Source: Verrucomicrobiota bacterium (GTDB lineage: Bacteria > Chlamydiota > Chlamydiia > Chlamydiales > SM23-39). From it: 64,000 nt of DNA. Positions 1-64,000 of the stretch are shown here, piece by piece. The notes under the pieces are model-generated. The model ran no database searches, had not been told where the DNA came from, and saw only the letters and a list, made by a program, of their open reading frames with translations. Each line of letters starts with the position of its first letter. Positions within the stretch are counted from its first letter, which is position 1. Position numbers and translations under genes: made by a program. The stretch is taken from assembly GCA_028873375.1 (NCBI GenBank), contig JAGWKU010000001.1, forward strand, positions 11,763 to 75,762, read 5' to 3'.

Positions 1-468
1 GCCGGGATCGTTCATCGCGTGGAACTAGAAACCATGTATGATTTTCTTTGGGGACTGGGAGCACGGGCGATTCTTTACGAGTGGGGGAATGTTTGTTTAG
101 GTGTTGGGGGGCGTTATGAGCAGTCGGATTACGGCCCTGTTTGGATGACGGTCGATGGGGCTGCTAAATCGGCCAATGGGACTCTTCTTCATTGGAGCGA
201 GTGGCAAATTGATCTCGCCATTTCTTATGCGATTGATATTTTTACTCCTTATTTAGGGGTGACTTATACCAATGCCAAGGCAACATTAGGAACCTTTACT
301 ATGGCTATTGCGGGGGACGACTCAGGGAATAATAGCTTCAAAAATCGAACTCCCGTAGGAGTTTGCATCGGATGCTCCTTAAGCACAAGTAAGTTTTTCA
401 TGCTCAACGTAGAAGGACGCCTCATTGACGAAGAAGCTGTTACTATTTCAGGCGACTTTAGGTTTTGA
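1..468 (+). CDS. Chlamydial MOMP-family outer-membrane porin, C-terminal part (5' end outside window)
   Basis: The frame-1 ORF is open to position 1. The segments WQIDLAISYAIDIFTPYLGV and VEGRLIDEEAVTISGDFRF resemble the conserved MOMP C-terminus as I recall it (FTPYIGVKW ... ETRLIDERAAHVNAQFRF). The terminal Phe is typical of OM beta-barrels. Confidence 0.75.
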   Translation, partial: AGIVHRVELETMYDFLWGLGARAILYEWGNVCLGVGGRYEQSDYGPVWMTVDGAAKSANGTLLHWSEWQIDLAISYAIDIFTPYLGVTYTNAKATLGTFTMAIAGDDSGNNSFKNRTPVGVCIGCSLSTSKFFMLNVEGRLIDEEAVTISGDFRF

Positions 469-1195
469 AATTCTTTTCTGCCTTTTCGCAAACAAAATCG
501 AGGCTGTTCCTGTTGGGAATCCCGCTTCGCCGGCCATTCTTCAGGAAGGAATTTTTCTCTCTGATGCAGGGTGGACTCAACCAAGGCTGGGCTTCCTCGA
601 AGATTTTACCCTCAATCATCCCTTAGCCGGTGACTCTCTTCACGCCGTTTCTGCCGAAGGTTTTTCGGCAGCTGGAGCCTTGATTTGGTCTCTTTTTGAA
701 AGGCTTGATCTCTCTCTTTTACTAGGAAGCGGGAACTATTATTTCCAGATGGTTCAAGGCGATGAGGCTCTTACAGCCCAAGTGAATGGAGGGTTGATTT
801 GGTATGGAGAGGCGAGGCTGGTCCTTTTAGAAGTAGAAGATACGACCTTCAGTGCCTTTGGAGAAGCTGGCGGATGGAATTGGATGAGAGGTCCTTTCTA
901 TATCGATAGTCACCCTGTTGCCAACAGAGCTGCTTTGAAAATGAGATTTTGGGAGGTCGGCGTAACGCTTTCTCAACAGGTGGGTCTCTTTTCTCCTTAC
1001 GGTGGAGTAGTTGTCATGCAATCTCGCTGGAAAATGTCGGAGACCAATACGGGGATCTATTACTTTCATCAAAAATATCCTGTCGGTCCATTGCTAGGCT
1101 GTACGATCAGCAAGTCTTCGAAAATTCTTTTAAATCTCGAGTGGCGTGGCTGGATAGAAAATGCGTTCACTCTTTCTGGCGAGTTGCGCTTTTAG
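425..1195 (+). CDS. MOMP-family outer-membrane porin paralog
   Basis: A signal-like N-terminus (MTKKLLLF...ANKIEA) is followed by VPVGNPASPAILQEG, compare the MOMP mature N-terminus LPVGNPAEPSL. The C-terminus LSGELRF is paralogous to the upstream ORF. The TTG start at 425 is the only in-frame start and overlaps the upstream gene by 44 nt. Confidence 0.7.
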   Translation: MTKKLLLFQATLGFEILFCLFANKIEAVPVGNPASPAILQEGIFLSDAGWTQPRLGFLEDFTLNHPLAGDSLHAVSAEGFSAAGALIWSLFERLDLSLLLGSGNYYFQMVQGDEALTAQVNGGLIWYGEARLVLLEVEDTTFSAFGEAGGWNWMRGPFYIDSHPVANRAALKMRFWEVGVTLSQQVGLFSPYGGVVVMQSRWKMSETNTGIYYFHQKYPVGPLLGCTISKSSKILLNLEWRGWIENAFTLSGELRF

Positions 1196-1254
1196 CTTTT
1201 GCTTTTTAATTCGACAATCTCTTATCCTATTTAGGTTCATCAATAGGCTTTTTT

Positions 1255-2541
1255 ATGAATCGTTGGATTTTGTTCTCTGCTTCTTGTTTCACTTCCCTCC
1301 TTGCTGCTCAACAAGCCGCTATGCCTCTTCCTATGAATCAGGTGGCTCAAGTTGCCGATGTTCAATATCAAGAGAAACAAGAAGAAAGCGACATGGACGC
1401 CCTCCGTCGCTGGTTACAAGACAAACGTTTTATCAGCTTGAAAGAAACTGGTGGCGATCTCACGATCAGCGGAGAAGTTCGCACCGAATGCCAATACATC
1501 AATGAAAAATCAAAAGCGCAAGGTTCCTCTCAGTACATTCAACAAAGAGGCCAGGGATCTCCTTTAGATAAGCCGAATTTAGTATGGGACGTGGAATTCA
1601 ACTTGATTCTCGACTATCGCTCAGACCGCGCCTGGGCTGCAATGAAATTGGAATTCGATAACGACATGGGAACAAGAAGCGGAACGGTGAATAAGATCCG
1701 CTTAGAAAAGGCCTATCTTGGTGGACGCCTCATTGCGGGCGATACGCTGACCTGGGACGCCGAAATTGGCCGCCGTTATTTGTCTAATGCTTTCGATTCT
1801 AAAATCGAGTTTGGCTCTCTCTTTGATGGCTTGCTTTTCCGCTTTGGTAAGGCGTTTGAAGAGATTGGCGACTTCTATGCAAATCTGGCTGCTTTTCTCA
1901 TCGATGACCGAAACAATAGTTACGGCGAAGTGATGGAGTTAGGAGCGTTAGGTGTTGCTAATACAGGTCTTAACTTGAAATATTCGATCATTAATTGGTT
2001 CAAGCCTGGTATCGACTCAGACAACCCGAATCGATGGAGATTCCTTGTAAATCAATTTTTGGTCTCTTATCAGATGTATCCAGAATGGCTGGGCAAACGC
2101 TACATCAAGTTCTACGGAGCAGGCCTCTTTAACGCATTAGCTCAAGATGTAGTTCAGACTGGGTATAACAAACAGCAATCTGGTTGGTATCTCGGTACTT
2201 CGATTGGAGTTGTAAAAAAAGCGAGAGACTGGGCCGTCGATGTTAACTTTCAGTGGGTCCAAGCACAAGCGATTCCCGATGCCGATGTCTCCGGAATTGG
2301 TCGAGGAAATGCAGCAGGAGTCGGCTTCTATAGCAACCCTATTTCTGGCGGCGCTCCCACAACTCAATCAACAGCGGTAGGGAACTGCAATTATTACGGA
2401 ATGGAAATTGAAGCTCTCTATGCCTTTACCGACAATCTCACATTGCTTCAGAACCTCAAATGGGCCAACACGTTGGATACTGACATTGGACCTAATTTGA
2501 AATACAAGCAGTGGGAAATTGAGTTTATCTACGCTTTCTAA
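1255..2541 (+). CDS. Outer-membrane beta-barrel porin-like protein (428 aa)
   Basis: ATG start with signal peptide MNRWILFSASCFTSLLAAQQA. Alternating amphipathic segments and the C-terminal EIEFIYAF (terminal Phe) fit a beta-barrel. It is the third OMP gene in a row. The family is not recognised precisely. Confidence 0.6.
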   Translation: MNRWILFSASCFTSLLAAQQAAMPLPMNQVAQVADVQYQEKQEESDMDALRRWLQDKRFISLKETGGDLTISGEVRTECQYINEKSKAQGSSQYIQQRGQGSPLDKPNLVWDVEFNLILDYRSDRAWAAMKLEFDNDMGTRSGTVNKIRLEKAYLGGRLIAGDTLTWDAEIGRRYLSNAFDSKIEFGSLFDGLLFRFGKAFEEIGDFYANLAAFLIDDRNNSYGEVMELGALGVANTGLNLKYSIINWFKPGIDSDNPNRWRFLVNQFLVSYQMYPEWLGKRYIKFYGAGLFNALAQDVVQTGYNKQQSGWYLGTSIGVVKKARDWAVDVNFQWVQAQAIPDADVSGIGRGNAAGVGFYSNPISGGAPTTQSTAVGNCNYYGMEIEALYAFTDNLTLLQNLKWANTLDTDIGPNLKYKQWEIEFIYAF

Positions 2542-2555
2542 GAACCCAAATCATT

Positions 2556-2575
2556 CCCCGTCCTTTAGGGCGGGG
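2556..2575. terminator. GC-rich hairpin between convergent genes (possible bidirectional terminator)
   Basis: CCCCGTCC-TTTA-GGGCGGGG forms an 8-bp stem including one G.U pair. It sits 15 nt after the porin stop and 16 nt after the minus-strand MFS gene stop. No clear U-tract follows on either strand. Confidence 0.45.
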
Positions 2576-2590
2576 TTCATCTGGATAGGT

Positions 2591-4321
2591 TCAAGCTTCT
2601 TTCGAAAAATTGAGCGCGATCTGTTTTTGATACCACTTGAAAAAGAGGAATCGTTTGGAGATCCGCTCTTTTTTTCCATGTACAAAAGCAATCGAATAGT
2701 TCATTTTTACAAACGCTTTTTTGTACATTTCGATCATTTCACGACTATCTGTCCGTCGATGAAGAAAGAGGCAAACTGAGTTATTCTTGGCTTGAAATTT
2801 TTCAATTTGATCAAAGAGCTTTCTAAGAGCGCGGCGCTCTCTGAGTTCTGGTGGCACAATTCGAATGGAATCGATGAAGCCATTGACCCAGGGAAATTTC
2901 TTGAAATAAGCATCTGGCAGTAAGATTTTTAAATTAGGCAGACACGAAGAAAGTAGAATCGCATCCCACCATGAGTTGCTTTGCAAGACGACCAATGTAG
3001 AAAGAGGTGGGATTGGAGAAGTGAGAATCAGTCGCCGAAATCTTTTCAAAATTTTCTTCACGAAGAAGGGAAAAAAAAGGGAAGAGAGGCGACCTGCCAT
3101 GATCAAATTGATGAAGAAAGCAAAGATGCCCATTAAAAAGAAACCGCTAGAAGCCGAAAACCCCAATTCTTCGCTGATAAAATAAAGGCAGAAAGCAGCC
3201 ATCAACACACCAAGAAAACTACAGAAATTCGCTGTAGCGATCACTTGTCCTCGTTTTTCATCTGGGCTGTGAACCTGGATGAATGCATCAAAAGGGATCA
3301 AATAAGCACCCCCAAACATTCCCAACAAACCGAGCCAGATAATGGTCATGATGAGAGAAGAAGAGGTCAAGTGAAGGGCCATGAGGAAAAGAGCGAGAAA
3401 AAAACCTGCAATGCAAGAAAGGCCTGGTTCTACTTTGTCTTTGGAAAGCTGGCCTGCCAATACAGCTCCTATAGCAATTCCCACTGCGGTCGAAAGAAAG
3501 AGATACCCTCCGCCTACTTCGCTCAAATTGAGTGATTGCATCGCAAAAGGGATGATGTTTAATTGCGTAAACGCTCCACAAAAGAGAAAAAAGGAAGTTC
3601 CAAAGATTGCTGGCAGTAGATGGGGAATTTGCCAGCTCATTCGCAACGTGTCATAAATTTCGTAAAGGAAAAAAGGATTGATCTTTTTAGGAGAATTTTG
3701 AGGGGCAGTGCGACCGATTCCTAGAGAGGCGACAAGACCTGCCACCGCAATGAGAACGCAAAAAATAGCCTCCAGAATAAAATTTTTATCCGTGATGTCG
3801 ACTATGAAAGAGGCCAAAAAAGTGCCTAAAATAATCGCCAGATATGTCAAAGAGGTCATCGAGGCGTTGGCTTTAGAGACCATTTTCGATTCTACCAGCT
3901 CAGGAATGACGCCATACTTAGAGGGGCCAAAAAGAGCGCTTTGGGCGGCCATGAAAAAAAGGGCCGTATAGGTGCCGATATGAGATTCAAAATAAACAGC
4001 GGCCAATCCAAATACCATAATGAGCAGCTCGAGAATTTTGGCAAATACGATGATCGTTCGCTTACTGATCCGATCTGCTAAAACACCTGCTCCGGCAGAA
4101 AAGAGAAGAAAAGGAATTACAAAGATTGCGCCCGCTAAAGAGAGAATTGTATTAGCGGAAGCGGGACCTTCTATATTGATGAGAAAATAAATAACGAGAA
4201 GTTTGAAAATATTATCATTGAGAGCGCCCAAAAATTGCGTCACATTCAAAAGATAAAAAGAGCGATAATCGGTATGAAAGAACCAACGCAATGCCGCCTC
4301 TTTTTTTATTTTAGGGCTCAA
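2591..4321 (-). CDS. MFS transporter (LplT-like) fused to a C-terminal PlsC-type acyltransferase-like domain with degenerate catalytic motifs
   Basis: The first ~400 aa carry many hydrophobic helices and the MFS-like signature GVLADRISKR. The C-terminal ~170 aa resemble lysophospholipid acyltransferases, but the H(X4)D box reads SNSWWD and the FPEGTR box reads FLHRRTDS. TTG start at 4321. Confidence 0.6.
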   Translation of the reverse strand: MSPKIKKEAALRWFFHTDYRSFYLLNVTQFLGALNDNIFKLLVIYFLINIEGPASANTILSLAGAIFVIPFLLFSAGAGVLADRISKRTIIVFAKILELLIMVFGLAAVYFESHIGTYTALFFMAAQSALFGPSKYGVIPELVESKMVSKANASMTSLTYLAIILGTFLASFIVDITDKNFILEAIFCVLIAVAGLVASLGIGRTAPQNSPKKINPFFLYEIYDTLRMSWQIPHLLPAIFGTSFFLFCGAFTQLNIIPFAMQSLNLSEVGGGYLFLSTAVGIAIGAVLAGQLSKDKVEPGLSCIAGFFLALFLMALHLTSSSLIMTIIWLGLLGMFGGAYLIPFDAFIQVHSPDEKRGQVIATANFCSFLGVLMAAFCLYFISEELGFSASSGFFLMGIFAFFINLIMAGRLSSLFFPFFVKKILKRFRRLILTSPIPPLSTLVVLQSNSWWDAILLSSCLPNLKILLPDAYFKKFPWVNGFIDSIRIVPPELRERRALRKLFDQIEKFQAKNNSVCLFLHRRTDSREMIEMYKKAFVKMNYSIAFVHGKKERISKRFLFFKWYQKQIALNFSKEA

Positions 4322-4557
4322 TCAAAGTTAAAGATATCTGAGGCAGTTGCAAAACTCATTTGACCGTTAAAACCGCCCTTTTGAGGCCATTTGCGTCCAT
4401 TCTCCTCAGTCGGCCCGCTTGGGCTGACCTCGTCAAATGGACCGTGGTGGCTTTGCCACCACTCGCAAATGACCTCAAAATCATCGATTTTCCCGGGCAA
4501 AGCAGTTTTGCAACTGCCTCGTCTTTGTAGATTATCCGCTCTCTCGAGCATTTTCAA
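4318..4557 (-). CDS. Possible small protein (77-79 aa) translationally coupled to the MFS/acyltransferase gene
   Basis: Its TGA stop overlaps the TTG start of the downstream gene (TTGA). Once recC is started at 4607, no real gene overlaps this ORF. I recognise no homology. Confidence 0.3.
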   Translation of the reverse strand: MKMLERADNLQRRGSCKTALPGKIDDFEVICEWWQSHHGPFDEVSPSGPTEENGRKWPQKGGFNGQMSFATASDIFNFD

Positions 4558-4606
4558 TAGGAATGATTTGCTTTCGCATGCTAAATTTTGCCATACTCCA
4601 TCTTTT

Positions 4607-7564
4607 ATGTCGGAGCAGATTCTTCTCTTTAGTCATTCTCTCGATCAATTGGTTGATGAGCTAGCAAATCAGCTGGCCCTCACTACTCTTTTTTCGTCTC
4701 CTTTGATCATCATTCCCCACCTTTCCATGAAAGAATGGCTACAAATCGAGCTTGCTAAGCGGGCAAAAAATCGAGGAGTAGCTGCGCTCCATTTTGCTAC
4801 TTGGCAGCAAGGAATTCAACGGTTGACAGAGCCATTGCCAACTCCAAGTCGGGCTGAATTATTTGCGGCGATTTGGATAGCCTTAAAAGAGGAGCCGCCT
4901 ATTCAGTGCCAACCTTTTTTAGCGACTCAGCGAAAAATGCTCGATTTTGCAAATCGCTTGGCCGCTGAATTTTGGGAAGGCAGCTTGTATGGGTTCGTAC
5001 AAGAAGAGAGTTGGCAGAAACTTTTTTTTGATAAAATTTTCAAAATCCATCACTGGCTACCTCTTTATCTTGCAATAGAACAAGCGCCAATCGATGATTC
5101 AACACCTCTTTTTCTCTTTGGAATCGATTTTTTGCCTTCCGCCGTGCATCAATTTTTTTGGAAGCATCCAACCTTGAATGTCTTTCGCTTTTCTCCCTGC
5201 GCTATGTTTTGGGAAGACATTCGCTCAGTTTCTGAACAGAAATCCATCTTGCGCCAATGGAAACGGAAAAGGGTCTCATTGAACCGTTTAGAGTCGCTCG
5301 AGGGATTGCTTCGCGAAGGTCAACCACTTCTTGCTAACTGGGGTTTTATCGGTCGCAAAATGTTGGGACAACCTATCGAAGAAGAGGTTCAAGTTTTTGA
5401 AAATTATGAACTTAGAGACAAATGTAAAGCGGCTTTACATTTAATTCAGGAAGATTTTTTGTTACTGCAAACGAGAGAATCAACCCCTTTAGATGACTCG
5501 ATTCAATTGATCCAGGCGGGAGCTTCTAAACTGCGCGAAATCGAACTGCTTCGGGATGAGGTGATCCGTTTAGCGGCTAACGGCTTCTCTTTCTCTGAAG
5601 TGCGGGTTTATGCGCCTGACATCGATGTATATGCCCCTCTGATCCAATTTGTGTTTAGTGATCCTATTCAGTCCATTCCGTTTCGCATTGCGGGACTTAA
5701 CCTCTCTTGTCAAAGCCCCTTTTATCAAGCGCTCACTCGTTTATTTGACTGTGTAACCGGTCGATGGAGTGCGAAGGATTTGCTCGTCCTTTTCGAGAAT
5801 CCCTCTTTTGCTTGTAAAGCCAGTTGGAAAGAGGAGGATTTAGAGCAATTGCGCTCGTGGGTTGAGTATGCGCATGTTCGCTGGGGAATCGATGGGGCTC
5901 ATAGAAATGAGATTGGAGCTGAAAATGTCGAAGCTCCCACTTCTTCTTTAGGTAGTTGGGAAGAAGGTTTTGATCGCTTGATCGATGGATGGCTCTTTTT
6001 GCGTCCGGAGCGCGAGGATTTTATCCAGTGGAGCAATGCTGATTTATTTCAACATTTCTGCAATGTATTCCATGGATTGCGGAGCACGCTGGCTCCTTGG
6101 AAAAGAGAGCGCTCATTGAAAGAGTGGGCCGATGAAATTTCTGAATTAGCGACTGCCTACCTTGTTTTAAACGAGGACTTGGAATCAGATACAGCGGCGC
6201 ACAAGGATTTCTTTCGTTTTTTAGAAACTCTGCGTCATGCCCAAGAGGCCTTTCCTAATCAGACATTTCCCTTTTCGTGGGTTCGAACTTTGTTCTCTCC
6301 TTCTACTCTAGGTACCCAGGGAAGATCTCTTTTGCATGGCGTTTCATTTGCCTCTCTTGAACCAGGTGCTGTTTTGCCTGCTCGGGCTCTATTTTTGATT
6401 GGTTTAGATGAAGAGAGCTTTCCTCGAGCACCCTCTTTTCTCCGCTCTACAGAGGCGCCGCAGCAAAATCAATGGGATCGCTATCTATTTTTAGAAGCAG
6501 TATTCGCAGCCAAAGAGCGGCTGATTTTTAGTTATTGCCACCGCTCTAAAGAGGATGGTAAAGCCGTCAGTCCTTCTCTTCTGATTCAAGAGCTTTATAG
6601 CTATTTGAATGCCTCTTTACCGGAGGTAGCTCCTCCCGCGTCTTCGATTGATCCGCGTTGCTTTACAGGAAATGGCGCCTCTCTTTCTGATTACCACGTC
6701 GCTCAAGCAGCTCTCTCACCAACTCCTCATGCTCTGTTTTCTAATATGGAGAAAGTGCCAGACGAGGCGATGCCTTCTCATGCAACGCTGACTCTCGGAG
6801 AGCTCAATCGTTTCATGAGGCATCCGTGGCAGAATTATTTACAGGAAATCGTCGGCCTAGAATTCAAAGAAGAGAGCGAATCAGAATGGAAAGACTTTGA
6901 ATTTTCTCCTCTTTTTCAACATCGCTTCCTTCAAAAAGCTTTGCAAGGTCAACCAATAGAAACAGGATTTCCATTGGGGCTTTTGGGAGAAGAGGCAAAA
7001 CGTTCGATGGAAGAGAAGGTTCGTGAATACAAAGCTCGCTTGCGAGAATGGAATATCTCTTCGATGAGCGAAAGAAAGGGAAAGCTAGTTTTGAAATGGG
7101 AAACATCCACCATTCGCTTGATTGGATCTGCTTCATTGGCAGTACCAGATGGCTTGCTTTACATTGGCGACGATTCGATTCGAGGAATGCTTCGGAGGTG
7201 GCCTGAACTTCTTTTTAGTTTAGCATACAGTGAGACCCGTCGTATTTATTGTATGCGGAGCGGTCGAGTGAGAGAAGTAATAGAACCGCTTTCTTCCCTC
7301 CAGGCGATTGTAGAACTCTATTATCGATGCCGTTTTTTACCTCTTTTTTTACATCCCGATTGGGCCGATGAATTGCTACGCAAAGGAGTCTCTCCCGATC
7401 GAGACTGTGACGATCCTCTTCTCGAATGGACTTTGGAAAGAAGCTCCTCGTTTGATTTGCAAAAAGAACAAATTACTTGGAGAGAAACGTTAGAAAAGAC
7501 CTTCACCTCTTTGATTTCTTTATTCCCCACTCGAAAATCGAGAGGTGCTCATGCAGAAGTTTGA
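4607..7564 (+). CDS. recC: Exodeoxyribonuclease V gamma subunit RecC
   Basis: The length (~985 aa), the N-terminus MSEQILLFSHSLDQLVDELANQL (compare E. coli MLRVYHSNRLDVL) and the position directly upstream of recB-recD support the call. I start at ATG 4607, not the ORF-track start at 4391. Confidence 0.85.
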   Translation: MSEQILLFSHSLDQLVDELANQLALTTLFSSPLIIIPHLSMKEWLQIELAKRAKNRGVAALHFATWQQGIQRLTEPLPTPSRAELFAAIWIALKEEPPIQCQPFLATQRKMLDFANRLAAEFWEGSLYGFVQEESWQKLFFDKIFKIHHWLPLYLAIEQAPIDDSTPLFLFGIDFLPSAVHQFFWKHPTLNVFRFSPCAMFWEDIRSVSEQKSILRQWKRKRVSLNRLESLEGLLREGQPLLANWGFIGRKMLGQPIEEEVQVFENYELRDKCKAALHLIQEDFLLLQTRESTPLDDSIQLIQAGASKLREIELLRDEVIRLAANGFSFSEVRVYAPDIDVYAPLIQFVFSDPIQSIPFRIAGLNLSCQSPFYQALTRLFDCVTGRWSAKDLLVLFENPSFACKASWKEEDLEQLRSWVEYAHVRWGIDGAHRNEIGAENVEAPTSSLGSWEEGFDRLIDGWLFLRPEREDFIQWSNADLFQHFCNVFHGLRSTLAPWKRERSLKEWADEISELATAYLVLNEDLESDTAAHKDFFRFLETLRHAQEAFPNQTFPFSWVRTLFSPSTLGTQGRSLLHGVSFASLEPGAVLPARALFLIGLDEESFPRAPSFLRSTEAPQQNQWDRYLFLEAVFAAKERLIFSYCHRSKEDGKAVSPSLLIQELYSYLNASLPEVAPPASSIDPRCFTGNGASLSDYHVAQAALSPTPHALFSNMEKVPDEAMPSHATLTLGELNRFMRHPWQNYLQEIVGLEFKEESESEWKDFEFSPLFQHRFLQKALQGQPIETGFPLGLLGEEAKRSMEEKVREYKARLREWNISSMSERKGKLVLKWETSTIRLIGSASLAVPDGLLYIGDDSIRGMLRRWPELLFSLAYSETRRIYCMRSGRVREVIEPLSSLQAIVELYYRCRFLPLFLHPDWADELLRKGVSPDRDCDDPLLEWTLERSSSFDLQKEQITWRETLEKTFTSLISLFPTRKSRGAHAEV
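5420..5442. repeat. Palindromic repeat AAATGTAAAGC-g-GCTTTACATTT, copy inside recC
   Basis: Perfect 11-bp arms with one centre nucleotide. It is read in frame as KCKAALHL. Confidence 0.95.
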
Positions 7565-10500
7565 TTGCCTTGCAGCCTCGACTCCTGTACTCGGCCCCCA
7601 TTTTCTCGAAGCTTCTGCAGGCACAGGAAAAACCTTTGCGGTCGAACACATCGTTGCGCGGCTTCTGCTGCATGAATCTCCCATGGAACTGGAACAGATT
7701 CTCGTTGTTACGTTTACTCGGGCGGCGGCTCGCGAACTCAAATTGAGGATTCGTTCTAATATAGAGCGGATTGCTCGCGGCCAACTGGTCCCATGGGAAT
7801 ATTTAGCCGCATGCAAGGACCCCTCGTCTGTTCGACAGCGGATGAGCGATGCTTTGGCCGCGTTTGATCGGTGTCAGATCTATACCATTCACGGTTTTTG
7901 CTCTCGGATGCTTCGCGAGTTTTCCTTTGAGGCTGGGATTGGCTTTACATGGAAGGAATCTTTTTCCTCTCCTCGGCTTTTAGCGGCTTTACAAGACTTT
8001 TTTGAGATGAAGCTGTCTAAGGAAGTCGTCAGTCCCGAGCAACTGGGCATTGTTGTTCGATGGGCAGGATCGGTGGAAGAATTGGGTCGCAAGCTCAAAA
8101 AAGCGGCCAAGATAGTGCCTGCAAAATTTTTTCGCGATCGAGAGGAAGAGTTTGCTGCTCTGTTGCAAAGCCGATCTCCTGAAGAATTGATTTCTCTAGC
8201 TCAAGAATTCGAAGCAGTAAAGTCGCTGTACAAAGCTGAAGTGAAAGGAGACTTTAAAGGACAGATAGAAGTTCTGAGCTCGTTCGATTGGGAAGCTGCA
8301 TTTCGAGAGTTGATTCGGCATAAAGGGACTCTTTTTCTCTATCTTGCCCCAGAGAATCGAAAAGTAAATGCAAAGGGATCTATGCCTCATCCTTTTTTCG
8401 ATTGGGGCCGGAAAACCTTATTGCCTCTGATCGAATCGGCGGCAGATCCTCAAGAAATTTTCCAACAGCTTCTTGCGGTTTGGAAACCCATTGAATTTCG
8501 GATTGCACAGGAAGAGGGGATTTTAAATCCCGATCAATTGCTGAGCACTATGGGTTCTGCTATCCAGCAAGAAACTTTTCGAAACAGTGTGCGAGGAAAA
8601 TATCGAGCCGTTCTCATCGATGAATTCCAAGACACCGACCCGATCCAGTGGGATATTTTCCAGGCCTTGTTTCTTCACCAAGTAGAGGCTCTTTATTTGA
8701 TCGGCGATCCCAAACAATCCATTTACCGGTTCCGACAAGCTGATCTCTATACCTATTTAAAAGCAAAAGAGACGATTGCTCCTCATTGTCACTTCCACCT
8801 AGATACCAATTTTCGTTCTTCCAAAGAATTGATTGGGGCTTTGAATCTCCTCTTTGATCGGGAGTGGCTTAAGTTGCCAAAAGAAGGGCGCACACTCCCC
8901 TATCTTCCTGTGCGGGCAGGTTTAGACCTTTCAACTGACTTTAAAGATGGGAAGGGAGCGATCCATTGCCTCTTGTTTCAAGAAGAAATTTCGGAGCTTT
9001 TCCCCTATCTTGTGCAGGAAATTAGAAATCTGAGAGACCAAGTTGTTTCGCTGAGCTCGTTTGCCGTATTGGTCAAAGATCGATACCAAGCAGCCGCTGT
9101 GCAGCAGGCGCTTGCCATTGCTGGAATTTCGAGTATGGCTAAGAGCCAAGAACCTCTTTCTGAAACGCTCGCTTTTGAAGCGATGGAAGAGTTGTTTGAA
9201 GCTCTTCGGGAGCCAAGACATTTAGGGAAAGCGAAGGTTGTTTTAGCAGGCCCTTTTGGAAGATATGCTGCAGAAGAACTACAACGGGTGGAAGAATCTC
9301 CTTTCGTAGAACTGCGGGCTATTCTGGAAGAGAAAGGATGGACAGCGGCTTGCCAAGCCTTTTTAAAAATGCGCTCCAAAGGGAAGACAGTCCAAGAAAA
9401 CATGGCTTTACAAGGCCGCTCCTTCTATGCCGATTGCCACCAAGTCTTTGAAGTTCTTTTAGATTGGGAGCGAAGAGAGGGCTTTTCCTTTGAGGGATTG
9501 GGTCGATTCTTTGATTCTCTTCATCGGATGGATCCTGAAGAAGCGCCTTGCCAGAGGAAAGATTCTGATGCGGAGGCCGTCCAAATCATGACAATGCATG
9601 TGAGCAAGGGGCTGGAATTTGATGTGGTATTTGCATTGGGCTTGGGAACGAGAACTCCAGAGTGTGATGTAGAGGCAGAGGCAGAAAAATTAAGACAGTT
9701 ATATGTAGCGACTACTAGAGCTAAACGGCGGCTTTACATCCCGATCCCTACGAGCTTGAAAAAAGCAGAAATGGGGACTCATGCCCCCATTGAGCTCTTT
9801 TGTGAAACATTGGGATCTTGGAAGGAAGAGCTTCGCCGTTTATCAGGAGAGGCGAGTTTGTCGATCGAAGAATTGCCCTCTCTGGTTGCCGTAACTCCTC
9901 CCTTTCATTTTACTCCTTCTCTTGTTCCTCCTGCCTTCCAGTTACCCTCGGTATCACCTTCCTATCTTCTCTCTTTCACGGCGCTGGCAAAAGAAACTTC
10001 TCTCAAACCTCTGGCTTCTATCGCTGACCCACAAGGAAATTATACAATTCATAATTTACCGAGAGGTCCAGAAACAGGAGTCGTTCTCCACGCGCTTTTT
10101 GAATGGATCTATCAAGAAAAGCAAGCTTGGAAATCTCCTGAACGAATCCAAGAAATCGTAGAGCAAGATCTTCCGGCTCTCTTTTCTCCGTGGAAAAAAG
10201 CGATTCTCCAAATGATCGAAGAGACGCTTACTTTCCGTTTGCCTATGGGGTTTTGCTTGCGCGATGTAAAGCCAGGAAATGTCCTCGTTGAAACAGAGTT
10301 TGTCTTTCAATCGCAGAAGAATTTTCTGACGGGATTCATTGATCTTTTGTTTATTCATGAGGAGAAGGTATATTTCGTTGATTGGAAGACGAATTGGCTT
10401 GGCGAAGATGCAAGCCATTATTCAGAGCCAGAGTTAAAAGCAGCCATTGCTGCGCATCAGTATGACTTGCAAGCTCGCATTTATAGAGAAGCATTAGAAC

Positions 10501-10589
10501 GAGTAGGGATCGAAACACCTTCCGCTATTTATTTCTTTGTTCGAGGCCCACAGGCAATCTGTTTTCACCCTGAGGATAGACATGGATGA
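7551..10589 (+). CDS. recB: Exodeoxyribonuclease V beta subunit RecB (helicase-nuclease)
   Basis: UvrD-type motif I is AGTGKTF, with VLIDEFQDTD and motif VI YVATTRAKRRLYI. The C-terminal nuclease motif is GFIDLLF...YFVDWKTN. ATG 7551 overlaps the recC stop; GTG 7545 is an alternative start. Confidence 0.9.
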   Translation: MQKFDCLAASTPVLGPHFLEASAGTGKTFAVEHIVARLLLHESPMELEQILVVTFTRAAARELKLRIRSNIERIARGQLVPWEYLAACKDPSSVRQRMSDALAAFDRCQIYTIHGFCSRMLREFSFEAGIGFTWKESFSSPRLLAALQDFFEMKLSKEVVSPEQLGIVVRWAGSVEELGRKLKKAAKIVPAKFFRDREEEFAALLQSRSPEELISLAQEFEAVKSLYKAEVKGDFKGQIEVLSSFDWEAAFRELIRHKGTLFLYLAPENRKVNAKGSMPHPFFDWGRKTLLPLIESAADPQEIFQQLLAVWKPIEFRIAQEEGILNPDQLLSTMGSAIQQETFRNSVRGKYRAVLIDEFQDTDPIQWDIFQALFLHQVEALYLIGDPKQSIYRFRQADLYTYLKAKETIAPHCHFHLDTNFRSSKELIGALNLLFDREWLKLPKEGRTLPYLPVRAGLDLSTDFKDGKGAIHCLLFQEEISELFPYLVQEIRNLRDQVVSLSSFAVLVKDRYQAAAVQQALAIAGISSMAKSQEPLSETLAFEAMEELFEALREPRHLGKAKVVLAGPFGRYAAEELQRVEESPFVELRAILEEKGWTAACQAFLKMRSKGKTVQENMALQGRSFYADCHQVFEVLLDWERREGFSFEGLGRFFDSLHRMDPEEAPCQRKDSDAEAVQIMTMHVSKGLEFDVVFALGLGTRTPECDVEAEAEKLRQLYVATTRAKRRLYIPIPTSLKKAEMGTHAPIELFCETLGSWKEELRRLSGEASLSIEELPSLVAVTPPFHFTPSLVPPAFQLPSVSPSYLLSFTALAKETSLKPLASIADPQGNYTIHNLPRGPETGVVLHALFEWIYQEKQAWKSPERIQEIVEQDLPALFSPWKKAILQMIEETLTFRLPMGFCLRDVKPGNVLVETEFVFQSQKNFLTGFIDLLFIHEEKVYFVDWKTNWLGEDASHYSEPELKAAIAAHQYDLQARIYREALERVGIETPSAIYFFVRGPQAICFHPEDRHG

Positions 10590-12123
10590 ACTTTCTTTAG
10601 AAAAGCGCCTTGTCAATCGAATTCTACGAGAGAAAAAATCTCCGCAGCTTGAAGAGTTTCTTCTCGGATTTTTAGAAAGTGTGAGGGAAGGACATCTCTG
10701 CTCCAAAATAGACGATCCTTCCCTTCTTCCCTCAGATGTTGTGTCAATAGGAGATGAGCAAACTCCTTTTCCAGAAAAGCCCCTTGTTTTGCAGGAAAAT
10801 CGCCTCTATTTACAGCGCAATTGGGCACTTGAATCTCTGATTGTTCACAAAGCGGCGGAACTCTCTTCACGAACTCCCGTTGTCTTAGATCGGCACCGCT
10901 TTGAGCAGGCGTTGACATCGATGCAAGAAACGCTTCAGCCGGGCCAAAAAAAAGCCATTGAAAGAGCCTATGACCAAATGTTTTCTCTCTTTACTGGAGG
11001 TCCGGGAACTGGCAAAACTTACACGGCAGGTTGTTTTATCCGCCTTCTAGCGGCTTGCCATCCGACTCCTCCGTTTAAAGTAGTGATTGCGGCGCCAACA
11101 GGAAAAGCGGCAGCGCACTTAGAGAGCTCATTAAAAGCTCAGAGTTCTTTGTATTTTCATTGCGAATCGATGACGCTTCATCGTTTACTAAAGTTATATC
11201 CCGGCCAGCATCGCTTTTTTTCAGATAGATTAATTGATGCTGATCTAGTGGTGGTAGATGAAGCTTCAATGATCGATGTTTCTCTTATGCTTCATTTATT
11301 AAATTCAATCGGCCCCGAAACGCGTCTCCTATTATTAGGAGATCCCAATCAACTCCCGCCCGTCGAAGCTGGGAGTCTTTTTGCAGAGATGGCAGAATTG
11401 CTTGGTCACCCTCTTGAACGATCTATGCGAACAGCTGATCCATTTTTGCTTAGCTTGGCAGAAGCGATTCAAAAAGGAGATATCCAGCCAATTCGAGAAG
11501 CGATCACTCCTTTCCCAAATTCGCTCATCGAAGAACTTTGCAGGCGGCTCCATTCGCCGATTCATTCTGTTTCGCCTGATCCTATGGGTTGCTTGCAAGA
11601 GCAAAAGCGGTTTCGTATTTTGTGTGCTTTGCGCCAAGGGCCTTTAGGAGTAGATGCTTTAAACCGAGAATTGATCCATCGATTTGAAAGGCAACTGGGG
11701 CCAGCAGATTGGCTATCGATACCTATTTTGATTACCCAAAATGATCCGCGGAGACAGCTTTACAATGGGACGATGGGAGTATTGATTCAGCAAGCAAGAG
11801 GAACTCAAGGAACTGCTTATTTAATGACGGGAGACCAAGTCCGTGCCTTTCCTGTCAATGCTCTACCTCATTTTGAGGCAGCTTTTTGTCTATCTGTGCA
11901 CAAGAGCCAGGGAAGCGAATTCGAAGAGGTAATGATTCTTTTTCCACCAGGGAGTGAGCGATTCGGTAAAGAAGCTCTTTACACGGCGGTCACGCGGGCA
12001 AAGAGAAAGGCGATGTTGATGGGGGATGCGGCTTTATTGGAAGAGGCTTTAAAAATGCCTTTGCGAAAACGCTCTGGTTTTACAGAGCGTTTCCTTGCGT
12101 TTAAGCAGAAACTCTGTTGCTAA
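10582..12123 (+). CDS. recD: Exodeoxyribonuclease V alpha subunit RecD
   Basis: Walker A is GGPGTGKTYT, with VVVDEASMID and a C-terminal SVHKSQGSEF...YTAVTRAK. ATG 10582 overlaps the recB stop by 8 nt. Confidence 0.9.
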   Translation: MDELSLEKRLVNRILREKKSPQLEEFLLGFLESVREGHLCSKIDDPSLLPSDVVSIGDEQTPFPEKPLVLQENRLYLQRNWALESLIVHKAAELSSRTPVVLDRHRFEQALTSMQETLQPGQKKAIERAYDQMFSLFTGGPGTGKTYTAGCFIRLLAACHPTPPFKVVIAAPTGKAAAHLESSLKAQSSLYFHCESMTLHRLLKLYPGQHRFFSDRLIDADLVVVDEASMIDVSLMLHLLNSIGPETRLLLLGDPNQLPPVEAGSLFAEMAELLGHPLERSMRTADPFLLSLAEAIQKGDIQPIREAITPFPNSLIEELCRRLHSPIHSVSPDPMGCLQEQKRFRILCALRQGPLGVDALNRELIHRFERQLGPADWLSIPILITQNDPRRQLYNGTMGVLIQQARGTQGTAYLMTGDQVRAFPVNALPHFEAAFCLSVHKSQGSEFEEVMILFPPGSERFGKEALYTAVTRAKRKAMLMGDAALLEEALKMPLRKRSGFTERFLAFKQKLCC

Positions 12124-12409
12124 GACGAGATTTAGTGCGAGATGCTTTTTGTCTCTTATAAACCCCGTGTTTGACGCCTTTATCGACCAGACTAAACACG
12201 CTATTTAATCGAGATTGAATAGCTTCTTTTGGTTGTTTTTCCGAAAGAGCCTGTTCCAAATGGCGAATAGCGGTATGAACCTTGGCTTCGTAAGAGCGGT
12301 TTCGAAGGCGACGCTTTTCGCTCTGTAGATTTCTCTTCAGGGCGGAAGGGCGTTTTTGCTTGCCCTCTTTTTTCTTGTCAGGGGCTTTTTGTGCTTGTTG
12401 TTCGGCCAT
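12101..12409 (-). CDS. rpsT: 30S ribosomal protein S20
   Basis: A basic 102-aa protein containing KRNLQSEKRRLRNRSYEAKVHTAIR, typical of bS20. It overlaps the convergent recD 3' end by 23 nt. Confidence 0.85.
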   Translation of the reverse strand: MAEQQAQKAPDKKKEGKQKRPSALKRNLQSEKRRLRNRSYEAKVHTAIRHLEQALSEKQPKEAIQSRLNSVFSLVDKGVKHGVYKRQKASRTKSRLSNRVSA

Positions 12410-12588
12410 ATAAGAATCCTTTCATAGGCTTGAAAGGCTCCAATTATAGCGATTTCTTCTTAAACCGACAAGGAATCTTCTTCATTATCAATGAAGCTCT
12501 CTGGACCCTTTGTTTCCCAGCTCGCTTTGGCTCTTTGTTTTAATTTCGTTAAAACAATATAATATTAGCAATCAAATAGAAGAAATTC

Positions 12589-12975
12589 ATGGAATTGGAA
12601 CGTTTTTCTCTTTCCGAAGGCTTTTTTAGTTGTTCGGAACCCCTTGTAAATCCGGAAGTTACTGAATTTAAGTCAATTAAAGGAAGGCTCTCCGCCTTTC
12701 TCAACCTATTAGACAAGCTCGCCCTGGTCCCTTTGGCCTTTTTCTATAAGCTCTATAAGTCGTTCTTTTGCTGTCTCCGGGTAGGGGTTGGAGCTATAGG
12801 CCTTTTCCTGACGTTTGGCATGGCCCCTCTGATTCGCGAATTTTTTGTGGAGCACGTTTCTTTGCTGGCTCGCGATTTAGCTGACTGGGTGCTTTGGCCC
12901 ATGGCAGTTTTGACCTGCTTAGGAAGACTCCTTCTAGCTACTCTGGTTCATCCCGCCCTTTACTTCGGTTTTTAG
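12589..12975 (+). CDS. Hypothetical small membrane protein (128 aa)
   Basis: ATG start with two or three hydrophobic segments. No recognisable family. Confidence 0.4.
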   Translation: MELERFSLSEGFFSCSEPLVNPEVTEFKSIKGRLSAFLNLLDKLALVPLAFFYKLYKSFFCCLRVGVGAIGLFLTFGMAPLIREFFVEHVSLLARDLADWVLWPMAVLTCLGRLLLATLVHPALYFGF

Positions 12976-13847
12976 CGAGCCGCCTTTTCTAAGAGATGGC
13001 GCATCAAAAGGCCGAGAGGCTCGAGAAAGCAAAATCTCACTATTTTTTTTAACAATTTCCATTTCTCTTTTTGTTGATGCTGAGAAAGGGTGAGGATTTC
13101 GAGAGCTCGAAAATTTTCGATGGCAAATCGAAGGGCTGGGACTGTGTCCGAAAGAAGTGCCTTATGGATTAAATCGCCATGAAAAAAAAGATTGGTAAGG
13201 GCTGTTTTTTGGATGATTTGGCGGGGCCATCTTTTTTCTTCCCATGTAAAGACAGGAAGGCGACCCGGAAATTTTAGCTCTACTTTAAAACATTGCCCTC
13301 GTCGAATGCGCCGTTCATTATGGAAAATTTCAAATTGGTCGTAGAAGATAGGAAACATCTGTTTGCGGAGAGTGGCGTAATAGCAGGGAGTTTGTCGAAT
13401 GAGTTTTTCGGCCGGGCGGAGAATGCGACGGTTGAAAACACGGTCATCGAGAATCCAGACGATTTGATAGCCGACTTTCTGGTAGTCGCGCATTCGTTGC
13501 TTGGCTTCGTGAGGGGTGAGAAGGGAGCATTGAATTTCAAAAATAAGTTTATAAGGTTCCCACACAACGTCAGCTACTCGAAGGATTTCGGGAAATGGCT
13601 TTTCGAGAATTGTTTGCGCAGCTGGTAGAATTTTTTGAAGAGCGAGTTGGGCCAGGAGATGGTCTTGGCTTTTGCTATAAAGGCGGCAAGTGGGGGATTG
13701 GCTGAGATGGTAGAAATGGGGAACGCGATAGGGGCCTCGCCGCACTTTGACAGGACGATGGCAGCCTGTGCAGCGGTAGACCCGCCGCTCTTCAGCCTCT
13801 GCTGCGTAAATTAAGATTTCGTCTTCTTCTAGGGCGTAAAGTGTCAT
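12972..13847 (-). CDS. CoiA-like competence-family nuclease
   Basis: The N-terminal Cys pair plus HF-H block (YRCTGCHRPVKVRRGPYRVPHFYHL...C...SQDHLLAQL), followed by ADVVWE and FEIQCSLLTPHEAKQRMRDYQKVGYQIVWIL, matches the CoiA family pattern as I recall it. The ATG is one codon inside the TTG at 13850. Confidence 0.65.
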   Translation of the reverse strand: MTLYALEEDEILIYAAEAEERRVYRCTGCHRPVKVRRGPYRVPHFYHLSQSPTCRLYSKSQDHLLAQLALQKILPAAQTILEKPFPEILRVADVVWEPYKLIFEIQCSLLTPHEAKQRMRDYQKVGYQIVWILDDRVFNRRILRPAEKLIRQTPCYYATLRKQMFPIFYDQFEIFHNERRIRRGQCFKVELKFPGRLPVFTWEEKRWPRQIIQKTALTNLFFHGDLIHKALLSDTVPALRFAIENFRALEILTLSQHQQKEKWKLLKKIVRFCFLEPLGLLMRHLLEKAAR

Positions 13848-13881
13848 CAAGCTTGCAAATAATCTAAGAGCTTATATGATA

Positions 13882-13910
13882 TTGACATAAAGGGGGCCCT
13901 TGTCCACAAT
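13882..13910 (+). promoter_or_regulatory. Candidate sigma-70/66-type promoter upstream of rpoD
   Basis: TTGACA (13882-13887), a 17-nt spacer and CACAAT (13905-13910) lie about 55 nt upstream of the rpoD ATG. Confidence 0.35.
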
Positions 13911-13964
13911 ATTTTCGTTTGTCCTCATTGCAAATAGACGATCTTTTCTTCATTTTAGGAGCTC

Positions 13965-15623
13965 ATGAGCGGTACCACAGCCTTTAGTAACCCCCAGCAT
14001 CAGCAAAAAATAGAGGAGCTTGTAGCGATTGCCAAAGAGCAAGGCTACCTCACGTATGAGGAGATCAATGAAATTCTCCCCATGACGTTCGATTCTCCTG
14101 AGCAAATCGACCAAGTGTTGATTTTCTTGGGAGGAATGGACATCCAAGTCCTCAACCAAGCTGAAGTAGAACGACAAAAAGAGCGTAAAAAGGAAGCCAA
14201 AGAACTCGAAGGGCTCCCAAAACGGACAGAGGGCACTTCTGACGACCCTGTGAGAATGTATCTCAAAGAAATGGGATCGGTTCCTCTCTTAACACGTGAA
14301 GAGGAAGTAGAGATTTCTAAGCGCATTGAAAAAGCGCAAATTCAAATTGAAAAGATTATTTTACGTTTTCGCTATTCAACTCGAGAAGCGATCTCAATTG
14401 CCCACTACTTAATTTCAGGCAAAGATCGATTTGATAAGCTTATTTCGGAAAAAGAAGTCGCCGATAAAGGGCAATTCCTTTCCCTTCTTCCTAAGTTGTC
14501 TGAGTTGATGAAAAAAGAAGATCAGCTATTAGAACAACTGCTGATTCAAGCCCGTGATCCCAATCTTAAAAAAGAAGACCGCGCGCAATTGATGGAAGAT
14601 GTTGAGAAGTGTCGCATCCGTTCGCAAGCCTATTTGCGTAGATTTTGCTGCCGACACAACATCATCGAAGATTTTGGCGAGGTCATCCTGGCAGCTTATG
14701 AGCGATTCCTCATATTAGAAAAAGAGATCCAAGAACTCACCCCCCGCGCAGAGAAGAACAAATTTGCGGCCGCGAAACTCGCTGCAGCAAAACGGAAATT
14801 GTATAAGCGGGAACTCGCTGCAGGACGCAATTTAGAAGAGTTTAAAAAAGATGTCCGAATGCTTCAGCGCTGGATGGATAAGAGCCAGGAAGCTAAGCGC
14901 GAAATGGTCGAATCCAACTTGCGACTAGTCATTTCGATTGCGAAGAAATACACCAACCGCGGCCTTTCTTTCCTCGATCTAATCCAGGAAGGAAACATGG
15001 GTCTGATGAAAGCCGTCGAAAAATTCGAATATCGGCGCGGTTACAAGTTTTCGACCTATGCGACGTGGTGGATTCGACAGGCAGTGACCCGTGCGATTGC
15101 TGACCAGGCACGCACAATCCGTATTCCTGTCCATATGATTGAAACGATCAATAAAGTTCTCCGCGGAGCGAAAAAGCTCATGATGGAGACAGGTCGGGAA
15201 CCTACTCCGGAAGAATTGGCCAATGAACTTGGACTCACGCCGGAGCGGGTACGCGAAATTTACAAAATCGCTCAACATCCAATCTCTTTGCAAGCTGAAG
15301 TAGGAGATGGTGGTGAAAGTCAATTTGGCGACTTCCTTGAAGATACGGCGATCGAATCGCCAGCAGAAGCGACTGGCTACGCGATTTTAAAAGACAAGAT
15401 GAACGAAGTTCTTGCGACTCTTACAGAGCGCGAGAGAACTGTTTTGATTGAGCGATTTGGTCTTCTCGATGGAAAGCCTAAGACGCTGGAAGAGGTGGGC
15501 GTTCGTTTCAAAGTCACTCGCGAGCGGGTACGTCAAATTGAAGCCAAAGCGCTTCGTAAAATGCGACATCCTACTCGTGCTAAACAACTTCAAGCTTTCT
15601 TGGACCTCCTCGAAGGGGAATGA
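13965..15623 (+). CDS. rpoD: Primary RNA polymerase sigma factor (sigma-70 / chlamydial sigma-66)
   Basis: Region 2 reads [54 protein letters not shown]. Region 4 reads [28 protein letters not shown]. Confidence 0.97.
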
Positions 15624-15640
15624 TTTTTCTCCCCGTTCCT

Positions 15641-15663
15641 AAATGTAAAGCCGCTTTACATTT
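15641..15663. repeat. Palindromic repeat AAATGTAAAGC-c-GCTTTACATTT, first of a tandem pair after rpoD
   Basis: Perfect 11-bp arms. It starts 18 nt after the rpoD stop. Confidence 0.95.
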
Positions 15664-15677
15664 GATTCTGCGTTCGA

Positions 15678-15702
15678 CAAATGTAAAGCCGCTTTACATT
15701 TG
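15678..15702. repeat. Palindromic repeat CAAATGTAAAGC-c-GCTTTACATTTG, second of the tandem pair
   Basis: Perfect 12-bp arms. About 15 bp separates it from the first copy. Confidence 0.95.
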
Positions 15703-15749
15703 AACGAAAATCTTGATAGAAGGAGGAAAACCCCAACTGGAGGATAAGG

Positions 15750-15965
15750 ATGAATCTCAAACAAATCATTGGTTTGGTCTTGTTGGCAATTGGCGTCATC
15801 ATGATCATTTATGCAGTTCAATCAATGAATTCTTTCACAACACATGAAATCACTCGCAAAATCACTGGCAGATGGGACAGAGAAAATCTTAGCTATGTGG
15901 GAGTGGGGGCTCTATTAATAATCGGTGGAGCTGTTGCGGCGTTCTTTTACCGCAAGAAGAGATAG
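15750..15965 (+). CDS. Small two-TM membrane protein (71 aa, DUF3185-like)
   Basis: A GGAGGA Shine-Dalgarno sequence lies 7 nt upstream of the ATG. Two hydrophobic helices flank a polar loop, and the C-terminus is the basic YRKKR. Confidence 0.55.
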   Translation: MNLKQIIGLVLLAIGVIMIIYAVQSMNSFTTHEITRKITGRWDRENLSYVGVGALLIIGGAVAAFFYRKKR

Positions 15966-15967
15966 TT

Positions 15968-16040
15968 TGGAGCGTATCGGAGTCGAACCGATGGCCTCAA
16001 CAATGCCATTGTTGCGCTCTACCAACTGAGCTAACGCCCC
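15968..16040 (-). tRNA. tRNA-Ala (anticodon GGC)
   Basis: The reverse complement GGGGCGTTAGCTCAGTTGGTAGAGCGCAACAATGGCATTGTTGAGGCCATCGGTTCGACTCCGATACGCTCCA folds as a cloverleaf. It has the G3:U70 Ala identity pair, an anticodon loop AT-GGC-AT and a T-loop TTCGACT. CCA is not encoded. Confidence 0.93.
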
Positions 16041-16067
16041 ACTAGAGTCTGGGCCAAAATTCTAGAA

Positions 16068-16104
16068 GGAAACCCTATTTTGATTCAAGAAGGGTTTCCT
16101 TTTT
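16068..16104 (+). terminator. Hairpin plus T5 (possible intrinsic terminator)
   Basis: GGAAACCCT, a 14-nt loop, AGGGTTTCC and then TTTTT. Which transcript it would terminate is unclear, because the tRNA-Ala between it and the upstream plus-strand gene is on the opposite strand. Confidence 0.35.
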
Positions 16105-16146
16105 GCTCTTATTTTCTCAATCGGGTATTTTTTTCTCGAGGTTCAT

Positions 16147-17340
16147 ATGATTTTTTTTGAACATGTAATAGAAGGCCCTCCCGATGCCGTCTTTGGGTTG
16201 ATGGGAACATTTCGAGCTGATCAAAGACCCGAGAAAATCAATTTAATGGTCGGAATCTACAAAGATGAGCATCTCAAAAGCGAAGTGATGCCGGTAGTGA
16301 AAAAGGCGAAGGAAAAAGTGCTCGCCTCTGATCAAATGGCCGATTATTTGCCTTTTGACGGGGCTCCCCAGTTCTTTGAGTCCTTGGGTAAATTGGTCTT
16401 TAGAGAATGGGGGAACGTCGAAGATCGGGTATATGCCACACAGGCCATTGGCGGTACAGGGGCCCTTCGACTGGGGGCTGACTTTTTGGCTCAGGAAGTT
16501 GGAAAGAGGGTTTGGATCCCGCAGCCGACGTGGGCTAATCATCGGGGAATCTTTGAAAGGGCTGGCTTTACAGTAGAGACATTGCCCTATTATAGCTCGG
16601 CCCAGCATGGGATTGATAAGAGTGCTTATTTCAAACATCTTCGCTCGCTTCCTCCAAAAAGCGTCGTTCTCTTCCATGGAACGTGTCACAATCCGACTGG
16701 ATGTGATCCTACGCTGGAAGAATGGAAAGAAATTTCTCACATCTGCAAGGAGCGTTCTCTCCTTCCTTTCTTCGATTTTGCTTACCAGGGATTTGGAGAT
16801 GGGGTTGAGGAGGATGCAGGGCCGGTGCGTCTTTTTCTCGATGAAGGACATGAGTTTTTAGTGGCTTATTCGTGTTCGAAGAACTTTAGTTTGTATTGTC
16901 AGAGGGTTGGAGCTCTCTTTGTCGTCTGCAAAGAGGCGGCTGTAAAGCCAAGAGTAGGAAGTCAAATCAAGAGAATTATCCGAACGACGTATTCCAATCC
17001 TCCTGCTCATGGGGCCAAAATTGTAGCGGAAGTTTTAAACGACCGAGCGTTGAAGGTTGAGTGGTTGAAAGAATTAGATCAGATGCGCCACCGTATTTCG
17101 CAAGCGCGCGCTTTGTTGGTCAAAAAATTAGTCGCTAAAGCAAAGAAAATCGACTTTCGATTTGTACAGCAGCACAAAGGAATGTTTTCTTATCTCGATC
17201 TAAGTCCCAAGCAAGTAAAAGAATTGATGGAGAAGCATGGGATTTACATGTTGGATAGCGGCCGGATCAATGTGGCAGGATTGACTTCTCAAAATATCGA
17301 TCGTGTAGTAGACCAGGTGATTGCGGTGAGTGAAGCGTGA
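16147..17340 (+). CDS. aspC: Aspartate/aromatic aminotransferase (class I)
   Basis: It carries the PLP-lysine motif SCSKNFSLYCQRVGAL, the GTCHNPTG block and the conserved YSNPPAHGA. Confidence 0.9.
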   Translation: MIFFEHVIEGPPDAVFGLMGTFRADQRPEKINLMVGIYKDEHLKSEVMPVVKKAKEKVLASDQMADYLPFDGAPQFFESLGKLVFREWGNVEDRVYATQAIGGTGALRLGADFLAQEVGKRVWIPQPTWANHRGIFERAGFTVETLPYYSSAQHGIDKSAYFKHLRSLPPKSVVLFHGTCHNPTGCDPTLEEWKEISHICKERSLLPFFDFAYQGFGDGVEEDAGPVRLFLDEGHEFLVAYSCSKNFSLYCQRVGALFVVCKEAAVKPRVGSQIKRIIRTTYSNPPAHGAKIVAEVLNDRALKVEWLKELDQMRHRISQARALLVKKLVAKAKKIDFRFVQQHKGMFSYLDLSPKQVKELMEKHGIYMLDSGRINVAGLTSQNIDRVVDQVIAVSEA

Positions 17341-18401
17341 AACGCTCGTTTTTCTTGTTGCCTGTCTTTCTCTTTTTGCTTCTCAGCTTGCCTGAGGGCG
17401 CCTCTAATCGTCTCCGATCGCGTACGGTGGCTTTACTGTCTCCTTTTTGGAAATTAGGCGATGCGGCTCGAAAGCCTCTCGTTCCGGTGGCCCCTGTTTC
17501 TTCTCAGGAAGTGAATAGCTTGCAGTTGGAAAATCATCAATTGCGAAGCCAGCTCGATCTAGTTTACGAATGGCTGAGTTCAGAAAAGCGGTTGCGCGAT
17601 CAAATCGATGTGTTTCGCGAATTGAAGGGAGAGCCCAAGGAATTCATTGAGCGACGGACGAAGGAGATGAAAGCTCTCCTTCAAAAACAAGCGATGGCGG
17701 CCTTTGGACGGATCATTTATCGCGATCCGAATTCATGGAGCAGCAGCTGCTGGATTGATGTGGGAGAAGAGGATAATGAGGCGCTCGGTCAGCCTATTGT
17801 GGCCAAGAATAGCCCTGTTGTCGCAGGCGCTTCTTTGGTCGGCATTGTGGAGTATGTAGGCAAACGACATTCTCGAGTGAGACTCATCACCGATTCAGGA
17901 TTGAAAATTGCAGTACGAGCTGTGAGAGGGTCGATTCAAGAGCGAGAAATGGCCTCATTGGTACATGTCTTGCTTGATCGATTGCAGAGATACTCTCAAG
18001 GGAAAGAACAGGTCGCGGTCGATGGATTGGCGCAGTTGGAAAAAAAATTCCCGGTTCGGTGGAGCGATTCTTATTTAGCAAAGGGAGAGGTTTTTGGCAG
18101 TAGCGCTACCTATTTTCGCTCTCTCAAGTCGACATTGAAGGGAGTTGGATTCAATTGTGATGTGAGTGACGCAGAAGGGCCTGCTCGTGATTTGCGAAGT
18201 GGAATTTTAAAAAAGGGAGATTTTCTCCTCACTTCCGGCCTCGATGGAGTTTTTCCTCCTGGGCTGAAAGTGGGTGTTGTCAGCTCTGTAAAGCCGCTGC
18301 GTGAAGGGGCCTTTGCCTATGAATTAGAGGCTGTTCCCTCGGCGGAGAATTTGTCTGATCTTACTTCTATCTACGTCCTCCCCCCCCTTAGCTTGGAGTG
18401 A
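17337..18401 (+). CDS. mreC: Rod-shape determining protein MreC
   Basis: An N-terminal TM and coiled-coil segment is followed by VVAGASLVGIVEYVGKRHSRVRLITDSGLKIAV and LLTSGLDGVFPPGLKVG, both typical of MreC. The GTG start overlaps the aspC stop (GTGA). Confidence 0.8.
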   Translation: MKRSFFLLPVFLFLLLSLPEGASNRLRSRTVALLSPFWKLGDAARKPLVPVAPVSSQEVNSLQLENHQLRSQLDLVYEWLSSEKRLRDQIDVFRELKGEPKEFIERRTKEMKALLQKQAMAAFGRIIYRDPNSWSSSCWIDVGEEDNEALGQPIVAKNSPVVAGASLVGIVEYVGKRHSRVRLITDSGLKIAVRAVRGSIQEREMASLVHVLLDRLQRYSQGKEQVAVDGLAQLEKKFPVRWSDSYLAKGEVFGSSATYFRSLKSTLKGVGFNCDVSDAEGPARDLRSGILKKGDFLLTSGLDGVFPPGLKVGVVSSVKPLREGAFAYELEAVPSAENLSDLTSIYVLPPLSLE

Positions 18402-19376
18402 GCCAAAGGCTTTCTCGTAGAGTTCGCGTTGAAGCGGCTCAAAATTCCTGGCTTTACATAGATTTTTCTCAATTTGAAAGAGGAGATTGCGGTCGGGATG
18501 CACCCTTTGTCCGCAGGAGTGGAGCCGGGCTAGGGGTAGGGAGGAGCGAGCAAGGAGGAACATTGGCTTTTGGAAGGCAAGAACGTCATACCCAACAGAG
18601 GAATAATCGCCTAAGTAGGCGTCAATTCGTTCAAGAAGCGGATAGACAGGAGGAAATTCATGGATGAGGAACACGTTTTCCAAAGAGGCAGTGAGTCGGC
18701 AAAATAGAGCGGGATCTCTTTGTGAAAGGAGAGGGTGGATTTTGATGAGGACATTCCAGTCGCTTTTTTGATTGAGTTGCTGGAAGGTCTCAAAAAAAGA
18801 GGTCGATTGATCGGCATCTTGCCAAGTGGGAGCGTAGAGAAGAGTGGGACGTTTGGGATCGAGGAAGGAAAAGACCTCTTTTTGGGCTGCTGCTCGTAAT
18901 CTCTCTCGATGGGTTTGAAAGTAAAGCCAACGATGATTGCCGATCATCCAGTAGTCAGGAATTTGGATATTTAACTCTTCGAGCATTTTTTTCAGCAAAT
19001 TGCCGTACAGAAGGACGCCATCTTGAGTTGCATAGGGAGCTAAAAGTGGGGTGGCATAGCCTTTATCTGATTGTCCATGAGGGCAAAAGATGAGTTCCAT
19101 TTTTTTGTGAAAGAGGGTCCGAAAGAGCTCTTTGAGGTGAGGCGCCCAATATTTGCATTCGATGAGCAGGTCGAATCGGTCGGCAATTTCTTTGAGATGA
19201 AATTCGAGATGAGTCCACCGCTCGGTAGACACTTCAGGATAATATTTTGCTGCGAGAAGTTCATTTTCTTCTTCGGTGACAATAAGAGGGATGTTGAGGA
19301 TGGAAGCGAGAGGTGCGATGTGATCGAGGAGATGGATGTCTGGTCCGGTATTGAATGCACAAGCTTTTAAAAGCAT
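18324..19376 (-). CDS. CDP-glycerol glycerophosphotransferase (TagB/TagF)-family protein, paralog 2
   Basis: Family blocks are LLYAPTWQD, LIKIHPLL and YLGDYSSVGYDVLAFQKPMF. The ATG overlaps the upstream paralog's stop by 10 nt. The 3' end overlaps the convergent mreC by 78 nt. Confidence 0.7.
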   Translation of the reverse strand: MLLKACAFNTGPDIHLLDHIAPLASILNIPLIVTEEENELLAAKYYPEVSTERWTHLEFHLKEIADRFDLLIECKYWAPHLKELFRTLFHKKMELIFCPHGQSDKGYATPLLAPYATQDGVLLYGNLLKKMLEELNIQIPDYWMIGNHRWLYFQTHRERLRAAAQKEVFSFLDPKRPTLLYAPTWQDADQSTSFFETFQQLNQKSDWNVLIKIHPLLSQRDPALFCRLTASLENVFLIHEFPPVYPLLERIDAYLGDYSSVGYDVLAFQKPMFLLARSSLPLARLHSCGQRVHPDRNLLFQIEKNLCKARNFEPLQRELYEKAFGSLQAKGGEDVDRSKIRQILRRGNSL

Positions 19377-20335
19377 GCTTCAATCCTCTCTTTTAAATTC
19401 GAAGGGACCGAATCGAAGGCGTAGGGAAAGAGGGTCGGATTGGGAGAGGGATTTTTTTGAAAGAGTTGTGAAATCTCGTTGAGTTCGATGCATTCTCCCG
19501 CCTGCATCAAAAAAGCGCTTGGGTCGCGATTAGGATCTACTTTCTCACGACATAGAAAATACATCGGGCGCTGGCAACAGAGAAAATCATAGCCGATAGA
19601 AGACATATCGCCGATATAGATGTCGGTGCGGGCAAGAAGAGGATAGATAGGAGGAAAGTTTTCGAGAAATTCGACATTGGATGGAGCTTTCCCTTTGCAT
19701 TGTTCGATTCTCGGGCTGTGGAGTCGTTCGGTATTGGGATGGAGTTTGATCAAGAGAGTACGATCTTTAGGTACTTGTTGGATGAGTTGGGAATATGCTT
19801 CCCAAAAAGTGCCATTGTTTTCGCAATCTTCCCAAGTTGGCGCATAGAGAATGAAGCGCCTTTTTCCAAACCGCTGTTCAAGCAGCTTTTCATAGAAAGG
19901 GCGGTGTTTTTCGCTGTAAACTTTCCGGAAGTTGCCAACTGAAATCTGGGGGACTGAAATGTTTTTTGCGTAGAGGACATCGCGCATCTTTTGACCATAG
20001 ACGAGCAGAAATTGTTCGCAGCCAAGGGCTTCAAAGAAGGGGCTTTTCCAGCCTTTGTCGGAAAGGCCATGAGGGAGCCACATCATTTGAACAGGAGGAT
20101 GGTGAGGGCTGAGAGCCGCTTCGAGAAGGGGGCGACTGACGCAAGTGACAAGACAGGGAGGATGGAGATCTCCCATTTTTTTTTGAATGACTTGGAGATC
20201 GGGATAATAGGTTTGGCATGCGTCGGCGATCGAATCTTCCCAGACAATCAGAGGCCAATCCATGAGAGCGCAAAAGGGGCCGAGATGATCGAGATAGTGA
20301 AAGGATTCATCAAAAATCAAACCGGCGTATTTCAT
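19367..20335 (-). CDS. CDP-glycerol glycerophosphotransferase (TagB/TagF)-family protein, paralog 1
   Basis: Blocks are ILYAPTWED, LIKLHPNT and YIGDMSSIGYDFLCCQRPMY. It is clearly paralogous to the downstream gene, including the N-terminal YLDHLGP / LLDHIAP. Confidence 0.7.
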   Translation of the reverse strand: MKYAGLIFDESFHYLDHLGPFCALMDWPLIVWEDSIADACQTYYPDLQVIQKKMGDLHPPCLVTCVSRPLLEAALSPHHPPVQMMWLPHGLSDKGWKSPFFEALGCEQFLLVYGQKMRDVLYAKNISVPQISVGNFRKVYSEKHRPFYEKLLEQRFGKRRFILYAPTWEDCENNGTFWEAYSQLIQQVPKDRTLLIKLHPNTERLHSPRIEQCKGKAPSNVEFLENFPPIYPLLARTDIYIGDMSSIGYDFLCCQRPMYFLCREKVDPNRDPSAFLMQAGECIELNEISQLFQKNPSPNPTLFPYAFDSVPSNLKERIEACF

Positions 20336-20382
20336 AAATGGTCATTTTGCAATAATAGCGAGTTCCTCGGGAGAAAAATCGT

Positions 20383-21429
20383 TTGGAAGCGTGGTTTCTA
20401 GAAAATCGTAGATCTTTTCCTTGGCGAGACAAGCCGACCCCTTATCGAATATGGGTCTCTGAAGTGATGTTGCAGCAGACGCGAGCTCAAGTTGTTGGCC
20501 CTTATTTTGAACGGTGGATGAAGTTATTTCCCGATATAGTGACTCTCGCCGCAGCGCCTCTTGAACAGGTCATCAAGGCATGGGAAGGACTTGGCTATTA
20601 CAGCAGAGCGAGAAATTTGCATGCAGGAGCGCAGCAAGTGATGCGCGAATACAACGGTGAGCTCCCCTGCTCAAAAGAAAAATTACTGTCGATTCGAGGG
20701 CTCGGGCCTTATACTGTTGGAGCAATTTTAAGTTTTGGCTTTCATCAGCGAGCAGCTGCGGTAGATGGAAATGTAGAGCGAGTTGTCACTCGATATTTCT
20801 GGATTGCTGAAGATGTCAAAAAAGTGGCGACAAAAAGAAAAATTGAACAGGCAGCAGAAGGGTTGTTGAATCGAGAACAGCCTTGGGTGACTGCAGAGGC
20901 ATTGATTGAATTGGGTGCAACCATATGTTTACCTAAGCCGCGGTGCGAGGCGTGCCCTTTGCGAATGAGCTGCCAAGCGCATGCGAAAGGACAAGTTGAT
21001 TCGCTTCCATTGAAACCAATACCGCCCAAGATTGAAAAGATTGTAAGAGGAGTTGCGATTGTCGAAGCCGAAGGGTGTGTTTTGCTCCGAAAAAATCCAG
21101 AAGGACAGCTAATGGGAGGTTTGAGCGAATTTCCTTACTTTGAGGGAAAGCAGACGTTACGAGCGGTTCAAAAAGAGCTTGAGGGATTGCTTGGAAAAAA
21201 ACTGGAACTCATGAGTCGGCTACCGCCTGTGGAACACTCGTTTACTCGGTTTAGCGCCCATTTATTTCCTTTCCATTTTCGATTGAAGAAAAAGGTTGAT
21301 CATCCCTCTTTCCCATGGGTTCCTATTGCAGAATTGGCACAGTATCCCTTTTCTTCAGGGCATCGAAAAATATTTCTCGAGCGTTGCAATTTTTGGCGCT
21401 CCTATGGTTTGCTCGAGAGCAAGTCATGA
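20383..21429 (+). CDS. mutY: A/G-specific adenine DNA glycosylase MutY
   Basis: It has FPWRDKPTPYRIWVSEVMLQQTRAQVV, the helix-hairpin-helix LSIRGLGPYTVGAIL, the 4Fe-4S Cys cluster C-x6-C-x2-C-x5-C (CLPKPRCEACPLRMSC) and a C-terminal NUDIX-like domain. The TTG start is the only in-frame start after an upstream stop. Confidence 0.9.
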   Translation: MEAWFLENRRSFPWRDKPTPYRIWVSEVMLQQTRAQVVGPYFERWMKLFPDIVTLAAAPLEQVIKAWEGLGYYSRARNLHAGAQQVMREYNGELPCSKEKLLSIRGLGPYTVGAILSFGFHQRAAAVDGNVERVVTRYFWIAEDVKKVATKRKIEQAAEGLLNREQPWVTAEALIELGATICLPKPRCEACPLRMSCQAHAKGQVDSLPLKPIPPKIEKIVRGVAIVEAEGCVLLRKNPEGQLMGGLSEFPYFEGKQTLRAVQKELEGLLGKKLELMSRLPPVEHSFTRFSAHLFPFHFRLKKKVDHPSFPWVPIAELAQYPFSSGHRKIFLERCNFWRSYGLLESKS

Positions 21430-23228
21430 GAATATTGCATTTAGAAGCATCTCCCGGGTGGGGAGGACAGGAAATTCGGATTCTGCGCGAAGCAGAAGGA
21501 ATGCGAGCGCGTGGTCACGAGGTCTTTTTTGCAGTCACGTCGAACGGCGCATTAGGACTTCACGCTAAATCGGCTGGATTTACATCGTATCTCCTTCTTT
21601 TTAAAAAGCTTGCATGGCCATTTACGCTGTTTCGATTGCTGTGGATTTTGTGGAAACATCAAATTGATCTCGTCAATACACACTCTTCCCTCGACGCCTG
21701 GATTGGGGGCATTGCAGCTCGCTTGGCAGGAAAAAAAATTCTTCGCACTCGCCATCTCTCTACCCCGGTAAAAAATGGCTGGAACAGTCGAGTTGTTTAT
21801 GGGACCTTGGCTGATTTTGTAGTGACCACGTGCTCGGGCGTGATTCCTTCACTGTCCCAGCAATCGGAAAAACCAATTTCTCTTTTTTGCTCTGTAGCGA
21901 CAGGAGTGGATCCTACGAAAATCCAGGTTAATCGGGAAGAAGTGAGAGAGTTCCGAAAGAAATGGGGCATAGAATCGACCGATTTTTTAGTAGGGACTGT
22001 TTGTTTCATGCGCTCGTGGAAAGGGATTGAAGACTTTCTTAAAGCTGCAAATGCTCTTCGCGAAGAAAAGGGATTGAAATGGGTCATCGTAGGCGGCGGC
22101 CATGCAGAAAAATATCGGGCGTTGGCAAAAGAGATGAATCTCAACTCTATTGTTTATTTTACGGGACATTTAGAGCAGCCTTTCCCAGCGATCGCCTCAT
22201 TAGATGCATTTGCCCTTTTGAGTACCGCGCATGAAGGAGTTTCACAGGCGATTTTGCAGGCGGCTTACTTCAAAAAGCCATTGATTGCGACGGCGACAGG
22301 CGGACTATGCGAAGTTTGTTTGGATGGAAAAACGGGAATTCAAGTTCCTTCTTTTTCTCCCACAGAAGTCGTGGCTGCCGTTCGTAAATTAAAAGAAGAT
22401 CGCTCCCTTTGTCATCGTCTAGGAGCACAGGCACATCAATTAGTTCTCGAGCAGTTTACGTTCCAACGGACGCTCGATGAAATGGAAACTATTTATAGGA
22501 GAATGAGCATGAAAAACGAATTGGACTGGAAAGAGAGAATTTTACAGTATTATTTTTTTCATAAAAATAAGGTGTATACCTACGCTGGAACAGCTCTCGG
22601 ATGTGCTGCCCTTATCATTGCCTATTTGACGACAGGCCCCAGTGGAGCTGAAGTCGTAAAAGCAAGAGTTGCTTTCGAAGAATGGAAAAAATCTCCAACG
22701 GATGAAAAGTTGGCTAAGAAGATGCATCAGTCGCTTCGAAAACTACCTGGATTGGAGCGGGCAGTCGAAGCAGAAATTGCCCAGACATTGCTAGCGGTAG
22801 GAAGCGTGGAAAAGGCGGAGCCAGCAATTCAAAAGTGTGTTGCTCGACTGAAAGAAATTTCTCCTCTTCATGCTTCTTTTGCAGAGACGAGTTTGCTCAT
22901 TGAGAAACGGCAATATCAAGAGGCATTAGAAAAAGCGGTAGCGCTCAAAGAAGTGATTGAAAAGACATTGGATAGCAAGGTGTGGAAAAGCGATCGTTTG
23001 CAAGGGGGCTCAGCGCTCTATGTATGTAATTTATTGCGGATTGCTTGTCTGCAAAAGCAGCTCAATAATGGTCCTGGCGAGCTCGCTGCTTTAGAAGAAG
23101 TGAAAGGACTATTAGAAGTAGATGGAGAATCTTCAGCAGCGGCTCAATTTCTACAAGCGAATTTTACGCAGAAGTCGTACTCGCTCGCCGATTATATTTC
23201 TCTGCGAGAACGAACGATTGTTCGTTAA
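21426..23228 (+). CDS. Family-4 (GT-B) glycosyltransferase fused to a ~240-aa C-terminal TM/helical domain
   Basis: The ATG overlaps the mutY stop (ATGA). The N-terminal ~360 aa start MRILHLEASPGWGGQE and contain EGVSQAILQAAYFKKPLIATATGGLCEVCLDGKTGIQV, typical of GT4. The ORF then continues without a stop through MKNELDWKERILQYYFF, one TM helix and a helical region. Confidence 0.75.
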   Translation: MRILHLEASPGWGGQEIRILREAEGMRARGHEVFFAVTSNGALGLHAKSAGFTSYLLLFKKLAWPFTLFRLLWILWKHQIDLVNTHSSLDAWIGGIAARLAGKKILRTRHLSTPVKNGWNSRVVYGTLADFVVTTCSGVIPSLSQQSEKPISLFCSVATGVDPTKIQVNREEVREFRKKWGIESTDFLVGTVCFMRSWKGIEDFLKAANALREEKGLKWVIVGGGHAEKYRALAKEMNLNSIVYFTGHLEQPFPAIASLDAFALLSTAHEGVSQAILQAAYFKKPLIATATGGLCEVCLDGKTGIQVPSFSPTEVVAAVRKLKEDRSLCHRLGAQAHQLVLEQFTFQRTLDEMETIYRRMSMKNELDWKERILQYYFFHKNKVYTYAGTALGCAALIIAYLTTGPSGAEVVKARVAFEEWKKSPTDEKLAKKMHQSLRKLPGLERAVEAEIAQTLLAVGSVEKAEPAIQKCVARLKEISPLHASFAETSLLIEKRQYQEALEKAVALKEVIEKTLDSKVWKSDRLQGGSALYVCNLLRIACLQKQLNNGPGELAALEEVKGLLEVDGESSAAAQFLQANFTQKSYSLADYISLRERTIVR

Positions 23229-23674
23229 TCGTGTTCGTCGCCGGAGGATGCGCGGGGCATTTTATGCACTTTGTTTTCCGCAACGATTTGGGCATGGCGG
23301 GTATAGTAGTGATAAGACGTCCCTGCAAGCAAGCCCATCAATCCGAATAGAAGGAAAGGAATGAAAATGGCTACAACCATTTCAATAGCGCCTAAGACGA
23401 GCTGTGTAGTTTTTTCTTGTTTGTGGCGAAAGCCGTAAAGATGTTTGAGACCTTTCTCGACGGGAGACGGGAAGAAAACGCCCAAGAGCGCTCCGACAGC
23501 GAGAAAGATGATGGTCAATGCAGGTCCAGTAAAGAAATTGAAAATACTTGAAACGGCTCCGATGATGACCGCTAGAACAGTAAATACTTCAGTGGTGTGT
23601 TTACGCGCGAAATGTTCGATCTGCTCAACCGAAACGCCTTCTTTCAACTTTTCGGTGAAGTTGTTCTTATCCAT
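23225..23674 (-). CDS. Hypothetical membrane protein (149 aa)
   Basis: ATG start with three or four hydrophobic helices. It overlaps the convergent glycosyltransferase gene by 4 nt. No family recognised. Confidence 0.5.
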   Translation of the reverse strand: MDKNNFTEKLKEGVSVEQIEHFARKHTTEVFTVLAVIIGAVSSIFNFFTGPALTIIFLAVGALLGVFFPSPVEKGLKHLYGFRHKQEKTTQLVLGAIEMVVAIFIPFLLFGLMGLLAGTSYHYYTRHAQIVAENKVHKMPRASSGDEHD

Positions 23675-23851
23675 GACCCGAGCTCCCCTCTATTTAAACT
23701 TCCATTAATTATCATTTAATTCTCTAATTTAATTATTCGCAATCTTTTTCCCGTGACCTCAGGGGGCGGAGGCTTATTCTAAAATTTTTATTCAGAAAAA
23801 CTTAAGTTTCTTGCTTTCACTTTATTTTCCCAATCTCCTAAACTAACCTGT

Positions 23852-25063
23852 TTGTTTAATATGATCATGCACTTACGAGACTGTCTTTTTTTGGGCCTTG
23901 AACGGATCTCATGGCTGGGAAGTTTGGTGCTAATCCTCAGCAACTTACCGGCCATTGGTCTATATGTTCAGCTATTGTCTGTCGACCACCCATGGATTGG
24001 GGGATATGAGCATGTAAAGCCAATACCCCCTTCTGTTGATATTCGTCTTCAGCTTGCTGAAGCTCCTGTTGTTGTAGGCGATGCACGCGAGCAGATTTCT
24101 TTTTCTCTCGATCCTCCTCGTCCAGCCTCTTCTTTAAAAGGTTCAGGCCTTCTCGTCCGGTTAAACGAAAGTAAGCAGTCAAAGCGGGTGGAAGTGCCTG
24201 TCCGGCTACCGATCGAGTTCAATAAGACGGGGGTGCTCCAATTTTCTTCGGGAGATGGCCGGTTTTGGCTCGATTTGCGAGTCGGTGATGCAAGGTGTGC
24301 TGAAGCAGCATTGGTCTATGAGACTTTAACCGGGGATACAACCGAGCAACAAATTTGGCCAGTTGTTGCTCAGGAGACGCCCATTCAATCAGCCGAAGAA
24401 TTTCCTGAATCTAGCCCTTTTCGAGAGCTGGGAGAAGCCCGCTGGTGGGGAACCGACCTGTTTTTAGAAGAATATAAAGGCGGAGAGGCGATCCATCGGT
24501 TGGAAATGGGGTCAGGAGGAACATTTCTCGATGTTTCTATGAATGCTTGGCTCGTATTCAAAGACCACCAATGGCAATCCATTGCTCAGATAGAAGAAGC
24601 TCAAGGCCTGCCGATTGCTCGCATCAAAAAGGCAACCTCTCATGGATTAGAGCTAGAAGGATGGGAGGCATCTTCGCACGTCTGTTTGCGCCTTCCGCCG
24701 ACCTTATCAACGCCATTGAAAATGCGGAGCGAGGATTTCTTTGCGCAGTTACGGGTCCGTTCCGAGAAGCAGATTAGCTGCATGATGGATAAACAATGTT
24801 TGATTTTAAAAGTCGGAGACTGGGTTTTGAAGACAGACCAACGATGGCGGATTTTACGAAAAGAAGAAGAAAAAAATGCTTATGTAAAAGGCGAGTTAAC
24901 AGGCGATTTGTTTGTCTTCGATTGCATTGAAACTAAAGGCGCTGTCAAAAATGTTTGCGGACACTATTTTCCCGCCGTGCGCACCCAAAAGGCTACAATG
25001 GAATGTCCTGTGCAACGGCGCCAAGGGCCTGGCGTTCATAAAGGGCGAGGGAAGAACCGATGA
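23852..25063 (+). CDS. Hypothetical protein with N-terminal membrane anchor, first gene of the T2SS operon (possible GspC-like role)
   Basis: Its stop overlaps the gspD ATG (ATGA). It has an N-terminal hydrophobic helix WLGSLVLILSNLPAIGLYV. The start is uncertain (TTG 23852, or the ATGs a few codons in). The function is inferred only from position. Confidence 0.5.
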   Translation: MFNMIMHLRDCLFLGLERISWLGSLVLILSNLPAIGLYVQLLSVDHPWIGGYEHVKPIPPSVDIRLQLAEAPVVVGDAREQISFSLDPPRPASSLKGSGLLVRLNESKQSKRVEVPVRLPIEFNKTGVLQFSSGDGRFWLDLRVGDARCAEAALVYETLTGDTTEQQIWPVVAQETPIQSAEEFPESSPFRELGEARWWGTDLFLEEYKGGEAIHRLEMGSGGTFLDVSMNAWLVFKDHQWQSIAQIEEAQGLPIARIKKATSHGLELEGWEASSHVCLRLPPTLSTPLKMRSEDFFAQLRVRSEKQISCMMDKQCLILKVGDWVLKTDQRWRILRKEEEKNAYVKGELTGDLFVFDCIETKGAVKNVCGHYFPAVRTQKATMECPVQRRQGPGVHKGRGKNR

Positions 25064-43757: not shown

Positions 43758-44555
43758 TTATTTCTTACAAGGAGAAAGAAGCACTTGCTCGATTGGACGA
43801 GGGAAAAAGAGCTTGGCGAGCTGACGAAATTTTTGAGGATCGTCAGAGGTATAAAATTGATAAACAGGAGGAGAGGTTCCTGGATTGAGAAGCTTCCTTT
43901 TTTTCAAAAGATCGCGAGCGGCCAATGCGGTAGCTGGGGCCGGCTCAATGAGTTGGATATGGGAGCCAAGGGCCTCTTGGATCGCTTCTCGGAGAAGAGG
44001 ATAATGAGTGCAGGCGAGCAGAACCGTATCAACTGCGGTGCGTTTAAGAGGCGCTAGATAGTGCTCGATGATGAGTTTTGCGGCGGGATGGTTGGGTAAT
44101 CCTTCTTCGACAAAGGGGACAAATAGTGGGCAAGCAATAGCATGGACATCAATTTGGCGAGATTGAAGAGCTGCCTGAAAGAAGCCGGAGGCAATAGTGG
44201 CACGGGTTCCTAGGACAGCAACCTGTTTAGTGCGGGTGGCTTGGAGAAGTGCTTCGATGCCAGGCTCTCTGACGCCAATCACTGGAATAGAGAGCTTTTG
44301 TTGTAGGGCCTCAAAGGCGTAAGAGCAGGCGGTATGACAAGAAATAATAAGAAGTTTGATGCCTTGGTCGAGGAGGAATTGGGCGTTATCGAAGGCGTAT
44401 TGGAGAATGGTCTCTGCAGATTTATTTCCGTAAGGCAGATGTGCTGTATCGCCGAAATAAATGAGATTTTCGTGGGGCAATTGCTCAGCGACTTCACGCA
44501 TAACGGTAAGGCCGCCGAAGCCTGAATCGAAAAGGCCGATGGAAGAATGGTTCAT
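43758..44555 (-). CDS. murI: Glutamate racemase MurI
   Basis: The family blocks are IGLFDSGFGGLTV, the two catalytic Cys contexts IISCHTAC and LACTHYPLL. Confidence 0.9.
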   Translation of the reverse strand: MNHSSIGLFDSGFGGLTVMREVAEQLPHENLIYFGDTAHLPYGNKSAETILQYAFDNAQFLLDQGIKLLIISCHTACSYAFEALQQKLSIPVIGVREPGIEALLQATRTKQVAVLGTRATIASGFFQAALQSRQIDVHAIACPLFVPFVEEGLPNHPAAKLIIEHYLAPLKRTAVDTVLLACTHYPLLREAIQEALGSHIQLIEPAPATALAARDLLKKRKLLNPGTSPPVYQFYTSDDPQKFRQLAKLFFPRPIEQVLLSPCKK

Positions 44556-45226
44556 TCCGTAGGGATTTTTAATTCTTGGCCGACGACGATGAGGTCGAAT
44601 TCGAGGCCGTTGGCTTTCTTGATTTTATCGACGCCTGTTTTGTGCAATTTGGCAATTTTTTCAAGAGAATCGCCAGGTCGAACTTTGTAGAGCTTATATT
44701 GTTCAGAGGAGCGAAGCGATTTTGCTAGGGTTTCGATGTTTCCTTTAAGCTTTCCAAGTTCTTCGAAACGACGCTGCCCAGCAATTAGCTCTTTTTCTAA
44801 TTCTTCGATTCGATTCTTAAATTGGGTGAGAGCCTCGGAAGTGTCATGAGCATGTGTGGTGAGTTGTTGAAATTCTTGCGTAGTCGATTCTCGGTTTTTT
44901 TCAGAAGTGGAAAAGCGTTTTTCAAGAGACTGGAGTTGGGCGGAGAGTAGTTCGAGCTTTGCCTGTTGCTTTTCTAAGTCTTGCTGTTTGAGAACAGAGA
45001 GGGCATTTTCGTTGTACTTGATGCGACCATCGAGGATTTGTAATTCGGTTTGGAAGCAGTTGATATCGTGGCGCAAATCATCGATGTTCGTTTGTACTTC
45101 ATGCAGCGTCAATTCGAGCTGGTGTTTTTCATCATGAGGAGAACTCTTGAGTGGAGAGCAGCTTGTTAGGAGAAAGAGGCCCAGCGGGAAAAAAAGGCAG
45201 GGCCTAAAGCGTCGGTCGATGTTCAT
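44552..45226 (-). CDS. Coiled-coil lipoprotein with C-terminal LysM domain
   Basis: The lipobox is LLTSC. A long heptad-rich region (QTELQILDGRIKYNENALSVLKQQDLEKQQAKLELL) precedes the LysM domain YKVRPGDSLEKIAKLHKTGVDKIKKANGL...VGQELKIP. It overlaps the pal stop and the murI start. Confidence 0.7.
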   Translation of the reverse strand: MNIDRRFRPCLFFPLGLFLLTSCSPLKSSPHDEKHQLELTLHEVQTNIDDLRHDINCFQTELQILDGRIKYNENALSVLKQQDLEKQQAKLELLSAQLQSLEKRFSTSEKNRESTTQEFQQLTTHAHDTSEALTQFKNRIEELEKELIAGQRRFEELGKLKGNIETLAKSLRSSEQYKLYKVRPGDSLEKIAKLHKTGVDKIKKANGLEFDLIVVGQELKIPTE

Positions 45227-45900
45227 TTTTCATAGAGCTTAAATTCTGCGCGCCGATTGACTTTCCAATCATCGGGGGAGTGGCCAAAAGCCACAGGTTC
45301 TTCTTTCCCGCGAGAAACAGTGTAGATTCGGTTGAGATCTACCCCATTTTTCACTAGGAGACCACGAATGTAGTTTGCTCGTTTTATGCCTAAAGCCATG
45401 TTATAGCTAGCAGGAGCTCGCTCATCACAGTGGCCCGCAACCATCAGAAAGACTTTGGGATTTTTCTTCATGTAGCCAGCGATTTGAGCGACCACCTGCA
45501 AATCAGATTTATCGCGTAGGATGTGTTCGTCAGTTTCGAAATGGAGGGTTCTAAATAGGCTTAGCAGAATGTCGGGCGGATTGTAAAACTGATCTAGGCC
45601 AGGAATTCCCTTTTGTCCGGGTACTCCCTTTGGCTGGGGAAGTGCCATGTCGGTGGCTGCAAACGAATTTTTTAGATCGGAATCATTGAGCGGGATGAAC
45701 TCACCATCATAGGGTCCGATAAATTCCTCATCTGAGGTGAGCATGCGCGATTCGTAGTCTTTGCCCCACAGAGCATCGACACCTCGTTGCACATAGCGCC
45801 CGGCGGTTTTCACATCTTCCCAGCTCTGGTTACTATTCCGAGAGCAGGCTGCGCTCAGAGCCAGTGCGGTAATTGCGAAAAAACGGATCAATAATCTCAT
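45223..45900 (-). CDS. pal: Peptidoglycan-associated lipoprotein Pal (OmpA-like domain)
   Basis: ATG 45900 has a GAGGAG Shine-Dalgarno sequence and the lipobox LSAAC. The OmpA-family block is VAGHCDERAPASYNMALGIKRANYIRGLLVKNGV...NRRAEF. Confidence 0.9.
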   Translation of the reverse strand: MRLLIRFFAITALALSAACSRNSNQSWEDVKTAGRYVQRGVDALWGKDYESRMLTSDEEFIGPYDGEFIPLNDSDLKNSFAATDMALPQPKGVPGQKGIPGLDQFYNPPDILLSLFRTLHFETDEHILRDKSDLQVVAQIAGYMKKNPKVFLMVAGHCDERAPASYNMALGIKRANYIRGLLVKNGVDLNRIYTVSRGKEEPVAFGHSPDDWKVNRRAEFKLYEK

Positions 45901-45937
45901 ACGCTCCTCAATCAAGACTTCTTCTTACTAATGTAAT

Positions 45938-47308
45938 TCATTCTCTATTTCTTGACGAGAACTGGCTGCGAGTTTCCCAGTTAGCAAATCGTTTTTGCCC
46001 GGGGCCTTTCGTAATTTGTGTCGGTTCTCTTTGGTTTAAATTGATGAGAAAAAGTTGTCCTTCCTCTTCGTCATCCGTATTAAATACTAAGTGGAGGCTG
46101 TCGGGAGCCCATGCAGGGTTTTCTTTGTTTCCAGGTCCGGAAGTAAGCGGAATTTCTTCCTCTGTTTCAAAGTCGTAAATCCAAATCTGTCGCACGCCAT
46201 CGACTTTTGCGCTATAAGCGAGTTTTTTCCCGTCGGGAGACCACGCGGGAGATGTGTTTTCTCGATTTTTTCGAGTGAGTAGAAATGGATGGATGCGTTT
46301 AGTGTCTTTGGATGTAGTGACATCGATGAGATAGATGCGAGGAGGGCCATCTTTGTCCGATACAAAGGCGATTTTCTTGCCATTAGGGCTAAAGGTGGGA
46401 GAGGCTTGCGTTGCACGAGGGCAAGAATAGAGTTGTCTTGATTTGCCAAGAGGACGGCCATTTGGGTCAAATGTTTGTACAAAGAGATCGGGGCGGCCAG
46501 CTGCATCGGCAATGAAGGCCATTTGAGAGCCTTTTAAATTGATGGCGGGAAGAAGTTGATTGCCTCTCAATTCGATCACGCTCTCGGGTTCTCCATTTTT
46601 CAGAGATGTTCGGTAAATCTTCGATTGGCCTTGCTTGTAGGAGACAAAAAAGAAAGGAGGGTCGTTTAAACCCGCAGTGCTAGGATAGAAGGCAGGAGTG
46701 ATGCAATAGGCATTTTCAAAGGTGGCTTGTTTCGAGTTTGCGCCATCTGCATCGCTGATCCAAATGTCTGATAGCCAAGTTGATTCTGTATTTTTGATCC
46801 GTTGCGAGTAGATGATTCGAAGAGAGGCGATACCCTCTTCGCCGAATAGATCTTTGTGCAACTGGTCGGCTAATTTGTGGAGCTGCTTTCGATCTTCTTC
46901 CAATTTGCCGGTGATTAGGCATTCGGGATAGCGTTTGGAAGTTTCTTGATCGGTGTTGAAGGCAGTGAGTTGGAGAGCATTTTTTTGGATGCAAAGAGTG
47001 AGGACATACGGAACTTTCTGTTGTTTCCAGTGAGTGAGGTTGAATTCTCTGCGCGTATCTGGCCATTGGAATGTTTGCTCTGATTCTTCTCGTATATCGA
47101 GGACAGTGGCAAAGCCTCCTCTTTTCAGATCGAATTCGAGAATCGAGCGGAGTTCATCGAAATAACGCCAGTCGAATTGATTGGGATCTGTAGAGATGCG
47201 AGAGATATAGATGGGCGTTAAAGAAGAGGTCGTTTTAAGGAGAACCTCCATTTCTTGAGAGATTCCGATGGCGGCCCAGAGAAGAAGAAACCAAATTTTA
47301 TAACGCAT
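45938..47308 (-). CDS. tolB: Tol-Pal system beta-propeller protein TolB
   Basis: Repeated propeller blades are visible (PTFSPNGKKIAFVSDKDGPPRIY, PAWSPDGKKLAYSAKVDGVRQIW, PAWAPDSLHLVF). ATG 47308 is preferred; TTG 47320 is the alternative. Confidence 0.9.
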   Translation of the reverse strand: MRYKIWFLLLWAAIGISQEMEVLLKTTSSLTPIYISRISTDPNQFDWRYFDELRSILEFDLKRGGFATVLDIREESEQTFQWPDTRREFNLTHWKQQKVPYVLTLCIQKNALQLTAFNTDQETSKRYPECLITGKLEEDRKQLHKLADQLHKDLFGEEGIASLRIIYSQRIKNTESTWLSDIWISDADGANSKQATFENAYCITPAFYPSTAGLNDPPFFFVSYKQGQSKIYRTSLKNGEPESVIELRGNQLLPAINLKGSQMAFIADAAGRPDLFVQTFDPNGRPLGKSRQLYSCPRATQASPTFSPNGKKIAFVSDKDGPPRIYLIDVTTSKDTKRIHPFLLTRKNRENTSPAWSPDGKKLAYSAKVDGVRQIWIYDFETEEEIPLTSGPGNKENPAWAPDSLHLVFNTDDEEEGQLFLINLNQREPTQITKGPGQKRFANWETRSQFSSRNRE

Positions 47309-47945
47309 TTTTAAATACAACGCTCAGTGAAGCACTTTTATTTAAGCACGGAAACTGTAGCTCAGGCAACCGCTTTTTTAAAAACTCTTCATTTTTTTCG
47401 TTTTTCGTCTCGAGAATTTCTAAACTGGCGACATGCCCTGCTGTATCGATGGTTAATCGAACTTTCACTTCCCCATATTCTGGGAGTTCTAAAGCATTTT
47501 GCAAAAAGAGAGCGATCGAATCAAAGTCAGTTTCTTTTTCTTCTTCATGAGGCGTGTTGAATTGAATGGTAGGAACCGCGATCGCTGATTTGGTGGAAGG
47601 GACGGGAGTGGATAGTGATTCGAGATTTTTAGTGATCTCTTGCAGTAAAGCATCAGAGGGAGGAGAAACAACAGGCGCGACTTTTTTGGGAACCGCTTTT
47701 GGAATTGCCTTGGTTGGTTGAGAAGTTGTCTTTTTAGGGGCTGGCTTTACAAGAGAAGAGGATTGGATTGCAACCGGTTGAGGAGAAGGGGCGCGGAAGG
47801 TGCGGACGGCAATAGGGCGACGGCGTGGGAGAGGGCGATCGATCCAATAATTTCCGAGCATGAGGATGACGAGAAGGGCATGGGCGCAAAGGACACCCAG
47901 TGTAATTTGTTTTCCGCGAGTAAGTGATCGAAAGGAAAAGCTCAT
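47298..47945 (-). CDS. TolA/TonB-like energy-transducing protein
   Basis: An N-terminal TM and a Pro/Lys/Ala-rich spacer (PAPKKTTSQPTKAIPKAVPKKVAPVVSPP) precede a small C-terminal domain. It lies between tolR and tolB. Confidence 0.65.
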   Translation of the reverse strand: MSFSFRSLTRGKQITLGVLCAHALLVILMLGNYWIDRPLPRRRPIAVRTFRAPSPQPVAIQSSSLVKPAPKKTTSQPTKAIPKAVPKKVAPVVSPPSDALLQEITKNLESLSTPVPSTKSAIAVPTIQFNTPHEEEKETDFDSIALFLQNALELPEYGEVKVRLTIDTAGHVASLEILETKNEKNEEFLKKRLPELQFPCLNKSASLSVVFKNAL

Positions 47946-48367
47946 TCGTTTGGTTTTAACACAATGTCCATTTGCTCAAAACCGCATTGTTCGAGCACGT
48001 TTTTCACCGATTGGTAGGTACCAAAAGAAGCATTTCGGTCGTGAAGGACTTGGGGCGAGCGATGAGGGTATTGTTTTTTCTGTGCGAGAAGGATTCGCTC
48101 TAGTTCTTGCAAAGAGAGTTTTTTCCCACCCATCCAAATTGTGTTGTCGCCTTTAACGACGATGGAAAGTGGAGAATTTTCAAAGGCAGAATCTTTTTTC
48201 TTTTCGGTGCCCGCAGTGGCGAGGTTGACGACGTCGATATCGAGTACGGGAGCGATCAACATAAAAGAGATAAGGACGACAAAAACGACATCGATAAGTG
48301 GAGTCAAATTGACAAGAGGCTCTTCGGAGGTGTCTTCTTCAAAAGAAGCGCGACGCCAGCGCATCAC
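47942..48367 (-). CDS. tolR: TolR/ExbD biopolymer transport protein
   Basis: LVNLTPLIDVVFVVLISFML contains the conserved Asp in a single TM. The size is 141 aa. It overlaps the tolQ stop. Confidence 0.85.
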   Translation of the reverse strand: MMRWRRASFEEDTSEEPLVNLTPLIDVVFVVLISFMLIAPVLDIDVVNLATAGTEKKKDSAFENSPLSIVVKGDNTIWMGGKKLSLQELERILLAQKKQYPHRSPQVLHDRNASFGTYQSVKNVLEQCGFEQMDIVLKPNE

Positions 48368-49071
48368 AAGCCTCGGCGATATTGAATCTCTATCGCAGCG
48401 AGAAGAGCGTGGGAGAATTCTTCCATGTCCCGTCTCGTTTCTCGGCCGGTGTTTTTTAAGTAGCTATGTCCAACGAGAGCTGGGATGGCGATGAGCAATC
48501 CGAGAACGGTCGTTGCTAGAGCCATCGAAAGACCGGAGAGCATTGCGGCATTGTTCGTGTGAAATCCCGAAGGGAGTTGTGAAAAAGTCAGAAGAATTCC
48601 CCATACTGTTCCGAGCAAGCCGAGAAAAGGAGCTAATGTGACGATCATCGAAAGGACGAATAAATGTTTTTCTAATTTCTTCACGGCGGATGACATAGCG
48701 GTCATGACTTGCGATTCAATGAGTTCTAGGTCGGGCTCAGAAAGGCCTGCTTCTGGTGAGCGGCGGCTGATGAGCTGCAGCGCTTGTTGTTTGACGGCGC
48801 GGTAGATTTCAAAGAGAGGATGAGGCCATTCACCGATACGGCTAATCACGGGGCGACTAAAGTGCAAGTTGAGCGGATCTTCTTTTTTTTCAGAAAAGAG
48901 TTCGGAAAATTCAGCCGTGAGTCGTTTTACGGACCAAAATTGCCAGCCTTTGTATAAAAGGACGATCCAGCACAGTACCGAGAGTAAGAAGAGAGACCAA
49001 AAGATCCCCTTTCCAAACCAATCGGATTGAACATAAGCTGAAATGAATGGATTTGATGCTAACATAGACAT
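48364..49071 (-). CDS. tolQ: TolQ/ExbB proton-channel protein
   Basis: It has three TM helices and the MotA/TolQ/ExbB block LAPFLGLLGTVWGILLTF...ALATTVLGLLIAIPAL. Confidence 0.9.
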   Translation of the reverse strand: MSMLASNPFISAYVQSDWFGKGIFWSLFLLSVLCWIVLLYKGWQFWSVKRLTAEFSELFSEKKEDPLNLHFSRPVISRIGEWPHPLFEIYRAVKQQALQLISRRSPEAGLSEPDLELIESQVMTAMSSAVKKLEKHLFVLSMIVTLAPFLGLLGTVWGILLTFSQLPSGFHTNNAAMLSGLSMALATTVLGLLIAIPALVGHSYLKNTGRETRRDMEEFSHALLAAIEIQYRRGL

Positions 49072-49165
49072 ATTCCATCAAAAGGAATAGTCTAAATGGA
49101 AGCAAAAAGTCAAGGTGGCTTTCACTTTTGTGTTGCATAAGTTTAGAAGTCAGCGATTTATGTGT

Positions 49166-49186
49166 AATGTAAAGCTGCTTTACATT
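49166..49186. repeat. Palindromic repeat AATGTAAAGC-t-GCTTTACATT in the tolQ/tatD divergent region
   Basis: Perfect 10-bp arms. It ends 10 nt before the tatD ATG. Confidence 0.95.
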
Positions 49187-49196
49187 TGAGAAAAAT

Positions 49197-49961
49197 ATGT
49201 ACTGCGATTCGCATGCTCACCTAACCTCTCCTGAAGTATTACCGGAAGTGGATGCCATTCTCGAGCGAGCAAAAGCTGCGCGTGTAGATTGGATTGTCAA
49301 TATTTGCACTGATCAGAAGAGCTTGGAAGAGGGATTGAAGCTGGGGGAAAAATATCGGTGGGTTGTGAATACGGGAGCAACTACTCCGCACGATGTTGAC
49401 AGAGATGGCGAGCGAGATTTCCCGGCGTTTGAAGCGGCAGCTTCTCGTTTGGTTGCCATTGGCGAAACTGGCCTCGACTATCATTATCAACATTCAGAGC
49501 GGACGACGCAGCGAAAATTTCTCATTCGCTATTTGCAATTAGCGGCGAAAATTAAAAAGCCTGTGATTTTTCATTGTCGCGAAGCGTTTGATGATTTGTT
49601 TTCGATCGCAGATGCCGAATATCCGAAGGGAGCGCCAGCTATTTTGCATTGCTTTACCGGGACGATAAAAGAGGCAGAGGGAGTTTGGAAGCGAGGGTGG
49701 GCTCTTTCGTTGAGCGGGATTGTCACTTTTAAAAAAAGCGAAGAGCTTCGCTTAGTTGCGAAAGAAGCGCCGCTCGAGCAACTCTTGATTGAAACAGACA
49801 CTCCTTATCTCGCTCCGCAAAGCAGACGGGGAAAACCGAACGAACCTTCTTATATTATCGAGACAGCTGCCTGCATTGCTGCAGCGCGAAATGTTCCAGT
49901 GGCTGAAGTAGCGGCTGCCACGCGAATCAATGCTCTGCGGCTTTTTCAATTGTCAAATTGA
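49197..49961 (+). CDS. tatD: TatD-family metal-dependent hydrolase/DNase
   Basis: It has the N-terminal CDSHAHL, then GETGLDYHY, PVIFHCREA and LLIETDTPYLAP. Confidence 0.9.
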   Translation: MYCDSHAHLTSPEVLPEVDAILERAKAARVDWIVNICTDQKSLEEGLKLGEKYRWVVNTGATTPHDVDRDGERDFPAFEAAASRLVAIGETGLDYHYQHSERTTQRKFLIRYLQLAAKIKKPVIFHCREAFDDLFSIADAEYPKGAPAILHCFTGTIKEAEGVWKRGWALSLSGIVTFKKSEELRLVAKEAPLEQLLIETDTPYLAPQSRRGKPNEPSYIIETAACIAAARNVPVAEVAAATRINALRLFQLSN

Positions 49962-49985
49962 TCGATTTCCTTTAAAAAAAGTCTT

Positions 49986-50774
49986 ATGCAACCTGCAGAA
50001 GCTCGCATTTCTAGCGCCTTTATTTGGCGGCGCGTCCATTCGTTGATGGGACTTTGGCTCGTCTTATATTTAGCAGAGCACTTGCTCGTCAATTCGCAAG
50101 CGGCGCTTTGGCTCGGTGAATGGGGACATGTTTTTATCCAAATGGTCAATTCACTGGAGTCTATCCCCTATTTGCCGGTGGTGGAAACAGTGTTGATCGG
50201 AGTGCCGTTGGTGATTCATGGAGTGTGGGGCATTCATCGCGCGTTGACAGCTAAACTTAATTCTTCGAAATCGGATGGAACAGCACCTTCTCTTCCGTAT
50301 GGACGCAATCGAGCTTTTACATGGCAGCGGCTCACTTCGTGGATTCTTCTGTTCGGCATCCTTGGGCATGTGATTCAAATGCGATTTCTCGAGCAGCCAA
50401 AGAAGGTCAATGAGCAATGGGTTGTCCAGGTGAGTGCAGATGAAAGACTTCCTCCTCTCGCTGAGAAATTGGGTGTCCAATTAGTTTCGGAAGGAAGGGT
50501 TGTCCATGCGACGGCGAATTCTCCGGGGGCGGCAATGCTTCTTGTAGTGAGAGACACATTTAAATCTCCTCTTATGATTGTTCTTTATACGATTTTTCTT
50601 TTGGCGGCCGCCTTTCATGCCTTCAATGGATTTTGGACCTTTTTGATCACATGGGGAATTATCTTATCGGCTCGTTCGCAGCGGGCAATGATTCCATTGA
50701 GCATTGTAGGAATGGGGCTTTTGACCTTTTTAGGGTTAGCAGCAATCTGGGGTAGCTATTGGCTAGTGAAATGA
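49986..50774 (+). CDS. sdhC: Succinate dehydrogenase/fumarate reductase cytochrome b subunit
   Basis: This is a five-helix membrane protein with conserved His-containing helices, lying directly upstream of sdhA and overlapping it (ATGA). The call rests mostly on context. Confidence 0.7.
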   Translation: MQPAEARISSAFIWRRVHSLMGLWLVLYLAEHLLVNSQAALWLGEWGHVFIQMVNSLESIPYLPVVETVLIGVPLVIHGVWGIHRALTAKLNSSKSDGTAPSLPYGRNRAFTWQRLTSWILLFGILGHVIQMRFLEQPKKVNEQWVVQVSADERLPPLAEKLGVQLVSEGRVVHATANSPGAAMLLVVRDTFKSPLMIVLYTIFLLAAAFHAFNGFWTFLITWGIILSARSQRAMIPLSIVGMGLLTFLGLAAIWGSYWLVK

Positions 50775-52648
50775 AAAAACAGGTGATTGTCGTCGGCGGA
50801 GGATTAGCAGGGTTGTCCGCTACGATGAAGCTGGCCGAGAAGGGATGTCAGGTAAAACTCGTCTCTCTGACGAAAGTGCGCAGGTCTCATTCGGTTTGCG
50901 CCCAGGGGGGAATCAATGTCGCTGTAAATCTCAAAGGTGAAGACGATTCTCCGTTGATTCACGCTTATGACACGATTAAAGGAGGCGATTTCCTTGGAAA
51001 TCAGCCGCCGATTTTAGAGATGTGCATGGCGGGCCCTGCCATTTTGCGGATGCTTGATCGGATCGGCTGTCCGTTCAATCGGACGATGGAAGGAAACATC
51101 GATTTTCGCCGTTTTGGCGGGACGCTGTATCATCGGACGGCGTTTTGTGGCGCATCGACGGGGCAACAGCTCCTTTATTCTCTCGATGAGCAAGTGCGTC
51201 GCTATGAAGCGCAGGGAATTGTAGAGAAATTTGAAAACCATGAATTTTTGCGCTTGATTCTCGACGAGGAAGGGGTTGCTCGAGGAATTGTGATGCACGA
51301 TCTTTACAACTTGCAATTGAGCGTGCTAAAAGCCGATGCGGTAGTCATTGCAACGGGTGGTCTTGGCGTCATTTACAAGAAGTCGACAATGTCGACGTTT
51401 TGTACGGGAGCTGCGAATGGACGTCTCTTTATGCAGGGAATGAAATATGCGAATGGCGAATTCATTCAAATTCATCCGACGGCTGTCCCTGGCAATGACA
51501 AGATGCGACTCATTTCCGAGTCGTCCCGTGGGGAAGGGGGACGTATTTGGGTGCACGGCAACTCTTCGAAACAGATCCAATTTCCCGATGGTTCCATGCG
51601 CTCTTGCGGGAAGACGGGAGAGCCGTGGTATTTCCTTGAAGAGATGTATCCAGCGTTTGGCAATTTAGTCCCTCGCGATATTGGCGCAAGGGAAGTGCTC
51701 CGCGTCTGTGAAATGGGAATGGGCGTCGAAGAAAAGATGCAGGTTTATCTCGACGTAACCCATCTGTCCCCAGAGTCGCAGCATAAACTGGATGCAGTGC
51801 TAGACATCTATCAAAAATTCACAGGCGATGATCCTCGCAAAAAACCGATGAAAATTTTCCCAGCGGTTCACTATTCGATGGGAGGAGCGTGGGTTGATTG
51901 GCCTGCAGCAGATGATCCCGATCGGATGACTCGCTTTCGGCATATGACCAATCTGAAAGGGTGTTTCAATGTGGGAGAGTCGGATTATCTCTATCATGGA
52001 GCCAATCGACTCGGGGCGAATTCTCTTTTGTCGTGCATTTTTGGCGGGTTGGTCACTGGCGTAGAAGTGCCGCGGTACCTCTCTTCGTTGTCGAAAAGTT
52101 GTGGGAATCTCCCGGAATCGGTGTTTGCGCAAGCGCTACGGCAGGAAGAAGAGCAACAGAGGGAACTTCTCCAGAGGAACGGGTCTGAAAATATCCATCA
52201 GCTCCACGATGAAATGGCCGATTGGATGGTGCAACATGTGAGCGTCAAGAGAGATAATCCGGGGCTGACCAAAACGATTGAAAAGTTGAAGGAGTTGAGA
52301 GAGCGGTGTCGGAGAATTACGCTTGACGATAGAGGCCACATTCTCAATCAAACGTATGTGTTTGCCAAACAGTTTGGCCCGATGCTGGAACTCGCCCTGG
52401 TGATTGCGAAGGGGGCGTTGCTTCGCAATGAATTTCGGGGAGCCCATTTTAAACCGGAATTTCCTGAGCGAAATGATGAAGAGTGGCTTAAAGCCACGAT
52501 CGCGACATATGATCCGAAAGAGCCGCAAATTTCGTATGAACCAATTGACATTCGACATCTCGACCCCATAAAGAGAGATTATACGCAGGCGAAAAAGGTA
52601 AAGCCCACTTTGAAAAACGTGCCCACTAACATCCAGCTCCCCCTATGA
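50771..52648 (+). CDS. sdhA: Succinate dehydrogenase flavoprotein subunit
   Basis: It has the FAD motif VIVVGGGLAGL, the covalent-FAD His context RSHSVCAQGGI, and the blocks HPTA, ESSRGEGG and HYSMGG. Confidence 0.95.
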   Translation: MKKQVIVVGGGLAGLSATMKLAEKGCQVKLVSLTKVRRSHSVCAQGGINVAVNLKGEDDSPLIHAYDTIKGGDFLGNQPPILEMCMAGPAILRMLDRIGCPFNRTMEGNIDFRRFGGTLYHRTAFCGASTGQQLLYSLDEQVRRYEAQGIVEKFENHEFLRLILDEEGVARGIVMHDLYNLQLSVLKADAVVIATGGLGVIYKKSTMSTFCTGAANGRLFMQGMKYANGEFIQIHPTAVPGNDKMRLISESSRGEGGRIWVHGNSSKQIQFPDGSMRSCGKTGEPWYFLEEMYPAFGNLVPRDIGAREVLRVCEMGMGVEEKMQVYLDVTHLSPESQHKLDAVLDIYQKFTGDDPRKKPMKIFPAVHYSMGGAWVDWPAADDPDRMTRFRHMTNLKGCFNVGESDYLYHGANRLGANSLLSCIFGGLVTGVEVPRYLSSLSKSCGNLPESVFAQALRQEEEQQRELLQRNGSENIHQLHDEMADWMVQHVSVKRDNPGLTKTIEKLKELRERCRRITLDDRGHILNQTYVFAKQFGPMLELALVIAKGALLRNEFRGAHFKPEFPERNDEEWLKATIATYDPKEPQISYEPIDIRHLDPIKRDYTQAKKVKPTLKNVPTNIQLPL

Positions 52649-53418
52649 ACCAGACATTTGTCCTTCACGTCTATCGCGGCATGCCGGGGAAACAGTACTG
52701 GGAAGATTTTGAATTGGAGATGTACCCTGGCATCAATGTGATTTCTGCATTGATGGATATTCAAAAAAAGCCCATCAATCGCGAAGGGAAAAAGACGACG
52801 CCGGTAGCTTGGGAACAGGGATGTCTGGAAGAGGTGTGTGGCTCATGCTCTATGTTGATCAATGGAAAGCCGCGGCAATCGTGCACCGCCTTGATTGAGC
52901 GTTTGATCGCTGACACGGGCTCGAGAACGGTTACTTTAGCCCCCTTTTCAAAATTTCCGTTAGTGCGAGATCTGGTTGTCGACCGGACGAAAATGTTTGA
53001 GGCGCTAAAAAAAGTGAGAGCCTGGGCTTCGGTCGATGGGACGTGGGATTCAAAGGAAAAAGGGCCGAAAGAGAGTCCGGAAGTGCAAGAGGCCCTCTAT
53101 ATATTATCGACCTGTATGACATGCGGCTGTTGTAGCGAAAGCTGTCCTCAGGTCAATGAGAGCTCCCCTTTCATGGGACCGGCAGCGATGTCTCAAATGC
53201 GGCTCTTCAATTCAAGTCCAGCAGGAGCTCTTGAAAAGCCAGAACGGCTAAGGGTTGCTTTGACAGAGGAAGGGGTTGCAGGGTGTGGCAATGCGCAAAA
53301 CTGCGTAAAAGTATGTCCTAAAAAAATTCCTCTCACCGAATCTCTAGCCTTGATTGGCCGCGAAGCGACAAAGCAGGCCCTTCGCGATTTCTTTAGCCTC
53401 CCAGATGCTCAAAAATAA
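52645..53418 (+). CDS. sdhB: Succinate dehydrogenase iron-sulfur subunit
   Basis: The Cys clusters are CLEEVCGSCSMLINGKPRQSC, CMTCGCCSESCP and CGNAQNCVKVCP. It shows an ATGA overlap with sdhA. Confidence 0.95.
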   Translation: MNQTFVLHVYRGMPGKQYWEDFELEMYPGINVISALMDIQKKPINREGKKTTPVAWEQGCLEEVCGSCSMLINGKPRQSCTALIERLIADTGSRTVTLAPFSKFPLVRDLVVDRTKMFEALKKVRAWASVDGTWDSKEKGPKESPEVQEALYILSTCMTCGCCSESCPQVNESSPFMGPAAMSQMRLFNSSPAGALEKPERLRVALTEEGVAGCGNAQNCVKVCPKKIPLTESLALIGREATKQALRDFFSLPDAQK

Positions 53419-53642
53419 TTTTTGTTTTTCAATAAATTCGCAGGAGATGTACAGTGTTTCCACTCTGCTGTTTGGGATACTCTGGATACTGTATGCCCTT
53501 CAACGATAATCAATCCGTTTAGGGTCCCGACGCCAGGCTAAAGCCCGCGTGCTTTCCCTGGGAAGCGACCCGACTTATATAGAAACGGTTGACCGAGCTT
53601 GGTTCAGACCCCTCTCGGCGGAGTTTTTTTCAGGTTTTATCC
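53419..53642 (+). promoter_or_regulatory. Long structured leader upstream of the amino-acid permease gene (candidate cis-regulatory RNA)
   Basis: This 224-nt ORF-free gap holds the direct repeat GGATACT-ct-GGATACT (53474-53489), an extended hairpin 53515-53588 (CCGTTT...GGGTC...CCAGG..AAAGC-loop-GCTTT..CCTGG...GACCC...AAACGG) and a T7 run at 53624-53630. Confidence 0.3.
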
Positions 53643-55016
53643 ATGACAAAGAAGATTCCTTTTTTCTCGTTGATCATCCTCATCATTGCGGCGATTGACA
53701 ACATCCGAAATCTCCCAGCGACAGCGCTGTTTGGCTCTTCACTGGTTTTCTTTTTTGTTCTGTCGGCGATCGTATTTTTGATTCCAATCTCGTTGATGTC
53801 AGCGGAACTTTCGGCGGCATTTCCGGAAAAGGGGGGAGTCTATCAATGGATCAACCGGGCGTTCGGTAAAAAATGGGCCATGGCGGCGATCTGGCTCCAG
53901 TGGATCAATACGATGGTATGGTATCCGACCATTCTCTCTTTTATTGCTGGAACGTTGTCTTATTTGATCGACCCGGCGCTGGCACAAAATAAGGCTTATC
54001 TTTTGTCGGTTATCCTCGTTATTTTCTGGGGATTGACATGGGTCAATTTAAAAGGAATCCACGTCTCTACGATGATCAATAACGTTTGCGCGACGATTGG
54101 TACTGTTGTTCCCATGATTTTCTTGATCGCACTAGGGGCTATGTGGTTCTTCAGTGGGAAGCCGATCCAAGTTTCTTTTACGCGCGATGCGATGATTCCT
54201 TCTTTTACTAATTTGACGAGCTGGAGTTCCTTAATTGCAATCATGGCTTCTTTTTTAGGAATGGAGCTGTCGGGCGTCCATGTGAATGACATCTACGAAC
54301 CGCAAAAGAATTTTCCAAAGGCTGTGTTCTTGGCGAGCTTGTTTATCTTCCTGACTATGCTATTTGGCTCTCTCTCGATTGCTTTTGTCGTGCCGACAAA
54401 TGAGATCAATCTGGTGTCAGGAGTGATGCAAGTATTTACGAGTTTCTTTTATGCATTTGGATTGCAGGCATTGATTCCGTTGTTGACGTTGATGATTGTG
54501 ATTGGTTCGACAGGGACGATGATCAACTGGCTCATTTCACCCGCTAAAGGGTTATTGCATGCGGCTGAATTTGGATTCCTACCTCCTTTTTTCAGTCGGA
54601 AAAACAAAGCAGGGGTAGCTTCGAATATCTTGATTGCTCAAGCGGTGGTTGTAAGTCTCGTCTGTTTGGTTTTCTTATTGGAGCCGACAATCAATGCTTT
54701 CTACTGGTTTTTGACGGCCTTGAGTACAGAGCTTTACATGATCATGTATGTCATGATCTTTTGCGCAGGGGTGCGATTGCATTACAAATATATTGATCGG
54801 CCTTCGACCTTCAAGATCCCAGGCAATGGATGGGGCATGTGGGCTACGGCTCTTCTGGGGTTGGTCGGATGCCTTCTGACCATTATCATCAGCTTTTTGC
54901 CGCCCGATACGATCATTACGACTCCAGGTCGTTATCTATCGATGATTTGCATCGGCAATTTAGTTTCGATTAGCCCGCTCTTTCTCTTCTATTGGTATCA
55001 ACGAAAAACTTCATAA
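53643..55016 (+). CDS. APC-superfamily amino-acid permease (glutamate/GABA-antiporter-like)
   Basis: It has about twelve TM helices. The N-terminal block is AIDNIRNLPATALFGSSLVFFFVLSAIVFLIPISLMSAELSAAFPEKGGVYQW. ATG 53643 is used instead of the ORF-track TTG. Confidence 0.75.
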   Translation: MTKKIPFFSLIILIIAAIDNIRNLPATALFGSSLVFFFVLSAIVFLIPISLMSAELSAAFPEKGGVYQWINRAFGKKWAMAAIWLQWINTMVWYPTILSFIAGTLSYLIDPALAQNKAYLLSVILVIFWGLTWVNLKGIHVSTMINNVCATIGTVVPMIFLIALGAMWFFSGKPIQVSFTRDAMIPSFTNLTSWSSLIAIMASFLGMELSGVHVNDIYEPQKNFPKAVFLASLFIFLTMLFGSLSIAFVVPTNEINLVSGVMQVFTSFFYAFGLQALIPLLTLMIVIGSTGTMINWLISPAKGLLHAAEFGFLPPFFSRKNKAGVASNILIAQAVVVSLVCLVFLLEPTINAFYWFLTALSTELYMIMYVMIFCAGVRLHYKYIDRPSTFKIPGNGWGMWATALLGLVGCLLTIIISFLPPDTIITTPGRYLSMICIGNLVSISPLFLFYWYQRKTS

Positions 55017-56209
55017 CTCAGCTCTTCTACCGTTTTTCCTTTCGTTTCGGGAATCCTGGTGGCAACGATCCAAAGAGCTATAAGGCCAAACAGCGAATAG
55101 ATGAAAAAAACGCCTGCAGAGGTCAATTTTGCACTCAGGGGAAGAAAAGTAAGGGCGACTAAATAGTTGGCGATCCAGCCGATAAAACCTGTAAAGGCCA
55201 TGGCTTGTCCTCGGATGGGAGAAGGGGTGATTTCTCCCATGAAGAGTGAAGGAATGGGGCCAATACCAATTGCATAAGCAGCGATGAACGCGAGAAGACT
55301 GATGCTCGAGAGGAGAGGAGAATGAGAGAGGACGGCGAGGATTAGCCCAAGAAGGCCGAGCACCATTCCGCTGAGGCTCGTGAGTAAAAGAGGGCGGCGG
55401 CCTACTTTATCGATCAGCCAGAAAGCCAGGAGGATGGCCAGAAGATTCACGGTGCCGGTGATGAAGGTAACTAACATAGCGGAAGAGAGAGAGGAGAAGC
55501 CGGCCTCCTGGAAGATTTCAGGGGCAAAGTAATAGGCTACGCTAATGCCAGTGAATTGCTGAAAAACTGCGAGGGAGATTCCTAGCCAAAGGCGTGGGCG
55601 AAATCCAGGACTAAACACTTGCTTCCAAGAATTTTTTGCCAAGAGTCTTTGGGGAGGAAGTTTTTCATCGAGAAAGAAGAGAGCAATCAGATGGCCAAGA
55701 GCAATAAAAGTACCCATTCCAAACATGAAAGACCAGTTTCCTGTGCTGGAAAACCAATACCCCGCAAAATAAGATGATAAGCTCCCAAGCGCGATAGCGA
55801 TTTGGTAGGAGCTGACGATATAGCCGCGCTGCGGGGCAGGAGCGATTTCGATCAAATAAAGGGGAACAAGTAATGGCATGATACCGGCTCCTGCTCCGGT
55901 GATGAGTCGTCCCAAAAGGAGACTTTCATAGTTCCAGGCACAGGCTGCGAGGAGCGAGCCGACGAGAAAAAAAATCCCCCCTATTTGCATCGTAGCTTTT
56001 CCACCCCATCGGCTTCTCCAGGAGCTAGCGAAAGCAGATGTAATCAAAGCTCCAAGCAATGCAATGCTGGCTGCTATCCCTTGTTGCAGGGGTGAGAGCG
56101 AAAAGGTGGCTCCCACGAAGGCTAAAGCTCCCGCAATAATGGAAGTAGCATAACCAAATTGAAATCCACCAAAAGAGCAAATTAAAACATCTTTATAAAA
56201 TCTTGTCAT
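54998..56209 (-). CDS. MFS sugar-porter-family transporter
   Basis: Family blocks are GGFQFGYATSIIAGA, the loop motif DKVGRRPLLL and the C-terminal PETKGKTVEEL. It overlaps the convergent permease gene by 19 nt. Confidence 0.8.
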   Translation of the reverse strand: MTRFYKDVLICSFGGFQFGYATSIIAGALAFVGATFSLSPLQQGIAASIALLGALITSAFASSWRSRWGGKATMQIGGIFFLVGSLLAACAWNYESLLLGRLITGAGAGIMPLLVPLYLIEIAPAPQRGYIVSSYQIAIALGSLSSYFAGYWFSSTGNWSFMFGMGTFIALGHLIALFFLDEKLPPQRLLAKNSWKQVFSPGFRPRLWLGISLAVFQQFTGISVAYYFAPEIFQEAGFSSLSSAMLVTFITGTVNLLAILLAFWLIDKVGRRPLLLTSLSGMVLGLLGLILAVLSHSPLLSSISLLAFIAAYAIGIGPIPSLFMGEITPSPIRGQAMAFTGFIGWIANYLVALTFLPLSAKLTSAGVFFIYSLFGLIALWIVATRIPETKGKTVEELSYEVFR

Positions 56210-56244
56210 AGTAAGTTAATTATAGCTGCTGTGAAGTATTAAAA

Positions 56245-57261
56245 CTATTGTTGTTTGGAATGAGAAAAGTAGCGAAAAGGCCAGAGAATAAGGGCTTTAA
56301 GAGAAGCACAACGACTAGGCTGAGGAGGCGGGGGGTCTTCTTTTTCAAATTGCCATTGAATAAGTGGAGGAGGATCGATGAAAAAATCAGGTTTTGTGGT
56401 TCTTTTTTTTCCGTTCAGAGGAACGAAAAGACAGGAATACATAATGTCTGTTACGCGGCGAGTAACCAGCACCTCTTTGACAGAGGTAGTAGAAAGGGCT
56501 CGCTCCCATTTCCAGCGTTCTAAGGTACCTGGCGCTTCAAAGAAAGTGCTTTGAAACATTTCTGTCATGCGGTTTGAAAAGGCATAGGTGCAAATAGTCT
56601 GCCGGTTTTCTAAGATATCCTGAGTTTTCTCTCTCTCGCAGAAGAAAAGGCGTCCTTTTGGGGCCACCAAGTCTTTGAGTTTTTCGACATAAGAGGTTTG
56701 GATCTCAGCACAAAACTCTCGGAGAGCTCGATCTTGATCACGATAAGGAAAAGAAGAGAATACTTTTTGTAAGAGCTTTAAAAAGGCGCTCGATACTTCA
56801 ACCGAAATGACATAGTCATATACGCCTAAATTTGTTTTTCGGTGGCACAGGCGTAAGAATTCGGTCCAAGGAGAAGGCCGGAGCTGAGAGAGGAGGCGGG
56901 GAAATTGCTGGTACAATTTGTTTTCAGAGAGCCGTTTTACTTTCTCGATCAAAGGACCGAGGATACCGGTGAAATCATCTCCTTTCAGATAGATTTTATC
57001 GATGAGAGAAAGATCCATTTTTGGAGGACAGGGGTTGACAAAGACAACTTCGTCAAATTGTTCAGCCAGCTTTGCGAGAGGTAAATTTCGATCGAAAATG
57101 CTGAGAATAATAACACGCCCGCGAAGCCCTTCTGCGCCTTTTAAAATCGCGTCAGCTACCTTCTTTTGATGAAGAGAGGATGTTTCTGGGTAGGCTGCAA
57201 TCGATTGGCGATCCTCGTCGATGACTTGCTGATAGACTTGTTCAAGAGAAGGGACAGGCAT
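56245..57261 (-). CDS. Hypothetical protein (338 aa) with Pro-rich C-terminal tail
   Basis: ATG start and no overlapping gene. It shows a weak Rossmann/methyltransferase-like strand pattern (RVIILSIFD, DEVVFVNP, DYVISVEV, KGRLFF) without a Gly-rich loop. The C-terminus contains IDPPPLIQWQFEKEDPPPPQPS. Confidence 0.45.
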   Translation of the reverse strand: MPVPSLEQVYQQVIDEDRQSIAAYPETSSLHQKKVADAILKGAEGLRGRVIILSIFDRNLPLAKLAEQFDEVVFVNPCPPKMDLSLIDKIYLKGDDFTGILGPLIEKVKRLSENKLYQQFPRLLSQLRPSPWTEFLRLCHRKTNLGVYDYVISVEVSSAFLKLLQKVFSSFPYRDQDRALREFCAEIQTSYVEKLKDLVAPKGRLFFCEREKTQDILENRQTICTYAFSNRMTEMFQSTFFEAPGTLERWKWERALSTTSVKEVLVTRRVTDIMYSCLFVPLNGKKRTTKPDFFIDPPPLIQWQFEKEDPPPPQPSRCASLKALILWPFRYFSHSKQQ

Positions 57262-57319
57262 AACAATTCTTTTTTTTGGAAAGACTTTAAATATTCGATC
57301 AATTTTTCTGAAAGAAAAA

Positions 57320-58138
57320 TCACATCGCGTGATAACTGAAGAAGGTCATATGGATAAAATTAAGAAGAAAGTGACAGAGAATAGCACTTTCGATTTTCCC
57401 TGAGAGAAGATAGACGCCACCGTAAAGCAAACCGGCGATGAAGGTAAAGCCGAGGATCGCTAGGCTGGGACTCCAATAGAGGTGCGCAAACGCGAAAAAG
57501 AGGGAGGAGAGAAGAAGCGAAAAAAGCTTTCCTCTTTTCCATGGTTGGAAAAAATGGCCCAATTCTCGTTGGATGAATCCTCGATAAAAAGCTTCTTCAG
57601 GCATGGCGGTGAAGATCAGGTTCGTTAGATAGCGGAGAGCTGGGGAAGAGGGCCATTTCAATGCCCAATGCACTGTTCCGCTTGCAATTGCGATGAGAGC
57701 CATGGCGCTAATTCCTAGCGCAGTGAGCCAAACTCCTTTGGTCAGTGCTTGTTTCCAATCTGTTGTGCTGCAGGCTAAAGGGACGAGAAGCGCGAGGGGG
57801 AAGAAGCCCACCAAAGGAGCATCAAAGCCCATGGCCAGCTCCCCCACAATTGTCACAGGTGAAAATCCAGGTATCCAATGGAATTTAAACGCATAGCTTA
57901 GAGAGACCAGCGCGGTAAATAGAATGAGCCGGATGGGAAATGTTTTTTGTTGTGTATACGAAATCCAAAGCAACGCCCATCCTGCTAAAATCAAAAGACT
58001 GGAACTGGTGAGATTCCCATCGAACAATCCGAGGAGGAGGCTGATGGAGAGAAGCGTTCCCCAGAGTTTCGGATGTCGGTAGATCCAAAGACTGAGAAAA
58101 GCGGAGGCGAGAAATAGAAACGGAAGGAAGTGAATCAT
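57320..58138 (-). CDS. CPBP-family (CAAX/Abi) intramembrane metalloprotease
   Basis: The motifs are EEAFYRGFIQRE, FAFAHL and the C-terminal HFLLNF in a polytopic membrane protein. ATG 58138 overlaps the lplA stop (ATGA). Confidence 0.8.
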   Translation of the reverse strand: MIHFLPFLFLASAFLSLWIYRHPKLWGTLLSISLLLGLFDGNLTSSSLLILAGWALLWISYTQQKTFPIRLILFTALVSLSYAFKFHWIPGFSPVTIVGELAMGFDAPLVGFFPLALLVPLACSTTDWKQALTKGVWLTALGISAMALIAIASGTVHWALKWPSSPALRYLTNLIFTAMPEEAFYRGFIQRELGHFFQPWKRGKLFSLLLSSLFFAFAHLYWSPSLAILGFTFIAGLLYGGVYLLSGKIESAILCHFLLNFIHMTFFSYHAM

Positions 58139-58836
58139 AACTCTATCCACTGAGCAGCTTTTCGGTGAGGTCCCCAAGTGATTTGATCAGGGGTTAAGGG
58201 TTGAAGTTTGAACTGTTTGCCGAGGTGATGATGGAGTTGGGTGAGGAGCTTGTCTTTGGAGGGAGCAAATTCTTTAAGACGACAAAGGAAGGTATGATGG
58301 GGTCGATCACGGCGGTAGCGCGGCCGCTTCGGAGGGAGGAGTAAATAATTCATGTTTTCGTCGCGATAGTCCCAAAGAAACGAGGTGTGGTGGAGCCATC
58401 GATCTTTCGTGATGTATTGAGCATTCCCTCCACATTTGAGATCGCCGATTACATAATCATTTTCGAGGAGTTGAAAATCGGGAATTTTCCAACTCTCGGC
58501 AAAGAGGTCGGCGCCCCAGCGAAGAATTGGCTCGGGGAAGGGATGGATGGGTAGAAAATCTTTTTGACAGATGAATGTGACAAAGAAGGTTTGTTCATCG
58601 ACGACAACAGTTCCTCCGCCGCTAAAGCGCTTGATGACGGGAATTTGGTCTCTCTTGATCGAAGCGATATTGAGATGCGTTTCTGGATTGCCTGAAATGC
58701 CCATGACGATTGCGCGGGGGGTGCCTCGGCTAATGAGACAAACATTGAGATGAGAGGCGCGGAGGAGTCCTTCTTCGATTTGGAGTTGTTCGAAGATGGG
58801 CATGGAGCCGAGGTCGAGAAAATGGAGCGTTTTCAT
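58135..58836 (-). CDS. lplA: Lipoate-protein ligase A-family protein
   Basis: The BPL/LplA/LipB catalytic-domain blocks are RFSGGGTVVVDEQTFFVTFI and the lysine motif GDLKCGGNAQYITKDRWLHHTSFLWD. Confidence 0.8.
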   Translation of the reverse strand: MKTLHFLDLGSMPIFEQLQIEEGLLRASHLNVCLISRGTPRAIVMGISGNPETHLNIASIKRDQIPVIKRFSGGGTVVVDEQTFFVTFICQKDFLPIHPFPEPILRWGADLFAESWKIPDFQLLENDYVIGDLKCGGNAQYITKDRWLHHTSFLWDYRDENMNYLLLPPKRPRYRRDRPHHTFLCRLKEFAPSKDKLLTQLHHHLGKQFKLQPLTPDQITWGPHRKAAQWIEL

Positions 58837-59258
58837 GCGTCCTCTTTGGGAGGTTTATTGAGTCGAGAAGAGAGGTTGCTCGTCTTTCTTTGAGTTTCTG
58901 TCGCTTTGCGCCCGTTTTCAATCCGGATTTTAAGTTCTTCATCGTCGAGTTCTTCGGAGAGAAAGGAGGTGACTCCTGCTTTGAATGCAGTTTGCCGGTA
59001 TTCCTTTTTCAAACGGTTTGTGATGAGAAGAATAGGGACTGGAGTGAGCGCTCGGAGCTCCCGAGAAAGATCGAGAGGATCGCATTCTTCGATGGCTCCG
59101 TCGAGGATGATGAAATCGAAAGGAGTATCATGAATCAAACCCAAGGCTTTTTCTTTACTGTCTGTTTCAATGACAAAAAATTGAGCGTTGAGGTGTTTTT
59201 TGAGCCAAATGGAAACGGTTGGATTTTCAGAAATGACTAAAAGGGACTGCTTGTCCAT
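58833..59258 (-). CDS. Stand-alone receiver-domain protein (CheY-like, atypical acidic pocket)
   Basis: A 141-aa receiver fold contains FDFIILDGAI (putative phospho-Asp) and ILLITN...KAG. The usual N-terminal DD/ED pair is replaced by SEN. There is no output domain. Confidence 0.65.
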   Translation of the reverse strand: MDKQSLLVISENPTVSIWLKKHLNAQFFVIETDSKEKALGLIHDTPFDFIILDGAIEECDPLDLSRELRALTPVPILLITNRLKKEYRQTAFKAGVTSFLSEELDDEELKIRIENGRKATETQRKTSNLSSRLNKPPKEDA

Positions 59259-59269
59259 GGTTCTCTAAC

Positions 59270-61096
59270 CTAACGGTTTCGCTTTTCCAGCGCAACCATC
59301 AAGATGGAGATGTCAGAGGGAGAAAGACCTGAAATGCGAGAAGCAGATCCAAGATTTTCGGGTGTGAAGCGGCCTAGTTTTTGTTTTGCTTCTGCTCGTA
59401 GCCCGACGATGGAGGAGTAATCGAATTCTTTGGGAATGCGGATCACATCGAGATGCTCTAATTTGGCTACTTCTTTGTGTTGTCGTTGGATATAGCCGGC
59501 ATACTTGAGTTCGAGTTCGATTTGGGTGTTGAGATCGGAGCCAAAGTCGGCGATGAGAGCTGGATAAGCGGCTCGTGCTTTTTCGTAATCCCAGTCGGGG
59601 CGAGAGATCAATTGAGCCATGCTGATCCCCTTTCCTTCGATCGTTTTGTAGACGGTGGCAAGGCGAACGATTTCTGTCTCAATGGTCTTTTGCTTTTCGA
59701 TCACTCGGTCGTATTGAGCGCGGGTGATGAGGCCGAGTTCATAGGCCATGGGGCGAAGGCGCAAATCAGCGTTGTCTTGTCGCAGCAAGAGGCGATGTTC
59801 GGCGCGGCTGGTGAACATTCGGTAGGGTTCAGTCAGGTCGAAGCGGATCAGGTCGTCGATCATGACGCCGATGTAGCTATCACTGCGGCGCATGATGAAA
59901 GGAGATTTTCCAAGGGCTTTACAGGCGGCGTTGATGCCTGCGATCATCCCCTGCCCGGCTGCTTCTTCATAGCCGGTGGTCCCATTGACTTGTCCAGAGA
60001 GGAAAAGTCCTTCGACGAGTTTGGTTTCCAGGGTGGGAGATATTTGATCGCTCTTCACGTAGTCGTATTCAATCGCATAGGCAGAGCGGAGAATCTCGGC
60101 ATTTTCGAGACCTGTTACGCTGTGAATGAGATCGAGTTGGACGTCGAAAGGAAGGGATGTCGAGATTCCGTTGACATAGACCTCTTCGGTCATCAGGCCT
60201 TCAGGTTCGAGGAAGATTTGGTGGCGATCTTTGTCGGCAAAGCGGACTACTTTGTCTTCGATGGAGGGGCAATAGCGGGGACCGACTCCTTGAATTACGC
60301 CTGCATAGAGCGGCGAACGGTGGAGGTTGGCTTCGATGATCTGCTTGGTTTCAGGGGTGGTATAGGTGATGTGGCAGGCGATTTGCTGCATGCGAGGTTC
60401 TGGTTCATCGTAGGAAAAGCTGACCCACTCATCACTCAATTGCTCTTCGCATTTAGAGAAATCGATGCTGCGTCGGTGGATACGGGGTGGGGTCCCGGTC
60501 TTAAGGCGCCCGAGCCGAAAGCCGAGACTCTCGAGGCAAGGTGATAACCCGGTCGCTGCTTTATCTCCTGCGCGGCCCCCAGAGAAATTGGTCATCCCTA
60601 TGTGGATGAGTCCCTTCATAAAGGTGCCTGAGGAGAGGACTACGGTTTTAGCGCGGTAGGCAATCCCTTCCTGGGTCCCTACCCCCATGATCTGCCCCCC
60701 TTCCACAAGGAGGGACTCGGTGGTGCCTTGCTTGATGTGGAGGTAGGGGGTTTTTTCAAGCCGGAGCTTCATTTCCAGGGCATAGGCTGCCTTATCTGCC
60801 TGAGAACGAGGGGATCTCACCGCAGGCCCTTTGGAGGCATTGAGCATCCGGAACTGGATGCTCCGGCGGTCAGCCACCTTTCCCATGAGTCCGCCGAGGG
60901 CATCGATCTCACGGACCATATGCCCCTTGGCGGTGCCTCCGATCGACGGGTTGCAGCTCATCTTCCCGATGGTATCGAGATTCATAGTGAGCAAGAGGGT
61001 CTTACACCCCATCCGCGCAGCAGCGTGAGCTGCCTCGCAGCCGGCATGGCCAGCCCCTATCACTATGACATCAAAGATTTCCGGATAATTCCACAT
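59270..61096 (-). CDS. mnmG: tRNA uridine-5-carboxymethylaminomethyl modification enzyme MnmG (GidA)
   Basis: The N-terminus is FDVIVIGAGHAGCEAA...MSCNPSIGGTAKGHMVREIDALGG. The length is typical at 608 aa. Confidence 0.97.
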   Translation of the reverse strand: MWNYPEIFDVIVIGAGHAGCEAAHAAARMGCKTLLLTMNLDTIGKMSCNPSIGGTAKGHMVREIDALGGLMGKVADRRSIQFRMLNASKGPAVRSPRSQADKAAYALEMKLRLEKTPYLHIKQGTTESLLVEGGQIMGVGTQEGIAYRAKTVVLSSGTFMKGLIHIGMTNFSGGRAGDKAATGLSPCLESLGFRLGRLKTGTPPRIHRRSIDFSKCEEQLSDEWVSFSYDEPEPRMQQIACHITYTTPETKQIIEANLHRSPLYAGVIQGVGPRYCPSIEDKVVRFADKDRHQIFLEPEGLMTEEVYVNGISTSLPFDVQLDLIHSVTGLENAEILRSAYAIEYDYVKSDQISPTLETKLVEGLFLSGQVNGTTGYEEAAGQGMIAGINAACKALGKSPFIMRRSDSYIGVMIDDLIRFDLTEPYRMFTSRAEHRLLLRQDNADLRLRPMAYELGLITRAQYDRVIEKQKTIETEIVRLATVYKTIEGKGISMAQLISRPDWDYEKARAAYPALIADFGSDLNTQIELELKYAGYIQRQHKEVAKLEHLDVIRIPKEFDYSSIVGLRAEAKQKLGRFTPENLGSASRISGLSPSDISILMVALEKRNR

Positions 61097-61103
61097 GATG
61101 AGT

Positions 61104-61129
61104 AAAAGGCCCCCTTCAATCAGAGGGCC
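61104..61129 (-). terminator. Intrinsic terminator after the small basic protein gene
   Basis: On the minus strand it reads GGCCCTCT-gattga-AGGGGGCC (8-bp stem including one G.U) followed by TTTT. It lies between the small-gene stop (61136) and the mnmG ATG (61096). Confidence 0.55.
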
Positions 61130-61135
61130 CGCGAT

Positions 61136-61225
61136 CTATTTTTTCTTATGACGATCGCGGCGTCGGCGTTTTTTACGCTTGTGCCGGGCGATCTTCGCTC
61201 TGCGTTTTTTCTTTACAGATGACAT
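61136..61225 (-). CDS. 29-aa highly basic peptide, bS22/AURKAIP1-like small ribosomal-type protein
   Basis: The peptide is MSSVKKKRRAKIARHKRKKRRRRDRHKKK, with a GGAAGGAAG Shine-Dalgarno sequence upstream of ATG 61225. The ORF-track 62-aa version starts far upstream and is unlikely. Confidence 0.55.
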   Translation of the reverse strand: MSSVKKKRRAKIARHKRKKRRRRDRHKKK

Positions 61226-61250
61226 AAACTTCCTTCCAAAGTTCTGGGCT

Positions 61251-61279
61251 AGTATAAGAGGCCCCCTACAAAAAGTAAA
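61251..61279 (-). promoter_or_regulatory. Candidate promoter for the small basic protein gene
   Basis: On the minus strand TTTACT, a 17-nt spacer and TATACT are present. The -10 element ends about 25 nt upstream of ATG 61225. Confidence 0.35.
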
Positions 61280-61320
61280 GGACTCCTTGCAGGCACCCTT
61301 ATCATATAGGATTAAAAATT

Positions 61321-62769
61321 TCACTCGTTTGGTGAAAAGGCGGCAAACGCCTCTTTGTTGCCTTTGGCCGCATCCCCCATGGGGTTCATGGGGGTATAGT
61401 TGGCGAATTGGCCGATTTCCTTGCGGAAGGTCATGACGACATCTCCGACAGCGCCGTGGCGGTTTTTGGACACTAGGACTTCGGCGAGGCCGGGCTTGTC
61501 GTGCTTGTCGTAGTATTCACGGCGGAATAGGAACATGACGACGTCGGCATCTTGTTCCAAAGACCCCGATTCTCTCAAGTCGCTCATCATGGGGCGGTGA
61601 CCTTGTCGCTCTTCGACCTTACGGGAGAGCTGGGCAGCGCAGAGGATGGGGATATCGAGCTCGCGAGCGAGCGTCTTAAGCATGCGAGAAATTTCGGAAA
61701 TTTCGATCTGCCGATTCTCTTGCGAGCGCATGTTGCCTGAGCCAGAGAGGAGTTGCAAATAGTCGATGGCTAAAAACCCGATGCCGTGCGTTTCTTTCAT
61801 GCGGCGGGCGCGGGCGCGCAGGTCGGTAATTTTAAGGCCTGGCTGGTCATCGATGATCAACGTGTGCTTTTGCATTGAATTTACCGATGCGACAATTCGT
61901 TGATATTCGTTGCCGCTAAGAGAGCCTGTTTGAATTTTTTGTGATTCGATTTCTGACTGCGAGCAGATGAGGCGGTGAAGGATTTGCGAGGCGCTCATTT
62001 CCAGAGAAAAAATGCCGACTGGCATTTTGTTGCGGAAACAAATGTTCTCCGCTACGGAAAGGATAAAGGCAGTTTTTCCCATCGATGGACGGGCTCCTAG
62101 CAGAATGAAGTTTGACTTCATAAAGCCATTGAGCATTTTGTCGAGCTCGACGAAATGGGTCGGGATACCGGTGACGCCGGGTGCATCAGGCCCTCTCTCT
62201 TGGAACTTTTGCTGTCTTTCTTGCAGCTCCTTCAAGAAGGGCATTTTCGATTCGGCTTTGACTCCGGTGATCAACTCTTTAATCGTAATGCCAAGATGGT
62301 GTTGCGACGATTGGGAGATATTGTAAAACTCCGATTGTGCCGCATCGAGAGAAGCGTGGACATCGGCTGGCTCTTCTAGAGCGGTGCGTTCGATGTTCTG
62401 CGCAGCTGTGATCATTCGGCGCAAGATCGACTTTTCGCGAATCAGCGTGACATATTCTTCAATGTAGGCCGACGTGCCTGCATACTGCGCAAGAAGCGTT
62501 AAATAACTAACGCCACCAATCGCGTCCAACTTGCCGATTCGCTTCAAATCTTCGCTGATGAGGTGAATATCGGCGGGCTTATCAGCGCGATACGCGGCTT
62601 TGAGAGATGCAAATACTGCTTGGTGTTCAGTGTAATAAAAGTCGGTTTCTTCGAGCGTGTCTGCGGCTACATTAAGAGCATTGACACTCGTGAGCATACA
62701 GCCCAAGACCATCATCTCTGATTCTTTGGAATTAGGGGGAACACGTACTTTTTTATCAGTCTCGGACAT
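61321..62769 (-). CDS. dnaB: Replicative DNA helicase DnaB
   Basis: It has the N-terminal PPNSKESEMMVLGCML, Walker A GARPSMGKTAF, IIDDQPG, FLAIDYLQLL and ISRMLKTLARELDIPILCAAQLSR. Confidence 0.97.
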   Translation of the reverse strand: MSETDKKVRVPPNSKESEMMVLGCMLTSVNALNVAADTLEETDFYYTEHQAVFASLKAAYRADKPADIHLISEDLKRIGKLDAIGGVSYLTLLAQYAGTSAYIEEYVTLIREKSILRRMITAAQNIERTALEEPADVHASLDAAQSEFYNISQSSQHHLGITIKELITGVKAESKMPFLKELQERQQKFQERGPDAPGVTGIPTHFVELDKMLNGFMKSNFILLGARPSMGKTAFILSVAENICFRNKMPVGIFSLEMSASQILHRLICSQSEIESQKIQTGSLSGNEYQRIVASVNSMQKHTLIIDDQPGLKITDLRARARRMKETHGIGFLAIDYLQLLSGSGNMRSQENRQIEISEISRMLKTLARELDIPILCAAQLSRKVEERQGHRPMMSDLRESGSLEQDADVVMFLFRREYYDKHDKPGLAEVLVSKNRHGAVGDVVMTFRKEIGQFANYTPMNPMGDAAKGNKEAFAAFSPNE

Positions 62770-62920
62770 GGAATGGAGTTATAACAGAAAAAGAGAAAAA
62801 ACAGCAAAGAGGGATTTCCCCTTCGGGGACCGGCTCGTGCGCTGCATCGCGCTTCACTTCAAATCCCCACGCGACCCAAACTGTTGGGTCGCTTCTTTCG
62901 ATTTTTTCGAAAGAAAAAAT

Positions 62921-63010
62921 CGGAAAGAGAGGGATTTGAACCCTCGGTACCCTTATTGGGGGTACGCGTCCTTAGCAGGGACGTGCCTTCGGCCGCTCAG
63001 CCATCTTTCC
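62921..63010 (-). tRNA. tRNA-Ser (anticodon GCT)
   Basis: The reverse complement GGAAAGATGGCTGAGCGGCCGAAGGCACGTCCCTGCTAAGGACGCGTACCCCCAATAAGGGTACCGAGGGTTCAAATCCCTCTCTTTCCG folds as a class II tRNA. It has a 7-bp acceptor stem, anticodon stem CGTCC/GGACG with loop CT-GCT-AA, a long variable arm GTACCC/GGGTAC and a T-arm GAGGG-TTCAAAT-CCCTC. CCA is not encoded. Confidence 0.93.
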
Positions 63011-63139
63011 GTAAACCCAGAGATTTTAAGCGATCAGACCCCTTTTGAGCAACCCCCAGGAGAAGAATTTTTTACTTTCAAGAAAATGAAGGAGAGGAAT
63101 AAGGTACTTAGCTTCAGATTATTAATGAGGAGGTAATCC

Positions 63140-63379
63140 ATGTCTTCCAACGTAGTCCAAACAAGTACTTTGCTTCGCCATGGAGCAATTGCGATAGAAG
63201 AGCAAGATGCTTATTGTGCCGTAATATTTAAAACAGCAAAAGAGGCGAAAAAGTATTTTGAGGCTAATCAACCCTCCATAGTGTCGCCCCGTCAGATGCA
63301 TTGCAGGCGGATAGAATCTTCTATTCCCTTCGAAGCTCACAGCCAGAAGACCGAAGTAAAAAGATTTTTAGTAGTTTGA
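63140..63379 (+). CDS. Hypothetical small protein (79 aa)
   Basis: A strong GAGGAGG Shine-Dalgarno sequence lies 6 nt upstream of the ATG. No family recognised. Confidence 0.5.
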   Translation: MSSNVVQTSTLLRHGAIAIEEQDAYCAVIFKTAKEAKKYFEANQPSIVSPRQMHCRRIESSIPFEAHSQKTEVKRFLVV

Positions 63380-63579
63380 GTGATTGGAACGAAGCTCTCA
63401 AAAAGGAAGATGAGTTTGCGCGCTCGGTAGCGGAGATTGGAGGAATGCTGAGCATGGAATTCATGGGAATATCAAAAGAAATAGCGATGAGCAAAATCCA
63501 ATTTAGGCAGATCGAGGCTTATCTGGCATTTATCAATGCGTTTAAGGCTTCGGGAAGAACGCCTAAGCCTTTTTTGTGA
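63376..63579 (+). CDS. Hypothetical small protein (67 aa), possibly coupled to or frameshifted from the upstream ORF
   Basis: A TTG at 63376 overlaps the upstream TGA (TTGA). The same frame stays open back to 63301, so a frameshifted single gene cannot be excluded. Confidence 0.35.
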   Translation: MSDWNEALKKEDEFARSVAEIGGMLSMEFMGISKEIAMSKIQFRQIEAYLAFINAFKASGRTPKPFL

Positions 63580-63589
63580 GATATTTTCT

Positions 63590-63610
63590 AATGTAAAGCC
63601 GCTTTACATT
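63590..63610. repeat. Palindromic repeat AATGTAAAGC-c-GCTTTACATT after the small ORF pair
   Basis: Perfect 10-bp arms. It starts 11 nt after the stop at 63579. Confidence 0.95.
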
Positions 63611-63695
63611 TGGGAAGCGCTGCTTTTCTTTGCCTAAAAAACCCCTTTTGGTTAAAAGAGGTTTGGGATAGCCTATACCCCTGAGATTGACTGTT

Positions 63696-64000
63696 ATGCG
63701 GAACGTTACACTTCTTGTTGCCTCTCTCCTGATCGGATTGGGAGTTTTTTGGTCTTGGATTTACTTCCCTGGTTTTCGATCGAAAGTCGAAGACTTGCTG
63801 AGCTCGGGCACTTTTCAAACGCTCGAAGTGAGGTATTCGGCCGAGGCGATCATGGATGCTCATCGCAAGGAATTGTTGAAGGACGGCGACCATGTCTTTT
63901 TGGAGCCGAACTTGAAGTTTGTTCCTTATTTGCTGATGGAAGTGAAGTACAATCGGACGCAGGATAAGACGGGAGAAGGGGTTATTTTGTGGGGTCTTGT
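63696..64000 (+). CDS. Hypothetical membrane-anchored protein, N-terminal part (3' end outside window)
   Basis: An ATG at 63696 is followed by 101 stop-free codons to the window edge, so the ORF is absent from the closed-ORF track. The N-terminal hydrophobic anchor is VTLLVASLLIGLGVFWSWIYF. Confidence 0.5.
   Translation, partial: MRNVTLLVASLLIGLGVFWSWIYFPGFRSKVEDLLSSGTFQTLEVRYSAEAIMDAHRKELLKDGDHVFLEPNLKFVPYLLMEVKYNRTQDKTGEGVILWGL

What the first reader, a model, noticed from the sequence alone, without database searches (positions are those of the whole stretch)
5420..63610. Family of perfect 21-25 bp palindromes (A)AATGTAAAGC-N-GCTTTACATT(T): eight copies in 64 kb
By direct reading I find eight copies whose 10-12 bp arms are identical, at 5420, 15641, 15678, 25599, 33633, 40039, 49166 and 63590. 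Only the single centre nucleotide varies (g,c,c,a,c,g,t,c). That pattern fits selection on arm complementarity, as for a hairpin or a dimeric protein site, rather than recent duplication of one locus.

Five copies sit immediately after stop codons or overlap them: rpoD (two copies), the MORN gene, the MFS gene at 40054 and the small ORF at 63579. One lies 10 nt before the tatD ATG, and two lie inside ORFs. None is followed by a U-tract, so these are not classical intrinsic terminators.

Possible roles are a REP/BIME-like element, an RNA 3'-end stabiliser, an operator for an unknown regulator, or a DNA-uptake-signal-like motif. I do not recognise it as a described repeat family.
Basis: seen in the sequence. 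Interest (0 to 1): 0.8.

Follow-up and report, generated by a model that had tools for sequence, protein, structure and literature searches.

The report
Chlamydial conserved palindrome shared with phages
The eight palindromes are real copies of one fixed 17-19 bp DNA word that recurs in at least 46 chlamydial genome assemblies and in a large group of unstudied ~40 kb tailed phages, and it behaves like a recognition tag read by an unknown protein, perhaps a DNA-uptake or "self" signal, rather than a terminator or a jumping repeat.

Summary
Observation confirmed. There are eight exact copies of ATGTAAAGC-N-GCTTTACAT at the stated positions, none expected by chance, and no copy with 1-4 mismatches.

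The element is a compact dyad with strict core TGTAAAGC-N-GCTTTACA and random flanks. The same sequence occurs in 46 other genome assemblies, nearly all Chlamydiota (GC 0.29-0.59). It is absent from 676 kb of non-chlamydial controls.

Copies inside genes replace orthologous codons without indels, mostly through synonymous changes. So they arise by substitution under DNA-level selection or drive, not by transposition. No compensatory arm changes were seen, and the RNA hairpin is weak. What matters is therefore the sequence, not the structure.

With the palindromes masked, the half-word TGTAAAGCC(A) is the most over-represented 9-10-mer in the window (64-fold for the 10-mer). It lies on both strands and in all frames, and 9 of 19 copies are in recC/recB/recD. 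The palindrome loci are evenly spaced at about 10 kb (P≈0.003).

The same dyad also fills a related group of uncultured ~40 kb tailed phages.

Best reading (about 0.35): a DUS/USS-like self-DNA tag read by a dimeric protein. Rivals are a roadblock or nucleoid-protein site, a nuclease self-marker copied by phages, and a protein-bound RNA hairpin. REP/MITE and plain terminator are rejected. No description of the motif was found.

The parts
5420..5442 (.). Palindrome copy 1, AAATGTAAAGC-G-GCTTTACATTT. Inside recC, read as C-K-A-A-L-H.
15641..15663 (.). Palindrome copy 2. Its 19-mer core starts 19 nt after the rpoD stop. First of a doublet.
15678..15702 (.). Palindrome copy 3 (25 bp). Second of the doublet. 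Together the two copies fold into a long hairpin of -33.8 kcal/mol. A convergent tRNA gene follows at 15968-16040 (-).
25599..25621 (.). Palindrome copy 4. Inside the gspD secretin gene, read as N-V-K-Q-L-Y-I. Conserved exactly at the orthologous site in L001, and with one outer mismatch in L067.
33633..33653 (.). Palindrome copy 5. Abuts the TAA stop of the MORN-repeat gene, at a convergent junction with an rsmD-like gene.
40039..40061 (.). Palindrome copy 6. At a convergent junction. The motif's own TAA, read on the - strand, is the stop codon of the MFS gene.
49166..49186 (.). Palindrome copy 7. In the divergent tolQ/tatD spacer. The 19-mer core ends 11 nt before the tatD ATG.
63590..63610 (.). 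Palindrome copy 8. Intergenic, near the end of the window.
5813..5820 (+). Isolated half-word TGTAAAGC(CA) in recC
6660..6667 (-). Isolated half-word in recC
7156..7163 (-). Isolated half-word in recC
7942..7949 (-). Isolated half-word (TGTAAAGCCA) in recB
7986..7993 (-). Isolated half-word in recB
9405..9412 (-). Isolated half-word (TGTAAAGCCA) in recB
9731..9738 (-). Isolated half-word in recB
10265..10272 (+). Isolated half-word (TGTAAAGCCA) in recB
11757..11764 (-). Isolated half-word in recD
16565..16572 (-). Isolated half-word (TGTAAAGCCA) in the aminotransferase gene
16941..16948 (+). Isolated half-word (TGTAAAGCCA) in the aminotransferase gene
18287..18294 (+). Isolated half-word in the 3' end of mreC. 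It faces the word at 18451 across an overlapping convergent gene pair.
18451..18458 (-). Isolated half-word (TGTAAAGCCA) in the 3' end of the gene at 18324-19376 (-)
24013..24020 (+). Isolated half-word (TGTAAAGCCA) in the ORF 23852-25063
26439..26446 (+). Isolated half-word in gspD
36825..36832 (+). Isolated half-word, antisense in the TPR gene
47744..47751 (-). Isolated half-word (TGTAAAGCCA) in the ORF 47298-47945 (-)
54731..54738 (-). Isolated half-word in the amino-acid permease gene
59916..59923 (-). Isolated half-word in mnmG/gidA

Best explanation
The eight palindromes belong to a family of fixed-sequence dyads, (A)TGTAAAGC-N-GCTTTACA(T), found widely in Chlamydiota.

Shown:
- The sequence itself is kept by selection or drive acting on DNA.
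- Copies arise and decay by point substitution, inside genes as well as between them.
- The element has no flanking homology, no target duplication and no arm covariation.

Inferred, about 0.8 confidence:
- A conserved sequence-specific factor reads the dyad, most simply a homodimeric protein with one subunit per TGTAAAG arm. The positions that tolerate change are the outermost A/T and the C/G next to the centre.

Inferred, and the mechanism I commit to (about 0.35):
- The dyad and its half-word TGTAAAGCC(A) act as a self-DNA tag of the DNA-uptake-sequence kind. A component of the chlamydial competence machinery would prefer DNA that carries the tag. Candidate components are the Gsp-type pseudopilus and secretin, ComEC and a CoiA-like nuclease.
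- Biased uptake followed by recombination would then spread and refresh perfect copies wherever the coding sequence tolerates them. Selection for at least one tag per fragment taken up would give the even spacing of about 10 kb.
- Intergenic copies pile up right after stop codons because that is where 17 fixed bases cost least. There they may also serve as weak two-way hairpins or roadblocks at converging genes.
- Phages of these bacteria carry the same tag. Either it lets their DNA be taken up or handled as self, or they depend on the same host factor.
For: 1. Eight exact copies against 0 expected. Flanks are random beyond +/-2 nt in 118 further copies.

The named ones are almost all Chlamydiota. 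The pattern is expected only about 9 times by chance in the 596 Gb scanned. There are no copies with up to 3 mismatches in 676 kb around rpoD of 66 non-chlamydial bacteria.

3. Substitution, not insertion. Orthologues that lack the motif align without gaps. In the secretin, the window reads AAT GTA AAG CAG CTT TAC ATT and L118 reads TAT GCT AAA CAA CTT TAT ATT, so three of the five differences in the motif are synonymous. The copy in gspD is 100% identical between the window and L001, while that stretch of the genome is about 72-75% identical overall.

4. Signatures also seen in DUS/USS systems:
- With the palindromes masked, TGTAAAGCC is the most over-represented 9-mer in the window (13 against 0.52 expected) and in the other chlamydial loci (64 against 7.05).
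- The 10-mer TGTAAAGCCA occurs 9 times against 0.14 expected. Its one-mismatch neighbours occur 15 times against 4.2. Controls show 0 against 0.75.
- The words lie on both strands (7 on +, 12 on -), in both orientations relative to the genes and in all usable reading frames.
- Nine of the 19 isolated words, plus one palindrome, lie in recC/recB/recD, which make up 12% of the window. Other copies lie in uvrB (L097), mutY (L118) and recD (L083).
- Inverted pairs sit at gene 3' ends. Many use their own TAA as the stop codon (distance -6) or abut the stop (0 or -1).

5. Spacing of the seven palindrome loci has a CV of 0.25. P=0.003 for the CV and P=0.0016 for the smallest gap.

6. Competence-type genes are in the window: a CoiA-like nuclease (12972-13850, conserved next to rpoD in L117 and L118), gspD/E/F and a pseudopilin.

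7. The same dyad, with the same outer A/T preference, occurs in at least 120 phage stretches. It also occurs in a family member picked through its portal gene rather than through the motif.
Against: 1. Known uptake sequences are asymmetric single words. Here the dominant and most widespread form is a dyad with a fixed 1-nt centre. Several genomes carry the dyad without any excess of the half-word, for example JAGWZL, DATIIR and CAYNWC.

2. The isolated words are not precursors of the dyads. Their would-be second arm matches no better than chance, and intermediates are rare.

3. Density is lower than for DUS/USS. The window has about one dyad per 8 kb and one word per 1.8 kb. Most relatives have far less, and several show nothing in 21 kb.

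4. Biased uptake has never been shown for any chlamydia, and no receptor has been identified.

5. It is unclear why phages that are never seen integrated would gather an uptake tag. A host DNA- or RNA-binding factor, or a nuclease self-marker, explains that more directly.

6. The repair-gene clustering rests on a few loci. A tally of 67 host proteins shows only about 10% DNA-repair proteins.

Confidence: 0.35

Rival explanations
1. The dyad is the binding site of a conserved dimeric DNA-binding protein with a structural or transcriptional role. The protein could act as a two-way roadblock at gene ends, like the many 'stoperator' sites of cluster A mycobacteriophages. Or it could be a nucleoid-organising protein with evenly spaced anchor sites, like matS/MatP or NBS/Noc. 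Phages would use the same host factor.
For: - The dyad has a strict 1-nt centre. Tolerated changes are limited to the outermost and innermost positions.
- Spacing is even at about 10 kb.
- All three convergent junctions in the window that have real intergenic space carry a copy.
- A copy recurs just after rpoD in the window, L139, L124 and L129.
- In phages the usual layout is stop, dyad, Shine-Dalgarno, ATG. Only 1 of 73 intergenic copies lies in a divergent spacer.
- The dyad occurs in genomes that have no excess of the half-word.
Against: - This reading does not explain the 25-64-fold excess of isolated half-words, or their spread over all frames and both orientations.
- About 40-45% of copies lie inside genes, spread along their length. 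A roadblock there would be harmful.
- In the chlamydial loci, junction type is not significantly biased. My chi-square on the counts gives p of about 0.1.
- No candidate protein was found.
- The window has no parS-like site.
Confidence: 0.27
2. The motif is a self-marker that protects DNA from a host nuclease. It would work like Chi for RecBCD, or for an unknown defence system, and the phages copy it to escape degradation.
For: - recB, recC and recD are present.
- The 8-10-nt half-word has the right size for a Chi-type signal and is the most over-represented word.
- A dyad presents the word in both directions.
- Regular spacing suits a protective role.
- The phage group carries both the dyad and a 5-fold excess of the 10-mer.
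Against: - Chi sequences are asymmetric and co-oriented with replication. Here the isolated words split 7 on + and 12 on -, on a stretch whose GC skew is positive throughout.
- Nothing in Chi biology calls for a fixed 1-nt dyad.
- Many genomes have the dyad without extra half-words.
- The fold excess is much larger than is typical for Chi (my own knowledge).
Confidence: 0.15
3. The functional form is an RNA hairpin, or a single-stranded DNA hairpin, bound by a sequence-specific factor. It would act as a 3'-end stabiliser, a processing site between cistrons, or a factor-dependent terminator.
For: - Intergenic copies sit close to stop codons.
- In phages they lie between a stop codon and the next ribosome-binding site.
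- The innermost C-N-G, which would form the loop, is the most variable part.
- The rpoD doublet and the composite element fold strongly, at -33.8 and -49.8 kcal/mol.
Against: - About 260 copies show no covariation.
- A single hairpin is weak and no different from shuffled sequence.
- There is no U-tract, and the terminator scan does not call the palindromes.
- About 40-45% of copies are inside genes at all positions.
- The isolated half-words lie in both orientations relative to transcription.
Confidence: 0.12
4. The palindrome is a selfish mobile element: a REP moved by a RAYT transposase, or a minimal MITE made of two abutted terminal repeats.
For: - It is repeated, palindromic and mostly intergenic.
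- A composite element of about 100 nt, with the same outer arms, does behave like an insertion. It is in frame in recD of L083 but absent from the orthologues.
Against: - The basic dyad has no flanking homology and no target duplication.
- Copies inside genes are substitutions without indels.
- The identical sequence occurs in 46 assemblies with very different GC. REPs are typically specific to a species or genus (my own knowledge).
- None of the 50 window ORFs scanned matches a transposase family.
Confidence: 0.05

Closest known systems
DNA uptake sequences: DUS of Neisseriaceae (AT-GCCGTCTGAA) and USS of Pasteurellaceae (AAGTGCGGT core)
   Same: - A short fixed word is hugely over-represented, on both strands and in all reading frames.
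- It is fitted into coding sequence by substitution.
- It is shared by many related species.
- Inverted pairs lie just downstream of genes.
- One-mismatch variants are moderately enriched.
- Spacing is more even than random.
- Copies are frequent in DNA-repair genes.

The properties of DUS and USS come from my own knowledge and from PMC1590033, which cites Smith 1999 and Davidsen 2004.
   Different: - The unit here is mainly a perfect dyad with a fixed 1-nt centre, not an asymmetric word with pairs at variable spacing.
- Density is about 5-10 times lower.
- Several genomes have the dyad without any half-word excess.
- Uptake bias has not been tested.
- The motif is shared with phages that are never seen integrated.
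Stoperators of cluster A mycobacteriophages (many repressor sites in short intergenic spacers) and the start-associated sequences of cluster K phages
   Same: Many identical short sites are scattered through a phage genome in tiny spacers, next to stop and start codons.
   Different: - Stoperators are asymmetric 13-mers, oriented with transcription, bound by a phage repressor and confined to the phage.
- Here the site is a symmetric dyad, it is also found inside genes, and it is conserved in host housekeeping genes.

The comparison rests on my own knowledge.
Chromosomal dyad sites of nucleoid-organising proteins: parS/ParB, NBS/Noc, matS/MatP
   Same: Short palindromes are conserved over large evolutionary distances, lie both inside and between genes, and are read by dimeric proteins. 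matS also has an odd-length centre.
   Different: - The sequence is unrelated. The window has no parS-like site.
- The window's density of one per 8 kb is much higher.
- Those systems have no half-word excess.
- Confinement to a chromosomal domain could not be tested.
REP/BIME elements and RAYT transposases
   Same: A repeated short palindrome, mostly extragenic, often at the 3' ends of genes.
   Different: - REPs are imperfect, specific to a lineage, strictly extragenic and mobilised.
- Here the dyad is perfect, identical across many species, 45% intragenic and created by substitution.
Chi sites (RecBCD/AddAB)
   Same: An over-represented 5-8-nt word in genomes that encode RecBCD. It is found in coding sequence and can be carried by phages.
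   Different: Chi is asymmetric and skewed by strand. Here there is no skew (7 against 12), and the word comes as a strict dyad.

Membership tests
DNA uptake sequence (DUS/USS) | DNA carrying the word is taken up preferentially by competent cells | not testable with these tools
   Needs uptake or transformation assays. No such data for chlamydiae were found in the literature searches.
DNA uptake sequence (DUS/USS) | A short word is strongly over-represented, with no strand bias, in all reading frames | tested here: met
   TGTAAAGCC occurs 13 times against 0.52 expected, and TGTAAAGCCA 9 times against 0.14. The 19 isolated TGTAAAGC words split 7 on + and 12 on -, lie in both orientations relative to the genes and use several frames. 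This covers only 64 kb of this genome.
DNA uptake sequence (DUS/USS) | The unit is an asymmetric single word, and inverted pairs are a minority with variable spacing | tested here: not met
   The dominant form is a dyad with a fixed 1-nt centre. Some genomes have the dyad only.
DNA uptake sequence (DUS/USS) | Hundreds to thousands of copies per genome, about one per kb | tested here: inconclusive
   The window has 35 words in 64 kb, or one per 1.8 kb. Whole genomes could not be counted, and relatives are much poorer in copies.
DNA uptake sequence (DUS/USS) | Competence machinery is present | tested here: inconclusive
   A CoiA-like nuclease, gspD/E/F and a pseudopilin are in the window. ComEC, DprA and ComEA were not looked for.
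REP/BIME (RAYT-mobilised) | Strictly extragenic, an imperfect palindrome, with a lineage-specific sequence | tested here: not met
   Of 128 copies, 57 are intragenic. The dyad is perfect and identical in 46 assemblies with GC 0.29-0.59.
REP/BIME (RAYT-mobilised) | A cognate Y1 transposase (RAYT) gene flanked by REPs | tested here: inconclusive
   None of the 50 window ORFs scanned with Pfam is a transposase. The rest of the genome was not seen.
MITE | Insertion with terminal inverted repeats and a target-site duplication, with empty sites in orthologues | tested here: not met
   The basic dyad has no duplication and random flanks. Orthologues align without gaps. The composite element of about 100 nt may qualify.
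Intrinsic (Rho-independent) terminator | A G+C-rich stem followed by a U-tract | tested here: not met
   The stem is A/U-rich, folds at -5 to -9 kcal/mol with z -0.6 to -2.1, and is followed by only 2-3 T. The consensus scan does not call it.
Intrinsic (Rho-independent) terminator | The stem is free to covary, and the site is limited to 3' ends of transcription units | tested here: not met
   There is no covariation. Intragenic copies are spread along genes.
Chi | An asymmetric word co-oriented with replication | tested here: not met
   The words split 7 on + and 12 on -, on a stretch with uniformly positive GC skew. The sample is small.
parS / ParB | A match to the 16-bp parS consensus | tested here: not met
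   No site with up to 3 mismatches in the window. The dyad sequence is unrelated.
Known RNA family (Rfam) | A match to a curated covariance model | tested here: not met
   Only tRNAs were found in the window and in the eight loci that carry the composite element.

The most novel reading that the evidence does not exclude
Chlamydiota carry a lineage-wide DNA tag, the dyad TGTAAAGC-N-GCTTTACA and its half-word. A conserved protein would use it to tell chlamydial DNA from the overwhelming excess of host-cell DNA, either for uptake and recombination or for sparing it from a nuclease. A large, previously unrecognised group of ~40 kb tailed phages would infect environmental chlamydiae and have copied the tag. 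That would be a third independent uptake or self-recognition signal system in bacteria, the first in an obligate intracellular phylum, and a sequence handle for finding chlamydial phages in metagenomes.
Probability: 0.25. Interest if true: 0.9.

Novelty: new variant of a known kind. Interest (0 to 1): 0.8.

Why it matters
Chlamydiae exchange DNA, and in C. trachomatis this depends on a ComEC homologue (my own knowledge). No recognition signal has been described for them.

A conserved tag that marks chlamydial DNA would explain how an intracellular bacterium, surrounded by host nucleic acid, restricts exchange to its own kin. It would give geneticists a sequence to add to transforming DNA.

Whatever its function, three practical uses follow:
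- The exact 17-mer is a near-specific marker of chlamydial DNA in metagenomes.
- It points to an unknown conserved DNA-binding activity that can be fished out with an oligonucleotide.
- It links a large orphan phage group to a host phylum for which, to my knowledge, only small Microviridae phages are known.

Tried and rejected
- **Chance or low complexity.** Rejected by the shuffles and the controls.
- **Part of a longer repeat or MITE.** Rejected, because the flanks are random.
- **A peptide motif driving the DNA repeat.** Rejected. The copies occur in two frames, giving CKAALH or xVKxLYI, in dozens of unrelated proteins. The isolated words occur in five frame and orientation classes.
- **A regulon operator.** Rejected. 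Host and neighbouring genes are very diverse and 45% of copies are intragenic. The paper on phylum-wide chlamydial regulators mentions no such palindrome.
- **Known RNA family.** No Rfam hit.
- **parS.** Absent from the window.
- **Gradual growth of dyads from half-words.** Not supported. The second arms of the isolated words match at chance level.
- **Locating this genome.** Exact-protein look-ups for three window proteins found nothing. The best RpoD match is 93% identical, from uncultured Parachlamydiales or Rhabdochlamydiaceae-like bacteria.
- **Phage identification.** There is no DNA match among 50,697 GenBank phages. The portal protein is only about 23% identical to Ralstonia phage portals. 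Cluster look-ups returned no organism names.
- **A DNA-binding protein shared by phages and chlamydial loci.** The search found only a sigma-70 region 4-like ORF in 3 of 120 phage stretches. This is suggestive for host assignment but is not an explanation of the motif.
- **Literature.** Searches for the sequence and for related concepts found no description.

Full report

Yes. ATGTAAAGCNGCTTTACAT occurs exactly eight times in the window, at 5422, 15643, 15681, 25601, 33634, 40041, 49167 and 63591. The centres are g,c,c,a,c,g,t,c. None of 100 dinucleotide-preserving shuffles contained a copy.

Allowing three mismatches adds nothing, and my own scan at four mismatches adds nothing either. In this genome the family is all-or-none.

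- Two copies lie after rpoD.
- One abuts the stop of the MORN-repeat gene.
- One supplies the stop codon of an MFS gene.
- One ends 11 nt before the tatD ATG.
- Two lie inside ORFs, which are recC and the gspD secretin.

**2. Anatomy**

I aligned 118 further copies from other genomes. Positions beyond +/-2 nt have background composition. There is therefore no longer repeat, no terminal structure and no target duplication.

The strict core is the 17-mer TGTAAAGC-N-GCTTTACA:
- The outer A/T is preferred, at 58-70%.
- The centre is C or G in 75% of chlamydial copies.
- In samples not selected for the motif, the tolerated changes sit at the outermost pair or at the C/G next to the centre. Examples are GT or GA in place of GC in L124, L129 and L321, and one copy with a 2-nt centre in L129.
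- No copy shows compensating changes in both arms.

As RNA, a single copy folds weakly, at about -5 to -9 kcal/mol with z-scores of -0.6 to -2.1. Only the rpoD doublet makes a strong hairpin, at -33.8 kcal/mol. A consensus scan does not call the palindromes terminators. Sequence is conserved, not pairing.

**3. Who has it?**

They come from 46 assemblies whose GC ranges from 0.29 to 0.59.
- The named assemblies are almost all Chlamydiota: Parachlamydiales, the Simkaniaceae member 'Amphrikana', and Anoxychlamydiales.
- The unnamed 'uncultured bacterium' bins share orthologues with the named ones at 57-86% amino-acid identity.
- Three hits in other phyla fit the roughly nine chance matches expected for 18 fixed bases in 596 Gb.

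The window itself comes from an uncultured Parachlamydiales or Rhabdochlamydiaceae-like bacterium. Its best RpoD match is 93% identical.

I then took an unbiased sample, meaning DNA fetched through rpoD and not through the motif:
- 66 non-chlamydial loci (676 kb) have no dyad with up to 3 mismatches, and background levels of the half-word.
- Among chlamydial relatives, perfect copies occur in L118, L121 and L139.
- One-mismatch copies occur in L118, L124 and L129.
- Several 21-kb stretches have nothing: L117, L122, L128 and L130.

So the family is old and widespread, but its density varies between lineages, and copies do decay.

**4. How do copies arise?**

They arise by substitution. Where a protein carries a copy and a homologue does not, the two align without a gap:
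- secretin: NVKQLYI against VRQLYS or YAKQLYI;
- TatD: CKAALH against APAILH;
- an acyltransferase, a glycogen phosphorylase and an M24 peptidase.

At the secretin site the window reads AAT GTA AAG CAG CTT TAC ATT and L118 reads TAT GCT AAA CAA CTT TAT ATT. Three of the five differences within the motif are synonymous. The window and L001 share the 19-mer exactly, although this stretch of the genome is only about 72-75% identical between them overall.

The motif is therefore written onto existing codons at the DNA level. That excludes transposition for the basic unit.

Positions can persist. A copy lies just after rpoD in the window (twice), in L139, and with one mismatch in L124 and L129. Positions can also be lost: L118 has no copy after rpoD or in the secretin gene.

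**5. Where do copies sit?**

I placed 128 copies using a simple longest-ORF gene caller, so distances are approximate:
- 57 are inside genes, in two frames (CKAALH or xVKxLYI), in very diverse proteins, and spread along gene length.
- About 60 are intergenic. With 90% of the sequence coding, that is an eight-fold enrichment.
- Intergenic copies occur at all four kinds of gene junction. My chi-square on the counts gives no significant preference (p about 0.1).
- They sit close to stop codons. Many genes end at the motif's own TAA, or immediately before the motif.

In the window, all three convergent junctions that have real intergenic space carry a copy.

The seven palindrome loci are spaced 6.4-14.4 kb apart. 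The CV is 0.25, with P=0.003 for the CV and P=0.0016 for the smallest gap.

**6. A second layer: the half-word**

With the dyads masked, TGTAAAGCC is the most over-represented 9-mer in the window (13 against 0.52 expected). It is also the most over-represented in the other chlamydial loci (64 against 7.05).

The 10-mer TGTAAAGCCA occurs 9 times against 0.14 expected. Its one-mismatch neighbours occur 15 times against 4.2. The controls show no excess.

The 19 isolated 8-mers lie on both strands (7 on +, 12 on -) and in both orientations relative to the genes. They fall in five of the six possible frame classes.

Their would-be second arm matches the dyad no better than chance, so they are a separate class and not decayed or nascent dyads.

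Nine of the 19, plus one dyad, lie in recC/recB/recD, which is 12% of the window. Elsewhere:
- A glycosyltransferase and uvrB in L097 carry 12 words in 1.4 kb.
- mutY and recB/recD in L118 carry near-perfect dyads.

The half-word excess differs between genomes, from none to more than 10 per 10 kb.

**7. The phage link**

The outer A/T preference is the same.
- About fifty of the parent contigs are 35-43 kb long.
- They encode a portal (P22-type), major head protein, terminase, Erf, RecE-like and RusA proteins and replication initiators.
- 118 of the 120 stretches form one protein-sharing network, and 42 carry a homologous portal.
- Portal homologues number at least 435, and their longest contigs are all about 37-42 kb. 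They are never embedded in a chromosome.
- Nothing similar exists among 50,697 GenBank phages at the DNA level. The portal is about 23% identical to its nearest named relatives.

One family member was fetched through its portal gene rather than through the motif. It has two one-mismatch dyads in 22 kb, against about 0.0003 expected by my estimate.

In the phages, 50 copies are intragenic. Intergenic copies typically fill the spacer in the order stop codon, dyad, Shine-Dalgarno, ATG. That is the layout seen at tatD in the window.

Among cellular genomes the dyad is essentially confined to Chlamydiota. Three phage stretches also encode a sigma-70 region 4-like ORF that is most similar to chlamydial RpoD: 68-71% identity over 66 residues, and the only named database hit is 'Chlamydiia bacterium'. 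I therefore infer that these phages infect chlamydiae. This is an inference and has not been shown.

**8. A composite element**

In eight loci from five assemblies, a dyad is followed by about 20 nt and then GGGGnCCCCGAAAACGCaTCGTTTTTGGGGttt. This is a hairpin with a T-run. A hybrid dyad, TGTATTGC-N-GCTTTACA, comes next.

The whole unit folds into one long hairpin of -49.8 kcal/mol, z -5.6. It has no Rfam match. In L083 it sits in frame inside recD, where the orthologues have a gap.

This larger unit does look mobile. It is not present in the window.

**9. What is it?**

Steps I regard as shown:
- The family is real.
- It is defined by sequence, not by structure.
- It is maintained at the DNA level.
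- It arises by substitution.
- It is shared across a phylum-level range of hosts and by one phage group.

From the strict dyad and the pattern of tolerated changes, I infer recognition by a specific and probably dimeric factor (about 0.8).

For the biological role, the most discriminating fact is the isolated half-word. To my knowledge, only three known processes produce a large excess of a short word within coding sequence, in all frames and both orientations: uptake sequences, Chi, and polar architecture words such as KOPS. Of these, only uptake sequences lack strand skew.

Several further features match what is described for DUS and USS: inverted pairs at gene ends, conservation across species, a moderate excess of one-mismatch variants, regular spacing, frequent location in repair genes, and competence-type genes nearby. 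The nearby genes are the CoiA-like nuclease next to rpoD, gspD/E/F and a pseudopilin.

I therefore commit to a DUS/USS-like self-DNA tag as the single most likely role, at about 0.35.

The objections are serious:
- The dominant unit is a fixed dyad.
- Some genomes have the dyad without the half-word.
- Density is modest.
- The phages are not seen integrated.

The phage data fit at least as well with a host factor that both host and phage need. That factor could be a roadblock or nucleoid protein (0.27), or a nuclease self-marker that phages copy (0.15). A protein-bound RNA hairpin stays possible for the intergenic copies (0.12). REP/MITE mobility (0.05) and a plain intrinsic terminator are rejected for the basic unit.

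**10. Comparison with known systems and novelty**

The genomic signature is closest to DUS/USS. However, membership fails on one defining feature, the asymmetric single word, and is untestable on the decisive one, biased uptake.

The motif resembles parS, matS and NBS sites in being a conserved dyad found inside and outside genes, and mycobacteriophage stoperators in its phage layout. It matches none of them in sequence or in the other defining features.

I found no description of the motif in the searchable literature. I rate it a new variant of a known kind, namely genome-wide recognition words. There is a real chance that it is something not yet described.

**11. Caveats**

- Only 64 kb of this genome is available.
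- The collection scans were truncated, so copy numbers per genome, replichore distribution and presence in Chlamydiaceae are unknown.
- Gene calls in fetched loci come from a simple longest-ORF heuristic.
- The strand-skew and repair-gene statistics rest on small numbers.
- The host of the phages is inferred.

Noticed in passing
L024:7120-7250, L046:7640-7760, L056:2390-2510, L067:1130-1250, L083:2505-2620, L095:1-120, L111:1935-2055, L116:5365-5485: A composite palindromic element of about 100 nt: dyad, spacer, a GGGGnCCCCGAAAACGCaTCGTTTTTGGGG hairpin with a T-run, then the hybrid dyad TGTATTGC-N-GCTTTACA. It folds as one long hairpin (-49.8 kcal/mol, z -5.6) and has no Rfam match. In L083 it lies in frame inside recD where the orthologues have a gap, so it looks like a mobile insertion, reminiscent of Rickettsia palindromic elements. 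It is not present in the window.
   Followed up: partly
L201-L320 (IMG/VR), L321-L326: A large, diverse group of uncultured tailed phages of about 40 kb. They have a P22-type portal, Erf, RecE-like and RusA proteins and a DnaD-like loader. Portal homologues number at least 435 and are never seen integrated. There is no DNA similarity to GenBank phages. They carry the chlamydial dyad repeatedly and are probably phages of environmental chlamydiae, a host group for which I know only Microviridae.
   Followed up: partly
L272:9135-9878; also L260 and L238: Phage ORFs made of a sigma-70 region 4 domain followed by a long charged, coiled-coil-like tail. Region 4 is 68-71% identical over 66 residues to chlamydial RpoD. 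The only named database hit is 'Chlamydiia bacterium'. Such a protein could be a sigma mimic or appropriator. Note that the dyad arms contain the -35-like hexamer TTTACA.
   Followed up: partly
window 4391-12123: The recC-recB-recD operon holds 9 of the 19 isolated half-words and one dyad in 12% of the window. The syntenic operon of the relative L118 has near-perfect dyads at other positions, and its mutY has one too.
   Followed up: partly
window 12972-13850 (-): An ORF with the CoiA competence-protein N-terminal and nuclease-like domains (Pfam E=1.7e-11 and 1.3e-7). It lies just upstream of rpoD on the opposite strand. The same neighbourhood is conserved in L117 and L118.
   Followed up: partly
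L097:877-2309: In a chlamydial bin with 33% GC, a GT4 glycosyltransferase gene and the adjacent uvrB carry 10 isolated half-words and 2 dyads within 1.4 kb. The glycosyltransferase shows repeated VKP... and GFTT... peptide stretches that correspond to the words. One inverted word pair has a 15-nt spacer.
   Followed up: partly
L129:17075-17092: A dyad variant with a 2-nt centre (TGTAAAGC-GG-GCTTTACA). The same locus has 8 isolated 8-mers in 21.6 kb. Its RpoD is among those closest to the window's (93%).
   Followed up: no
window 18287-18294 (+) and 18451-18458 (-): Two half-words face each other 164 nt apart, each in the 3' end of one gene of an overlapping convergent pair (mreC and the gene at 18324-19376). 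They may stand in for a dyad where there is no intergenic space.
   Followed up: no
window 40049-40075: Directly after dyad copy 6 lies a small hairpin followed by a T-run (GAAGCTGAAGCTTTTTTT). This was the only terminator-like call overlapping a dyad.
   Followed up: no
window 23852-33633: One long co-directional block holds an unknown ORF, gspD, gspE, gspF, two small pseudopilin-like ORFs (one with the N-terminal methylation motif) and an 893-aa MORN-repeat protein. A dyad lies inside gspD and another at the end of the block.
   Followed up: partly
window 59270-62769 (-): mnmG/gidA and dnaB lie side by side near the end of the window. GC skew is positive over the whole 64 kb, so no origin or terminus lies within it.
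   Followed up: no

Follow-up and report, generated by a model that had tools for sequence, protein, structure and literature searches.

How does a perfect palindrome come to lie within the coding sequence of a conserved repair enzyme without breaking its frame, and was it the protein or the DNA that put it there? The case considered here occurs in recC, at positions 5420-5442 of a 64-kb window (the whole stretch of DNA that was analysed, 64,000 nt), where AAATGTAAAGCGGCTTTACATTT forms a 23-bp perfect palindrome of two 11-nt arms, exact reverse complements with one central G between them (AAATGTAAAGC-G-GCTTTACATTT). The original prediction offered two origins: insertion into a tolerant loop of a palindromic unit whose length is a multiple of three, or selection for the motif at the DNA level that overrides codon choice. 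Here we find against the first and in favour of the second, and we propose, with a probability of roughly 0.6, that the palindrome is an instance of a recognition word in DNA that serves throughout the Chlamydiota.

The recC palindrome in its gene

The palindrome belongs to a recCBD cluster, in which recC is followed by recB and then recD:

4607..7564, + strand: recC, 985 aa from ATG 4607 (the mechanical ORF starts at TTG 4391)
7545..10589, + strand: recB, Pfam UvrD-helicase and PDDEXK_1; five isolated half-sites of the palindrome, no complete palindrome
10537..12123, + strand: recD, Pfam AAA_30 and UvrD_C_2; one isolated half-site

The ATG at 4607 is the probable true start of recC, whose product matches Pfam Exonuc_V_gamma and RecC_C, the E. 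coli RecC chain 1W36_C (PDB; E=2.4e-34) and, at 100%, P0001. The palindrome begins at codon position 1 of ORF 4391..7564(+) and is read in frame as AAA TGT AAA GCG GCT TTA CAT TTA, giving KCKAALHL (context ...LRDKCKAALHLIQEDF...); sequence and translation agree that the frame is intact, as had been claimed. The palindrome (core 5422-5440) codes K272-L279 of RecC, numbered from ATG 4607. In the AlphaFold model (mean pLDDT 84), residues 266-275 are coil and 276-286 helix (pLDDT ~84), and the palindrome spans this loop-to-helix junction. The suggested siting in a tolerant loop holds for the first four residues of KCKAALHL only, A276-L279 opening a conserved helix as its first turn.

The protein alignments carry no mark of an insertion. 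Among 32 RecC orthologs there are zero gaps at KCKAALHL: SGETVLEL, EPSTLLTQ and comparable stretches stand opposite it residue by residue, as does TPDNLLHN of E. coli RecC, again without an indel; the lineage-specific insertion of 7-8 residues that was sought among these orthologs does not exist in them. Likewise, a RecB palindrome present in two other MAGs (L014, L061) aligns gap-free to EEFAALL of the window RecB in a five-sequence alignment. With no extra residues in either alignment, an in-frame insertion of the Rickettsia-palindromic-element type was rejected. More generally, it is very improbable that the palindrome is a small selfish element inserted in frame, of that type or of the REP/MITE type. 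The word is indeed a dispersed, near-identical repeat that also occurs within genes, and one GT4 gene (L097) holds 11 copies in 1.2 kb plus a local tandem duplication, but RecC and RecB are equal in length to orthologs that lack the palindrome, flanks are not conserved, target duplications are absent, the window ORFs scanned include no transposase or RAYT gene, and the word is conserved across the phylum and at orthologous sites, with its half-site enriched alone. For recC and recB, selfish insertion is already contradicted.

What the alignments show is an origin via point substitutions, at a place where RecC could bear them. The 3' arm (GCT TTA CAT, A-L-H) codes a conserved helix start that already needed x-L-L-H, the same xLLH being present in E. 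coli RecC, and the 5' arm (TGT AAA GCG, C-K-A) codes the variable loop ahead of the helix; the DNA word yields the peptide KCKAALHL as a side effect.

Conservation of the copy as DNA is also seen to predate the split between the window lineage and two sister species. The two closest recC orthologs (L117 and L119, ~60% identity) keep 18 of the 19 core bases, all synonymous sites included, as cAATGTAAAGC(g/t)GCTTTACAa, the sole core difference being the free centre base. Against a background codon identity of 47% at shared residues, a match at all four motif codons has P ~0.03, and at the recC site alone, with two related orthologs behind it, this synonymous-site argument is modest. Counts in coding sequence exceed those in synonymous-codon shuffles (recC 5 versus 1.11 expected, recB 5 versus 0.27, gspD 3 versus 0.08, overall 17 versus 1.75). 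One pair of orthologs (L033 and L037, 37% identical) shares an exact 21-mer at a single position that the two read in different frames. In two further RecC lineages the palindrome lies at residues ~465 and ~746, in the other frame; across three lineages, RecC thus acquired the word in three separate places. Intergenic sites are retained as well, in MAGs with flanking proteins that share 41-64% identity.

A dispersed word and its half-site

The recC palindrome is real and a member of a dispersed word family. Its 19-bp core, ATGTAAAGC-N-GCTTTACAT, occurs in eight exact copies in 64 kb, versus 0.02 expected from shuffles, with starts at 5422, 15643, 15681, 25601, 33634, 40041, 49167 and 63591; the 64-kb window contains none with 1-4 mismatches, and flanks are unrelated past ~23 bp. 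The seven palindromes other than that in recC are as follows (no strand assigned):

15641..15663: 18 nt past the rpoD stop codon; first copy of a tandem pair
15679..15701: second copy of the tandem pair, centres 38 bp apart
25599..25621: inside the gene of a GspD-like secretin (25060..27399), read in the alternative open frame as NVKQLYI
33632..33654: directly next to the TAA that ends the MORN-repeat gene 30952..33633
40039..40061: gap separating two convergent genes, with a TAA of the palindrome ending the MFS gene 40054..41289(-)
49165..49187: gap between divergent tolQ-like and tatD genes, ending 9 nt ahead of the tatD ATG at 49197
63589..63611: region of short ORFs only, without Pfam match

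Two of the eight lie in genes. The secretin-gene copy is kept in the L001 ortholog (73% identical), and L093 also has a palindrome 3' of rpoD. The seven loci at which palindromes occur are evenly spaced (CV 0.28, P ~0.003), a post hoc observation on this window.

These copies bear on whether protein constraint and codon usage could have produced the recC palindrome (as CKAALH) by chance, a reading to which we assign almost no probability. ALH does fit the point where the conserved helix begins, which in E. coli RecC reads LLH, and synonymous shuffles of recC still give ~1.1 8-mers, but the word occurs in both frames and in non-coding DNA, the ortholog pair above has it at one site in different frames, and the motif surplus over synonymous shuffles is large; the copy-number statistics already refute a chance origin. 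Orthologs that carry the peptide without the palindrome, the sign of chance convergence, were not found: those lacking the palindrome have different peptides, and those bearing the peptide have the palindrome. Taken with the synonymous sites kept in the sisters, the counts above the shuffles and the varying frames and positions, this supports selection at the DNA level over codon choice, and we consider the recC palindrome very probably a substitution-built copy of a word so selected.

The half-site is enriched in its own right. The unit can be written TGTAAAGCC(A/G); within the window, TGTAAAGC has 35 copies versus 1.44 expected and the 10-mer TGTAAAGCCA nine versus 0.13, and ATGTAAAGC is the most frequent 9-mer. 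Around isolated half-sites the second arm matches at chance level only. In MAGs of 33-58% GC such isolated sites exceed expectation 2- to 30-fold. The density of half-sites overall is ~0.55 per kb in the window and seems lower in most other MAG loci scanned. The isolated half-sites of the window are:

5813..5822, + strand: TGTAAAGCCA, recC; found only in the window lineage (ortholog comparison)
6660..6667, - strand: TGTAAAGC, recC
7156..7164, - strand: ATGTAAAGC, recC, coded as LLYI
7940..7949, - strand: TGTAAAGCCA, recB, coded as GFTW; orthologs match 7/8 bases
7986..7993, - strand: recB; 8/8 kept in L117 and L119
9403..9412, - strand: TGTAAAGCCA, recB; 8/8 kept in L117 and L119
9731..9739, - strand: recB, coded as RLYI directly past helicase motif VI; 8/8 in L117 and L119
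10264..10274, + strand: ATGTAAAGCCA, recB, coded as DVKP; found only in the window lineage
11757..11764, - strand: recD; kept in L119
16563..16572, - strand: TGTAAAGCCA, aminotransferase gene
16941..16950, + strand: TGTAAAGCCA, aminotransferase gene
18287..18294, + strand: mreC
18449..18458, - strand: ATGTAAAGCCA, beyond the mreC ORF end (17337..18401), within the glycerophosphotransferase ORF 18324..19376(-)
24012..24022, + strand: ATGTAAAGCCA, ORF 23852..25063
26439..26446, + strand: secretin gene
36825..36832, + strand: within the TPR gene 36294..38972(-)
47742..47751, - strand: TGTAAAGCCA
54731..54739, - strand: ATGTAAAGC, amino-acid permease gene
59916..59923, - strand: gidA/mnmG

Nine of these 19 fall in recCBD, and L117 and L119 show the same hot spot. 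To call the palindrome unusual for a conserved repair enzyme, as had been done, is misleading, since recCBD is the densest spot for the word in three genomes. That recBCD, uvrB and polA are favoured is no more than suggestive, several copies lying in metabolic genes too.

Distribution and possible roles

The core is carried by more than 116 genome stretches, almost all of them Chlamydiota MAGs (GC 27-60% among the word-bearing ones), and by at least 120 viral contigs from uncultured phages. About half of the copies at MAG loci are inside genes, where they are restricted to the two stop-free frames; intergenic copies adjoin or overlap stop codons or lie 0-8 nt past them, some between convergent genes. 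In the phages the palindromic form is dominant and the copies are intergenic, mostly adjoining the capsid gene, with positions also 8-14 nt ahead of the next start codon and the major capsid gene flanked most often. We found no earlier description of the word in the literature. Phages of this kind, of roughly 37-41 kb, may form a group not recognised before, with chlamydiae probably their hosts.

A rival reading has the palindromes act in RNA, as a sequence-specific hairpin at transcript ends or between cistrons that would serve bacteria and phages alike as a factor-dependent terminator, processing site or mRNA stabiliser, with in-gene copies such as that in recC incidental or attenuating. The sites past stops and between convergent genes, the phage copies before starts around the major capsid gene, the identity of a palindrome whichever strand is transcribed, and the tandem pair after rpoD (predicted fold -33.8 kcal/mol) would all fit. 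Single hairpins, however, are weak (-7 to -10 kcal/mol, 2-3 G-C pairs, no U tract), the stem is invariant and without covariation, the in-gene half of MAG-locus copies hold conserved positions, isolated half-sites are enriched yet unable to form a hairpin, and an Rfam scan of the window matched no palindrome, its covariance-model matches at gathering score being two tRNAs only. We regard a role in RNA as improbable. An intrinsic (Rho-independent) terminator was rejected, there being 2-3 G-C pairs and no T run, and a terminator scan listed none of the palindromes. The hairpin foreseen in the recC mRNA does exist as a predicted fold (10-bp A/U-rich stem, 3-nt loop, -8.7 kcal/mol, z = -2.85), but it is weak and modest and probably incidental.

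A second reading, with no role in uptake, would make the palindrome an operator-like site of a conserved dimeric protein (nucleoid-organising, roadblock or segregation), each site mattering individually, as in Noc NBS, SlmA SBS, MatP matS, ParB parS and KorB O_B. The geometry suits it (19 bp, an odd centre, half-site centres ~10 bp apart), as do copies that are either perfect or absent in the window, single sites that persist, inside genes and between them, where proteins are as little as 37-64% identical, the occurrence of tandem pairs and the even spacing noted above, post hoc and in this window alone. Sites such as parS are typically conserved throughout a phylum. Against this, non-palindromic half-sites with their own CCA extension are strongly enriched and retain nothing of the other arm, which would not be expected of a site that works only as a dimer, and inspection of the neighbourhoods found no cognate gene beside the sites. 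We hold this reading to be rather unlikely.

In the recognition-word reading, the word would act as DNA read by a conserved sequence-specific protein, and that it is a site bound by such a protein is, judging from sequence patterns, probable. The recognition unit would be the half-site, and the common form two inverted, overlapping units that set the two one helical turn apart. Placement of this dimer may be cheapest at gene ends, because its own TAA can be used as a stop codon. A word of 19-23 bp built by substitution, and met again in Chlamydiota and phage genomes alike, shows that selection acts directly on the DNA and suggests a recognition signal not described before. More tentatively, the unit and its inverted dimer may be a DNA uptake or self-recognition signal common to the Chlamydiota and found also on the phages of ~37-41 kb; to our knowledge no such signal has been known outside Proteobacteria, nor in any bacterium with an obligate intracellular life.

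Should the word prove to be a recognition signal, it would offer a concrete test handle for chlamydial genetics (the 10-mer or 19-mer on DNA, and the binding protein), and could explain and improve DNA exchange in intracellular bacteria that are hard to manipulate. DNA-level selection can evidently set codons and residues in conserved enzymes (RecC, RecB, UvrB, PolA, secretin), and in annotation, peptides such as KCKAALH and NVKxLYI in these proteomes should be read as traces left by a DNA motif and not as protein motifs. The word is also a practical marker for mislabelled Chlamydiota contigs, the record here being named Verrucomicrobiota, and ties the uncultured 37-41 kb phages to chlamydial hosts; the only chlamydial phages we know of so far are small microviruses.

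Comparison with known systems

Among known repeats, Rickettsia palindromic elements resemble the word in being palindromic and translated within conserved proteins of an obligate intracellular bacterium, but they are insertions of 100-150 bp that add residues, whereas the word is 19-23 bp long and involves no insertion. REP/BIME sequences are likewise palindromic repeats of 20-40 bp, frequently at gene 3' ends; they differ in being extragenic, species- or genus-specific and accompanied by RAYT, none of which is true here. REP elements bear GTAG or CGTC heads (PMC3733652), and a REP/RAYT origin was rejected: the word has no such head, its copies lie in genes (2/8 in the window, about half at MAG loci), and there is no Y1 transposase among window ORFs scanned. 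The target repeats of Ssn nucleases (NTS/dRS3/SRM) likewise form hairpins, number in the hundreds around genes and are recognised by a sequence-specific protein, which modulates transformation (PMC11893778). Their consensus, ATTCCC-N8-GGGAAT with oriented flanks and an associated GIY-YIG ssnA gene (PMC11893778), differs from the word, and Pfam scans of the window contain no GIY-YIG domain, so a related motif was rejected. A polar motif of the Chi/KOPS type was set aside too, as orientation relative to GC-skew sign shows no strand bias (52 versus 50), nor does the centre base (31 to 29).

Sites of the parS, KorB O_B and Noc NBS kind are perfect palindromes of similar geometry, often within genes and conserved over huge distances. 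The KorB operator is TTTAGCSGCTAAA, to which the word's centre, AGC-S-GCT, is similar. The differences are that copies here far outnumber those of parS, which has a few near the origin, and that half-sites are enriched alone. A parS/ParB centromere was rejected, inspection giving no match to TGTTNCACGTGAAACA and the eight copies being spread over 64 kb, and the sites could be linked to neither a ParB nor a KorB gene.

HIP1 (GCGATCGC) of cyanobacteria is a hyper-abundant short palindrome on the scale of a phylum, which lies both inside and outside genes, keeps its place at orthologous sites and has no established role. It is an 8-bp self-complementary word linked to methyltransferases; the unit here, in contrast, is a non-palindromic 9-10-mer, of which the much sparser 19-23-bp palindrome is the dimer.

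The best-fitting known class appears, by analogy, to be that of DNA uptake or self-recognition sequences (DUS in Neisseria, USS in Pasteurellaceae). Several features set the word apart. It is identical phylum-wide, whereas known uptake words differ by genus or family as dialects; its paired units overlap around a centre that is always 1 nt, whereas the spacing of DUS and USS pairs is variable; its half-site density, ~0.55 per kb in the window, seems lower than the roughly 1 per kb of DUS and USS; and we know of no uptake specificity in obligate intracellular bacteria. It is also common to phages, where its palindromic form and siting by capsid genes would be expected of an element of gene expression more than of a signal for uptake. 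There are also likenesses. Uptake words raise the frequency of the peptides they code (Findlay & Redfield 2009, PMC2817400), and the word here is similarly a short sequence, over-represented tens- to hundred-fold on both strands, that lies in genes in several frames, is built by substitution and uses both open frames. As in DUS and USS, inverted pairs lie directly past genes, sites are stable at orthologous positions and there is a possible surplus in repair and recombination genes. Among the genes of the 64-kb window are CoiA and a secretin/GspE/GspF/pseudopilin cluster, candidates for competence-related functions.

The palindrome in recC

At 5420–5442 the window carries AAATGTAAAGCGGCTTTACATTT, a perfect palindrome with 11-nt arms and a single central base. 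Sequence and translation bear out the original observation that this 23-bp element lies in frame within recC: it starts at codon position 1 of the forward-strand ORF 4391..7564 and encodes K-C-K-A-A-L-H-L, in the peptide context ...LRDKCKAALHLIQEDF.... The ORF is identified as RecC by the Pfam domains Exonuc_V_gamma and RecC_C and by a match to the E. coli RecC chain 1W36_C (E = 2.4e-34), with recB and recD downstream. The true start is probably the ATG at 4607, giving a 985-aa product identical to protein P0001, in whose numbering the palindrome covers residues 272–279.

The 19-bp core, ATGTAAAGC-N-GCTTTACAT, occurs in eight exact copies in the window (0.02 expected), where no copies with 1–4 mismatches were found. 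Similarity between copies ends at ~23 bp, and the flanks further out are unrelated. The window holds eight perfect palindromes, no near-perfect ones and 19 unrelated half-sites, and the loci from host metagenome-assembled genomes (MAGs) are likewise perfect or absent, a pattern that strong selection or a templated repair-like correction of quasi-palindromes might explain.

The surrounding sequence looks chlamydial, both in content (a Chlam_OMP match at 2e-15, Tol-Pal, SdhAB, TatD, GidA, DnaB, GspDEF) and in gene order (recCB beside an aminotransferase and mreC; tolQRB-pal; sdhAB-tatD; gspDEF). ‘Verrucomicrobiota bacterium’ is the name on the public record of an identical RecC, a label that is probably wrong or imprecise.

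Insertion, substitution and codon choice

Two origins had been proposed for the recC copy, namely insertion of a palindromic unit in a multiple of three and DNA-level selection overriding codon choice. The first is ruled out by gap-free alignments. Across 32 RecC orthologs we found no gap at the palindrome segment. Opposite KCKAALHL the two closest orthologs have QCKAALQG (61% identity) and QCKAALQE (59%), orthologs of 30–45% identity have SGETVLEL, EPSTLLTQ, DSGTLLNG and others, and E. coli RecC has TPDNLLHN. RecB provides a second, independent case, since KCKAALH in two MAGs (L014, L061) aligns without a gap to EEFAALL of the window RecB. An insertion of the Rickettsia palindromic element (RPE) type was rejected as well. 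In the AlphaFold model of RecC (mean pLDDT 84), K272–A275 close a coil (266–275) and A276–L279 form the first turn of a helix (276–286); taken with the ortholog alignment, this placement indicates that the 3' arm (GCT TTA CAT) codes for the beginning of a helix that already resembled x-L-L-H there, and that the variable loop preceding it is encoded by the 5' arm (TGT AAA GCG).

Several observations support the second proposal. The closest recC orthologs, in MAG loci of two sister species (L117, L119), read cAATGTAAAGCgGCTTTACAa and cAATGTAAAGCtGCTTTACAa at the site, keeping 18 of the 19 core bases, all synonymous sites included, with only the free centre base changed; codons for shared residues elsewhere in the gene are only 47% identical, and the probability that all four motif codons would match is ~0.03. 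When synonymous codons were shuffled within genes, the half-site TGTAAAGC was far more frequent in the observed than in the shuffled sequences: 5 vs 1.11 in recC, 5 vs 0.27 in recB, 3 vs 0.08 in gspD and 17 vs 1.75 overall. In another pair of MAG loci (L033 5541, L037 2962), an identical 21-mer sits at the same position of orthologs that are 37% identical, read in different frames (NVKRLYI vs KCKAALH) between compensating indels up- and downstream. RecC itself has gained the palindrome repeatedly, at different positions in separate lineages: at residue 746 in P0030 (L241, from a genome of 27% GC) and at residue 465, in the other frame, in P0016 (L242). Orthologs that carry the peptide carry the palindrome too, and the others have other peptides; the peptide without the palindrome, which would have pointed to chance convergence from protein constraints, was not encountered. 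We therefore consider it highly probable (about 0.85) that substitutions spelled out the recC copy, that the word it represents is under selection as DNA, and that orthologs conserve it.

Half-sites and copies in hosts and phages

The half-site behaves as a unit of its own. The window contains TGTAAAGC 35 times (1.44 expected) and TGTAAAGCCA nine times (0.13 expected), and ATGTAAAGC is its commonest 9-mer. Nineteen of the window's 8-mers lie outside palindromes; across all loci such isolated half-sites match the ‘other arm’ at chance level, which rules out decayed palindromes, and have their own extension, CC(A/G), giving the unit TGTAAAGCC(A/G). Thirteen of the 19 fall between 5.8 and 18.5 kb (4607–12123, also 16563–18458), and nine lie in recCBD (4607–12123), which makes up 12% of the window and is a hot spot in L117 and L119 as well. 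Isolated half-sites at 7986, 9405 and 9731 are kept in all three genomes and that at 11757 at least in L119, while others are lineage-specific. Many MAGs of very different GC content show 2- to 30-fold enrichment of isolated copies. Orientation relative to GC skew is unbiased (52 vs 50), a lack of polarity that excludes a Chi- or KOPS-like motif. In a 33% GC MAG, a single glycosyltransferase family-1 gene (L097 359–1585, reverse strand) packs 11 motif 8-mers into 1.2 kb; they point both ways (coded as VKP and GFT) and fall within an apparent local tandem duplication, and the neighbouring UvrB has three more.

When one genome per species was scanned, the core was found in >116 stretches of 27% to 60% GC, nearly all from Chlamydiota MAGs, including Parachlamydiales, Simkania-like Amphrikana, Anoxychlamydiales and bins labelled Verrucomicrobia; three non-chlamydial records fit the estimated ~9 chance hits expected across the whole collection. 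About half of the copies at MAG loci lie within long ORFs, using only two stop-free frames, xCKAALH and xVK(Q/P/R/L)LY(I/M). Their host genes, by inspection, include RecB, UvrB, PolA, PutA, PdhA, SecDF, PBP2, glycogen phosphorylase and the secretin; genome-maintenance sites exist (recBCD, uvrB, polA, ruvA-adjacent, tatD), as do many in metabolic genes. Many in-gene sites are common to orthologs, and the secretin palindrome of the window is kept in a 73%-identical ortholog (L001 3221–3239, from a MAG labelled Chlamydiae).

Palindromes of the window
Seven loci, at 5431, 15670, 25610, 33643, 40050, 49176 and 63600
15641–15701, tandem palindrome pair 18 nt past the rpoD stop codon, joint fold -33.8 kcal/mol
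25599–25621, second palindrome within an ORF, in the GspD-like secretin gene, in the other frame (ANVKQLYILK)

Copies between genes adjoin stop codons or overlap them, and are also found where two genes converge. The palindrome's internal ATG-TAA is often the last codon and stop of the adjacent gene, at many host and viral loci; the MFS gene of the window (40054..41289, reverse strand) takes its stop from a palindrome in this way (40054–40059). One 32% GC MAG likewise has a palindrome after rpoD (L093 7066). Two tRNA genes (15968–16040 and 62921–63010, both reverse strand) are close to the palindrome loci at 15.6 and 63.6 kb, respectively, with a few hundred bases in between. A search for a cognate gene adjoining the palindromes by neighbour clustering brought up nothing but conserved synteny (capsid, rpoD, a methyltransferase pair, ruvA).

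The core is also present in at least 120 IMG/VR contigs (L121–L240), many of 37–41 kb, which carry genuine phage genes for a major head protein, a tail fibre, RecT and an exonuclease; portal and terminase genes were recognised by eye. Of 114 copies on these viral contigs, 94 are non-coding. They typically lie 0–8 nt past a stop codon and 8–14 nt ahead of the next start, usually wedged between the stop and the ribosome-binding site that follows, and the gene they most often flank is that of the major capsid protein. In three contigs the palindrome directly follows a gene whose product, a sigma region-4-like protein, is 55% identical to the C-terminus of the window RpoD (e.g. L143 510–528), an arrangement like that at host rpoD. 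Cultured phages and plasmids yielded no copy, with partial matches at chance level only. An uncultured phage group carrying the 19-mer probably infects Chlamydiota; to our knowledge, only microviruses are known as Chlamydiota phages.

Positions at gene ends would suit a palindrome acting as an RNA hairpin, and the hairpin originally predicted for the recC mRNA does fold in silico (-8.7 kcal/mol). Yet such a role leaves both the half-sites and the conserved in-gene copies unaccounted for; we regard it as improbable, and the recC hairpin as probably incidental. The palindromes are not intrinsic terminators (stems with 2–3 G-C pairs, -7 to -10 kcal/mol, no U tract, not flagged by a terminator scan), nor do they match any Rfam family.

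Possible functions and comparison with known systems

Judging from sequence patterns, the word would, somewhat more probably than otherwise, be read as DNA by a conserved sequence-specific protein. The half-site would be the recognition unit, and the palindrome two such units, inverted and spaced by one helical turn. Alternatively, the palindrome could be the site of a dimeric chromosome-organising or roadblock protein. This would fit the depth at which individual sites are conserved, the finding that copies are either perfect or missing, and the regular ~10-kb spacing of the seven window loci (gaps 6.4–14.4 kb, CV 0.28, P ~0.003 against random placement, a post hoc value); it is doubtful, though nearly as likely as an uptake sequence.

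The motif system spans Chlamydiota and their phages and is apparently undescribed: we found no account of the word, of chlamydial palindromes or of chlamydial uptake sequences in the accessible literature. REP/RAYT elements are excluded by the in-gene copies, the lack of a GTAG or CGTC head, the absence of a transposase from the window ORFs scanned and the phylum-wide span. The Ssn/NTS repeat is related in concept but differs in its motif, and the EUO operator was set aside, the EUO paper giving no motif.

Among known classes, DNA uptake or self-recognition sequences fit best, as a tentative reading. Only if the word were an uptake signal would two features of the window become relevant, a CoiA-type competence protein gene between rpsT and rpoD (12972–13850, reverse strand) and a secretin/GspE/GspF/pseudopilin cluster (25060–30964). 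Counting against this class are the identity of the word across a phylum, its pairing around a fixed 1-nt centre and its position beside capsid genes in phages; its density also appears to be below that of known uptake sequences. Like the word described here, uptake sequences are over-represented on both strands, are gained by substitution in several frames, form inverted pairs after genes and occupy stable orthologous sites.

Follow-up and report, generated by a model that had tools for sequence, protein, structure and literature searches.

The window analyzed here, a 64-kb stretch of DNA, carries the NCBI label 'Verrucomicrobiota bacterium', though its gene content and synteny support the chlamydial origin that an earlier note on this DNA had proposed. 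Two tandem genes lie on its minus strand. Gene A (19367..20335, 322 aa) is the first of the pair and gene B (18324..19376, 350 aa) is the second. Because the ATG of B is located upstream of the stop codon of A, the ORF coordinates overlap by 10 nt (19367..19376, minus strand), which suggests that the genes share one transcript and are translationally coupled. The same overlapping layout, with A followed by B, was observed in two other loci (L001 and L004). A promoter scan of positions 18000-20800 found no sigma-70-like site and was uninformative. Comparison of the two protein sequences gave 32% identity over 269 aa (E 2e-44), and the genes are thus the overlapping tandem paralogs that had been described. 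The second-position genes of four other loci (L005, L066, L070, and L059) share 51-62% identity with B. The sequence blocks by which the pair was originally recognized are found in both proteins: YAPTW (A, 19832-19846; B, 18822-18836), K(L/I)HP (KLHP in A, residues 197-200, 19736..19747; KIHP in B, residues 212-215, 18732..18743), and GD(M/Y)SS(I/V)GYD (A, 19586-19612; B, 18585-18611), all on the minus strand.

The adjacency to mreC that had been pointed out is also real. This gene (17337..18401, plus strand), identified by Pfam MreC and NCBIfam NF011450, is convergent with the pair, and 78 nt at its 3' end are shared with B. A gene encoding a GT4 glycosyltransferase (about 21426..23228, plus strand; Pfam Glycos_transf_1 and Glyco_transf_4), fused in frame to a TM and TPR-like domain, does lie nearby on the opposite strand as had been reported, but it is not directly opposite the pair since mutY (20383-21429) intervenes between it and A. 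The GT4 gene is divergent from A-B and is a possible partner that makes the acceptor. Among related loci, 47 have mreC no more than 4 kb away from the TagF-like genes, and in approximately 40 the GT4 and TPR-like genes lie equally close, mostly as two separate genes. The conserved order is gspD ... GT4-mutY-(FlgN-like)-A-B-mreC-aminotransferase-rpoD. The proposal of an envelope-glycopolymer locus, in the sense of a dedicated glycopolymer island, was rejected, as the flanking genes have housekeeping functions and belong to a conserved synteny block. As mreC is not co-transcribed with the pair, its adjacency is weak functional evidence. No members of the TagO/TagA, TagGH, or LCP families were found among the Pfam matches of the ~45 larger ORFs in the window, and no gene for an exporter, a ligase, or the synthesis of the acceptor was identified.

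Both proteins match the Pfam family PF04464 (Glyphos_transf) above its gathering score of 22.1 bits, A with 49.5 bits (E 4e-13) and B with 41.1 bits (E 1.5e-10), in agreement with the assignment to the TagB/TagF superfamily made before any profile search had been run. The match spans only positions ~192-294 of the 367 in the profile, and the Pfam and PDB sequence matches of A and B are confined to the C-terminal half. Judged by these sequence scores, the PF04464 match and the paralogy of A and B are far beyond chance. A profile of 26 relatives searched against the PDB returned only chains of the TagF family (TarL 1.8e-8, Bcs3 5e-6, TagF 1e-5, and Cps3D 9e-5), and polyol-phosphate transferases account for every significant match by sequence. 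The proteins fall far below the NCBIfam equivalogs for TarF (NF041712) and TarL (NF041713), with scores of 13-18 bits where the cut-offs are 550 and 1000. An AF2 model of A (pLDDT 95.3, pTM 0.92) alternates strands and helices in two Rossmann halves, i.e. the GT-B fold. Foldseek searches with this model recovered TagF, TarL, Bcs3, and Cps3D at E values of ~1e-9 to 4e-8 and TM scores of ~0.6, but UDP-GlcNAc 2-epimerases rank level with TagF and the fold alone is therefore not discriminating.

The catalytic roles of two histidines in TagF and TarL, as well as the role of TarL P395 and the cytidine pocket, have been described (PMC10901376). In A, H89 would correspond to H444 of TagF and H300 of TarL, and H89-G90 aligns with the canonical WHG(TPLK) of two homologs (L083 and L084), a correspondence drawn from sequence alignment only; in the AF2 model H89 follows the strand formed by residues 83-86. 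The second putative catalytic histidine, H199 in A and H214 in B, is located in the KxHP motif and aligns with TarL KMHP (H433) and TagF RMHY (H584); phmmer alignments to 8va1 and 3l7i place it in A, and alignments to 8qoy and 8va1 place it in B. The loop that follows the first histidine reads PHGLSDKG in A (residues 88-95, 20051..20074, minus strand) and PHGQSDKG in B (residues 99-106, 19059..19082, minus strand), where H89 and H100 are the putative catalytic bases and S92-D93-K94 of A is the putative polyol-binding loop. The N-domain loop was aligned with MAFFT L-INS-i, bridged by spirochaete homologs; this replaced an hhalign alignment against one actinobacterial TagF-like protein in which the N-domain was misaligned.

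Residue conservation was counted over 124 full-length relatives from both paralog clades. H89, G90, D93, K94, P166 (the cytidine-pocket proline of YAPTW), H199, and D243 (A numbering) are present in all 124, while S245 and S246 of the D-x-S-S motif are present in 123 and 121, respectively. In the H-G-x-S-D-K loop, the serine is found in 121 of the 124 relatives and the aspartate in every one. The tryptophan that precedes the N-domain histidine and stacks on it in TagF and TarL is replaced by proline in 115 of 124. A reading of A and B as pseudo-enzymes was rejected, since none of the catalytic residues varies in either clade. In the characterized enzymes, a PL following the catalytic histidine (G-S/A-L in TagB) is the signature of a glycerol donor and an expanded GAF loop is the signature of a ribitol donor (PMC10901376). 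The PHGxSDK loop of A and B carries neither signature. It is one residue shorter than the loop of TarL and has the length of the glycerol type (HG-x3-K, as in WHGTPLK), and the donor may therefore be a third CDP-alcohol.

Searches of GTDB species genomes yielded 354 relatives confirmed by tblastn, and of the best 80, nearly all records that carry a name are Chlamydiota. The A-then-B order is found in most loci. The pair, convergent with mreC on one side and divergent from mutY-GT4 on the other, recurs in Parachlamydiales, Rhabdochlamydiaceae, Simkaniaceae, and Anoxychlamydiales MAGs. In a neighbor-joining tree, A and B separate into clades of 50 and 54 leaves, respectively, with gene A of the window in clade A. 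Both clades are old, and the pair is no peculiarity of this locus. Simkaniaceae have two or three copies (L075 and L063), and a third clade (clade C) is found in Parachlamydia after mcsAB, including a member in the cultured Parachlamydia acanthamoebae UV-7. The distribution within the Chlamydiae, which the earlier note had left to be checked, is thus one of conservation across the non-pathogenic chlamydiae.

In chlamydiae, the donor enzyme linked genetically to this subfamily is a Bcs1-like enzyme of the CDP-ribitol-synthase type, a fusion of an IspD-like cytidylyltransferase with an SDR reductase. The fusion scores 169.9 bits against NCBIfam NF001183 (ribitol-5-phosphate cytidylyltransferase; cut-off 166), its top PDB matches are TarI proteins, and its relatives are named ribitol-5-P dehydrogenase/cytidylyltransferase by JGI. 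It overlaps or abuts TagF-like genes in two loci (L043 and L072), and in a third (L059) 1.7 kb separate it from an ortholog of B with 51% identity, so that it adjoins family members in only 3 of ~85 loci. In chlamydiae that have the A-B pair, the Bcs1-like gene is encoded after mcsA-mcsB, and the linkage of the two consists of co-occurrence on the same contig or assembly in four genomes (L014/L087, L032/L088, L023/L092, and L065/L091), a count to which no statistic is attached. Genes for mcsAB, Bcs1-like, TagD-like, and NTP_transf_3 proteins were not found within the 64-kb window. An NTP_transf_3 gene lies beside family members in four chlamydial loci and one spirochaete locus; the one next to clade C is convergent with it and is a lead only, not evidence for the A-B pair. 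The original interpretation had depended on a CDP-alcohol donor pathway, and related genomes encode a candidate for such a pathway, the Bcs1-like gene. We infer that the donor is more likely of the CDP-ribitol type than CDP-glycerol.

Together, these results favor the following explanation, to which as a whole we assign a probability of roughly 0.6. A and B are anciently duplicated, soluble, cytoplasmic enzymes that belong to a distinct short TagF-like (PF04464) subfamily. By analogy with the characterized transferases, they would probably be a pair of CDP-alditol phosphotransferases that work one after the other to build an envelope glycoconjugate or to decorate it. Following the chemistry of TagF and TarL, the N-domain histidine (H89 in A, H100 in B) would deprotonate a hydroxyl group of the acceptor, a glycan or lipid anchored in the membrane, the hydroxyl would attack the beta-phosphate of the CDP-activated polyol, and the C-domain histidine of KxHP (H199 in A, H214 in B) would help CMP to leave. 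The net result would be an alditol-phosphate joined to the acceptor through a phosphodiester. It is most likely that A and B would act in sequence, as a primer followed by an extender, in the manner of TarB/TarF/TarK/TarL, using a CDP-ribitol-type donor made by the Bcs1-like cytidylyltransferase/reductase. The predicted product is an alditol-phosphate decoration or a short teichoic-acid-like chain on an envelope glycoconjugate, and the candidate acceptors are the Kdo of LOS, a glycolipid made by the GT4 enzyme, or a lipid-linked precursor.

The earlier description of this family as classically associated with Gram-positive teichoic acid synthesis is accurate as far as it goes, but PF04464 is not restricted to such pathways and is also found in Gram-negative capsule systems (PMC5974469, PMC10299916, PMC11666461). 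One of the systems that resembles the chlamydial pair is Bcs1 with CroT, which is likewise Gram-negative. CroT is a compact GT-B module of the TagF-like type, about as large as A and B (family-profile match E 5e-6, Foldseek E ~1e-8), and the donor enzyme likewise consists of an IspD-like cytidylyltransferase and an SDR reductase. Unlike CroT, A and B are free-standing and duplicated, have no fused phosphatase or ribosyltransferase, have S-D in the polyol loop, and lie outside any group-2 capsule cluster with KpsMT/KpsCS; in most chlamydial genomes the donor gene is also unlinked to the pair.

The Gram-positive enzymes TagB/TarB, TarF, TarK/TarL, and TagF (PDB 3l7i-m, 8va1; PMC10901376) share the Pfam family and the GT-B fold with A and B, as well as the two (in A and B putative) catalytic histidines, the YAPT(W/F) cytidine pocket, and the D-Y-S-S motif, and they act as several paralogs in sequence, as proposed here. 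The chlamydial proteins are only 12-16% identical to them and differ in having PH in place of WH, SD in place of PL or GAF, and an additional conserved (H)xxDH motif at the N-terminus. They also have no extra N-terminal domain and therefore no polymerase-like architecture. The window provides no TagO/TagA/TagGH/LCP context, and the host is a diderm with LOS.

Kdo forms the outer end of chlamydial LOS. The 'transition transferase' of Actinobacillus pleuropneumoniae, Cps7A/Cps3A, is a small single-domain PF04464 enzyme of a Gram-negative organism that is TagB-like and primes a Kdo-terminated lipid by transferring glycerol-3-phosphate onto the Kdo of the glycolipid (PMC11666461). Cps7A, likened here to A and B by description rather than by direct sequence comparison, is a plausible model for the action of A and B on chlamydial LOS. 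It receives CDP-glycerol from a linked GCT (Cps7B) and has a LicD-type polymerase (CpsC) as a partner, neither of which was seen here.

The example of Cps7A, which puts glycerol-phosphate on Kdo in a Gram-negative bacterium (PMC11666461), also favors the view that A and B are themselves CDP-glycerol glycerophosphotransferases (TagB/TarF-like) that add sn-glycerol-3-phosphate, with a TagD-type enzyme encoded elsewhere in the genome. This name is carried by PF04464 and by the automatic source annotations, the polyol loop has the glycerol-type length (PMC10901376), and A and B are similar in size to the primases TagB/TarF and not to the polymerases. We nevertheless consider it unlikely. An invariant S-D stands in place of the PL motif, the TarF and TarL equivalogs are missed by a wide margin, and tblastn of the window and 85 loci found no TagD-like gene, a weak test as the B. 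subtilis TagD query was approximate. The donor-synthesis genes found beside the family are only Bcs1-like (3 loci) or NTP_transf_3 (4 chlamydial loci and 1 spirochaete locus). The 'glycerophosphotransferase/CDP-glycerol' label given to the pair at the outset is thus not supported by these results.

Chlamydiae with LOS make CMP-Kdo, and CMP-sugar transferases likewise combine an HP motif with a CMP-binding GT-B fold. A and B could accordingly be GT-B glycosyltransferases that use a CMP- or NDP-sugar such as CMP-Kdo and add a sugar instead of a polyol-phosphate. Their own HP motif and fold, the atypical polyol loop, weak NCBIfam matches to 'BFO_1060 family glycosyltransferase' (E 7e-4 and 0.025), a relative (P0089) with a precomputed match to Capsule_synth (PF05159), and the failure of Foldseek to set TagF apart from other GT-B proteins are all consistent with this. 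It is quite improbable, however, given that the significant sequence matches are all to polyol-phosphate transferases, that both family-specific histidines, YAPTW, and D-x-S-S are retained, and that there is operon linkage to a gene of the CDP-alditol-synthase type.

Equally doubtful is a role for the pair as an accessory of MreB/MreC in the cell wall that modifies lipid II or peptidoglycan with a wall-teichoic-acid-like adduct and so explains the peptidoglycan modifications of Protochlamydia: the tail-to-tail overlap with mreC is kept in many loci and the part of Pilhofer 2013 relayed in PMC5814848 refers to unidentified chemical modifications of Protochlamydia peptidoglycan, but the orientation is convergent without co-transcription, chlamydial genomes are highly syntenic and the adjacency can therefore be inherited, the third clade of Parachlamydia follows mcsAB instead, no LCP-type ligase or TagGH-type exporter is among the Pfam matches in the window, and Simkaniaceae have 2-3 copies even though no sacculus could be isolated from Simkania (PMC5814848). 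This is a sub-hypothesis on the acceptor and is compatible with the alditol-phosphate chemistry proposed above.

A literature search found nothing on such a phosphotransferase or a teichoic-acid-type system in chlamydiae. The conservation of the pair in non-pathogenic chlamydiae and the CDP-ribitol-synthase-like gene in related genomes make an undescribed sugar-alcohol-phosphate component of the envelope probable. Accounts of the chlamydial envelope usually list LOS, a network of cysteine-rich proteins, and a minimal peptidoglycan. The pair and the CDP-ribitol-synthase-type gene of relatives predict that environmental chlamydiae, a large part of the phylum, have a further, anionic component that contains alditol-phosphate. 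A more specific and tentative proposal is that chlamydiae outside the Chlamydiaceae bear on their envelope a teichoic-acid-like polymer or decoration of the ribitol-phosphate type, attached to LOS, to a glycolipid, or to peptidoglycan. It would be built by the phylum-specific short TagF subfamily, with PHGxSDK as its own polyol-binding signature, and fed by the Bcs1-like synthase. If this is true, the polymer would be new to the chemical descriptions of cell envelopes in the PVC superphylum, and teichoic-acid-like chemistry would reach another diderm phylum. Such a polymer may be the basis of the unidentified Protochlamydia peptidoglycan modifications, and more generally it is a candidate explanation for unexplained modifications of peptidoglycan or LOS. 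As at least one family member, of clade C, is present in the cultured P. acanthamoebae UV-7, this reading is directly testable. Additionally, a TagF subfamily with a loop outside both known donor signatures bears on the rules of donor specificity, and if the Chlamydiaceae truly lack the system, it would mark something that the pathogens have lost.

The window contains two genes of the TagB/TagF type (PF04464) in tandem on the minus strand, A (19367-20335, 322 aa) and B (18324-19376, 350 aa). ORF calling recovered both reading frames where the earlier note had placed them, and the sequence blocks that it had quoted (YAPTW, K(L/I)HP, and GD(M/Y)SS(I/V)GYD) are all found in A and B alike. The two proteins are 32% identical across 269 residues (E 2e-44) and are thus paralogs, as had been claimed. 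The reading frames overlap, with the ATG of B 10 nt upstream of the stop codon of A, so A is transcribed ahead of B. No signal peptide or transmembrane segment was detected in either protein by sequence analysis, so both should act in the cytoplasm; the peak hydropathy is low and the pIs of A and B are 6.0 and 6.9, respectively. The 3' ends of B and the convergent mreC share 78 nt (18324-18401), and tail-to-tail overlaps of this type were also observed in the related loci L001 (21 nt) and L004 (17 nt), a recurrence that leaves no room for an intergenic terminator.

The family call of the earlier note was borne out by profile searches. Both proteins matched Pfam PF04464 (Glyphos_transf) above the gathering score of 22.1 (49.5 bits for A and 41.1 bits for B), with the match restricted to the C-terminal Rossmann half of the profile. 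They reach just 13-18 bits with the NCBIfam TarF and TarL equivalogs, for which the cut-offs are 550-1000, indicating that A and B are distant members of the family and not orthologs of any characterised enzyme. When a profile of 26 relatives was compared with the PDB, the sole matches were TagF-family chains: TarL (8va1, 1.8e-8), Bcs3 (5e-6), TagF (3l7i/j, 1e-5), and Cps3D (9e-5). The AlphaFold2 model of A, built with 76 sequences as input, has a pLDDT of 95.3 and a pTM of 0.92 and consists of two Rossmann-like halves. A Foldseek search of the PDB with this model returned TagF, TarL, Bcs3, and Cps3D (E ~1e-9 to 4e-8, TM ~0.6), and UDP-GlcNAc 2-epimerases scored equally, so the fold confirms GT-B and cannot discriminate within it. 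The chlamydial proteins belong to the PF04464 superfamily, a call that is not new, as public pipelines already use the name 'CDP-glycerol glycerophosphotransferase family protein'.

According to the TarL cryo-EM study (PMC10901376), the TagF/TarL family has its functional definition in a pair of invariant histidines, one of which activates the acceptor hydroxyl (TagF H444/TarL H300) while the other contacts the alpha-phosphate and aids the departure of CMP (TagF H584/TarL H433). A MAFFT L-INS-i alignment that took in canonical actinobacterial TagF-like sequences (L083 and L084) and two bridging spirochaete homologs (L081) places H89-G90 of A and H100-G101 of B on the canonical V-Q-T-W-H-G-T-P-L-K motif, and in phmmer alignments H199 of A and H214 of B (K-x-H-P) align with KMHP of TarL and RMHY of TagF. 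Residues H89, G90, D93, K94, P166, H199, and D243 (A numbering) are invariant in all 124 full-length relatives extracted from the fetched loci, and by this conservation both paralogs look catalytically competent. The PDB title of the TagF mutant 3l7m reads 'H548A'; counting along the phmmer alignment puts the Arg of YAPTWR at position 548 of TagF and the conserved His (R-M-H-Y) at 584, and the title probably transposes two digits of H584A.

The subfamily also has a signature of its own. In 115 of the 124 relatives Pro takes the place of the Trp that otherwise stacks on the catalytic His, the extra N-terminal domain seen in polymerases is absent, and an N-terminal (H)xxDH motif is conserved. 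Glycerol-phosphate transferases carry P-L in the polyol-binding loop, and ribitol-phosphate transferases have G-A-F there, which makes their loop longer by one residue (PMC10901376). The putative loop in the chlamydial subfamily has the shorter length and reads S-D, with S in 121 and D in all of the 124 relatives. The 'glycerophosphotransferase' of the earlier note is consequently not supported in the strict sense, given the lack of the PL motif and the low equivalog scores, and the GAF motif of known ribitol-phosphate transferases is likewise absent from proteins of the A/B type. Among 1.84 billion representative proteins, a profile search gave 423 clusters at E <= 1e-30, a number that rose to 650 at <= 1e-10 and to 4138 at <= 1e-3, which argues for a discrete subfamily of moderate size.

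An NCBI MAG protein with the label 'Verrucomicrobiota bacterium' has exactly the sequence of A. Despite this label the content of the window is chlamydial: a Chlam_OMP-like protein is present, MreC scores best with the chlamydial model NF011450, and the gene order is common to dozens of contigs named Chlamydiales, Parachlamydiales, Rhabdochlamydiaceae, or Simkaniaceae. The chlamydial genome assumed in the earlier note is therefore supported by both gene content and shared gene order. The chlamydial content further includes recCBD, rpoD, tyrB-like, gspDEF, tolQ-tolB-pal, sdhAB, gidA, and dnaB. Downstream of gspDEF the window has an 893-aa protein (30952-33633, plus strand) that is largely MORN_2 repeats (Pfam 2e-57). 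GC skew is positive in almost all 2-kb bins and strongest at 34-40 kb, and the cumulative skew climbs steadily with no turning point, which places the window inside one replichore. An environmental-chlamydia gene order was also observed in an 'Acidobacteria bacterium' contig (L037) and in 'Chlamydia trachomatis' MAGs (L026 and L036); these labels, like that of the source MAG, look like taxonomic mislabels.

At least 354 relatives were confirmed when a single genome of each GTDB species was scanned. Among the best 80 of these, nearly all named records are from Chlamydiota (Parachlamydiales, Rhabdochlamydiaceae, Simkaniaceae, Anoxychlamydiales, and Neptunochlamydia), and no member from Chlamydiaceae was found; the records of many other relatives are labelled just 'uncultured bacterium' or 'bacterium'. 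C. trachomatis is not known to have a PF04464 protein. Several relatives filed under other phylum names (Verrucomicrobia, Acidobacteria) have the same chlamydial synteny, and the true outliers are one spirochaete MAG and two actinobacteria matching only the C-terminal 100 residues.

ORF calling in all loci showed that most carry two adjacent family genes. The recurring order is gspD, 403-aa unknown, PspC-like, TPR-like, GT4, mutY, (FlgN-like), A, B, mreC, aminotransferase, rpoD, coiA. Neighbours within 4 kb of the family genes include mutY (49 loci), mreC (47 loci), GT4 or TPR-like genes (~40 loci), and the aminotransferase (34 loci). In 31 loci (e.g. L038 9467-9976) the FlgN-like gene (169 aa) lies directly upstream of A and in the same orientation, and it is absent from the window, where the A-mutY gap is only 47 bp; its Pfam match is weak (E 3e-4). 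In one lineage (L001 7947-10001) A-B is preceded, in the same orientation, by genes for a glgC-like NTP_transferase and for a Metallophos phosphoesterase of 250 aa, and the stop of the latter abuts the start of A in the slot held by mutY elsewhere. In a neighbour-joining tree (BLOSUM62 distances, no bootstrap) the first-position genes (clade A, 50 leaves) separate from the second-position genes (clade B, 54 leaves), indicating that the duplication is older than the divergence of these chlamydial families and that both copies were kept. In Parachlamydiaceae, one gene located after pyrH-frr-mcsA-mcsB makes up a third clade that is sister to B, and the cultured Parachlamydia acanthamoebae UV-7 has a member of it (P0205).

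No cytidylyltransferase was found within the 64-kb window, and an approximate TagD query had no match in 85 loci. Neighbourhood clustering revealed a 441-aa fusion of an IspD-like cytidylyltransferase and a short-chain dehydrogenase (Pfam IspD 6e-46, adh_short 6e-35), which passes NCBIfam NF001183 'D-ribitol-5-phosphate cytidylyltransferase' (169.9 bits, cut-off 166). The best PDB matches of a relative are TarI-type ribitol-5-phosphate cytidylyltransferases (6xhp, 4jis), above true IspD, and H. influenzae Bcs1, a characterised CDP-ribitol synthase, has the same architecture (PMC10299916). The stop of this Bcs1-like gene overlaps the start of a TagF-like gene in L043 (Parachlamydiales), where two glycosyltransferase-like genes follow; in L072 it lies directly after a TagF-like gene on the same strand, and in L059 a stretch of 1.7 kb with two GT8-like genes separates it from a gene that has 51% identity to B. 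A homolog search gave 3347 matches at E <= 1e-20; the 120 listed are all full-length with ~50% identity, and the named ones among them are Chlamydiota MAGs or JGI 'ribitol-5-phosphate 2-dehydrogenase / D-ribitol-5-phosphate cytidylyltransferase' entries. Four genomes with an mreC-adjacent A-B pair also hold the Bcs1-like gene: OY970364.1 (pair L014, Bcs1-like L087), JAJFMF010000008.1 (L032, L088), contig_64020 (L023, L092), and assembly JAFEGV01 (L065, L091). In all four it lies just downstream of mcsA-mcsB (L087-L092, about 5000-9400). This adjacency and co-occurrence point to a putative CDP-alditol pathway in chlamydiae with the A-B system that is genetically tied to the subfamily. Of the donor pathway on which the earlier note had made its interpretation depend, a ribitol-type CDP-alditol gene was thus found in relatives and a glycerol-type one was not found in the 85 loci, and the linked pathway is, by its sequence, of the ribitol type. 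As neither of the known signatures matches the S-D loop, the Bcs1-like linkage does not fix the polyol used by A and B.

In Parachlamydiaceae, the slot after mcsA-mcsB holds the third TagF clade instead (L085 8380-11086; L040, L045, L046, L051), which abuts a convergent NTP_transf_3 nucleotidyltransferase in four loci. Two short TagF-like genes with the intermediate motif F-H-G-T-S-D-K-P in a Spirochaetes MAG (L081 2-3160, 8200-9261) adjoin an NTP_transf_3 gene 43% identical to the parachlamydial copy, so the short subfamily and its nucleotidyltransferase partner occur outside Chlamydiota. About 5 kb from the Bcs1-like gene of L088 is a nucleotide-sugar block (373-3452; CTP_transf_3 and epimerase, RmlD-like, RmlC-like). 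In five loci (e.g. L066 10986-11711; L059 10837-12577, where it is duplicated; L064; L070) the clade-B gene is directly followed by a 241-aa GT8-like gene in which a W-W-W-E-N-Y motif is conserved, an arrangement that may point to a repeat of glycosyl-alditol-phosphate.

From the precedent of TagF/TarL (PMC10901376), and from the way in which the paralogs TarB, TarF, TarK, and TarL work together, we infer that A and then B would transfer alditol-phosphate from a CDP-alditol to a membrane-anchored acceptor with the release of CMP. The Kdo end of LOS is a candidate acceptor; Cps7A, a TagB-like PF04464 enzyme of a Gram-negative organism, moves glycerol-phosphate onto the Kdo of a glycolipid (PMC11666461). 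Another candidate is a glycolipid that would be produced by the GT4/TPR protein conserved next to the pair. The window GT4 (21315-23228, plus strand; likely start ATG 21426, overlapping the mutY stop at 21429) continues in frame into a transmembrane and TPR-like domain, which most related loci encode in a downstream gene of its own (cf. L004 7101-8940, L008, L016); either the fusion is genuine or a stop codon was lost in this MAG. A peptidoglycan precursor is attractive, as unidentified modifications of Protochlamydia peptidoglycan are on record (PMC5814848), but this candidate is weakened by the convergent arrangement of A-B and mreC, by the general conservation of synteny in this phylum, and by the Simkaniaceae, which carry the genes although, according to the same paper, no sacculus could be isolated from Simkania.

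The closest known systems are Hib Bcs1 with the CroT domain of Bcs3, the Gram-positive Tar/Tag enzymes, and the transition transferase Cps7A. A literature search found no paper on the subfamily signature, the tandem conservation, or the Bcs1-like link in chlamydiae. The genomic case for the A-B system is solid, and what is new is that the subfamily has its own signature, that its tandem arrangement is conserved phylum-wide, and that it is tied to a Bcs1-like donor enzyme.
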